A DNA stretch of 30,031 nt. Source: Gemmatimonadota bacterium. GTDB taxonomy: Bacteria > Gemmatimonadota > Gemmatimonadetes > Palauibacterales > Palauibacteraceae. The DNA is taken from positions 1 through 30,031 of the forward strand of contig JBHIAV010000036.1 of NCBI GenBank assembly GCA_046758745.1. Direction: 5' to 3'. Shown one piece after another: positions 1-30,031 of this stretch. Position numbers and translations under genes: made by a program. Under the pieces are notes generated by a model. It was not told the DNA's origin. It made no database searches and worked only from the letters and a program-made list of their open reading frames with translations. Each line of letters begins with the position of its first letter. Within the stretch, counting starts at the first letter, position 1.

Positions 1-113
1 CGACAGTTTCTCCTAGATGGAAATCCAGAGGCGGTATGCCTGGCTTCGCTGGCCGTCTCACTGAGGAGGAGATCACCTACTTGATGGCCCTCCTAAGAGT
101 CTGGCAGGAGTAA
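1..113 (+). CDS. C-terminal fragment of a class I cytochrome c (runs off window start; probable 1-nt frameshift at ~33)
   Basis: Frame 3 reads GMPGFAGRLTEEEITYLMALLRVWQE* (distal Met loop plus C-terminal helix of cytochrome c). Frame 1 reads RQFLLDGNPEA, which joins it if one G is added at 33-34. Confidence 0.6.
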   Translation, partial: TVSPRWKSRGGMPGFAGRLTEEEITYLMALLRVWQE

Positions 114-169
114 GGTTGCCCGTATCGGTCCATTCTTTTCATGTCAATTCCAAGAGTGAGGGGGTGGAT

Positions 170-334
170 ATGAATCTTAACTGCCTCGTTCCGATACTAC
201 TACTCTTAACAATGGCTCTAGGATATGCTGGCGTGGTGGTCTGGATCCTGGGACCCAGGGGAGAGACCACAGCCTTAGCCCGGGGGCCTCGGTTGGGAAC
301 GGGGGCCGCCACGCGGAGGGAACTGACCAGATAG
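170..334 (+). CDS. small single-TM membrane protein
   Basis: ATG at 170 after GAGGGGG; hydrophobic stretch LVPILLLLTMALGYAGVVVWIL then a basic tail. Confidence 0.45.
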   Translation: MNLNCLVPILLLLTMALGYAGVVVWILGPRGETTALARGPRLGTGAATRRELTR

Positions 335-680
335 GGCCAGATCAGCTCAAGCTCCGCTCACGATAGGGCGGAGGGCAGGCGGTCCGGGTTGCGTCGCGTG
401 GGGGTGGCCTTGTGACGCGGCCTGCCAAATTTGGCCACGGATGTGATGCTTATACTCCAAAGCAAAGACCGCTTCTTAGGAGTTTGCAGGGTAAGGTCGT
501 CTGGAATCCTGTGCTCTTGGAAGCAGCGCGGTCGTGGCGCTGGCAGCGCTTCGGCGACATGCAGCCCGCCGAACAAATCTCGGAGAGGAGGTGATGTGAT
601 CATTGTGCATAGCGAAAGGTTTACTAGTCCCCGGATAGCGTAGGTCCCAACTCGACTTCGACTGGAAAGGAGACAAGAAA

Positions 681-1781
681 ATGGGACTTTTGAAAGGAGA
701 AAGAGCGAAAGTCTTAACCATCCTGGCAACGATCGTGGTCCTGGGTGTACTCGGCGCCGCATGTGCAGGTGCCCAGGGACCGGAAGGCCCTCCAGGCCCG
801 CAAGGCCCAGCGGGGCCGCCGGGGCCAGAAGGGCCACCGGGCCCAGCAGCGATAGGACCAGCTGAGCGCACTTTCTCGCTGGCTATCACCGACAACGCTG
901 GGCCTCAGAAGAATGGAGCTGCTCTCCTCACGCTGAAATTTGGGGAAGGTACCCCAGGCGCCACGACAGTCATTGCCAAGAAGGGAACTCCCGTCATTGA
1001 CGGAAAAGACGGGGACGAAGCGTGGGGGCCGCCTTCAGAAGTCGAACTATTGCCTTTCAACGGTGGAGGAGGACCTTCTAAGGCGACGGTGAAAGCGGCT
1101 TACGATGACCACAACATCTATTTCTTGGTTAAGTGGGAAGACCCCACGGGCACTGAGAGTATCCACAAGAAGATGTGGAGCTACGACGCGGCGGCCGATA
1201 GTTGGAGCCAGGCCCAAAACGAGGACCGACTGTACTTCTTGTGGAACATTAGCGCCATCGACTTCGATGAAGGGGGCTGTAGCCTGTACTGTCACGTCGG
1301 CGACCCGGACTGGGAGAAGGCAGAGTGGAACATGGGGACTAACAACCCCGGCGACAGAGTGGATGTCTGGCACTGGAAGGCGGCTCGCACAAACCCCGTC
1401 GGGCACGCAGATGACAAGTACTGGGTTGACCTGACCCACGCCGAGGAGATCATCTACGAAGGGGAACGGCTCCTCAGGACTAGGCTGGGTGATTTGGGCA
1501 GCGGGTTCTACTCGGGAAACGAGAAAGAGGGGTTGCCGGCCTTCATGCACGCCAATGACCCGGGGGCCAACGTCGACTTCCTAATAGGATACGAAGCCGT
1601 CGAGTTCGACCCTGAAGCCGACTGGAAGGACGGCGACACTATCCCTGGCTATGTACTGAAGGCGGGAACGGGCAGCAGAGCCGATGTTGTTTCCGCCGCC
1701 ACGTATACAGAGGGCACCTGGGTCGTGGAATTGAAACGCCGCCTCAATACCTACAACGCCGACGACGTCCAGTTCAAGTAA
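681..1781 (+). CDS. lipoprotein with collagen-like stalk and ethylbenzene dehydrogenase gamma-like (EB_dh/DOMON) heme domain
   Basis: RBS AAGGAG; lipobox LGAAC; (Gly-X-Y)9; motifs PVIDG..D..W, KAAYDDHNIYFLVKWEDPT, EDRL, CSLYCH, DVWHWKA, WVVELKRRL, DDVQF. Confidence 0.8.
   Translation: MGLLKGERAKVLTILATIVVLGVLGAACAGAQGPEGPPGPQGPAGPPGPEGPPGPAAIGPAERTFSLAITDNAGPQKNGAALLTLKFGEGTPGATTVIAKKGTPVIDGKDGDEAWGPPSEVELLPFNGGGGPSKATVKAAYDDHNIYFLVKWEDPTGTESIHKKMWSYDAAADSWSQAQNEDRLYFLWNISAIDFDEGGCSLYCHVGDPDWEKAEWNMGTNNPGDRVDVWHWKAARTNPVGHADDKYWVDLTHAEEIIYEGERLLRTRLGDLGSGFYSGNEKEGLPAFMHANDPGANVDFLIGYEAVEFDPEADWKDGDTIPGYVLKAGTGSRADVVSAATYTEGTWVVELKRRLNTYNADDVQFK
768..848 (+). repeat. collagen-like Gly-X-Y coding repeat (9 triplets)
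   Basis: GAQ GPE GPP GPQ GPA GPP GPE GPP GPA. Confidence 0.9.
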
Positions 1782-1786
1782 GCCGG

Positions 1787-2029
1787 CCACGTCGCTGCGG
1801 AGAACTCAGCGACGAGGAAATACAGGCGCTTGTGCGGTTCATCAAAGGGCCGGTGCTGAAAGTCCTAGCGACTGATGCGAATACAATACCCGATCTGGCA
1901 GCCTGGGCTTGGCCCTGCTGGCCTCACAAACGACGCGGCGCGCCCAATAACACAATCCCCTTCGTCTTGGGCGGGCTAATTCTCCTCATAGGCGGCAGCG
2001 TAGTGGTGTTGTCCCAGAGGCGTGTCTAG
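1787..2029 (+). pseudogene. remnant of a membrane-anchored cytochrome c
   Basis: Frame 2 reads ELSDEEIQALVRFIK (cytochrome c C-terminal helix) and ends in a TM anchor with basic tail PFVLGGLILLIGGSVVVLSQRRV*; no CxxCH or credible start. Confidence 0.5.
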
Positions 2030-2165
2030 CCTACAACAAGGGCCTTAGCCCTCTCGACGTGCGGGGCGCTAATCGTTTCCGCCCGTCTTTTTTGGCTCCA
2101 ACCAGGGATGCTGGACCCATGGATGCGTGCCACTTTCAGTGCTTAACAGTTAGGGAAGAAGCGGG

Positions 2166-2209
2166 GGGCTCACCTTGAACAAACCACGCTTAAGAGAGAA
2201 GGTGAGCCC
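2166..2209. repeat. 11-bp perfect inverted repeat
   Basis: GGGCTCACCTT (2166-2176) and AAGGTGAGCCC (2199-2209), 22-nt spacer. Confidence 0.85.
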
Positions 2210-2944
2210 ATACGCTAAGAGTCAAAGAGACTCTCGAGCTAAGTATGCCACTAGATGGGTTGGATATGGACCTGTTAGAGGAGGCTCTGGTTGAGGCCTT
2301 TCAAGGGTTGCAGAAGCGGGTGATGAAGGCAGCCTTGCCTGTGCTGGTACGTGACAGGCCAGGGATATGCCAGGCTACCGCCCTCACTCGGAATACATAA
2401 CAAACTGAGGACACGATCACACCCTTCTAAACGCGTATTAACCGGCGACTTTTCGGGTTTAGGTATGAATTCGGCGCGAGGGTAATTCAAACGCTCAAAA
2501 CATGTCCCTTCAGAATCTTGTATTCAAAATAAGCTAAAAATCGCGGTCTCAAGGGGATCTGGCAGGATAATGACCGTGAATCCAGCCTCGAGGTTTTGTG
2601 CGCGATTGGGGCGTAGAGATAGTGGGGCATATAGGTGATTAAAAGTCTTACGTGGAGCGGGGCAGATCTTGGTGTCAGGTCCGGGGTATCTCAATGGGAA
2701 CCGCTCCCATGGTTCTCGGTAACACAGCCTTGAAGGGAGCCTCGGGGCCATCTAGCATCGAGTCGATTCACACACGCATTGAGGCGATCACCGACACGAG
2801 ATGGAGGAGTTACGTAAGGGAGGTTCTATCCCTCCACCCGGCAGAGATGGGTGTCCATGACCTCGAATCTTTCATCGAGGTCAGCCCTCAAGTTCACCAG
2901 CGCCTCCTCCGAGGCAGGCACAGGCAGCGGAACAGAGCCGATAC

Positions 2945-3482
2945 ATGCGGACGAACCTTCTGCTGACGGGAGCTCCGGGCGTCGGAAAGACCACGGCGGT
3001 CCGTGCCCTCATCGGCCGCCTGAAGGGCCTGCGTCTGGCGGGCTTCACCACCGAGGAGGTGCGCGACGACCGCGGACGCCGCCGCGGTTTCCTGGCTCGC
3101 ACCCCGGCCGGTGAGGAGGTGCCCATCGCCGATGTCGGCTTCCCCACCCTCCCTCGGGTATCGAGGTACGGCGTGGACGTCGGTGCGATCGAGGCGCTCG
3201 CGGGCTCCGAGCTCGAGCTCCGGCCGGAGGTGGATCTCTACCTTATCGACGAGATCGGCAAGATGGAGTGCCTCTCCGCCCGCTTCGTGGAGGCCGTGCG
3301 GCGGCTCCTCGATTCCGAGAAGCCGGTGGTCGCCACGGTCGGTCGTCACGGCGCAGGGTTCATCTCGGAAGCGAAGCGGCGTCCCGACGCGGAGATGTGG
3401 GAGGTCACCCGGGCCGGGAGGGAGCTGATCCCGGATCGGATCGCGGCATGGCTTGCCGAGCGCGGGCTGGGGGGGGCGGTGA
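2945..3482 (+). CDS. NTPase_1 (THEP1/HCR-NTPase-like) nucleoside triphosphatase; in frame with the downstream transporter as assembled
   Basis: Walker A GAPGVGKTT, GFTTEEVR..G.RRGF, RVSRYGVD, Walker B LYLIDEIGKME. Confidence 0.85.
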
Positions 3483-4819
3483 GCTCGGCCGGCGACTCCT
3501 TCCGCCGGTTCAGCTTCCCCTCCGGCCGGTTACCCCGCCGTCCCGACCGCACGGGCCGCCGCTCCGGCACCGACCGCCGAGGCGGAGCCGAGGCGGAGCC
3601 GGCGGCGGCACCGAAACGCGGCAGGCGCCTCCCCGTCTTCGGCCCCGGAACGCTGGTGACCGCGGCCTTCATCGGACCCGGAACCGTGACCACGGCCACC
3701 CTCGCCGGGGCGCGATTCGGGGTCTCCCTGCTGTGGGCCCTCACATTCTCCGTGCTCGCCACGATCGTCCTCCAGGAGATGACGGCCCGCGTCGCCCTGG
3801 TCACGGGCCGCGGGCTCGGGGCGTCGATCCGAGCGTATTTCAGTCGGCCCGCGCGCCGCGCCGCCGCCGCGGTCGTGGTCGTCTCGGCCATCGCGCTCGG
3901 CAACGCCGCGTTTCAGACCGGAAACCTGCTAGGAGGCGCGCTGGGCCTCGAGGCGCTGCTCGGCGGGAGCGAGCGCGTGTGGGCGATGCCCATCGCCGCG
4001 GCGGCCTTCCTCCTGCTCTGGACCGGAAGCTACCGAGCCATCGAGAGCGTCATGGTCGGTCTCGTGGCCGTGATGTCCGTGCTCTTCGTGACGACGGCCG
4101 TGTTGCTCGCCCCGCGACTTCCCGAGCTCGCCCGCGGCCTCCTCCTGCCGACCCTCGCGGCGGGACCGGAGGCGCCGATCGTCGCCATCGGACTCATCGG
4201 GACCACCGTCGTGCCGTACAACCTCTTCCTGCACGCGGCAGCCGTTCGCGAACGGTGGCCGAACGCGGGGTCGCTCCCCGCGGCGCGCGTGGACCTCGCG
4301 GGCTCCATCGCGCTCGGCGGCGCCGTGAGCATGGCGATCGTCGTGTCGGCAGCCGGAGCGGCGCGCGGCGCCGACATCTCGAACGCGGCCGGCATGGCCG
4401 TGCAGCTCGAGCCTGTCCTCGGGCGGTGGGCGCGGGGCTTTTTCGCCACGGGGCTCCTCGCCGCGGGGCTCTCCTCGGCCGTCACCGCTCCCCTTGCCGC
4501 CGCCTACGCCACGGCGGGCGCCATGGGTTGGTCGGCGGATCCGAAGAGCGCGCACTTCCGCGCGGTTTGGCTCCTCGTCCTTCTGAGCGGACTGGTCTTC
4601 GCCTCGGCCGGAGTTCGCCCCGTTCCGGCCATCCTGTTCGCGCAGGCGGCGAACGGGCTCCTGCTTCCGGCCCTCGCGCTCTTTCTGATCCTGACCGCGA
4701 ATGACCGGCGGCAGATGGGAGCGTGGGCCAACGGTGCGGCGCTCAACGTCGCGGCTGGCGCGGTTCTCCTCGCCGTGGTGGGGCTCGGCGCGTGGGCGGT
4801 GCTCCGCGTGCTGGAGTAG
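3479..4819 (+). CDS. Nramp-family (divalent-metal transporter-like) membrane protein
   Basis: GPGTLVTAAFIGPGTVTT, LQEMTAR, GTTVVPYNLFLH, AQAANG and many TM segments. It has GPGT rather than the canonical MntH DPGN motif. Start uncertain (in-frame GTG at 3479). Confidence 0.8.
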   Translation: MSSAGDSFRRFSFPSGRLPRRPDRTGRRSGTDRRGGAEAEPAAAPKRGRRLPVFGPGTLVTAAFIGPGTVTTATLAGARFGVSLLWALTFSVLATIVLQEMTARVALVTGRGLGASIRAYFSRPARRAAAAVVVVSAIALGNAAFQTGNLLGGALGLEALLGGSERVWAMPIAAAAFLLLWTGSYRAIESVMVGLVAVMSVLFVTTAVLLAPRLPELARGLLLPTLAAGPEAPIVAIGLIGTTVVPYNLFLHAAAVRERWPNAGSLPAARVDLAGSIALGGAVSMAIVVSAAGAARGADISNAAGMAVQLEPVLGRWARGFFATGLLAAGLSSAVTAPLAAAYATAGAMGWSADPKSAHFRAVWLLVLLSGLVFASAGVRPVPAILFAQAANGLLLPALALFLILTANDRRQMGAWANGAALNVAAGAVLLAVVGLGAWAVLRVLE

Positions 4820-4823
4820 ACGC

Positions 4824-5930
4824 TTACCCTCCCTCCGTCTCCCCGAGCGCGCGGGCCTCTCGCGGCGGTGGAAGAAGATCCTTGAACGCCTCGCCGTACA
4901 GGTCCCACACCGTGACGAACAGAGCGGCCACGATCGGCCCGATGATGAAGCCGATGGCTCCGAACAGGAAGATGCCGCCGAGGGTCCCCAGCAGGACGAG
5001 CAGATCGGACATCTTCGTGTCCTTCCCCACCAGGCGGGGGCGGAGGAAGTTGTCCACCGTGCCCACGACGGCGGCACACCACACGGAGAGCCCGATGCCC
5101 ACACCCACCCGCCCGGTGGCGAACAGGAAGATCGCCGCCGGGATCCACACCAACGCGGCCCCGACCCCGGGGATGATCGACAGCACGGCCATGACGGTTC
5201 CCCAGAAGGCTGCTCCCGGGATCCCGGCCAGCCAGAAGGCCACACCGGCCAGCCCACCCTGCACGATCCCGATCACCAGTGAGCCCTTCAGCGTTGCCCG
5301 CGCCACCGACACGAACTTCTCCACCATCCGCTCTTCCTCCTCGGAAGAGAGCGGGGTGTAATAGAGAATCCGGTCGAGGATCGAGCGGCCGTCGATGAGG
5401 AAGAAGAACATCGCGTACAGCATGATGAAGAGTTGCAGGAAAAACGTCGCCGTGCCCTTCGTCGCGGAGGCCAGGAGGCCCACCAGGAGGGTGCCGGTCC
5501 TCCCCGCCAGCTCGCCTACCTTCGCCATCATCTGGTCCTGATAGGGCTCGAGCTTCGCCAGGATCGGCAGCTGAGAGAAGAGCCGGTCCAGCTGGTCCGG
5601 CTGGCTCACCTGCCTTTCGATCCACGGGCCGACGGACTCGCTGATCTGCACCGCCTGGGATGCCACGAGGCCGAGAAACCCACTGATCGGGACCACGATG
5701 AGGAGCAGGACGATGAGAACTGTGGTCACCGATGAGAGCGCCTTCCGGCCTCTGAAGGCGCGGAGCAACCAGCGATACAGGGGATACGTCATGCCGCCGA
5801 AGATTCCGGCGAGCAGAATCGCCGTTAGAAACCGGCGAATCATGGCGAAGAAGATGGCCGAGATGGCCACTACGAGGATGAGGAGGAAGGCCCTGCTGAA
5901 CCTTCGCCGATTGTCGTCTGACGGCGTCAT
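4824..5930 (-). CDS. AI-2E family transporter
   Basis: FFFLIDG, QGGLAG, IPGVG..LVWIP, DNFLRP.LVG, GTLGG..LFG..GFIIGP. Start set at MTPSDDNRRRF (ATG 5930, GGAG upstream). Confidence 0.9.
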   Translation of the reverse strand: MTPSDDNRRRFSRAFLLILVVAISAIFFAMIRRFLTAILLAGIFGGMTYPLYRWLLRAFRGRKALSSVTTVLIVLLLIVVPISGFLGLVASQAVQISESVGPWIERQVSQPDQLDRLFSQLPILAKLEPYQDQMMAKVGELAGRTGTLLVGLLASATKGTATFFLQLFIMLYAMFFFLIDGRSILDRILYYTPLSSEEEERMVEKFVSVARATLKGSLVIGIVQGGLAGVAFWLAGIPGAAFWGTVMAVLSIIPGVGAALVWIPAAIFLFATGRVGVGIGLSVWCAAVVGTVDNFLRPRLVGKDTKMSDLLVLLGTLGGIFLFGAIGFIIGPIVAALFVTVWDLYGEAFKDLLPPPREARALGETEGG

Positions 5931-6177
5931 GGCTGGAAACTCCGGAGGAAACGAGACCGAGGCTGAAACCGAATCCACCGCCGCGTCGCTCGGCGGCAGT
6001 CGTCGACGTCCGTCTGCAAGGTAGGACGGCCGGCTCGATCCGCGCGAGCGTTCTTCCGTGGCGGATGTTCGGGGCACGTCGGCCACCTCCTCCCTACCCG
6101 GCCCCGCGATCGAACGACAACAGGAACACGACACCGCTGATCGACCCTGGCGGCCGGTGGAGGGGGGACTCCCGTGG

Positions 6178-6205
6178 CACATAATCCGTGTACACGTATT
6201 ATGTG
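6178..6205. promoter_or_regulatory. 28-bp near-perfect palindrome, probable operator
   Basis: CACATAATCCGTGTACACGTATTATGTG, one mismatched pair; AT-rich in a GC-rich context. Confidence 0.55.
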
Positions 6206-6233
6206 TTATCGACGGCCCCCATACGGTGCCGGT

Positions 6234-6400
6234 TCGACACAGGTGCTTCAGGAATACTTCGTCGCCGCGACGTGGAAGCTCGGGGTTCCCCCGGAGGTCG
6301 CACGCCGAAAAGTCGAGATCCTTCCCGCCTCGACGTTGTGGTGAACGATCTTCCCGAGATCCTCGGAGCGATCGACCTGCACCGACTCCACGACATCGGC
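6234..6400 (+). pseudogene. PIN-domain (VapC-like) toxin remnant
   Basis: STQVLQEYFVAATWKLGVPPEVARRKVEIL, a frameshift at ~6323, then SRLDVVVNDLPEILGAIDLHRLHDIG; N-terminal DTN motif and C-terminal D motif absent. Confidence 0.7.
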
Positions 6401-6495
6401 CCGTCCATCCTTTCTGAACTCGTCGCACCGAACCGGATCGGCCAGTGACGGCACGTCCACGGCGGACAGACCCAATGAAGAGGAAGACGCGCACG

Positions 6496-7376
6496 ATGAG
6501 GCTCGTTAGACGCGCCCTACCACGATCACGGCGGTCCCCCTCGGGATCTGCTTCGCCGGCTCCGCCGCCCGGGCCCAGGATGCCGGGCAGAAGAGCGAGC
6601 TCGGCTGGTCCTTCACCGCCGAGCTCACCGCCGTGTGGACGGGAGGAAATTCCAGCTCCAACACACTCGGTGTGGGCAGCACGCTCCGCCGGACAATTGA
6701 GCGATCGGAATTCCGCCTCGCCGGTGGCGCGATCCGCACCGAGTCCTCCCTCACCAGGCGCATGGCCGTCGGGACGTCTGCCGACGACTTCGTGCTGCAG
6801 GAGGAGACGACCACCGAGACGACGGCGGAGAGCTACTACCTGCGCGGTCGCTACGACTACACGATCAACGAGCGCTTCTTCCTGTTCGGGGGAGCCGACT
6901 GGCTCCGCAACACCTTCGCGGGGATCAACAGCCGGTTCCTGATCGCGGCGGGGGCCGGGAACAGCTGGATCGACAACGACCGCTGGCGCTTCAGGACCGA
7001 CTACGGGTTCACCATCACCTTCCAGAACGACGTGGTGGAGAACCCGTTCATCACGACGACCTTCCCCGGCCTTCGGCTGTCGTACGACTTCAGGTCGCGG
7101 CTCACGGCATCCACCGAGCTAACCAGCGTCCTGATAACGGACTGGAACCTGGAAAACACGGACGATCTGCGGTTCGACTTCACCAACGCCCTCCCGATCG
7201 CGATCAGCTCGATCTTCACCCTCAAGCCGAGCCTGCGGCTCATGTGGCGCAACGATCCGTCGCTCTCGGAGGTCGAGCTGGTGGCGCCCGACGGGGCAGC
7301 GACCGGTCAGACGGTGCTCGCGCCGCTCGACAAGCTCGACAGCTTCGTCACCGTATCGCTCGTGGTCGAGCTTTAG
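6496..7376 (+). CDS. DUF481-like outer-membrane beta-barrel protein (1-nt frameshift at ~6517 in the signal peptide)
   Basis: GWSFTAEL..VWTGGNSSS.TLG, TTAESYYL.GRYDY, W.RNTFAGI..R, final strand VSLVVEL. ATG 6496 with AGGAAG gives MRLVRRAL, which continues in another frame as TTITAVPLGICFAGSAARA-QD. Confidence 0.75.
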
Positions 7377-7725
7377 GGAGGATTTCGATCCGGTCGGGCC
7401 GGTTCGGTACCATGCAAAGGAACTCGAACGGCTCCTCGCCAAGCGCCTCGTACCAGTGCGGCGTGCCCGCCGGGATGAAGACCACGTCGTCCCGTCCGAC
7501 CTCGACGACCTCGTGGCCGATCCCGATTCGGGCGCGGCCCCGGAGCACATACTGCTCGTGCTCCACCGTGTTCGTGTGAGGCGGCATGCCGCCGCCCGGA
7601 TCCATGACGAAGCGGCGCATGTGGAAGTTGGGACCCTCGCCCGGGCCGATGAGTACCTGTCTGCGGGTCCCTCGGCCGGCTCTCACCACCTCGGCCGGGA
7701 TCTCCGCCGCGTGCTTGACCGACAT
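7348..7725 (-). CDS. cupin domain protein
   Basis: PPHTN.VEHEQYVL.G and VFIPAGTPHWY cupin motifs. Confidence 0.9.
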   Translation of the reverse strand: MSVKHAAEIPAEVVRAGRGTRRQVLIGPGEGPNFHMRRFVMDPGGGMPPHTNTVEHEQYVLRGRARIGIGHEVVEVGRDDVVFIPAGTPHWYEALGEEPFEFLCMVPNRPDRIEILPKARPRAIR

Positions 7726-7747
7726 GAAACCTTCCCTCCCGTGAGAC

Positions 7748-7768
7748 CGCCGGGCGAAACGCCCGGCG
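7748..7768. other. GC-rich hairpin between decarboxylase and cupin genes
   Basis: CGCCGGGCG-AAA-CGCCCGGCG, perfect 9-bp stem, no U-tract. Confidence 0.5.
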
Positions 7769-7872
7769 AGTCGTCGGTGGCTCCGTCCTCACCTACTCCG
7801 ACAGCTGCTCGAGGTAGGCCTTCGGTTCCAGGCGTCGAGCGCGGCCCGCGAGCTCGCTAGGCGCTGGCGCGC

Positions 7873-9366
7873 TCACCTTGCCGCGGCGGTCCCGGCGTCG
7901 GTCGCCGTACGGCTTCCGTGCCCCCTCCGGCGAAGCAGCGCCACCTTCTCTTCGAGCACCTGAAGGGTGAGGTCGATCGTTTCCAGGTGCGTGCGGAAGG
8001 AGAGGACGGCGAGCCGAAGGACGAACTTTCCGTCCAGCCGGGTCGAGGATAGGAACACCCGTCCGTCCCGGTGAACCTCCTCGATCAGCGCCCGGTTGAA
8101 CGCGTCGGCATCACCCGTCTCGGGCACCCACCGGTAGGTGGCGACCGACAGCTCCGGCTGCGGTCCGACCTCGAAGCCGAGCTTCCGGACCTTCCCGCTG
8201 AAATAGCGGGTCAGGAGGAGCTTTTCCTCCAGGCATGCCCGGAACGGCCCGACCCCGTGCAGCATGAGCGGCAGCCACAGCCGCATCCCGCGAAAGTGCT
8301 TCGTGAGCTCGGGGGACAGCTCGGCCGGCGACTCGATCGCCACCGACTCCTCCGATACGGTGTCCTGCATGTAGTTGGCCCGATACCGATGCGCCCGGGC
8401 CAGGGCGCGGCGATCCTTCACCAGCACCGCCCCCGTGCCGTACGGGAGGAAGAGCCCCTTGTGCGGGTCCAGCACGATCGAATCGGAGAGCTCCATGCCG
8501 GCGAGTCTCGGCCGCACCTCCTCGCACAGGACGAAGAAGCCCCCGTAGGCCGCATCGATGTGGTACCACAGGCCGTGCTCCCCCGCGATGCGGCCCAGCT
8601 CCTCGAGCGGGTCGATGGCCCCTACGTCCGTCGTGCCGGCCGACGCGATGATGAGCCACGGCCGGAGACCCGTGGCTCGATCCTCCGCGATCGCCGCCTC
8701 CAGGGCGGCCGGCACCATGCGGTACCGCTCGTCGAGGGAAAGGTACCGCCGAACGCATTCCCCCAGCCCGGCCACGCGAAGGGCCTTATCGATGCAGTGA
8801 TGAACGTGGTCCGAGAGGTAGACGACGGCGCGCTCGAAGTCCCGGGCCCGCAGGCCGCCTGCGTCCCGGGCAGTGACGATGGCGATGAGGTTCGCGATGC
8901 TGCCGCCGGAGGCGAGGTTGCCGCCTGAGCCGGCCGGGTATCCGACCAACCCGGCCATCCAGTCGAGCAGGAGGTTCTCCATCTCGACGGCCCCGGGGCC
9001 CGCGAAGCGCACCCCGGCGTAGCGATTCGTCACGTCGGCCATGTAGTCGCCGAGCGCCGAGGTGTAGATCCCTCCACCTGGGATGTATGCGAGGTGGCCT
9101 CCGGAGGCGGGGTTCAGACCCGGTCGGTCCACGCAGTCCCGGACGGCCCGCAGCGCCTTCTCGATCTCGGTCGCCTCCTCCGGGATCGGGAGGCTCCGAA
9201 GCTCCCTGGCTCGCGACTTGTCGATCTCGTATGCCGGGAGCTCGTGGATCCTGTCCAGGAACCCCTCCGTGTAGTCGAGCACCCGGTCGCGGAGTCGCTT
9301 CCGCTCGTCGCGGTCCGGCTCGAGGCGCCGGCTGATCTCTTCCAGTCTCTTGATCCGATCGATCAT
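7873..9366 (-). CDS. group II PLP-dependent decarboxylase (aromatic-L-amino-acid decarboxylase-like)
   Basis: SGGSIAN, SAGTT..GAIDP, HIDAAYGG, PLP-lysine motif LDPHKGL, R.A.LSFRT. Confidence 0.9.
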   Translation of the reverse strand: MIDRIKRLEEISRRLEPDRDERKRLRDRVLDYTEGFLDRIHELPAYEIDKSRARELRSLPIPEEATEIEKALRAVRDCVDRPGLNPASGGHLAYIPGGGIYTSALGDYMADVTNRYAGVRFAGPGAVEMENLLLDWMAGLVGYPAGSGGNLASGGSIANLIAIVTARDAGGLRARDFERAVVYLSDHVHHCIDKALRVAGLGECVRRYLSLDERYRMVPAALEAAIAEDRATGLRPWLIIASAGTTDVGAIDPLEELGRIAGEHGLWYHIDAAYGGFFVLCEEVRPRLAGMELSDSIVLDPHKGLFLPYGTGAVLVKDRRALARAHRYRANYMQDTVSEESVAIESPAELSPELTKHFRGMRLWLPLMLHGVGPFRACLEEKLLLTRYFSGKVRKLGFEVGPQPELSVATYRWVPETGDADAFNRALIEEVHRDGRVFLSSTRLDGKFVLRLAVLSFRTHLETIDLTLQVLEEKVALLRRRGHGSRTATDAGTAAAR

Positions 9367-9609
9367 GAGCTTCGTCCCAGGCCGTACGGACCTATGAGTC
9401 GTATCCCACCCCCGCCGGTCGGCCGATTCTAGGCCAGCTAATCTGAACTCCGGCCGATCATTTGGGGATGGGCGCGCACCTGTCGCAAGGTCCGAGGCGG
9501 GGAGAGAGGCCCCGCCGAGCGGCCTGCCCAGCCGGGTGACCGCGGTGGAGGGACACAGACAGCGGCCGGCGACCAGTTCCTTCAGGCTAGGGGGCTGGAG
9601 GTTCGGCCG

Positions 9610-11487
9610 CTATCGGTCGGCGGTCTCGACCTTCCAGCCCTCCACCTGGCCCCGGTTCTGCTCGTCCAGCCACCTCTTCAGGGGAGCGAAGTAGTCGAGA
9701 ATCGCCGTGGCATCCATCTCTCGCTCCCCCGTCATGGCGAAGAGCGCATCCGGCCACGGGAGGCTCTGACCGAGCTCGAGCATCGCCTTCAGCTTACCGC
9801 CGGCTTCCCGGCTCCCGTAGATGGAGCAGCGGTGCAGCGGGCCCTCGTACCCTGCCGCGCGGCACAGGGCGCGATGGAACTGAAACTGTAGGATGTGCGC
9901 GATGAAGTAGCGCGTGTAGGAGACGTTCGCCGGGATGTGGTACTTCGCACCCGGATCGAAATGCTCCTCCGTGCGCTCCACGGGCGCGGCGACCCCCTGA
10001 TATCGGTCCCGCAGTGCCCACCACGCCCTGTTATAATCCTCCGGTCTCACCTCGCCCGAAAAGACCTGCCAGCGCCACTTGTCGATGAGAAGGCCGAAGG
10101 GCAGGAACGCCACCTTGTCGAGCGCGCGCCGCAGAAGGAGGCCGACGTCGCTCTCGGGGCCCGGGACTCGGTCGAGAAGCCCGATCCGCCTCAGGTACTC
10201 GGGCGTGATGGACAGCGCGACGGCGTCACCGATCGCTTCGTGAAAACCTCCGTTCGCTCCGCCCCGGAAGAGATACGGCTGCTCCTTGTAAGCTCGCTGA
10301 TAGAAGTTGTGGCCGAGCTCGTGGTGAATGGTCGAGAAGTCCTCACCATCCACCTCGATGCACATCTTGATCCGGATGTCGTCCCGGTCGTCGATGTCCC
10401 ACGCGCTGGCGTGGCAGATGACGTCCCGGTCGCGCGGCTTCACGAAGAGGGAGCGCTCCCAGAAAGTCTCGGGCAAAGGCTCGAATCCGAGGGATGTGAA
10501 GAAGCCCTCGCCGTAGCGCACCATCTCCCGGGGGTCGATCCCCCTGGCCCGGAGAAGGTCGGTGAGCTCGTACGTGGCCTCGTCACCGGGCGGCGCCACC
10601 AGGTCGTAGATGCCGGTCCAGTCCTGCGCCCACATGTTGCCGAGGAGGTGTGCCGGGATCATGCCGTCCTGTGGAACGAGATCCGTCCCGTACGCCTCAC
10701 CCAGTCGTCTGCGCACGTAGCTGTGGAGCGACACATAGAGCGGCTTCACCTGCTGCCACAGGCGTTCCACCTCCGCCGCGAACTCCTCCGGAGAGAGGTC
10801 GTACCGCGACCGCCACATCGCGCCGGTATCCTCGAAACCGAGCTCACGGGCGCCCTCGTTGGAGAGCTCGACGAACCGCCGGTACCGCTCCCGCATCGGC
10901 GGGGAGACGGTGCGCCACCCCTGCCAGATCTCCAGCAGCTCCCGCGGATCGCGGCTCCTGGCCATCCGCTTGCCCAGCGCCGTGATGCCGAGGCACCTCT
11001 CGTCGGAGGCTCCCGGCGCATCCCGTGCGCCCTTGAGACAGTACTTCCCGCTCCCGTAGTCGCTTTTCATCCCCACCGTAAGGGAGGTCAGCTTCGCCGC
11101 CTTCTCCGGATCCGACGGCGGGGGCGCGGAGAGGCCGAGCTTCAGGAGCTTGAACTTCCGGGCGAGCCGCGGCGGAAGCTCCATGCCGTCGAACCGCCGG
11201 GCCTCCATGGCGAGGCTCTGGACCGCCAGGCTGTACTCGGTCTGCGCATCCGCCGCCAGCGCTTCCGTGTCGACGGTGATGAAATTGGCGGCCACCCAGG
11301 CCGCGCGCGCCGTCCGGAGGCTGAGCTCCTCGAGCCGGGCCTCGGCCCGCGCCATGAAAGCCTCCGCCTCGTCCACGCCGGGCCGGAGCTCGCGATCCGT
11401 TCGACCGTACACGGCCTGGGCGCTCGCGCCGGGCGCGAACGCGAACAGAAGCGCCGCCAGCGGCGGCAGGGTCGCCACGTGCTTCAC
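9610..11487 (-). CDS. M2 family metallopeptidase (peptidyl-dipeptidase A, ACE-like), secreted
   Basis: Signal peptide ASA-Q; PAHLLGNMWAQ, CHASAWD, zinc motif HHELGH, FHEAIGD, FDPGAKYHIP. Confidence 0.95.
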   Translation of the reverse strand: MKHVATLPPLAALLFAFAPGASAQAVYGRTDRELRPGVDEAEAFMARAEARLEELSLRTARAAWVAANFITVDTEALAADAQTEYSLAVQSLAMEARRFDGMELPPRLARKFKLLKLGLSAPPPSDPEKAAKLTSLTVGMKSDYGSGKYCLKGARDAPGASDERCLGITALGKRMARSRDPRELLEIWQGWRTVSPPMRERYRRFVELSNEGARELGFEDTGAMWRSRYDLSPEEFAAEVERLWQQVKPLYVSLHSYVRRRLGEAYGTDLVPQDGMIPAHLLGNMWAQDWTGIYDLVAPPGDEATYELTDLLRARGIDPREMVRYGEGFFTSLGFEPLPETFWERSLFVKPRDRDVICHASAWDIDDRDDIRIKMCIEVDGEDFSTIHHELGHNFYQRAYKEQPYLFRGGANGGFHEAIGDAVALSITPEYLRRIGLLDRVPGPESDVGLLLRRALDKVAFLPFGLLIDKWRWQVFSGEVRPEDYNRAWWALRDRYQGVAAPVERTEEHFDPGAKYHIPANVSYTRYFIAHILQFQFHRALCRAAGYEGPLHRCSIYGSREAGGKLKAMLELGQSLPWPDALFAMTGEREMDATAILDYFAPLKRWLDEQNRGQVEGWKVETADR

Positions 11488-11526
11488 CTTACCCTCTCAC
11501 CGAAACGGTTGGAATCGCGCGGGCAC

Positions 11527-14037
11527 TCAGCGACTGGCCCGGGTCGCGCCGCGATCGCGTGTCCGCCCCGCCTCTCTCAGCAACCGGTTCATCAGCTCGA
11601 TGTGCTGTTCGTCCGTGAGCCGCCCGGGAGTGGCGAACTTGGACCACAGCCTCTCGTTGGTCATCTCCCGGTGGCAGCCCATGCACAGGCCGGTGCGCCG
11701 CAGGCGACGGCGCTCACGATCGGAGAGCGCTCGAGACAGCGGCCAGTGGGTGCCCACCGTCTGCACCTGATTGCCGTCCCTATCCACGATGGTCGACCAG
11801 TCGAAGTCGAGGCCGGGGATCGACTGAATCTGCACCTGGTAGCGCTTCGGGATGATCTCGCCGGTCCGCTGGTCCATCAGATCCTCGACGATCTCTTCCG
11901 CATAGCGCGTCTGGAACGTCCCGCCACCGATGCCGTAGCCCAGCGCCTTCGGGTTGTTGTGGCAGCTCTCGCAGGTCCGGGCCTTCCGCTGGGCAGAGTG
12001 CGGCTGAACGGGAGACATGTCTATGGCCAGGGGGACGTGCTCCTGCCCCAGCTCCTTGGCCTCATCTTCGGATCTCTCGATTCGGTTGACGACGAGGGCC
12101 TCTCCATCCCGGCCGATCACGGTGAAGGCGACCTGACAGCCGGGCATCAGCGGCGTGATCCTTCCCTCGCCGTTCACCCCGAGCACCGGCTCTTCCCATC
12201 GGAGGTACGAGCGCGTCTCGAAGATCTTTCCGGGACTCTGGATCCCGGGGGTGCCGAGCGCCGACTCGGCGGTCTGGCCATCCGAGGTTCGCTTCGACCC
12301 CGAGGCGACCCAATCCGTGCCGGCGTACGGCACTCCATCGTCGTCGGCGCCGTAGTTGACCTGCACGTGGCAGCCGTAACACTGCGGCACCCAGGAGGCG
12401 TGGCACGCGTAACACTCCAACTGCTCCGCGTGGGCGCGGACTCGCTCCATGGCAACTCTCGCGTCCGCGCTCTTCCAGGTCCCCGCGAGGGCGATCGTCT
12501 TGAGCTGGGGCACGTCGAAGTCGACCCCGGTAGCCGAGTGCAGGATCACCCGGTCGCCGTCCCGGACGACGTTACCGAACGGGTTGCCTCGCGCCGTCAG
12601 CAGGTACCCATCGGACGCCTCGTACAGCGTCGCGAAGAATTCTGTTTCGGGAAGCGGTGCATCGGTCACGCCACGCGCCCCTCCATCCAGCTCTCTCCCG
12701 AACTCCTCTCCGAAGCCCAGAGGTAGCTCCCACGGATACAGCTCCGGCGTGCCGTGGCAGTCCGCGCACTCGATCTCCACCTGGGCGAGCGTCGTGCCGG
12801 AGATGTTCCCATCCCCGTGGATGTCGAGCGTGGTGTGACAGTCCTGGCACAGCAGCCCGCCTTGCGGGTTTCCGGGACGGCTCTCGATCTGGTGGTGGAG
12901 GTCGTCCGAGATGAAGAGGTACTTCTTCGTGTGTAGCGGCGGCTGCTTGTCGCCCGCCTCATTGAAGGGGCTCCCGTACTCGAACTCCATCAGTCCTTGA
13001 TAGGTCACGCCGATGCGTTTGCCCCGATTGTGGCAGGAGTTGCACGTCTCCACCGGAATGCCGCCGCCCGCCTCGCGGGTGCCGTGGATGCGGTGGGTGA
13101 GCATGTGTCCCGGCTCTTCGCGGTCGATCGTCGGGTCGCCGCCCTCGTAGTAGCCTTCGTTGCCGTACAGAACGTGACAGGCGGAGCAGCCCATCCCCCG
13201 ATAGTCACCCCGCCGCTCGCGCCCGCGCACCGCGACGTGGCAGCGCTGGCACTCCTGGCGCTGGTAGGTGAAGCCGGCCAGGTTCGGCTGCTCTTCGATC
13301 TCGTCCACCGAAGGGTTGGGGAGCTGTGAGAGCTCGGTGGGAAACTGGTCCGGATAGGCCGCGATGAGCCGGCCCATGTATGCCTTGTACGCCTCGGTTC
13401 CCACACTCGGGATCTGGCCGTCCTCATCCGCCACCGCGTAGTTGCCGTACGGAACCTTGTAGTACTGCACTTCCCGGATGCCCCAGGTATGGAGGTTTCC
13501 CTGGATCTTGCCCGCCTCCGTGTTCATGAGGGCCCGCTCGAGCCGGTAGGCGTATCCCTGGTGGCACTGACCGCAGGTCCGGTCGGCAACCCAGATGCTG
13601 CCGGGGTCGGGGTAGAACTCACGCGGGCCGGTGTCCGGGACGCCTTCCGGGATGCCCTGGTGCGCCTCCTCCGCCGTCGCCGCGTCCGGCGTGCCGCCGT
13701 GGCACACCACGCATCCATCCGGATCGCCGAACGCTCCACCGAACGCGCGGATCTGGAGAAGCATCCCGCTCCCCTCCTCGCGGATCGGCTCGATCCCCTG
13801 GTGACAGCTCAGGCAGCCCGTCCCCTCGGTCCGCACTCCCGCCGTCTGGGCCGCTTCCTCGGCGACCTGCGCGCCCTGTCGGTCTTGCCCGCAGCCCGAA
13901 AGGAGCGCCAGCACCGCCGCCGCACCGGCGAGTACCGGGAAGCCGACTCGGCGCGTACGGGCTCGTCGAGCGGGCCCCGCGTGAGGGCCGGCGTCCGGGC
14001 GGCGGCATTCTCTACACATGGCGGATCGACGGCTCAT
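11527..14037 (-). CDS. multiheme (12 CxxCH) c-type cytochrome lipoprotein
   Basis: Lipobox LLSGC; CLSCH, CVVCH, CGQCH, CQRCH, CSACH, CNSCH, CQDCH, CADCH, CYACH, CYGCH, CESCH, CMGCH. ATG 14037 overlaps the porin stop (ATGA). Confidence 0.92.
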   Translation of the reverse strand: MSRRSAMCRECRRPDAGPHAGPARRARTRRVGFPVLAGAAAVLALLSGCGQDRQGAQVAEEAAQTAGVRTEGTGCLSCHQGIEPIREEGSGMLLQIRAFGGAFGDPDGCVVCHGGTPDAATAEEAHQGIPEGVPDTGPREFYPDPGSIWVADRTCGQCHQGYAYRLERALMNTEAGKIQGNLHTWGIREVQYYKVPYGNYAVADEDGQIPSVGTEAYKAYMGRLIAAYPDQFPTELSQLPNPSVDEIEEQPNLAGFTYQRQECQRCHVAVRGRERRGDYRGMGCSACHVLYGNEGYYEGGDPTIDREEPGHMLTHRIHGTREAGGGIPVETCNSCHNRGKRIGVTYQGLMEFEYGSPFNEAGDKQPPLHTKKYLFISDDLHHQIESRPGNPQGGLLCQDCHTTLDIHGDGNISGTTLAQVEIECADCHGTPELYPWELPLGFGEEFGRELDGGARGVTDAPLPETEFFATLYEASDGYLLTARGNPFGNVVRDGDRVILHSATGVDFDVPQLKTIALAGTWKSADARVAMERVRAHAEQLECYACHASWVPQCYGCHVQVNYGADDDGVPYAGTDWVASGSKRTSDGQTAESALGTPGIQSPGKIFETRSYLRWEEPVLGVNGEGRITPLMPGCQVAFTVIGRDGEALVVNRIERSEDEAKELGQEHVPLAIDMSPVQPHSAQRKARTCESCHNNPKALGYGIGGGTFQTRYAEEIVEDLMDQRTGEIIPKRYQVQIQSIPGLDFDWSTIVDRDGNQVQTVGTHWPLSRALSDRERRRLRRTGLCMGCHREMTNERLWSKFATPGRLTDEQHIELMNRLLREAGRTRDRGATRASR

Positions 14038-15182
14038 TGGAGTCTCCACGAGAAGTTCAGATCAAGCCTGAATCGCTTCTGAAACTCGTCCTCGCGCGGC
14101 TCGTTGCGGGCGCTCCACAGCGTCCATACGTGGGCATTCGCGAAGGGCAGATACTGTATGGCGAAGCCGAGCAGATGGCCGCGAAAGTTGGCCGCATCCA
14201 GGAAATCGTCCTGCGCCACCGGCGAGAATATCGCCTCCCGGCCAAAGTCCTGATAGCGGTACGCCAACCGCCACTGTCCGGGGCGACCCAGCCGGCCCAC
14301 CACGCCGCCCACCGCGAACCCGTCGTCGTCGAAACCGGACGCCGCGGACGCGTTCACCACATACTCGGCCGCCGCGGCGACGGGTACGGGCAACCCGTCA
14401 TAAATCAGCGCCGCGTGAGCGTTCCAGATGGAGAACTCGGAGGCGAAGGCGATCGTATCGCCCGCCGCGTCCGTGACCAGCGAGTTGCCCTGATTCTGGC
14501 GTCCCAGCTCGCGAGCGCCACCGGCGTCGGGGGTTCCGTAGATGTAGGTCCCCACGGCCGCGTCGAGGCGAAGCCGGCTCGCCGGCTGCAGCCTCACCGC
14601 CGCCTGTGCCGCGCCGAGGTTCACGTCCTTGCCGCCGCCCCGGTGGAGAAGCAGATAGCCGCCCCCGGCAAGCCGCAGCTCCGGTACCGGCTCGAAGAGG
14701 GCGGCGATTCCCTCCGGCTGAACGTCCGCGTCCCATACGAGCTCTCCGAAGACCGCCGGCATGGCGAACACATGCGGGAACTTTCCCGCTCTGATCTCGA
14801 GCAGCTGTGGAATGCGGGGGCGCCATCTGACGTACACGCGGTCCAGGGCCACGCGGGGATTCCGGAACGCCTCGCCCAGAGTCTGGTGCGTCGAGTTCGG
14901 GTCGTCGGGGTCCGGGGCGGTAACCAGGCGGGCGCCGACGGCGATGCCGGCGCCCAGCTCTCCCTCCGCCGCTATCCGGAATCGGACTCTGGCCCGCTCG
15001 CGGTCGGGGGCGCTCCGGCGGTCGCGGTCCACCTCGCCGCGCAGCCGGAAGTCACCGGAAAGGCGCCACCGCGGCGCGGAGTCCTGCGAGGCCTCCTGGG
15101 CGAGGGCAGCTCCGGGGGTCGTGAGTGCCAGGAGGACCGCCCCGCAGCAGGCCAGCCGGGGAATGGCCGGCAGCCGTTTCAT
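14034..15182 (-). CDS. putative porin (Porin_5-like outer-membrane beta-barrel)
   Basis: Signal peptide ALA-QE; SGDFRLR.E, R.R.RFRI, DPNSTHQTL, LDRVY, LVWDADVQPEG, terminal strand RLDLNFSW. Start set at MKRLPA. Confidence 0.8.
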   Translation of the reverse strand: MKRLPAIPRLACCGAVLLALTTPGAALAQEASQDSAPRWRLSGDFRLRGEVDRDRRSAPDRERARVRFRIAAEGELGAGIAVGARLVTAPDPDDPNSTHQTLGEAFRNPRVALDRVYVRWRPRIPQLLEIRAGKFPHVFAMPAVFGELVWDADVQPEGIAALFEPVPELRLAGGGYLLLHRGGGKDVNLGAAQAAVRLQPASRLRLDAAVGTYIYGTPDAGGARELGRQNQGNSLVTDAAGDTIAFASEFSIWNAHAALIYDGLPVPVAAAAEYVVNASAASGFDDDGFAVGGVVGRLGRPGQWRLAYRYQDFGREAIFSPVAQDDFLDAANFRGHLLGFAIQYLPFANAHVWTLWSARNEPREDEFQKRFRLDLNFSWRLQ

Positions 15183-15491
15183 CGCATGGGGCTGCGAGCC
15201 GTAAGGCAAGAACCGGAACTCGACACGGCGGTCACTCCGTTGGGTTCGTTGTCAGGACCAGGCAGAACTCCGGTCGGAGAGCCCGGACCTCTCTCGCTCC
15301 ATCAGCGTGGCGCGCCGGGCCGCGCCGGCGCCGCTGGTTCAGAGAGACCGGCTGACCCGATGGAATCACCGTTGCAGGCTTGACCTTAGCCGCCCGATGT
15401 CGTGCCGTCTCGTCGGGAAGAGCTCGCGGCCGGATGTAGGGCATCTCCCCAGGCCACCCCACCGACGACCGGACCAGGGACCAGCTGCCGG

Positions 15492-16916
15492 CTACGCTAC
15501 GGAGTCCGTTGCCCGGGCATCTCGCGGGAGACGCACCCGAAAGAGCGCGCCCCCTGCAGGGCGATTCTCGGCCGTGACGCTCCCCCCGTGGGCCACGGCG
15601 ATGGCTCGGACGATCGACAGGCCGAGGCCGCTGCCCTCGACCCGCGTCCGCGAGGCATCCCCGCGCACAAAGCGATCGAAGAGGCTGTCCAGCGCTTCCT
15701 CCTCGATGCCCGGACCCGAATCCGCCACCTCGAGCACCGCCATCCCATCGTCGGCGGTCACCGAGACGTCCACCCTCCCTCCGGGGGGCGAGAACTTGAT
15801 CGCGTTGTCGAGGAGATTCCAGATGAGGCGATCGATGAGCTCCGGGTCGTAGTAACCGGTGGTCCGCCCTCGCGCGTTCACCTCCAGCCGGATGTTCCTC
15901 TCGTCCGCCCGCTTCCCGATGCGCCCAACGGTGCTCCGCGCGCGGTCGGCCAGATCGATTCTCTCTCGGCGCGGCTGCATGACCCCCGCATCGGAGCGGG
16001 CCAGGGTCAGGAGGTTCTGCGCGAGGTTCGAGAGCCTCTCCGTCTCCTCCAGCGCGCTGTCGATCACCCGCCGATACTCCTCGGGGCTCCGCTCGCGCCG
16101 AAGGGCCAGTTCCAGTTCCCCGCGCAGAGCGGTAAGGGGCGACCGTAGCTCGTGACCCGCATCCGCCGTGAAGCGGCGCTGCGCCTCGAACGCGGCATCG
16201 ATCCGCCCCAGCATCGTGTTCAGCACCTCGACCAGTCGGTGGTATTCGCGCCATTCGGCGTGGGCGCTGATGCGCCGGCCGAGCGTGTTGGCGCCGATCT
16301 CCTCCGCCTGATCGATGACCTCGCGCACGGGACGCAGGCTCGTGGCCGCTAGCCACCAGGCCCCGACGAAGGTGCCGCCCGACACGACAAGGACCAGTCC
16401 GACCAGGAAGAAGGCGGTCCTCCGCAGAGTCTTGTTGCGCCACGTGAGGGGAGCCGCCACCTGCAGCACGTGGCGGGCGTGGCCCGGACTGAGGCGGCCC
16501 AGCGGATAGTACACCGAGCGAATCGCCTCCCCCCGGAATCGATTCTCCCTCCAGATCAGCTCTCCGGTCACCGCTCGCCGCAGCGCCGCCGTGTCCACGG
16601 GAAGGTCCTCTGCCAGGTACTCGCTCCGCAGCAGGCTCTCCCCGGACTCGCTCCAAACCTGCAGATAGCGGTTCAGGTCCTTGAGCGAGGCCGCTTCCTC
16701 CGGGGTGAGGTTCCACTCGTGGAAGAACATCACGCCCGCGGGGTCATCGGCAACCGTCGCCGCCTGGATCGAGGCGACGCTCATCACGCTCGCGTCGATC
16801 TGACGGTCGAGGGTCTCTCGAACAACCAGGTAGCCGAGCCCGGCCGCCGCGGAGAGGCCGAGCGTCATCGTCGCGCCGTAGCGAAAGGCGAGCTGGAGGC
16901 AGACGGAGCGTCTCAT
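15492..16916 (-). CDS. heavy-metal-type sensor histidine kinase (CusS/CzcS-like)
   Basis: Two TMs, HAMP domain, H-box FTADAGHELRSPL, N-box NLLDNAIKFS, DSGPGI, GSGLGLSI. Start set at MRRSV. Confidence 0.88.
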   Translation of the reverse strand: MRRSVCLQLAFRYGATMTLGLSAAAGLGYLVVRETLDRQIDASVMSVASIQAATVADDPAGVMFFHEWNLTPEEAASLKDLNRYLQVWSESGESLLRSEYLAEDLPVDTAALRRAVTGELIWRENRFRGEAIRSVYYPLGRLSPGHARHVLQVAAPLTWRNKTLRRTAFFLVGLVLVVSGGTFVGAWWLAATSLRPVREVIDQAEEIGANTLGRRISAHAEWREYHRLVEVLNTMLGRIDAAFEAQRRFTADAGHELRSPLTALRGELELALRRERSPEEYRRVIDSALEETERLSNLAQNLLTLARSDAGVMQPRRERIDLADRARSTVGRIGKRADERNIRLEVNARGRTTGYYDPELIDRLIWNLLDNAIKFSPPGGRVDVSVTADDGMAVLEVADSGPGIEEEALDSLFDRFVRGDASRTRVEGSGLGLSIVRAIAVAHGGSVTAENRPAGGALFRVRLPRDARATDSVA

Positions 16917-16924
16917 CCGGCTTT

Positions 16925-17605
16925 CTACTCGGGCGCCGTGCGGCTCAGCATGAATCCGACGCCCCGCACGGTGTGGATCAGGGGGCTCCGTCCGCCGCGC
17001 CGGAGCTTCTGACGCAGGTTGGCCACATGCACATCCACCACATTGCTCATCGGGTCGAAGTGCTCGTCCCACACCTTCTCGAGCAACTCCGTCCGCCGCA
17101 CCGCCTGTTCAGGCCGCAGGAGCAGGTACTCCAGGAGCTGGAACTCTTTCGGGGTCAGGCCCAGGCGTTCTCCCGCGCGCGAAGCCGTGTGCCCGATCCG
17201 GTCGAGTTCCAGGTCGTTGTACACCAGGAGCTCCGGACGGCTCGGTCCGCCGCGGCGAAGCAGGGCCCGGACCCTGGCCAGGAGCTCGTCGAAGCTGAAC
17301 GGCTTCGTGAGATAGTCATCCGCCCCGATGTCGAGGCCCCGAACCACATCTTCCGTGGAGTCCCGGGCCGTGAGAAGAAGGATCGGCACCGGGTCTTCCT
17401 CCTTCCTGAGCTCGCGCACGATCTCGTATCCGCTCTTTCCGGGGAGCATGATATCCAGCACCAGGAGATCGTAGTCGTAGACGTGGGCCTTCAGGGACCC
17501 ATCTACGCCGTCATGGGCCACATCGACCGCATACCCCTCCTCCCTCAGCCCTCTGGCGACGAAGCTCGCCACCTTCTCGTTATCCTCGACAACCAGCAAC
17601 CTCAT
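16925..17605 (-). CDS. OmpR-family response regulator (CusR/CzcR-like)
   Basis: MRLLVVED, LDIMLP, GADDYLTKPF, LTPKEF.LL, SNVVDVHV.NLR.K, TVRGVG. Confidence 0.93.
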   Translation of the reverse strand: MRLLVVEDNEKVASFVARGLREEGYAVDVAHDGVDGSLKAHVYDYDLLVLDIMLPGKSGYEIVRELRKEEDPVPILLLTARDSTEDVVRGLDIGADDYLTKPFSFDELLARVRALLRRGGPSRPELLVYNDLELDRIGHTASRAGERLGLTPKEFQLLEYLLLRPEQAVRRTELLEKVWDEHFDPMSNVVDVHVANLRQKLRRGGRSPLIHTVRGVGFMLSRTAPE

Positions 17606-18149
17606 CGAACGCCTCGGGTCCGGAAGTGTGAACGTTTCCTAATAAAGGGTTCTTAACCGATTTCTCACCAGTATTTTACCCACCGAATGCCATCTTTCCG
17701 GTGCCGGAATGGGAAGTGCAGCGCGGGTGAACGACACGCACGAGAGCGGAACGGTGGTTCAAGCACTCGGCACCACCTGGGCAGCGACGTTCGCGGGGGG
17801 CTTGTCCCTCGTGGCGATCTCCCCACTTCCGGGTCCTGCCCCACAAGACTCGGGGCCGTGGGCCGTCATCGTCAAGATGGTCGAGTTCGCTTTCGAACCG
17901 GCGCTGGTCGTGACCCGTCCGGGGGAGGTGGCTCGTTTCGCCCAGACCACCGCGACTCCACCACAACGCGCAGTTCCGTGTGGTCCCGAAAATCGTCATC
18001 TCCGAGGAGTCACCGACCGGCCTCTACCGATACGTGTGCACGCGGCGCGAGAAGCTGGGGATGACGGGGGAGATTCGAGTGGTGAGTCCCGTCGCGAGCG
18101 GGGGGCGAGACGATCCCGCCCGGGCAAGGCGGTCGGGTCCGCGGAGACT
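17550..18149 (+). repeat. diverged direct duplication, copy 1 (partner 23177-23893)
   Basis: Colinear similarity covering the regulator 5' end, the promoter and the cupredoxin gene. Confidence 0.88.
17606..17680. promoter_or_regulatory. divergent promoter region, copy 1; probable response-regulator binding site
   Basis: AT-rich TTCCTAATAAAGGGTTCTTAACCGATTTCTCACCAGTA, nearly identical at ~23264-23301. Confidence 0.65.
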
Positions 18150-18171
18150 CCGATCGGACCACGCCCTCTGA
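17754..18171 (+). pseudogene. cupredoxin pseudogene (paralog of 23378-23896)
   Basis: +1 insertion at ~17960, ~117-nt internal deletion (VVPK|IVISEE), and Cu ligand His changed to Arg (CTRREKLGM vs CTRHEKLGM). Confidence 0.85.
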
Positions 18172-18189
18172 CGGCGGAAGGAGGCTTCC

Positions 18190-19254
18190 ATGATGAAGAG
18201 ACAGTTTGGCCCGCCCTCAGTTCTGGCTGGCGTCCTCGCCGCGGGGATGCTCACCCTGCCCGGCTCCGCCCACGAGCTCCGGGCCCAGGGCCTGAAGGTC
18301 ACGGGCTATGGCGATCTGGAGTGGACGCTCCAGCGTCAGGACGACCCGGAGGACAAGTATCACAACTTCTTCGACAACCACCACATCAATCTGATCCTTC
18401 TCGGCTGGATCGTCGATGACGTGACGGTCGGTGCGGAAGTGGAGTACGAGCACGCGGGCGAGGAGATCGCCCTCGAGTACGGCTACCTCGCGTACACCGG
18501 GATCAGGAACCTTCGGCTGGCGGCTGGCAAGTTCATCATCCCATTCAACCGCTGGAACAAGGACCTGCACCCCACCTGGGTCAGCAAGATGCCGGGTCGT
18601 CCCCTGGTCTACTCGAACGTTTTTCCCTCCACCTACTCGGACGTCGGAGTGTGGGCCACGGGCGGCCTGTCTATCGGCATCGGGAACCGCTTCACCTACG
18701 ACCTCTACGTGGTGAACGGGCTGGAGGGGGATCCGGATGCGTCGAGCTTCCGAGGGCTGCGCGGCAACGATCGCGAGAAGCAGTTCAAGGACGACAACAA
18801 GGCGGTCGGTGGCAGGCTCGGCGTGGAGCTGGCGAGCGGTCTCGGGCTGGGTTTCTCCGGCTACACCGGTGAGTACGCGCCGGACCTGCAGATGAGCTTC
18901 GTGGGCGGCGACATCGACTACCGCCTGGAGGAGCTGGAGCTTAGGGCCGAGGTGGTGCACGCCCGGCAGGACCTCACCACCGGAGACACGAACGAGCGGA
19001 CCGGGTTCTACGCGCAGGCGGCGTACGGCCTGGGAGCCGTGTCCGAGGGGTTGGCGAACCTGGAGCCGGTCGTCCGCTTCTCCTGGGTGAACTTCGAGGG
19101 TGATGCGTCCGACACCTCCGAGCTCGGCGTCGGCTTCAGCTATTACCTGTCCGCCTCGGCGTCCGTTCGCTTCGCCTGGTTCTTCAACATGGAACAGGAA
19201 GCATTCGAGAAGAAGAACGACAAGCTGATGAGCCAGTTCAACGTCGTGTTCTAG
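18190..19254 (+). CDS. outer-membrane porin (OprO/OprP-like fold, uncharacterised subfamily)
   Basis: RBS AGGAGG; signal peptide; AEVEYEH, LEYGYL, AGKFIIPF, LHPTWVSK, DDNKAVGGRLG, GFYAQAAY, C-terminal F. Confidence 0.8.
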   Translation: MMKRQFGPPSVLAGVLAAGMLTLPGSAHELRAQGLKVTGYGDLEWTLQRQDDPEDKYHNFFDNHHINLILLGWIVDDVTVGAEVEYEHAGEEIALEYGYLAYTGIRNLRLAAGKFIIPFNRWNKDLHPTWVSKMPGRPLVYSNVFPSTYSDVGVWATGGLSIGIGNRFTYDLYVVNGLEGDPDASSFRGLRGNDREKQFKDDNKAVGGRLGVELASGLGLGFSGYTGEYAPDLQMSFVGGDIDYRLEELELRAEVVHARQDLTTGDTNERTGFYAQAAYGLGAVSEGLANLEPVVRFSWVNFEGDASDTSELGVGFSYYLSASASVRFAWFFNMEQEAFEKKNDKLMSQFNVVF

Positions 19255-19312
19255 AGCAGTGAAGATCCGGCGTCGGCGGATGAACCGTTGACGATGCCGA
19301 GGAGGGGCGAAG

Positions 19313-19924
19313 ATGAGAAAGCGAAGGAAGTCAACAGCGGCCCTCGGCGCGCTGGCAGGTCTAGCGGTCCTCGGCTCCGTCTCCCCTGCGACTGCCCAGG
19401 AGTCGGGCGCGCAGGTGTGGGGAAGAGCCTGCGGACGCTGCCACAGAGCCCAGCCGCCGAACAAGTACGACGCGGACGCCTGGCACGCGATCATGGGTCA
19501 CATGGCGCTGAACGCACGGCTCACCTCCGAGGAGGAGGCGGCGGTGAGGGAGTTCCTCATGGGAGCCGCTCGTCGGCTCACCCAGGAGCCCTCCCTGGAG
19601 CCTGTCGAGGTGCCTCTGCTGGCCTCCGCCGAAATCGGCTTCCTCCCCGCAGCGGACAGCGCCGGCATCTACGAGAAGCAGTGCTCGGCTTGTCACGGAT
19701 CCGAGGGGAAGGGTGATGGACCGGCAGCCGCTGCGCTGACCCCGCACCCGACAGACCTCACGGACACGGAGCGCATCGGAGCGTTGAGGGACGAGGAGCT
19801 GCTCGAAGTTCTCAAGAACGGCAAGGGCGCGATGCCTGGGTTCGCCAGACTCCTGACGGAAGAGGAGTTGAAGGCGGTGCTCGGCTATGTGCGAAGGCTG
19901 AGCGAAGAGAAAGACGAGGACTGA
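19313..19924 (+). CDS. periplasmic diheme cytochrome c
   Basis: Signal peptide ATA-QE; CGRCH...W..IMGHM; CSACHG..GKGDGPAA...GKGAMPGF. Confidence 0.9.
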   Translation: MRKRRKSTAALGALAGLAVLGSVSPATAQESGAQVWGRACGRCHRAQPPNKYDADAWHAIMGHMALNARLTSEEEAAVREFLMGAARRLTQEPSLEPVEVPLLASAEIGFLPAADSAGIYEKQCSACHGSEGKGDGPAAAALTPHPTDLTDTERIGALRDEELLEVLKNGKGAMPGFARLLTEEELKAVLGYVRRLSEEKDED

Positions 19925-20050
19925 CTCGCGAGACCACGACTCGGCGGCGGCTCAGTGGTCTCGTCGGCGAGCATGGCCCGGCGGGCAGGCCCACGGCCAG
20001 GAACCTGTCCGGAATCGCCCCTGCGCCCTCGCTCGCGAAAGGAGGCGAAA

Positions 20051-20875
20051 ATGAGCCCATGTGGGGAAGGTGGAGGTGCTCCCGAGACGCACGGCACGCG
20101 TCGGCCGTGGCTCCAGGGGCGCGGGTCACCTGGCCCGCGCCGCGCGGCGCACCGCCTCTCGTTACTAGGCCTTGGATTGCTCGTTACTCCGATCGTGGGT
20201 GGGTGCGCAGGGGGGGAGGAACCAACGCAAACAACCGTCACGCTAGCGGCGCTGGACAGCCTGCTCGTGGAGCTCGGCGGCATTCCCACGGGTGCCCTCT
20301 CCCGCGGGCAGCGATGGAGGATGATCAGCTCCAACGGCGCCGGCCTTCCACCCTCAAACTTCAAGCCGGAGGATCTTCCCGAGCCTCGTTCCCGCGGAGC
20401 GGTCCTTCTGCAGGTGTACTGCGTCCAGTGCCACTGGCTGCCCGCCCCGCAGATGCATTCGGCGGCGGAGTGGCCAGTCCTCTTGCGGCGCATGATGATG
20501 CGGGCCCGGACGCTCCGGGATCGGATGGGAGGGGCGATGACGACGGAATTCCTCGGCGAAATCCTGATGGCCGGGCTGTCGAGCACCGAGCTCCCGTCGC
20601 CGGCCGACGCCGATACTCTGCTCATGTATCTCCAGACACATGCCCTGCCGGCGGCGGGGGCTGCCGAGTTCACCGACGGGCCCGACGCCGAACTGTTCGT
20701 CGAGATCTGCTCGATCTGCCACGAGACGCCCTCTCCTAGCGCGCACACGGCGGCCGGATGGGAGCCCGTGGTTGCCAGGATGCGGGCGAACATGTCCATG
20801 ATGGACGTCCAGCCGCTGACGGATCGGCAGACGGATCGCATCGTCGCGTACTTGAAGGGCCGTGGGGCTTCATGA
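20051..20875 (+). CDS. diheme cytochrome c, probable lipoprotein
   Basis: RBS GGAGG; lipobox-like IVGGC; tandem domains CVQCH..P.P..H.A.EW..LL.RM and CSICH..P.P..H.A.GW..VV.RM. Confidence 0.85.
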   Translation: MSPCGEGGGAPETHGTRRPWLQGRGSPGPRRAAHRLSLLGLGLLVTPIVGGCAGGEEPTQTTVTLAALDSLLVELGGIPTGALSRGQRWRMISSNGAGLPPSNFKPEDLPEPRSRGAVLLQVYCVQCHWLPAPQMHSAAEWPVLLRRMMMRARTLRDRMGGAMTTEFLGEILMAGLSSTELPSPADADTLLMYLQTHALPAAGAAEFTDGPDAELFVEICSICHETPSPSAHTAAGWEPVVARMRANMSMMDVQPLTDRQTDRIVAYLKGRGAS

Positions 20876-20876
20876 G

Positions 20877-21368
20877 ATGGATGGGCCCGGCGATGACCGT
20901 CGCCATTTTCTGAAGCGCGTCGTCCTGGCGACCTCGGGAGTGCTGAGCAGCGCTCTCGCGGCTACCGCCGGAGGTTACCTGTTTGCCGGCGCGGGGAGGA
21001 AACAAGGTGCGCGGTGGACCACTGTGGCCCGCCTGGACGACATCGAGCCCGACCGGCCTCTCCATGCCGAGTACCTCCAAGTCGTGCCCGATGCATGGGC
21101 CACCATCCGTCGGCGCCAGTCGGTCTGGCTGGTGCGCGGGCCGGAGCCGGAGATCATCGCGTTCGACCCCCACTGCACGCACCTGGGGTGCCCCTACGAT
21201 TGGGATTCCGACGAGCGGGTATTCAAGTGCCCCTGCCATGATGGCGTGTTCGACATTGAGGGACGGGTTCTCGCGGGACCTCCTCCCCGACCGCTCGACC
21301 GTTTGGAGGTCCGAATCGAGGACGACTGGCTGCTCGTAGGTAGCCTAAGGCGCACGGGCTCGGCGTAG
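20877..21368 (+). CDS. qcrA: Rieske iron-sulfur subunit of a menaquinol:cytochrome c reductase
   Basis: Tat motif RRHFLK plus TM; CTHLGC and CPCHDGVF boxes; GPPPRPLD. Confidence 0.92.
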   Translation: MDGPGDDRRHFLKRVVLATSGVLSSALAATAGGYLFAGAGRKQGARWTTVARLDDIEPDRPLHAEYLQVVPDAWATIRRRQSVWLVRGPEPEIIAFDPHCTHLGCPYDWDSDERVFKCPCHDGVFDIEGRVLAGPPPRPLDRLEVRIEDDWLLVGSLRRTGSA

Positions 21369-21374
21369 GAACCG

Positions 21375-23069
21375 GTGAGGAAGCGAGGGGGCGGCTTCTG
21401 GAACGAGCGCCTTGGAGTGGGCTCCATACGGTCCGCCTTGCTGGAGCGTCCCGTGCCCGCCGAAGTCGGGTGGTTGCACACCCTGGGCTCCGTGACGCTG
21501 GCGCTGCTTGCCGTCCTCACCCTCACGGGAGTTCTCCTTACCCTCAACTACTCCCCATCCACGGAACATGCCTACCACAGTGTCCGCTATATCGAGAACG
21601 AAGTCCCGCTCGGGTCACTGGTCCGAGGGCTGCACCACTGGGCCGCGTCCTTTGTGGTCGTGGCGATCGCTCTCCATCTGCTCCACGCCTTCGTCCACTT
21701 CGCCTTTGTCCGGCCGCGCGAGCTCACCTGGTGCACCGGTGTGGCCCTTCTGCTCATCGTGCTGGCATTCGGGTTCACGGGCTACCTCCTCCCGTGGGAC
21801 GAGAAGGCCTATTGGGCGACCGTCGTTGGCACAAGCATGGCGAGGCAGGTCCCGGGCGCCGGGGAGTCCCTGCTCTATCTGCTGCGCGGCGGGGCCGAGG
21901 TGGGCGCGGCGGCCTTGTCGCGCTTCTACGGCGCACACATCACCCTGCTGCCCGTGCTGCTCGCCCTCCTGGTGGGTGTGCACCTGTATCTCGTCGTGCT
22001 GCACGGCATCTCGAGAGACGGCGAGGGCCGCGCGCGGCGGCGCCGCCGGGCCGGTGCTAACGCGCGGGACGGCTCGGTCGACGGGCGGGCGGAGGAGTCG
22101 CGGAGCGTGCCCTTCTGGCCCGACGTCCTCGCGATGGACGCAACCGCCGTTTTCCTGGTCCTGGCGCTGCTCTTCTTCATCGCTCTGCAGGTCGGCGCGC
22201 CGCTCGAAGCACCGGCCGACCCGACGAACACGGAGTACACGCCGAGGCCGGATTGGTATTTCCTGCCGCTCTTCAAGCTCCTCACCTTCTTCCCGGGCTC
22301 GGCAGAGTCGATCGCGGCGCTCGGCTTGCCCCTCCTCATGGCGACGGCTCTGCTGTCGCTGCCCTGGTGGGGGCGGTCGCTCGTGCGCTCGGCCTGGGGA
22401 AGAACATCGCTGCTCGGGGGCGCCGGGCTGGCGTTCACGAGCGTCATCGCCCTGGGCGTAGCGGGCGCCCGAGCGTCCCCACGGGGACTAGCGCCACCTC
22501 CGCCCGCCGTCGCCCGCGGGCGGTTGCTCTTCGATCAGCTCGGCTGTCTGAACTGCCACACCATTCGTGGAATCGGCGGCATCGTCGGGCCTGACCTTAC
22601 GGTGGTCGGGCTTCGGCGTCCGGATTTCGGATGGCTGGCGGACCATCTGCGAGACCCGCGTTCGATCGTCCCGGCGACCCCCATGCCGGCCTTCCCGCTC
22701 CAGGGGGAGAGTTTGAGCGACCTGGTGGCCTTTCTGCTCTCCCTGGGGAACGACGTCCGCTACTCGGCGCTGGCCCCGGAGCTCTACCGGAAGAACTGCT
22801 CGGCCTGTCACCGCCTGGGCGGGCAGGGCGGGACGTATGGGCCCGATCTCGGTCGCGTGGGGCGCTTGAGGACCGTCGCCTACATACACCAGTACACAGA
22901 GGATCCGTCATCGCTCAACCGCGATGCCCGAATGCCCGCCGCGGTCAACCTCACCCACGAGCAGGTGGAGGATGTCTCACGGTACGTGGTGGCCACTGCA
23001 CGGGGGGCACAGGGAGGCGTGCGACCGGAAAGACCATCGCCCGACTCGACTGGCGGCCCGGAAGAGTAG
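21375..23069 (+). CDS. qcrB: cytochrome b (b6-like plus subunit IV-like) fused to two cytochrome c domains
   Basis: RGLHHWAAS...LH, TGYLLPWD, FYGAH-x14-H, PDWYF; then CLNCH...MPAF and CSACH...MPA. Confidence 0.92.
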   Translation: MRKRGGGFWNERLGVGSIRSALLERPVPAEVGWLHTLGSVTLALLAVLTLTGVLLTLNYSPSTEHAYHSVRYIENEVPLGSLVRGLHHWAASFVVVAIALHLLHAFVHFAFVRPRELTWCTGVALLLIVLAFGFTGYLLPWDEKAYWATVVGTSMARQVPGAGESLLYLLRGGAEVGAAALSRFYGAHITLLPVLLALLVGVHLYLVVLHGISRDGEGRARRRRRAGANARDGSVDGRAEESRSVPFWPDVLAMDATAVFLVLALLFFIALQVGAPLEAPADPTNTEYTPRPDWYFLPLFKLLTFFPGSAESIAALGLPLLMATALLSLPWWGRSLVRSAWGRTSLLGGAGLAFTSVIALGVAGARASPRGLAPPPPAVARGRLLFDQLGCLNCHTIRGIGGIVGPDLTVVGLRRPDFGWLADHLRDPRSIVPATPMPAFPLQGESLSDLVAFLLSLGNDVRYSALAPELYRKNCSACHRLGGQGGTYGPDLGRVGRLRTVAYIHQYTEDPSSLNRDARMPAAVNLTHEQVEDVSRYVVATARGAQGGVRPERPSPDSTGGPEE

Positions 23070-23176
23070 AAAAGAAAGCAAGGGGAGACTTGGCAACCGT
23101 GCCTGTGGAGGTGGAGCGATGCGACCGCTGCAAGAGCCTGAGTTAGGGCTTTTTCAGCGCCGCCGTATCCAACGTT

Positions 23177-23232
23177 CCGCTCGCGGCAAGGTCCGCCACC
23201 TCCTCGTGGTTCTCGACAACCAGTAGTTACAG
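23177..23232 (-). pseudogene. 5' remnant of the response regulator
   Basis: Reads L*LLVVENHEEVADLAASG versus intact MRLLVVEDNEKVASFVARG (ATG to CTG, stop at codon 2). Confidence 0.75.
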
Positions 23233-23310
23233 CGAACCGCCTCGCGCCCAGAAATCTGAAGACTTCCTAATAAGCGGTTCTTAACCGATTTCTCACCAGT
23301 AATTTAGCCG
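23233..23310. promoter_or_regulatory. promoter region, copy 2
   Basis: TTCCTAATAAGCGGTTCTTAACCGATTTCTCACCAGTA. Confidence 0.65.
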
Positions 23311-23377
23311 CTGATTCCTATCTTTGTGTTTGGCGGGAACGTGGAGCGCGGGGAACGACGCACACAAGGGCGGAAAG

Positions 23378-23896
23378 ATGGCTCGAGCACTCGGCACTGC
23401 CTTGGCAGCGACATTCGCGGGGGGCCTGTCCCTCGTGGCGACCTCCCCACATCCGGGCCACACCCCGCAAGATTCGGCGACGCGGACCATCATCGTGAAG
23501 ATGGTCGAGTTCGCGTTCGAGCCGCCGGTGGTTGTGAGCCGTGCGGGGGATGTGGTCCGTTTCGTCCAGACCACCGCCACTCCACACAACGTGCAGTTCC
23601 GGGTCGTCCCGAAGGGAACGGAGCTGACCTTCCAGGGGCCAACGACGGCCGTTGACACCGAACCGGTTCGAGTCGGCTATCCCCCTCCCCGAATGGGCCC
23701 GTTCCTGATCAAGCCGGGGCAAGCATACGAAATCGTCATCTCCGAGGAGTTTCCGACTGGGCTCTACCGATACGTGTGCACGCGGCACGAGAAGCTGGGG
23801 ATGAGCGGGGAGATTGGGGTGGCACCCTCCGCCGTGTCGAGCTTGCGGGTGAGACGATCCCGCCAGGGCAAGGCCGTCGGGTTCCTCGAGACTTAG
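23378..23896 (+). CDS. cupredoxin (plastocyanin/azurin-family blue copper protein)
   Basis: Signal-like N-terminus; F.FEP, GDVVRF, PHNV, YRYVCTRHEKLGM give the type-1 Cu ligands H, C, H, M. Confidence 0.88.
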   Translation: MARALGTALAATFAGGLSLVATSPHPGHTPQDSATRTIIVKMVEFAFEPPVVVSRAGDVVRFVQTTATPHNVQFRVVPKGTELTFQGPTTAVDTEPVRVGYPPPRMGPFLIKPGQAYEIVISEEFPTGLYRYVCTRHEKLGMSGEIGVAPSAVSSLRVRRSRQGKAVGFLET

Positions 23897-23910
23897 GACG
23901 GAGGATTCAA

Positions 23911-24777
23911 GTGAGCAGCTATACGAAGCGCAGCGCACTGGTCGTGGCGGCGAGCCTCCTCGCTTGGGGCTGTGCGAGTTCGGACAACCCCACGGCTCTC
24001 GCCGACCTCGAGCCGGTCGTCGAGTTCGAGATCGAGGCGGCCGAGGTGGAGACCATGGAGGGGGTGGAGGTCCACGCGGCCGTCCACGAAGGCGGAGCGC
24101 CGCTCCGGATGACCTCGGCCCAGCTGGAGATCGAGCCGGCGAGCGGGAGCCCCGTCCGGGTGGTGGAGATGGAGCCGGAAGGCGACGGATACGGCGCCCA
24201 CGTGCGCTTCTTCGAACCGGGCGAGCACCACCTGCGCCTCCTGGGCCAACCGGAGCGACACAACCTCATGCGCGAGATGGGCGAGCACGAGGTGCATGTG
24301 TTTCGCCAGCACCGCGCGATCGGTCCCTATTGGATCGAGATCGGAGTGCGCCCGGCGCGGATCATCGAAGGCGAGGAAGCCGTTGTCCGCCTTTACGCGT
24401 TCGAGCTCGTGCCGGACGGGACCATCGGCCCTCCGGTGAACGGACTCCAAATGGAGACGAGCCTGCATCACCCGGGTGGGCATGAGACGCCTCTCGATTT
24501 CACCGAACAGGAGCCCGGCCTGTACGAGGCGGAGTGCCTGTTCGCCGAAGCCGGTGTGTACGAGCTCCACGTGGGGATCGAGGGGGAAGAGGCGGAGCAC
24601 AGTGAGGAGGAAGAGGGAGAAGAGTACGCCGAAGGCGAGCACTGGGAGGAAGAGCACGTCGACGACGGCCACGATCACGAGGCCGAATTCCACATCGTGG
24701 TGCTGACGGAGTCCGGCGATGACGTCGGAGGTCCCGAGGACGGCCATGGAGGAGACGACCATGGGCACGCGCACTGA
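23911..24777 (+). CDS. lipoprotein with two YtkA/FixH-like Ig domains and a His/acidic-rich C-terminus (putative metal chaperone)
   Basis: RBS GGAGG, GTG start; lipobox LAWGC; DGYGAHVRFFEPGEHHL and PGLYEAECLFAEAGVYEL; tail ...HVDDGHDHE...DGHGGDDHGHAH. Confidence 0.7.
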   Translation: MSSYTKRSALVVAASLLAWGCASSDNPTALADLEPVVEFEIEAAEVETMEGVEVHAAVHEGGAPLRMTSAQLEIEPASGSPVRVVEMEPEGDGYGAHVRFFEPGEHHLRLLGQPERHNLMREMGEHEVHVFRQHRAIGPYWIEIGVRPARIIEGEEAVVRLYAFELVPDGTIGPPVNGLQMETSLHHPGGHETPLDFTEQEPGLYEAECLFAEAGVYELHVGIEGEEAEHSEEEEGEEYAEGEHWEEEHVDDGHDHEAEFHIVVLTESGDDVGGPEDGHGGDDHGHAH

Positions 24778-25897
24778 GCAGGTCGGCATGCTGTCCGGCC
24801 TCGGTGCCGCAGCGCTTCTGCTCCTCTTCACAGCGCAGGGAGCGGCGGCCCAAGAGGCGGACGCCGATTCGAGAGTCGTCCCGACCAACGCGTTCGTGGT
24901 CAGCGGCTACGGCACGGTCGGGTACTCGGCTCGTACAACGGGCGAAAACATCAACGCGTTCACCGCCGGCATAAACCCGATCTTCCTGTTCCAATTCCAG
25001 GACCGGGTCCTCTTCGAGGCGGAGTTCGAGTTCGAACTGGAGGAGGGCATCACGGAGACGGGGCTGGAGTACGCTCAGCTCGACTTCGTCGCCACGGACA
25101 ACCTGACCCTGGTTGGAGGCAAGTTTCTCCTGCCCTTCGGCGTCTTTGGAGAGCGACTCCATCCGACCTGGATCAACAAGTTCCCCAGCGCTCCGCCCCT
25201 GTACGGGCACCACGTATCCGACTTCGGAGCGGAGCCGCTGCTCCCGATCCTCTCCGACCTGGGCCTGATGGCCCGCGGCACGGTGTCCCCCGGGGCCTGG
25301 CAGCTCAGCCTCAACCCCTATGTCGTGCAGGGGCCGGTCGTAGAGGGCGAGCTGGAGGGAGAGGAGACCCACGAAGGGGAAATCGCCGTACCGGAGCTCG
25401 AGTTTCCGGCATCCTCGAGTGACAACAACGCGAACAAGATGCCGGGCGTCCGGCTCGACATCGCCCTCCCGCCCTGGCTCGAGGTCAACGGCTCGATCCT
25501 CAACGGCGATTACGACGAAGTGGGCATCCTGGACTTCACCGCGTGGAATCTGGCAGCTGAGCTTCGCTTCTCAAAGTTCGAGCTACGGGGCGAGTACGTG
25601 CAGACGCGCCAGGAGATCGAAACGCTCGAGGGCTTCCCGACGCTGGTGCGGGACGGCTTCTACGCCCAGGCCTCCTACCGGGCGGGGCGCTGGGAGCCCG
25701 TGTTCCGCTGGACGCAGGTCTTCGATGACCAGCTCGCTGGCGAGTCCATCGGGAATGGCGCCTGGCAGGCGGGATTCGGCCTCGACTACTGGTTCAGCCC
25801 CTCGATCGCGGTGATGGCGGGATACGAGTTGAACCGCGAAGACGGAGCCGAGGTGGAAAACGATCGATTCCTGATCCACGTCGCGTTCGGCTATTAG
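24761..25897 (+). CDS. outer-membrane porin, paralog of 18190-19254
   Basis: RBS GGAGGAG; signal AAA-QE; EAEFEFE, LEYAQLD, GGKFLLPFG, LHPTWINK, DNNANK, GFYAQASY, terminal HVAFGY. Confidence 0.82.
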   Translation: MGTRTEQVGMLSGLGAAALLLLFTAQGAAAQEADADSRVVPTNAFVVSGYGTVGYSARTTGENINAFTAGINPIFLFQFQDRVLFEAEFEFELEEGITETGLEYAQLDFVATDNLTLVGGKFLLPFGVFGERLHPTWINKFPSAPPLYGHHVSDFGAEPLLPILSDLGLMARGTVSPGAWQLSLNPYVVQGPVVEGELEGEETHEGEIAVPELEFPASSSDNNANKMPGVRLDIALPPWLEVNGSILNGDYDEVGILDFTAWNLAAELRFSKFELRGEYVQTRQEIETLEGFPTLVRDGFYAQASYRAGRWEPVFRWTQVFDDQLAGESIGNGAWQAGFGLDYWFSPSIAVMAGYELNREDGAEVENDRFLIHVAFGY

Positions 25898-25907
25898 GAA
25901 GGGAGCC

Positions 25908-26537
25908 ATGAGATACATACTGACAGGAGGAGCGCGCGCCCTGGCGTGCCTCGCGGTGTTCTCCCTGGCGGCGCTCGTCGCCGACGACGCCCCCGGTCAG
26001 GAAGTCTCGACCTCCCGGGTCGCGACGGGCGCGAGGGTGTACGGCAGCATGTGCGGTCGTTGCCACAACCCGCGCTCCCCGCTGGAGCGCAGCGACCGTG
26101 AATGGACCGTCATCGCGAACCATATGCGCATCCGTGGGAACCTCACGGGCGATCAGGTGAAGAGCGTGCTGGCGTTCCTGCAGGCGACCAACACCGATCC
26201 GCGTCAGCGGTCGGGTCCGGCGAACGAACCGGCGCCCGGCGCGCCCCACGATGAGGCCGAGCGATTGGAAGGACCCATCACGACCGACGCGGGCGCGATC
26301 TCACGCGGCCGGAGCCTGGTCTCCGAGAAGGCCTGCCTGGGATGTCATGTGATCGGGGACGCTGGGGGCAAGGTCGGCCCGACGTTGAACGGCATCACGG
26401 GCCGTCGCGAGCCGTCGTTCATCCGGCGCAAGCTCGCGGACCCGACCTTCAACACCAGCACATCCATGATGCCGAACTTCGGGCTTACGGCGGATGAGAT
26501 CGAAGCCCTGCTGGCCTATCTGTCGACGCTGGAGTGA
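25908..26537 (+). CDS. periplasmic diheme cytochrome c (N-domain paralogous to 19313-19924)
   Basis: CGRCHN...W..IANHM; CLGCH.IG..GG.VGP.L...MMPNF. Confidence 0.9.
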   Translation: MRYILTGGARALACLAVFSLAALVADDAPGQEVSTSRVATGARVYGSMCGRCHNPRSPLERSDREWTVIANHMRIRGNLTGDQVKSVLAFLQATNTDPRQRSGPANEPAPGAPHDEAERLEGPITTDAGAISRGRSLVSEKACLGCHVIGDAGGKVGPTLNGITGRREPSFIRRKLADPTFNTSTSMMPNFGLTADEIEALLAYLSTLE

Positions 26538-26715
26538 GAAGCTTGGCATTAGACTAGTAGGGTCACCGTGCTACTCCTGCACCAGTCGCAGCGCATTACG
26601 TCCACCGGCGATTCCATCGCGTCGCTCGCTCGCCGACACGCTGTCCCGCAGCGCCTCCAGTTCCGGAATTCGCCCTGTGCGCCGATCGTGCCAAGGACCC
26701 CCGCTAGGCCGCGAC

Positions 26716-28116
26716 TCAAAAGGCAAGGTGTAGAGCAACACGGCCGAACTCTTCAAACAATGGTAGGTCAGGTGCTCTTTCGCTGCTCCAGCTATATCCG
26801 ATCATCAGCATTGTGTTCGAGCTCAGCAACATCAGGAGATCCGAGGAATATCGCTGGAAGCTCGAGGGAAAGCCTGCGGGGAATCCATCTACATCCACTC
26901 GTTCATAGCGGAACCCCGGTACTAGCCAAGGAAAGATGTATACTTGAGCCTCTCCGGTCGTGACTGTGGCGGACGGATTGTTCAGTGACGGTCTCTGCAA
27001 CTTGTCGTCGAAGAACTGTACCGATGCCAACAGGCTCAGATATCCGTTCTCCTGTTCCCACCTTGCATCCAGGCCCCAGCGCTTGAAGTCATTCCCGCCT
27101 GCCAAGAAGGACTCGGGGTCTTCCTGATCGAGCAGAAATCCAGACGTCCCGCTGTAAAAGAATCCTCCCGCTGAAAACGCGCCGCGAAGCCAGGTGTTAT
27201 AGTTGACGCGAGCGTAGTAGTCCTTCGCGTCATTATAATCGAACTCTCCTCCCCCTCCTTCGTACGCCTCCTTGAGTTCGCGGACGAGCTCTCCTACCGG
27301 GCCATCCGCGTCCTCCAGCGCCTCGAACGCCCCACCAGGCTCTCCGTTGACGAGCCCGACAGAATAGTCGACATCGCCCACTCCACCCGGGCCAGTGAGG
27401 CGACCAAAGACCTCGACTCCTTTCTGGTTTGGCGAGAATCCGAAGAAGTTCTGCGCAGGAATAACAGGAAAGACGCCGTTGAGATACGGCGTAATGCGCA
27501 GCAACCGCCGGTGGTTGGAGAAGGGTATCGCTCGAGGTTCGAATTGTCCCACCCGAACGTTAAAGGCAAGCCCCTGGTTGTACTGGAGAAAAAGTCGATC
27601 TATTCCCTCGAAGCGTCCCTCCTCGATAAGAGCGACATTGCCGAAGAACGAAAAATACTCGCCCATCGCGCCACCGAAGATCAGCCCGACGGAACTGATT
27701 CCGGCAAACTCCTGGTTGACCTCCGCTCCGGGACGGTATCTATAGTCCGAGATCACTTGAAACGAGGCGACGGAGGTGGCCGGTATATCGATGAAAGGTA
27801 TCTGGCTCGGTCTCTTCTTCCCGGTCGCCTCAACCTCCGGTCCCAATGGAAGAGGCTGTTCGCCGGCCAGCGTTTCCCCAGCACCCGGCAAACGGTAGCC
27901 CTTTGCCCGAAAAAGCTTGCCGTACTCGGTAAGAGACGGGAATACCGTGTGGCAGGTGCTGCAACTCAAGTTGTATCGGCGCGCAAAACTAGGGACAGAT
28001 GTTTCCGTCGGGGATAGTGACGGGTGGGGGACGATCGCCGGCGCCACCACAAGCGCGGGAGCCAGCACGCTCGCCAGGTTCAGGTGAGTCGCGCAAAGCT
28101 TATTGAGCAGATGCAT
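26716..28116 (-). CDS. cyc2: Cyc2-like fused monoheme cytochrome-porin
   Basis: N-terminal signature VPSFARRYNLSCSTCHTVFPSLTEYGKLFRAKGY followed by an amphipathic beta-strand barrel (NVRVGQFEP, terminal ALHLAF). Confidence 0.78.
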   Translation of the reverse strand: MHLLNKLCATHLNLASVLAPALVVAPAIVPHPSLSPTETSVPSFARRYNLSCSTCHTVFPSLTEYGKLFRAKGYRLPGAGETLAGEQPLPLGPEVEATGKKRPSQIPFIDIPATSVASFQVISDYRYRPGAEVNQEFAGISSVGLIFGGAMGEYFSFFGNVALIEEGRFEGIDRLFLQYNQGLAFNVRVGQFEPRAIPFSNHRRLLRITPYLNGVFPVIPAQNFFGFSPNQKGVEVFGRLTGPGGVGDVDYSVGLVNGEPGGAFEALEDADGPVGELVRELKEAYEGGGGEFDYNDAKDYYARVNYNTWLRGAFSAGGFFYSGTSGFLLDQEDPESFLAGGNDFKRWGLDARWEQENGYLSLLASVQFFDDKLQRPSLNNPSATVTTGEAQVYIFPWLVPGFRYERVDVDGFPAGFPSSFQRYSSDLLMLLSSNTMLMIGYSWSSERAPDLPLFEEFGRVALHLAF

Positions 28117-28181
28117 GGCCCGCTACCCTTCGCCGGCTGCTCAGTGAACGGAAAGAGTGTCAGAAAGGCACGCCGGCCCGG

Positions 28182-28940
28182 CTATTTCGCGATGATCGAA
28201 AGCAAGTAGTTCGTCAGATCCCACATCTGATCCTCACTGAGTGCATCGAGCCAACTCGGCATGGGAGTGCCGCCGATTCCTACAGCGATGCTTCGGAAGA
28301 TGTCCTGCGGCCGGTTGCCCCCACGCCAGTTTCGTGAAACCGTCAGGTCAGCCGGGACGATCGGGTAATCCCAGTCGTCAGTTAAGTCGCCCGACGCCGG
28401 ACCGTCGCCTTTCCCGAGAAAACCATGGCATTTCCAACACTCGACTTCCAGATAAAGCCGTCTGCCGTTGGCGACACTTTCCGGGTACGGCGGCTTGGGC
28501 GTTCCGATCTCGATCGGCACCGGCACATCTTCCTCGTCGAAGCTGCGTGCCAGGGTCTTCACATAGGCCACCAGCTGCCAGCGTTGCTTCTCAATCAGGT
28601 TTGACCAGGCCGGCATCGTGGTTCCGGGAAGCCCCCGGGTGAGCGTACCAAAGAGATCCTGATCGGTGGGGAGACTGCCGGTCGGAGTGGAGCGGATCTT
28701 GAAAAGCCCCCGCGTCAGGTCTCTCGGCTTAGGGAAGATATACCTCGCGACGGGGCCGTCCCCCCTGCCCTTCGTGCCGTGACAGAAGACACATTTCCTG
28801 CGGTAAAGCCGTTTCCCGGCGGTCACCGCCCCGTCTTGGGCTATCCAGCTCTCTCCCGCCGCCGATTGCGCTTGCAGCTCAGTCGGCATCCCCGCACATG
28901 CGAGGATCACGACAGCGGCTATCGTACGCTGCTTGCTCAT
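28182..28940 (-). CDS. periplasmic diheme cytochrome c
   Basis: CVFCHG..GRGDGP...PKPRDLT.G.FK.RST...MPAW; CWKCHG..GKGDGP...GTPMPSW. Start set at MSKQRT. Confidence 0.9.
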   Translation of the reverse strand: MSKQRTIAAVVILACAGMPTELQAQSAAGESWIAQDGAVTAGKRLYRRKCVFCHGTKGRGDGPVARYIFPKPRDLTRGLFKIRSTPTGSLPTDQDLFGTLTRGLPGTTMPAWSNLIEKQRWQLVAYVKTLARSFDEEDVPVPIEIGTPKPPYPESVANGRRLYLEVECWKCHGFLGKGDGPASGDLTDDWDYPIVPADLTVSRNWRGGNRPQDIFRSIAVGIGGTPMPSWLDALSEDQMWDLTNYLLSIIAK

Positions 28941-28998
28941 CGGATACCGATCGCCGCCTCGGCCCAGGGTTCCAATCTCGTGTGGGGCACCCGGTGGC

Positions 28999-29742
28999 TT
29001 ATCTCGCCTCCAGCTCCACGTCAACGCGCACCTTTCCGGCATCGGGAATGGTCACCTGTCGAGTCTGGGTGCCAAGCCTCTCGTGCCACACCTCCAGCGT
29101 GTACCTGCCCGGGGGCACCTCCTCGAGTTGGTACGAGCCGTTCTCGTCCGTGACCGCATAGTAGGGGTGGGCCGCCACTACGATCCACGCTTCCATCCAC
29201 TCGTGGATGTCACACTCGACCCGGATCCTCTCCGGTTGCCTGAACTTGACCTGGAGCTTCTTCAGCATCCCCGGTTGCGCCTTGTTGATCGGGCGATTCT
29301 CTGAGCTGCGGGTGCTGAAGTTGTGAAGAATGCCATCGCTGTTGAGGACAGCGAACGGCGCCCCGGCCGGAACGACGAGCACGTGAGGGGCGAAACGGCA
29401 GCCCCTCTGGTCGAGGGCTCGAGGCTCGCTCTGGGTGCCGAACGGCTTGCCTTCCGTTATATCGCTTAGGGAAACGACCGCATTCCGCAATCCGTTCGTC
29501 CCGCTCTTTACGAGAAGATCTTCGGCAACTTTCGGCTCTGCTCCGCAGACCTCGTGGTCTTTGGTAACTTCAAGACGTGTGGGTGCTGGTAGCGTGCCCG
29601 TAACCGTAACGCTGCCGATGATTTGTCCGCCGCCCTCCACCTCGCGCGCGTTGTAGGCAGGAGCCTGCTGGGAATAGCCAAAGGATGCGGTTGTGGCCGT
29701 CCAGGCAACCACCATGAGTACCGAGTAGCGCCGTTTCAGCAT
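28999..29742 (-). CDS. secreted protein with a cupredoxin-like domain and a carboxypeptidase-regulatory-like Ig domain
   Basis: LDQRGCRFAPHV, NSDGILHN, CDIHEWM (H...C-x2-H-x2-M), HPYYAVTD.NG.Y.L..VPPG.YTL.VWHE.LG. Start set at MLKRRY. Confidence 0.82.
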   Translation of the reverse strand: MLKRRYSVLMVVAWTATTASFGYSQQAPAYNAREVEGGGQIIGSVTVTGTLPAPTRLEVTKDHEVCGAEPKVAEDLLVKSGTNGLRNAVVSLSDITEGKPFGTQSEPRALDQRGCRFAPHVLVVPAGAPFAVLNSDGILHNFSTRSSENRPINKAQPGMLKKLQVKFRQPERIRVECDIHEWMEAWIVVAAHPYYAVTDENGSYQLEEVPPGRYTLEVWHERLGTQTRQVTIPDAGKVRVDVELEAR

Positions 29743-30031
29743 CTGCGTTCTCCGGGCGCTCGATGCCGCTGGATCACGCGAGCGCACTAAGCGGTTCGAG
29801 GCACTAGGGGGGGTGGAGAGGAGTTCTTGTTTGCGAGTGGAAATGCGAAACGTTCTGGACCACAGCTTCGCCGCCTGCGCTTCTGCGGCACTCCGATTGA
29901 TGGTACGAATTCCGGGCTCGGCACCCTCAAGGTTTCCTCACCTTGTTCGACATCTAATCTATAGCCGACAGTGTGGCTCGTCTGTCGGGAGAGGCCCGAG
30001 CGCGCCTGTCGGGGATCTCCCCTCCCGCATG

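What the first reader, a model, noticed from the sequence alone, without database searches (positions are those of the whole stretch)
11527..29742. Candidate undescribed system: metal-sensor-controlled, multi-conduit electron-transfer island linking four outer-membrane barrels to a dedicated Rieske/cytochrome b complex
Seen: in ~18 kb every intact gene except the regulator pair encodes an envelope redox, porin or metal-binding protein. That is 4 barrels each paired or fused with a c-cytochrome, 23 CxxCH motifs (12+2+2+2+2+1+2), 2 intact type-1 Cu domains, a His-rich lipoprotein and a Rieske/cyt b-cc complex, around a CusRS/CzcRS-type pair. No efflux pump, P-type ATPase, multicopper oxidase or terminal oxidase is in the window. 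Known: CusRS-type systems usually control efflux. Porin-cytochrome pairs and Cyc2 carry electrons across the outer membrane. Acidithiobacillus links Cyc2, a diheme c4 cytochrome, rusticyanin and a bc complex. Inference: this is a metal-inducible redox circuit between the cell surface and the menaquinone pool (Fe/Mn oxidation, or redox detoxification of Cu or other metals) in a high-GC diderm. The gene style suggests Gemmatimonadota, which is unverified.
Basis: partly seen in the sequence, partly recalled or inferred. Interest (0 to 1): 0.9.

Follow-up and report, generated by a model that had tools for sequence, protein, structure and literature searches.

The report
Porin-cytochrome electron-transfer gene cluster, Gemmatimonadota
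A Gemmatimonadota contig packs several outer-membrane porin and cytochrome modules next to a complex-III-type enzyme, and one of them, a porin with a separate two-haem cytochrome, looks like an undescribed two-piece relative of the iron oxidase Cyc2.

Summary
Window 11527-29742 carries 16 genes, 14 of them envelope redox, porin or metal-binding, with 23 CxxCH motifs against 0.04 expected.

It is a mosaic, not one conserved island.
- Native core, Gemmatimonadota: an OmpR-family regulator pair whose divergent promoter was duplicated. An identical 38-nt box now precedes two paralogous cassettes of cupredoxin, 16-strand OprP-like porin and soluble dihaem cytochrome c.
- Cassette 1 continues into a Rieske/cytochrome b-cc complex.
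- The porin-dihaem pair recurs in 39 of 49 related loci. It lies in one same-strand run with Cyc2 in two whole loci, near alternative complex III in 8 and near DoxX in 15, but never near Rieske/cyt b.
- A complex model puts the cytochrome's first haem domain in the porin's periplasmic mouth: score 0.89, best control 0.17.
- The fused barrel is a true Cyc2. Its block has foreign composition and Acidobacteriota-type relatives, so it is a transfer or a chimeric join.
- The 12-haem/Porin_5 pair is found beside the porin nowhere else.
- Metal sensing is not shown.

The closest described systems are the Geobacter ext cluster and the Cyc2/bc1 iron-oxidation pathways. I rate it a new variant of a known kind.

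The parts
11527..14049 (-). A: 12-haem c-type cytochrome lipoprotein (lipobox LSGC); the likely start gives 11527-13914
   Evidence: It has 12 CxxCH. Pfam hits are Cytochrome_C7 and a weak MtrC/MtrF dom II/IV. The best NCBIfam hit is ExtM at 220.9 bits, below the cut-off of 800. The best 120 relatives are 66-80% identical and come from several phyla. No PDB sequence match.
14034..15209 (-). B: Porin_5 outer-membrane barrel, overlapping the long A ORF by 16 nt
   Evidence: Pfam Porin_5 at 60.6 bits. The nearest Atlas clusters are all Porin_5. It is not found near barrel E in any of the 80 loci.
15492..17072 (-). C: sensor histidine kinase (likely start 16916)
   Evidence: HisKA, HATPase_c and HAMP domains. 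TIGR01386 scores 269.3, below the cut-off of 292.55, and matches model positions 143-457 only. The sensor domain has no PDB match at E<=1.
16925..17605 (-). D: OmpR/CusR-like response regulator
   Evidence: Response_reg plus Trans_reg_C. TIGR01387 scores 235.4, below the cut-off of 279.2. Orthologues of 61-69% identity lie next to E-type barrels in L030, L031 and L035.
17636..17673 (+). 38-nt conserved box in the divergent promoter region, copy 1
   Evidence: The pattern has 2 matches in the window, at 17636 and 23264, and 0 in 100 shuffles. It contains TTCCTAA and TTCTTAA direct repeats.
17726..18158 (+). Cupredoxin pseudogene, the decayed copy of J
   Evidence: It is 83-90% identical to 23350-23822. 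It carries a 117-nt deletion, a 1-nt insertion and a Cu-ligand codon change from CAC to CGC.
18190..19254 (+). E: 16-strand OprP/general-porin-like barrel, with the LHPTW motif in constriction loop L3
   Evidence: AF2 model with pLDDT 85.8 and 16 strands. Foldseek finds OmpU, PorB, OprP and OprO. The family has 172 hits, and all 6 organism-named ones are Gemmatimonadota. A conserved acidic/His cluster lies on strands 1-4.
19313..19924 (+). F: soluble dihaem cytochrome c, with an N-terminal DHC-like haem domain and a C-terminal c6/cbb3-like domain
   Evidence: Pfam. Invariant residues are C40, C43, H44, M64 and C124, C127, H128, M174. An F-type gene follows E in 39 of 49 loci, and in 38 of them the gap is -1 to 140 nt. 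The predicted complex with E scores 0.89 against a best control of 0.17.
19955..20875 (+). G: dihaem cytochrome c, probable lipoprotein (VGGC); the start is uncertain
   Evidence: It has 2 CxxCH and weak SorB-like matches. Homologues follow F in L025 (305 bits) and in L017 and L037 (about 100 bits).
20862..21368 (+). H: Rieske 2Fe-2S protein with a Tat signal (RRHFLK)
   Evidence: Pfam Rieske at 42.6 bits. The CTHLGC and CPCH boxes are present.
21375..23069 (+). I: cytochrome b (b6 plus subunit IV type, PDWY motif) fused to two class I c domains
   Evidence: Pfam Cytochrome_B, Cytochrom_B_C and 2 Cytochrom_C domains. The best PDB match is cytochrome b6 at 161.7 bits. The fused architecture is common: at least 10 of the best 150 representatives cover both c domains.
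23177..23301 (.). Second copy of the regulator 5' end (decayed) and of the 38-nt box (23264-23301)
23324..23896 (+). J: type-1 cupredoxin, intact
   Evidence: Pfam Copper-bind at 39.2 bits, above the cut-off of 21.2. The ligand set is HN...C-x2-H-x4-M.
23776..24777 (+). K: His/Glu-rich YtkA-like periplasmic protein (likely start 23911; non-canonical lipobox AWGC)
   Evidence: Pfam YtkA at 26.3 bits. It has 24 His. No PDB match. It is found in 0 of 80 loci.
24719..25897 (+). L: paralogue of barrel E
   Evidence: It is 29-31% identical to E and keeps LHPTW. Weak Porin_4 hit.
25908..26537 (+). M: paralogue of dihaem cytochrome F
   Evidence: It is 27% identical to F over 176 aa. It has 2 CxxCH.
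26716..28116 (-). N: Cyc2-family fused cytochrome-porin
   Evidence: The motif reads PSFARRY-NLS-CSTCH-TVF-PSL, against the published definition. The AF2 model has 16 strands. OprP and OprO are among the top Foldseek hits. The nearest relatives are Acidobacteriota.
28182..29042 (-). O: dihaem class I cytochrome c (likely start 28940)
   Evidence: Two Cytochrom_C domains. It matches PDB chain 6h5l_B at 211.9 bits.
28999..29787 (-). P: cupredoxin-like domain plus CarboxypepD_reg domain (likely start 29742)
   Evidence: Pfam. H-N...C-x2-H-x2-M is kept in 6 of 6 P-like proteins. P-like genes flank Cyc2 in L007, L009, L046 and L048.

Best explanation
This is a mosaic neighbourhood of modules for electron transfer between the cell envelope and the quinone pool. 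It is not one inherited system.

Native core. An OmpR-family two-component pair sits beside a divergent promoter. That promoter was duplicated together with a cupredoxin gene, so the same 38-nt box precedes two paralogous cassettes. Each cassette encodes a 16-strand OprP-like porin (E, L) and a soluble dihaem cytochrome c (F, M).

Proposed mechanism (inferred). The first haem domain of F caps the periplasmic mouth of E and reaches the constriction loop. The pair would then be a two-piece counterpart of the fused porin-cytochrome Cyc2. A small soluble substrate, most likely Fe(II) or another cation, would enter the acid/His-lined outer half of the pore and exchange an electron with haem 1. Haem 2 would pass the electron on to periplasmic carriers, G and cupredoxin J. 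Cassette 1 continues into a Rieske/cytochrome b-cc menaquinol:cytochrome c oxidoreductase. Electrons could therefore go uphill to the quinone pool, or reach an oxidase encoded elsewhere.

Flanks. One side holds a Porin_5 barrel with an ExtM-like 12-haem lipoprotein. The other holds a compositionally foreign Cyc2 + dihaem c + cupredoxin block of the type used for Fe(II) oxidation.

Shown: gene content, the duplication, recurrence of the E-F pair, and Cyc2 membership.
Inferred: binding of E and F, the substrate, the direction of electron flow, and the regulator's signal.
For: - Gene content.
- Duplication: 17550-18158 matches 23177-23902 at 72-90% identity. The regulator remnant has decayed in one copy and the cupredoxin in the other. 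The identical 38-nt box occurs only at these two promoters, with 0 matches in 100 shuffles.
- Similar TTCTTCA direct repeats lie between orthologous regulators and E-type barrels in L031 and L035.
- Fold: E is a classical 16-strand porin with an L3 loop.
- Recurrence: an F-type gene follows E in 39 of 49 close loci, and 42 of those have at least 700 nt downstream. In 38 of the 39 the gap is -1 to 140 nt.
- Complex model: ipSAE 0.89 (three runs 0.88, 0.89, 0.90), best of 3 controls 0.17. The mark was reached by 116 of 157 solved complexes and 2 of 215 mismatched pairs. These counts hold only roughly, because my own alignments and a riding haem were used. The runs agree in at least 95% of contacts and the partner's pLDDT is at least 78. 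The interface comprises F residues 28-74, including C43 and H44, with E's periplasmic turns and L3 residues 121-131.
- Context elsewhere: in L007 and L009 the sigma54 two-component genes, a P-like cupredoxin, a motif-positive Cyc2, E and F lie on one strand (DoxX and a multihaem gene follow in L007). L046 and L048 also hold Cyc2 and a P-like gene upstream of E, but both contigs end at E.
- A full alternative complex III set lies next to E-F in 8 loci, directly downstream on the same strand in 4. DoxX is present in 15 loci and directly follows F in 9.
- Literature: Cyc2 to c4/cupredoxin to bc1 or ACIII is the accepted Fe(II)-oxidation scheme (PMC13741234 and PMC10654088, passages).
Against: - Rieske and cytochrome b are next to an E-type barrel in 0 of the 49 close loci. 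One distant locus, L051, has a Rieske gene there.
- A, B and K are found in 0 of 80 loci.
- Residues in the predicted E-F interface are no more conserved than the rest: E 0.60 against 0.64 (permutation p about 0.85), F 0.61 against 0.53 (p about 0.07).
- The complex score is the model's own confidence, not a measurement.
- E has a folded-in L3 loop like ordinary diffusion porins, so it could simply be a channel.
- The regulators next to E-F differ between genomes: sigma54-type in 19 of 49, LuxR-type in L025 and L030, and this OmpR type in 3 of 49.
- The box is absent upstream of B-A and of P-O-N.
- No terminal oxidase and no substrate-specific enzyme is present to fix the direction or the substrate.
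- The Cyc2 block may not belong to this genome.
Confidence: 0.5

Rival explanations
1. Copper-responsive remodelling or copper homeostasis. A CopRS/CusRS-like pair senses periplasmic copper. It switches on a cupredoxin (CopI- or plastocyanin-like), a His-rich copper-binding protein, alternative porins and a copper-dependent or copper-independent branch of the respiratory chain. The cytochromes are ordinary carriers and the barrels ordinary porins.
For: - The heavy-metal two-component subfamily is the top NCBIfam hit for both regulator proteins.
- The box-bearing promoters drive a cupredoxin, once two of them, and a protein with 24 His.
- In L030 the orthologous pair, 49% and 69% identical, lies next to an HMA-domain gene, and an RND pump gene is in the same locus.
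- F's second domain resembles cytochrome c6.
Against: - Both regulator scores are below the curated cut-offs. The sensor domain matches neither the family model nor any solved structure.
- The window has no efflux pump, CopA-type ATPase or multicopper oxidase.
- The E-F pair is mostly under other regulator types elsewhere.
- This reading does not explain the predicted E-F binding or the same-strand arrangement with Cyc2 in L007 and L009.
Confidence: 0.2
2. Electron export rather than uptake. This would be an Ext-like respiratory module that carries electrons from menaquinol through the Rieske/cyt b complex and periplasmic cytochromes to the 12-haem lipoprotein and the porins. The acceptors would be soluble or surface metals or metalloids, as proposed for the Geobacter extHIJKLMNOPQS cluster (selenite and tellurite reduction).
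For: - A's best family is ExtM and I's b domain scores 199.4 with ExtP.
- The ext cluster holds a phosphate-porin-like porin, a 12-haem cytochrome, a Rieske protein, a cytochrome b and a lipoprotein cytochrome c (PMC5877670, passages).
- A is a lipoprotein with 12 CxxCH motifs. Multihaem cytochromes of this kind are usually bis-His and low-potential (recalled).
Against: - A and I are below the equivalog cut-offs: 220.9 against 800 and 199.4 against 290.
- There is no ExtH, ExtKL or ExtN counterpart.
- His/Met class I cytochromes, cupredoxins and a Cyc2 fit high-potential, oxidative chains better.
- A-B is not seen with E-F in any other locus.
Confidence: 0.15
3. There is no integrated system. 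Unrelated envelope genes happen to be adjacent, and the right-hand block, and perhaps the left end, was joined by metagenome mis-assembly. E and L are plain nutrient porins, and F and M are ordinary periplasmic cytochromes.
For: - GC and GC3 change sharply at about 26540 and about 2945: GC3 is 0.65-0.74 there against 0.76-0.90. Tetranucleotide correlation with the core is 0.83-0.88 for the right block and 0.61-0.69 for the left end, against 0.91-0.96 within the core.
- N nests among Acidobacteriota-named proteins, far from three Gemmatimonadota Cyc2 (L007, L009, L048), with 100/99 support.
- The whole island recurs nowhere among 80 loci.
- The interface is not specially conserved.
Against: - The promoter duplication ties two cassettes together.
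- E-F adjacency is conserved in 39 of 49 loci across 45 Gemmatimonadota-titled and 4 other records.
- E-F recurs with Cyc2, ACIII or DoxX.
- In four other Gemmatimonadota loci Cyc2 and a P-like gene lie next to E (with F too where the contig runs on, L007 and L009). A chance chimeric join producing the same neighbourhood would be a coincidence.
- The complex model passes its controls.
Confidence: 0.15

Closest known systems
Cyc2 iron-oxidation pathway (Acidithiobacillus rus and petI operons; the neutrophilic Cyc2 - Cyc1 - bc1/ACIII scheme)
   Same: The window has a bona fide Cyc2-family fused cytochrome-porin next to a dihaem class I cytochrome and a cupredoxin. These are the same three kinds of gene as cyc2-cyc1-cup/rus. 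A dihaem cytochrome gene also precedes Rieske/cyt b genes, as I recall cycA1 does in petI (order recalled; component lists from PMC10654088 and PMC13741234, passages).
   Different: No cytochrome oxidase genes are present. Gene order and strand differ. The complex III is a b6-type cytochrome b fused to two c domains with a PDWY motif. The Cyc2 block is compositionally foreign. The extra porin plus separate dihaem cytochrome cassettes have no counterpart in those operons.
Geobacter sulfurreducens extHIJKLMNOPQS cluster
   Same: One cluster combines an outer-membrane porin weakly similar to phosphate porins (ExtI), a 12-haem cytochrome (ExtM), a Rieske protein (ExtO), a cytochrome b (ExtP) and a lipoprotein cytochrome c (ExtS) (PMC5877670, passages). 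A's best NCBIfam hit is ExtM, and I's b domain scores nearly as well with ExtP (199.4) as with cytochrome b6 (200.2).
   Different: The scores are below the equivalog cut-offs. The window has no rhodanese ExtH, no selenoprotein ExtKL and no 10-haem ExtN. Here cupredoxins, Cyc2, dihaem class I cytochromes and a two-component pair are added. The phylum differs.
MtrAB/PioAB/Pcc porin-cytochrome conduits
   Same: An outer-membrane barrel is encoded next to, and predicted to bind, a c-type cytochrome that enters it from the periplasm.
   Different: E has 16 strands with an L3 loop, not the 26 strands described for PioB and MtoB (PMC10654088, passage). F has two haems, one of which docks, rather than a threaded decahaem wire. 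There is no sequence similarity.
CusRS/CopRS regulons with the CopI-type cupredoxin
   Same: An OmpR-family pair has the heavy-metal subfamily as its best match. It is divergently transcribed from genes for a cupredoxin and a His-rich protein.
   Different: The scores are below the family cut-offs and the sensor domain is unmatched. There are no efflux or oxidase genes. The regulon would consist of porins, cytochromes and a Rieske/cyt b complex.

Membership tests
Cyc2 fused cytochrome-porin (gene N) | Single CXXCH near the N terminus, after a signal peptide | tested here: met
   N has one CxxCH, at residue 52, after a hydrophobic N-terminal stretch. The definition is from PMC8406198, passages.
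Cyc2 fused cytochrome-porin (gene N) | AXPXFAR[Q/K][T/Y] (screen form PXFAR[Q/K][T/Y]) upstream of CXXCH, and PXL four residues after it | tested here: met
   N reads SVPSFARRY-NLS-CSTCH-TVF-PSL. It has R where Q or K is listed, and the relatives mostly have K. PSL begins at the 4th residue after H.
Cyc2 fused cytochrome-porin (gene N) | Length of at least 365 aa and a 16-strand porin resembling OprO/OprP | tested here: met
   N is 466 aa. The AF2 model has 16 strands over residues 116-465, with pLDDT 73.7 and a poorly modelled cytochrome domain. Foldseek ranks OprP 2nd and OprO 3rd.
Cyc2 fused cytochrome-porin (gene N) | FeGenie Cyc2 HMM score and Fe(II) oxidase activity | not testable with these tools
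   No FeGenie models are on hand and no assay is possible.
MtrAB/Pcc-type porin-cytochrome conduit (E-F, B-A) | A large barrel (26 strands are described for PioB and MtoB) that sheaths a periplasmic multihaem cytochrome | tested here: not met
   E has 16 strands with a folded-in L3 loop and F has two haems. B, at 391 aa, was not modelled here. The Atlas holds a model of it that matches Porin_5 clusters. The strand number comes from the PMC10654088 passage.
Heavy-metal two-component subfamily (CusRS/CzcRS/CopRS) | Score at or above the NCBIfam cut-offs of TIGR01386 and TIGR01387 | tested here: not met
   The scores are 269.3 against 292.55 and 235.4 against 279.2. Both are the top-ranked family.
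Heavy-metal two-component subfamily (CusRS/CzcRS/CopRS) | Periplasmic metal-binding sensor domain | tested here: not met
   The TIGR01386 match covers model positions 143-457 only. The 151-aa sensor stretch has no PDB hit better than E = 0.67. Metal binding itself is not testable here.
Geobacter Ext cluster (ExtM, ExtP equivalogs) | Equivalog score cut-offs | tested here: not met
   ExtM scores 220.9 against 800 and ExtP 199.4 against 290.
Rieske/cytochrome b complex (H, I) | Rieske CxHxGC...CxCH boxes, and cytochrome b N- and C-terminal domains above the Pfam cut-offs | tested here: met
   H has CTHLGC and CPCH. Pfam scores are Rieske 42.6 (cut-off 20.3), Cytochrome_B 151.1 (27.2) and Cytochrom_B_C 26.7 (20.7). 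PDB cytochrome b6 matches at 161.7 bits.
Type-1 cupredoxin (J, P) | His, Cys, His, Met copper ligand set | tested here: met
   J scores 39.2 with Copper-bind (cut-off 21.2) and has HN...CTRHEKLGM. P has LHN...CDIHEWM, kept in 6 of 6 P-like proteins, but has no Pfam cupredoxin hit.
Phosphate-selective porin OprO/OprP (E, L) | 16-strand fold, with an arginine ladder for anion selectivity | tested here: inconclusive
   The fold matches: TM 0.68 to 2o4v, and relatives carry PF07396. The conserved pore-side residues on strands 1-4 are acidic or His (D42, E44, D62, H64, H65, E83, E85, E87, H88, E91, E92, E96), and L3 is basic. This is judged from strand register, not from coordinates.

The most novel reading that the evidence does not exclude
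The OprP-like porin plus separate dihaem cytochrome c (E-F, and its paralogue L-M) is an undescribed two-component porin-cytochrome, a 'split Cyc2'. It is widespread in Gemmatimonadota. One haem domain plugs the periplasmic mouth of a cation-selective 16-strand pore and oxidises dissolved Fe(II) or another metal. The second haem domain feeds whichever quinone-linked enzyme the genome places beside it: ACIII, DoxX or, here, a Rieske/cyt b-cc complex. In this contig the module was duplicated and put under a metal-responsive regulator.
Probability: 0.3. Interest if true: 0.75.

Novelty: new variant of a known kind. Interest (0 to 1): 0.58.

Why it matters
Cyc2 is the main genetic marker used to infer iron oxidation in metagenomes. 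Its homologues have already been noted in Gemmatimonadota and Acidobacteriota MAGs, but their function there is unresolved (PMC11316326 and PMC9769843, passages).

A conserved two-piece porin-cytochrome would add a second, currently unannotated marker. It sits next to Cyc2 in four Gemmatimonadota loci, in one same-strand run in two of them. It would also offer a tractable system, two small proteins, for testing how a 16-strand porin and a haem domain move electrons across or at the outer membrane.

The duplicated promoter supplies a ready-made regulator-binding hypothesis. The compositional break is a caution against reading metagenomic 'islands' as single systems.

Tried and rejected
The taxonomy of P0123, P0132 and P0135 is therefore unchecked.
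- No tRNA and no Rfam family was found in the window.
- The promoter and terminator scan was uninformative: 0 promoter-like sites, and 13 terminator-like sites against 8.9 +/- 2.8 expected.
- The contig is not visibly circular. There is no terminal overlap and no shared 14-mers between the ends.
- I looked for a Rieske gene start after G at the end of L025 and found none in the last 170 nt.
- The 38-nt box and looser TTCYTMA repeats are absent upstream of B-A and of P-O-N.
- The kinase sensor domain and K have no informative PDB sequence matches. A has none either.
- The predicted E-F interface is not enriched in conserved residues.
- Profile comparisons are only weak leads. E family against Cyc2 family gives probability 79.7% over 185 columns. 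F against Cyc2 gives 62% over 30 columns around the haem motif.
- Barrels B and N show no BLAST similarity to E or L.
- No supplementary files were read. Cyc2 motif figure S8 of PMC8406198 and Supplementary Fig. 18 and the tables of PMC11316326 could bear on the Cyc2 and Gemmatimonadota statements.
- Literature searches found no description of a porin plus dihaem cytochrome module in Gemmatimonadota. These were keyword searches of open-access text only.

Full report
**What is there.** The window is 30,031 bases, the same length as the longest contig listed for its own proteins. ORF listing, GC3 filtering and a codon-usage gene caller, together with Pfam and NCBIfam scans, give 16 genes between 11527 and 29787.

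- On the minus strand lie the regulator D (16925-17605), the kinase C (15492-16916), a Porin_5 barrel B (14034-15209) and a 12-CxxCH lipoprotein cytochrome A (11527-13914).
- Divergently on the plus strand lie a cupredoxin pseudogene (17726-18158), barrel E, dihaem cytochrome F, dihaem probable lipoprotein G, Rieske protein H and cytochrome b fused to two c domains, I.
- These are followed by cupredoxin J, the His-rich YtkA-like protein K, barrel L and dihaem cytochrome M.
- Convergent on the minus strand lie P (cupredoxin-like domain plus CarboxypepD_reg), O (dihaem c) and N (a barrel with one N-terminal CxxCH).

The 23 CxxCH motifs (12+2+2+2+2+1+2) are confirmed. Within-protein shuffles give 0.04 on average, with a maximum of 2 in 2000. 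The six proteins outside the island have none.

**Taxonomy and integrity of the contig.**
- Barrel E has 172 relatives at E<=0.001, and all 6 hits with an organism name are Gemmatimonadota. The best is 75% identical.
- Of the 49 close genome loci retrieved with the E family, 45 carry Gemmatimonadota-lineage titles.
- The decarboxylase gene at 7873-9366 also matches a Gemmatimonadota locus, L010, at 588 bits.

The three right-hand genes are different.
- Their GC3 is 0.65-0.74 against 0.76-0.90 for the rest, and GC falls from about 0.66 to 0.58 at 26.5 kb.
- Tetranucleotide correlation with the core is 0.83-0.88, against 0.91-0.96 within the core.
- N's close relatives are Acidobacteriota: all 7 organism-named hits of 42% identity or more, with the best at 79%.
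- In a maximum-likelihood tree N sits inside that clade. The three Gemmatimonadota Cyc2 proteins in the tree (L007, L009, L048) lie across a branch with 100/99 support.
- The left 2.9 kb is also deviant.

I cannot tell horizontal transfer from a chimeric assembly without reads. One point favours a real neighbourhood. In four other Gemmatimonadota loci their own Cyc2 and a P-like gene lie directly upstream of E. The ends do not overlap, so there is no sign of a circular replicon.

**The promoter duplication.** Positions 17550-18158 and 23177-23902 are direct repeats of 72-90% identity. Each holds three things: the first codons of the regulator gene, the intergenic region and a cupredoxin gene.
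- Copy 1 keeps the regulator but has a broken cupredoxin, with a 117-nt deletion, a 1-nt insertion and a copper-ligand His codon changed to Arg.
- Copy 2 keeps the cupredoxin, and its regulator stub has decayed.
- Inside the repeat, a 38-nt stretch is identical in both copies apart from the two positions written as N in the search pattern. It occurs nowhere else in the window, with 0 matches in 100 shuffles.
- It contains TTCCTAA and TTCTTAA direct repeats. The intergenic regions between orthologous regulators and E-type barrels in L031 and L035 carry three TTCTTCA-like repeats about 11 nt apart.

This is good circumstantial evidence that regulator D controls both plus-strand cassettes. The box is not found upstream of B-A or of P-O-N.

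**Is the regulator a metal sensor?** This is not shown.
- The heavy-metal subfamily is the best NCBIfam match for both proteins, but both score below the cut-offs. The kinase match covers only the HAMP and kinase core.
- The sensor domain has no solved relative.
- Support is indirect. A cupredoxin and a protein with 24 His lie in the putative regulon, and in L030 an HMA-domain gene sits beside the orthologous pair.

**The fused barrel is Cyc2.** Keffer et al. define Cyc2 by five features: a signal peptide, one CXXCH, an upstream AXPXFAR[Q/K][T/Y] motif, a PXL motif four residues after the haem site, and a length of at least 365 aa with a 16-strand OprO/OprP-like porin (PMC8406198, passages).
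- N reads SVPSFARRY-NLS-CSTCH-TVF-PSL and is 466 aa.
- It models as a 16-strand barrel.
- Its top structural matches include OprP and OprO.
- The only deviation is R in place of Q or K, and relatives mostly have K.

Cyc2 homologues in Gemmatimonadota and Acidobacteriota MAGs have been reported (PMC11316326 and PMC9769843, passages). Horizontal transfer of Cyc2 is described as common (PMC12442345, passages).

O is a dihaem class I cytochrome with a solved homologue, 6h5l_B, at 211.9 bits. P keeps a His-Cys-His-Met set in 6 of 6 relatives. The block thus holds the same three kinds of gene as cyc2-cyc1-cup/rus.

**The porin plus dihaem cytochrome pair.** E models confidently (pLDDT 85.8) as a 16-strand porin with an internal L3 loop that holds the LHPTW motif. 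It resembles OmpU, PorB, OprP and OprO. It is therefore not a wide sheath like the 26-strand barrels described for PioB and MtoB.

Recurrence with F:
- An F-type gene follows E in 39 of 49 close loci, and 42 of those have at least 700 nt downstream.
- In 38 of the 39 the gap is -1 to 140 nt.

F has two His/Met haem sites that are invariant in 33 sequences.

One controlled complex job gave ipSAE 0.89 (runs 0.88, 0.89, 0.90), with 0.17 as the best of 3 controls.
- The tool states that this mark was reached by 116 of 157 solved complexes and 2 of 215 mismatched pairs. These counts hold only roughly here, because my own alignments and a riding haem were used.
- The runs agree in at least 95% of contacts and the partner's pLDDT is at least 78.
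- The interface joins F residues 28-74, the first haem domain including C43 and H44, to the periplasmic turns of E and to L3 residues 121-131.
- I know of no solved complex of this kind (recalled), so a pass from memory seems unlikely. The model supports binding and does not show it.
- Against it, interface residues are no more conserved than the rest.

Conserved charged residues form an acid/His cluster in i, i+2 register on strands 1-4, facing a basic L3. This fits a specific, possibly cation-selective, pore. That reading rests on strand register, not on coordinates.

E and L are 29-31% identical and F and M are 27% identical, so cassette 2 is an old paralogue of cassette 1.

**What E-F keeps company with.** Counts are out of the 49 close loci.
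- A sigma54-type regulator is present in 19.
- DoxX is present in 15, directly after F in 9.
- A full alternative complex III gene set is present in 8, directly downstream on the same strand in 4.
- A motif-positive Cyc2 is present in 4 and a P-like cupredoxin in 7.
- The window's regulator type is present in 3.
- G is present in 3.
- Rieske, cytochrome b, A, B and K are each present in 0.

In L007 and L009 the run sigma54 two-component genes, P-like, Cyc2, E, F lies on one strand (DoxX and a multihaem gene follow in L007; L046 and L048 end at E). One distant Ignavibacteria locus, L051, has FeoB, a Rieske gene and a distant barrel.

The whole island is therefore not conserved. Still, the slot beside E-F is repeatedly filled by a quinone-linked enzyme, and here that enzyme is a Rieske/cyt b-cc complex. 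The complex is genuine: it has the Rieske boxes, cytochrome b6 as its best solved match and a PDWY motif. PDWY has been associated with menaquinol use (recalled). Its fused b-c architecture is widespread.

**The 12-haem/Porin_5 pair.** A belongs to a very large family. It has 2604 hits, and the best 120 are 66-80% identical over about 800 aa. They are named 'cytochrome C' in Gemmatimonadota, Proteobacteria, Planctomycetes and Bacteroidetes, and once 'ExtM'. B is a Porin_5 protein.

**Comparison with known systems.** Two described systems are closest.
- The Cyc2 - c4/cupredoxin - bc1 or ACIII iron-oxidation schemes.
- The Geobacter extHIJKLMNOPQS cluster, which already unites a phosphate-porin-like porin, a 12-haem cytochrome, a Rieske protein, a cytochrome b and a lipoprotein cytochrome c.

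The window is a member of neither cluster: equivalog cut-offs are not met and many components differ. It probably works like them. What I did not find described is the separate porin plus dihaem cytochrome module and its duplication under one regulator. This rests on keyword searches of open text only.

**Verdict.** It is a new variant of a known kind. The most interesting part is the E-F module, not the island as a whole.

Noticed in passing
window 1-112 and 168-330: The contig starts inside the 3' end of a class I cytochrome c gene (...MPGFAGRLTEEEITYLMALLRVWQE*). A small ORF with a hydrophobic N-terminal stretch follows. A respiratory gene cluster may continue beyond the left end.
   Followed up: partly
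window 681-1781 and 1782-2944: An EB_dh (ethylbenzene-dehydrogenase-like haem-binding) domain protein with a collagen-like stretch lies in a low-GC region (0.53-0.60). It is followed by about 1.16 kb with no ORF of 80 aa or more, no tRNA and no Rfam match. In L017 and L037 an EB_dh domain is fused to an O-like dihaem cytochrome.
   Followed up: partly
window 2945-4819: One ORF fuses an NTPase_1 (THEP1-like) domain (residues 4-166) to a complete Nramp metal transporter (residues 248-597). The sharp rise in GC begins exactly at this gene.
   Followed up: no
window 9610-11487: A full-length bacterial homologue of angiotensin-converting enzyme (Peptidase_M2, 755 bits) lies directly beside the 12-haem cytochrome gene.
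   Followed up: no
L017 14404-20537 and L037 12658-19563: Two Gemmatimonadota loci carry, near E-F-G, a cluster of P-like cupredoxin-CarboxypepD_reg proteins, a 640-660 aa Cyt_bd_oxida_I-like protein, several cytochromes c and an O-like dihaem cytochrome fused to EB_dh. This may be a bd-like oxidase module.
   Followed up: partly
L051 6758-11020: In an Ignavibacteria genome a distant relative of barrel E is preceded by a Rieske gene and, further upstream, by a FeoB ferrous-iron transporter gene.
   Followed up: partly
window 11527-13914 (family of protein A): The 12-haem cytochrome is unusually conserved across phyla, at 66-80% identity over about 800 aa in the best 120 of 2604 hits. This suggests strong constraint or frequent transfer.
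   Followed up: partly
L045 9404-16793: An Ignavibacteriales locus has a cytochrome c gene, an E-like barrel, two small genes and a full alternative complex III set on one strand. The barrel-complex III association therefore extends outside Gemmatimonadota.
   Followed up: partly
window 29787-30029: An 80-aa open-ended ORF lies upstream of P on the minus strand. It has no recognisable features and is probably non-coding leader sequence.
   Followed up: no

Follow-up and report, generated by a model that had tools for sequence, protein, structure and literature searches.

The window, by which we mean the whole 30,031-nt stretch of DNA analysed, belongs to contig JBHIAV010000036.1 (assembly GCA_046758745.1) of a member of the Palauibacteraceae within the Gemmatimonadota. 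A sequence-only reading of this DNA had described a minus-strand succession of a cupredoxin-domain gene, a diheme cytochrome c gene and a Cyc2-like gene, and all three open reading frames (ORFs) are present in that order. The genes and their principal features are:

28999..29742, minus strand: gene 1, putative secreted type-1-copper cupredoxin, 247 aa from ATG 29742 (ORF, fold matches)
29194..29325, minus strand: copper-site segment of gene 1, H155 ... C192-x2-H195-x2-M198, numbered from GTG 29787 (translation, homolog alignment)
28182..28940, minus strand: gene 2, putative periplasmic diheme cytochrome c, homolog of the Kustc0457 type (ORF, Pfam, PDB match)
28425..28793, minus strand: haem motifs of gene 2, first CVFCH (5') and then CWKCH (3') (translation)
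26716..28116, minus strand: gene 3, Cyc2-like fused monoheme cytochrome-porin, 466 aa (ORF, model, fold matches)
27895..27993, minus strand: cytochrome signature of gene 3, residues 42-74, PSFARRY-NLS-CSTCH-TVF-PSL...G..F...GY (translation, motif of Keffer 2021, invariant columns)
26722..27771, minus strand: predicted 16-strand beta-barrel of gene 3, residues 116-465, with C-terminal ...LAF (DSSP on the model, fold matches)

The stop codon of the 466-aa gene ends at position 26716. Taking the likely starts, the intergenic gaps are 58 and 65 nt, and the identical three-gene order was found again in seven related loci, in keeping with the proposed three-gene operon. Scans for regulatory signals were uninformative, returning no promoter-like site and two terminator-like sites, both within genes and fewer than the shuffled expectation.

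Motif and fold criteria support the assignment of gene 3 to the Cyc2-type fused cytochrome-porins, as had been proposed for the last gene of the set. Measured against the six sequence and structure criteria of Keffer 2021, the predicted protein agrees with five, the exception being PXFAR[Q/K][T/Y]. CSTCH (residues 52-56) is the sole CXXCH of the protein, and exactly one CXXCH is found in 84 of 87 relatives. The P of PXL lies four residues past CXXCH, in CSTCH-TVF-PSL, and the length of 466 aa compares with a minimum of 365 aa in the same source. A putative signal peptide was assigned by eye at the N-terminus, where the model has a hydrophobic helix (residues 2-27); the leaders of relatives end in A-x-A directly before VPSFAR, and the corresponding junction of TETS with VPSF in gene 3 is less canonical.

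The sequence at the exceptional motif, PSFARRY, agrees at six of the seven specified positions and carries a conservative R at the Q/K position, enough for a literal filter to drop the protein. It stands three residues before the C of the haem motif, the same spacing as in relatives. The literal pattern is passed by 53 of the 87 relatives; among the 79 that carry the general pattern, the final pair is KY in 43, RY in 21 and QT in 12. The signature first read from this DNA, P.FAR....C..CH...P.L...G..F...GY, was exact in all but one respect: five residues, and not four, separate P.FAR from C..CH. Nine of its residues (P42, A45, R46, C52, C55, H56, P60, L62 and G66) never vary across an alignment of 57 relatives, so the signature is no chance match.

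The structural model of gene 3 contains 16 strands by DSSP and has an overall pLDDT of 79.5, with most of the barrel at 85-95. The cytochrome domain is modelled poorly (pLDDT <50 at residues 29-42 and 79-114), and hence the position of the haem is not fixed by the model. The top two Foldseek matches in the PDB are OprO (4rjw, E 9.3e-12) and OprP (2o4v_A, E 1.2e-11), the porins that Keffer 2021 names for Cyc2. Neighbouring porins were considered as split relatives of this barrel and ruled out (hhalign probability 0.25%). An acidic helical insert at approximately residues 257-301 of the barrel is family-specific and conserved in 36 sequences.

Gene 3 therefore resembles the Cyc2 family as represented by A. 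ferrooxidans Cyc2, Mariprofundus Cyc2 PV-1 and Leptospirillum Cyt572 in Keffer 2021 and McAllister 2020: these likewise combine a single CXXCH, PxFAR at equal spacing and PXL with a length of ~460 aa, a signal-peptide-like N-terminus, a 16-strand barrel and OprO/OprP as best fold. It differs from them in the R in place of Q/K, in the conserved acidic insert and in the company it keeps, its closest relatives occurring in metagenome-assembled genomes (MAGs) labelled Gemmatimonadota, Acidobacteriota and Scalindua, none a known iron oxidizer.

Pfam and NCBIfam gave no family match for gene 3 or for eight other fused cytochrome-porins, a PDB sequence search returned merely chance multiheme matches (E >= 0.28), and Atlas matches were exclusively 'hypothetical protein' clusters. 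Beyond the 87 relatives, a profile search reaches 4789 representatives. A profile built from the distant 'QT' relatives retrieves 7850 proteins, of which the 120 listed come from soil Proteobacteria, are unnamed or called 'cytochrome C' or 'hypothetical', and include no known iron oxidizer. Against plasmids, tblastn gave a single, N-terminal-only match, in Methylocystis. One relative, P0031 (48% identity to gene 3 over 92%), is identical to the protein of locus L010, whose contig is titled KW1-S15_279_cg253; gene cg253_2 of that contig, which we equate with the L010 ORF from ORF order, is listed as 'Cyc2' by FeGenie in Tables S7, S8 and S13 of PMC10367259. The motif of P0031, PSYARKY, likewise misses the literal pattern. 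Cyc2 homologs in Gemmatimonadota, Acidobacteriota and Scalindua/Planctomycetota have already been reported; approximately 75% of such MAG homologs fall in cluster III (PMC9769843), and the term 'Cyc2' was not found in the supplement of PMC10732223.

Gene 1 appears, from its fold and its His-Cys-His-Met ligand set, to be a type-1 copper cupredoxin, and copper binding is predicted. The longest ORF runs from GTG 29787 (262 aa); ATG 29742, its residue 16, is also the start in the Atlas record. H155, C192, H195 and M198 (C-x2-H-x2-M) are invariant in all 30 homologs aligned, and they align to the amicyanin-loop chimera 5u7n_A. The model (pLDDT 89.7) gave 57 PDB fold matches at E <= 0.001, and the 50 listed are almost all of cupredoxin fold, which bears out the earlier description of a cupredoxin-domain protein. 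The best matches are CuA domains, NirK, amicyanin, plastocyanin and pseudoazurin; rusticyanin is absent among the 50 listed of the 57.

The Pfam Copper-bind model does not detect gene 1, for which Pfam finds only a partial CarboxypepD_reg match (residues 207-260, profile positions 28-82). This partial match, taken with a conserved N-terminal G-x-I-x-G-x-V strand, suggests that a CarboxypepD_reg (prealbumin-like) beta-sandwich encloses the cupredoxin domain. In databases the family is named either 'carboxypeptidase regulatory-like domain-containing protein' or 'plastocyanin'. Gene 1 shares ligands, fold and the short C-x2-H-x2-M loop of amicyanin with the single-domain cupredoxins (amicyanin, plastocyanin, pseudoazurin), but differs from them in being coupled to a CarboxypepD_reg beta-sandwich, into which its domain seems to be inserted.

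Gene 2 most likely starts at ATG 28940; its longest ORF extends to 29042 and would overlap gene 1. It contains the two CXXCH motifs listed above and Pfam Cytochrom_C is found in it twice, in agreement with its first description as a diheme cytochrome c. Residues 74-284 match residues 9-219 of the 226 of PDB 6h5l_B (E 1.6e-61), and cytochrome c4 is absent among the 15 PDB matches listed. We infer that chain B of 6h5l is Kustc0457, the diheme subunit of the Kustc0458/7 HAO complex of Kuenenia stuttgartiensis (PMC8042395). With both CXXCH motifs present and similarity to 6h5l_B over the full length, gene 2 belongs with the Kustc0457 type. The likeness spans 211 residues and both haem motifs; in contrast to Kustc0457, gene 2 has no adjoining HAO-like octaheme gene and is partnered by a porin-cytochrome and a copper protein. 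Its homologs (n=8) have signal-peptide-like N-termini. A lipoprotein reading of the N-terminus (ILAC) was ruled out, the Cys being not conserved in those eight homologs.

The rus operon of Acidithiobacillus ferrooxidans has the arrangement cyc2-cyc1-ORF-coxBACD-rus. In both systems an outer-membrane Cyc2-type protein, a diheme cytochrome c and a blue-copper protein are encoded together, and to that extent the suggestion that the window echoes the rus operon stands. The echo is a loose one, however: the window module lacks cox genes, and its genes run in the opposite order, ending with the porin. The further suggestion that the partners are not orthologous to the rus proteins was supported, with gene 2 matching 6h5l_B and no c4 appearing among the 15 PDB matches listed, and with gene 1 being a two-domain protein resembling amicyanin, plastocyanin and CuA domains and no rusticyanin appearing among the 50 fold matches listed. 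The module is an analogue of the rus operon, not a member. There is also a likeness to MtoAB, PioAB and MtrCAB, in which an outer-membrane barrel and a cytochrome also carry electrons across the outer membrane; their barrel has 26 strands and their decaheme protein is a separate one, whereas gene 3 has one fused haem and 16 strands.

The partnership with the copper protein extends well beyond the window. We surveyed 29 related loci (360,479 bases), from MAGs labelled Gemmatimonadota, Acidobacteriota and Scalindua/Planctomycetota, by tblastn with the copper protein. Of 33 matches, 32 fall no further than 2 kb from a Cyc2-like gene and always on its strand, yet the 2-kb flanks of Cyc2-like genes make up only 28.8% of the bases. 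A homolog within 2 kb on the same strand was found in 25 of the 29 loci, which share kinship and do not represent independent events. The placement of the copper gene varies by clade, being upstream of the Cyc2-like gene, downstream of it or on both sides, and the diheme gene is limited to the closest clade (10 of the 29 loci). Across phyla, only the copper protein is conserved as a partner. That chance or shared descent placed the three genes side by side, with no functional link, is scarcely tenable: the nine closest loci (67-74% identity) could owe their order to recent common ancestry, but the pairing persists down to 27% identity, in MAGs of at least three phyla and in four arrangements. 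The linkage already makes that explanation unlikely, and the association of porin-cytochrome and copper protein is not due to chance. We did not find this conserved partnership in print, within the accessible literature; the trees of Keffer 2021 may already include relatives.

The module also belongs to a wider redox island of 12 kb, comprising porins, c-type cytochromes, a plastocyanin and a Rieske/cytochrome b complex, whose further members were identified by Pfam:

20862-21368, plus strand: Rieske protein
21375-23069, plus strand: cytochrome b fused to c-type haem domains
23324-23896, plus strand: plastocyanin-family protein
23776-24777, plus strand: His-rich YtkA-like protein
24719-25897, plus strand: Porin_4 porin
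25908-26537, plus strand: second diheme cytochrome c

Homologs of the divergent genes at 23324..26537 adjoin the module in three related loci (L001, L006 and L009), and are colinear in L006. The Rieske protein and cytochrome b fusion (20862..23069) form a possible inner-membrane end of the chain. Elsewhere, Cyc2-like and cupredoxin genes are followed by Rieske/cytochrome b genes in L021, L023, L024 and L027 and by a Rieske gene in L029, and such genes adjoin the module in Scalindua and Solibacteraceae loci. Genes for a terminal oxidase are absent from the window, which additionally encodes a 12-haem MtrC/MtrF-like cytochrome and a putative porin, kinds of protein typical of outward electron transfer.

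These neighbours raise other explanations. The adjoining YtkA-like, plastocyanin-family and porin genes might point to copper or general metal homeostasis, with a porin and periplasmic copper proteins at its core and the cytochromes incidental; we regard this as very improbable, because an invariant haem motif is part of the porin polypeptide itself, the copper protein has an electron-transfer type-1 site and no chaperone site, and in other phyla the pair sits with Rieske/cytochrome b respiratory genes. The same copper-handling neighbours fit a module that oxidizes or senses another soluble reductant, such as Mn(II), Cu(I) or reduced organic shuttles, by reuse of the Cyc2-like fold. This agrees with the distance of the clade from tested Cyc2 proteins, just the N-terminal 40 residues aligning with the 'QT' group, with the clade's own acidic insert and with its occurrence in lineages not known as iron oxidizers. 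One-electron oxidation of Mn(II), however, requires a potential far above that of a c-type haem. Within the accessible Cyc2 literature we also found no family member with a different substrate, and on balance a different reductant is improbable.

A conduit that works outwards or in both directions deserves equally little credence. Here, electrons would pass from the quinol pool through the Rieske/cytochrome b complex and the carriers to the porin-cytochrome, and on to soluble Fe(III) chelates or Mn(III/IV). In favour of such a route are the adjacent Rieske/cytochrome b genes of the Scalindua and Solibacteraceae loci and the 12-haem cytochrome, which lies near the module in the window and in L014. 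Type-1 copper carriers, which are of high potential, are nevertheless poor donors to low-potential Fe(III) at neutral pH. The Acidithiobacillus Cyc2 chain has been termed reversible in the abstract of 10.1101/2021.03.22.436458; against an outward route, Keffer 2021 argues that solid acceptors are out of reach for a single haem inside so narrow a barrel of 16 strands, and all three biochemically tested Cyc2-family proteins described there and in McAllister 2020 are Fe(II) oxidases.

Given the observed gene content, motifs, folds and conserved linkage, we lean towards the view that the three genes form one transcription unit building a surface-to-periplasm electron conduit for Fe(II) oxidation. 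Gene 3 would reside in the outer membrane, with its N-terminal monoheme domain at the periplasmic mouth of the 16-strand porin. By analogy with characterized Cyc2 proteins, dissolved Fe(II) would enter the pore and yield one electron to the haem, from which it would pass to soluble periplasmic carriers encoded just upstream of gene 3. Because it is the partner conserved across phyla, the type-1-copper protein is probably the direct acceptor from the porin-cytochrome; the Kustc0457-type diheme cytochrome c would serve as an additional periplasmic carrier in this clade, and its homology to the subunit that transfers electrons in the Kuenenia HAO complex counts in favour of a conduit. Beyond the carriers, a terminal oxidase or reductase whose genes lie outside the window would take up the electrons, or they would be driven uphill into the Rieske/cytochrome b complex nearby. 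We infer this direction of flow, together with the order of the carriers and Fe(II) as the substrate. Keffer 2021 gives a potential of 208 mV for Cyc2 PV-1 and places Fe(II)/Fe(III) near 0 +/- 100 mV at pH 7. With a type-1 copper protein, a carrier of high potential, beyond, inward flow from Fe(II) would fit and Fe(III) reduction would not. Most Cyc2 homologs of organisms that are not iron oxidizers are functionally untested (McAllister 2020).

It is tempting to go further and to speculate, tentatively, that the porin-cytochrome and its nested copper partner might constitute a two-protein redox module of its own, mobile by horizontal transfer and defining a hitherto undescribed branch of the Cyc2 pathway, common to Gemmatimonadota, Acidobacteriota and marine anammox Scalindua. 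In Scalindua and Solibacteraceae the module directly adjoins a Rieske/cytochrome b complex equipped with an NAD(P)-linked iron-sulfur flavoprotein; there, it would drive Fe(II)-derived electrons uphill for the formation of NAD(P)H.

Annotation of the locus as a Cyc2-type electron conduit is plausible and was partly anticipated, FeGenie surveys listing Cyc2 in these phyla; it amounts to no demonstrated new metabolism. Cyc2 is the main genetic marker for inferring iron oxidation in metagenomes, and the periplasmic acceptors of its electrons are poorly known beyond Acidithiobacillus. A Cyc2-type subfamily that keeps one copper protein across three phyla provides a concrete, testable partner pair, and the copper partner could help to tell real electron-conduit homologs from incidental HMM matches. 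If the link to Rieske/cytochrome b in Scalindua holds, it would be relevant to the way in which anammox and sediment bacteria link iron with their nitrogen and carbon metabolism. Were the porin-cytochrome and copper protein indeed a distinct module, supposed heterotrophs and anammox specialists would gain a lithotrophic, iron-oxidizing option in which a copper protein, and no cytochrome, is the first periplasmic carrier.

A conserved unit is shown to encode three proteins with secretion-type leaders: a Cyc2-type one-haem barrel, a type-1 copper protein and a diheme cytochrome. Its three ORFs lie head-to-tail on the minus strand at 26716-29787.

28999-29787 (longest ORF), minus strand: gene 1, copper protein; likely start ATG 29742, where the Atlas record begins
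28182-29042 (longest ORF), minus strand: gene 2, diheme cytochrome; likely start ATG 28940, where a signal-peptide-like leader begins
26716-28116, minus strand: gene 3, Cyc2-like cytochrome-porin

The sequence-only reading had placed the end of the operon at 29742, which is the likely ATG of gene 1 and the start in the Atlas record. Eight gene 2 homologs carry a signal-peptide-like leader at the corresponding start and, given the likely starts of the three genes, the intergenic gaps are 58 and 65 nt. Promoter and terminator scans yielded nothing useful for the module.

The gene 3 protein has no family match in Pfam or NCBIfam; eight other fused cytochrome-porins are equally without an NCBIfam match, and the lack is thus attributable to there being no model. 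Among the criteria that Keffer et al. 2021 give for Cyc2 are a signal peptide, one CXXCH, an upstream AXPXFAR[Q/K][T/Y], a PXL 4 residues downstream, at least 365 aa and a 16-strand porin modelled on OprO/OprP (PMC8406198). The gene 3 protein agrees with every testable criterion except at one residue: it is 466 aa long with a single CXXCH, its translation reads PSFARRY-NLS-CSTCH-TVF-PSL, and its model, built from 57 sequences (pLDDT 79.5, pTM 0.78), has 16 strands, with OprO (4rjw) and OprP (2o4v_A) as the best two PDB fold matches. The sole departure is an R at the [Q/K] position, because of which a literal Keffer tree filter would lose this protein while keeping many relatives; among those with the general pattern in the word-seeded search set, 43 have KY, 21 RY and 12 QT. 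The motif string read earlier from the sequence was one position short between FAR and C and otherwise exact. The protein is predicted to work like Cyc2. We also observed within the barrel (26722-27771) a strongly conserved acidic helical insert at about residues 257-301 (GEPGGAFEALE ... EEAYE..GG.FD.N..KD.Y), in which N257, G258, D293, N295, K298, D299 and Y301 are invariant across 36 sequences. This insert may be a cation-binding loop.

The word-seeded search with the gene 3 protein gave 87 relatives, and the 57-sequence profile matched 4789 representatives with an E<=0.001 cut-off, falling to 2742 at 1e-10 and 449 at 1e-30. Our genome scan yielded 29 loci with a Cyc2-like gene (L001-L029). 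Those at 67-74% identity come from MAGs whose label is mostly Gemmatimonadota but in one case Bacteroidota (L003) and in another Planctomycetota (L007); those at 36-48% are in MAGs labelled Acidobacteriota, with the short locus L028 at 27%; and those at 27-35% belong to Scalindua, Brocadiia, other Planctomycetota and one MAG labelled Alphaproteobacteria. One relative, P0031 (48% identity over 92% of length), is identical to the protein of L010, whose contig is titled KW1-S15_279_cg253 and whose Cyc2-like ORF is the second gene; KW1-S15_279_cg253_2 is a FeGenie ‘Cyc2’ entry in Tables S7, S8 and S13 of PMC10367259. Cyc2 homologs have been published for MAGs spanning 17 phyla, Gemmatimonadota, Acidobacteriota and Planctomycetota among them, with about 75% in cluster III (PMC9769843), and a similarity cluster uniting Leptospirillum Cyc572 with Acidobacteria and Nitrospira homologs has been described (PMC10654088). 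Cyc2-type genes in these phyla have therefore already been reported.

To assess linkage to the copper protein, we compared the window proteins with the 29 loci (360,479 bases) by tblastn. All 33 copper-protein matches share the strand of the Cyc2-like gene and 32 of them lie within 2 kb of it, although the 2-kb flanks make up 28.8% of those bases. Against the rival of chance adjacency of the three genes, our own arithmetic puts such clustering of the copper protein at about 1e-16 under uniform placement, a figure that overstates independence because the loci are related; an adjoining diheme gene is confined to 10 of the 29 loci, those nearest the window. The pair of Cyc2-like and copper-protein genes occurs in 25 of the 29 loci, and in the remainder (L002, L010, L022, L029) the Cyc2-like gene begins no more than 711 nt from a contig end. 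Gene order varies: copper protein, diheme, porin in seven loci (L001, L003-L006, L008, L009); diheme, porin, copper protein in L007; the porin gene between two copper-protein genes in five Acidobacteriota-labelled loci (L012, L013, L015-L017); and porin, one or two copper-protein genes, then Rieske/cytochrome b in Scalindua and Brocadiia. Unrelated genes flank the module in L004, L008 and L009; hence it acts as a discrete unit. The module (26716-29742) has a GC of 0.593 and a GC3 of 0.65-0.74, below the values elsewhere in the window (GC 0.661; GC3 0.76-0.89, apart from the EB_dh gene at 0.68), which hints at horizontal acquisition; taken with the 67-74% modules in L003 and L007, this points to either horizontal transfer or binning error. 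A literature search, which covered neither figshare trees nor bioRxiv supplements, found no account of a link between Cyc2 and this copper protein among the papers listed, although this is not proof that none exists.

For gene 1, the Pfam match is restricted to the final two thirds of a CarboxypepD_reg domain (residues 207-260), and the PDB sequence search found a CuA domain with an amicyanin loop as a weak match (E 0.024), in which the His and the C-x2-H-x2-M loop are aligned. H155, C192, H195 and M198 are invariant in 30 homologs from the loci. The model (pLDDT 89.7) has 57 fold matches at E<=0.001, among them CuA domains, NirK, amicyanin, plastocyanin and pseudoazurin. Together with the partial Pfam match, a conserved G-x-I-x-G-x-V strand at the N-terminus suggests a cupredoxin inserted into a prealbumin-like sandwich. 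The family numbers 825 matches at E<=0.001 out of 1260 candidates, named, where names are given, ‘carboxypeptidase regulatory-like domain-containing protein’, ‘plastocyanin’ or ‘hypothetical protein’.

Gene 2 has two CXXCH motifs and two Pfam Cytochrom_C matches, and matches PDB 6h5l_B at E 1.6e-61. PDB 6H5L is described as a Kuenenia HAO structure, and Kustc0458 as having been crystallised together with the diheme Kustc0457 (PMC8042395); on these grounds chain B is presumably Kustc0457. The echo of the Acidithiobacillus rus operon heard in the sequence-only reading holds as a three-gene analogue but not as an ortholog: cytochrome c4 is absent among the 15 PDB matches of gene 2, and rusticyanin among the 50 fold matches listed for gene 1.

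On the strand opposite to the module, the window also carries a redox island of 12 kb. It encodes two porin and diheme-cytochrome pairs, one more diheme cytochrome, a plastocyanin-family protein, a His-rich YtkA-like protein, a Rieske protein and a cytochrome b joined to c-type domains. Several island genes have homologs on the flanks of the module in L001, L006 and L009. Individual features of the window are as follows.

18190-19924 and 24719-26537, plus strand: porin-then-diheme-cytochrome-c pairs
23776-24777, plus strand: YtkA-like/filamin-like protein, its C-terminal tail rich in His and acidic residues
11527-15209, minus strand: 12-haem MtrC/MtrF-like cytochrome (840 aa) beside a Porin_5-like protein
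681-1781, plus strand: EB_dh (ethylbenzene dehydrogenase gamma-like, haem-binding) domain protein (Pfam)
2945-4819, plus strand: 624-aa ORF with NTPase_1 (residues 4-166) and Nramp metal transporter (248-597), either a genuine fusion or a pair of genes joined by the longest-ORF rule
9610-11487, minus strand: full-length Peptidase_M2 (angiotensin-converting-enzyme family), E 7e-227

The paired porins are paralogs (31% identity, E 1e-23) in which no haem motif and no homology to the Cyc2-like barrel were detectable; such pairs, whose homologs stand beside the module in L001, L006 and L009, could be split porin-cytochrome systems. The YtkA-like gene sits between the plastocyanin-family gene and a porin, has homologs in the same three loci and may encode a periplasmic copper-handling protein; a rival explanation for the three-gene unit is that it is a copper homeostasis module. 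In L014, 2.1 kb from the Cyc2-like gene, a multiheme protein 38% identical to the 12-haem cytochrome is fused to a homolog of the diheme cytochrome. At a distance of 2.3 kb from the module, L004 (10708-12387, minus strand) encodes a protein joining an EB_dh domain to a diheme cytochrome that shares 44% identity with gene 2. Histidine kinase and response regulator pairs were observed 1-3 kb from the Cyc2-like and copper-protein genes in several Acidobacteriota-type loci (L012, L013, L015, L016, L017, L007), bearing only generic likeness (26-36%) to the pair in the window (15492-17605).

Among the Scalindua/Brocadiia and Solibacteraceae loci, Rieske and cytochrome b genes follow the Cyc2-like and copper-protein genes in L021 (10173-15357), L023, L024 and L027 (7311-15937), and L029 has a Rieske gene. 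In L021 (Scalindua) and L027 (Solibacteraceae) a Pyr_redox_2/Fer4_20 iron-sulfur flavoprotein also lies beside the pair, a set reminiscent of the NAD(P)-linked bc complexes described for anammox bacteria.

Type-1 copper centres generally have high potentials. Keffer et al. give 208 mV for Cyc2 PV-1 and about 0 +/- 100 mV at pH 7 for Fe(II)/Fe(III) (PMC8406198). Together these values favor inward electron flow over the rival of outward transfer to high-potential acceptors. Following Keffer's argument for Cyc2, Fe(II) would enter the pore of the gene 3 barrel and reduce the haem; a rival view has another soluble donor. The electron would then pass from the haem to the conserved partner, the copper protein, with the diheme cytochrome receiving or relaying it, before reaching an oxidase or reductase encoded outside the window, or the Rieske/cytochrome b complex.
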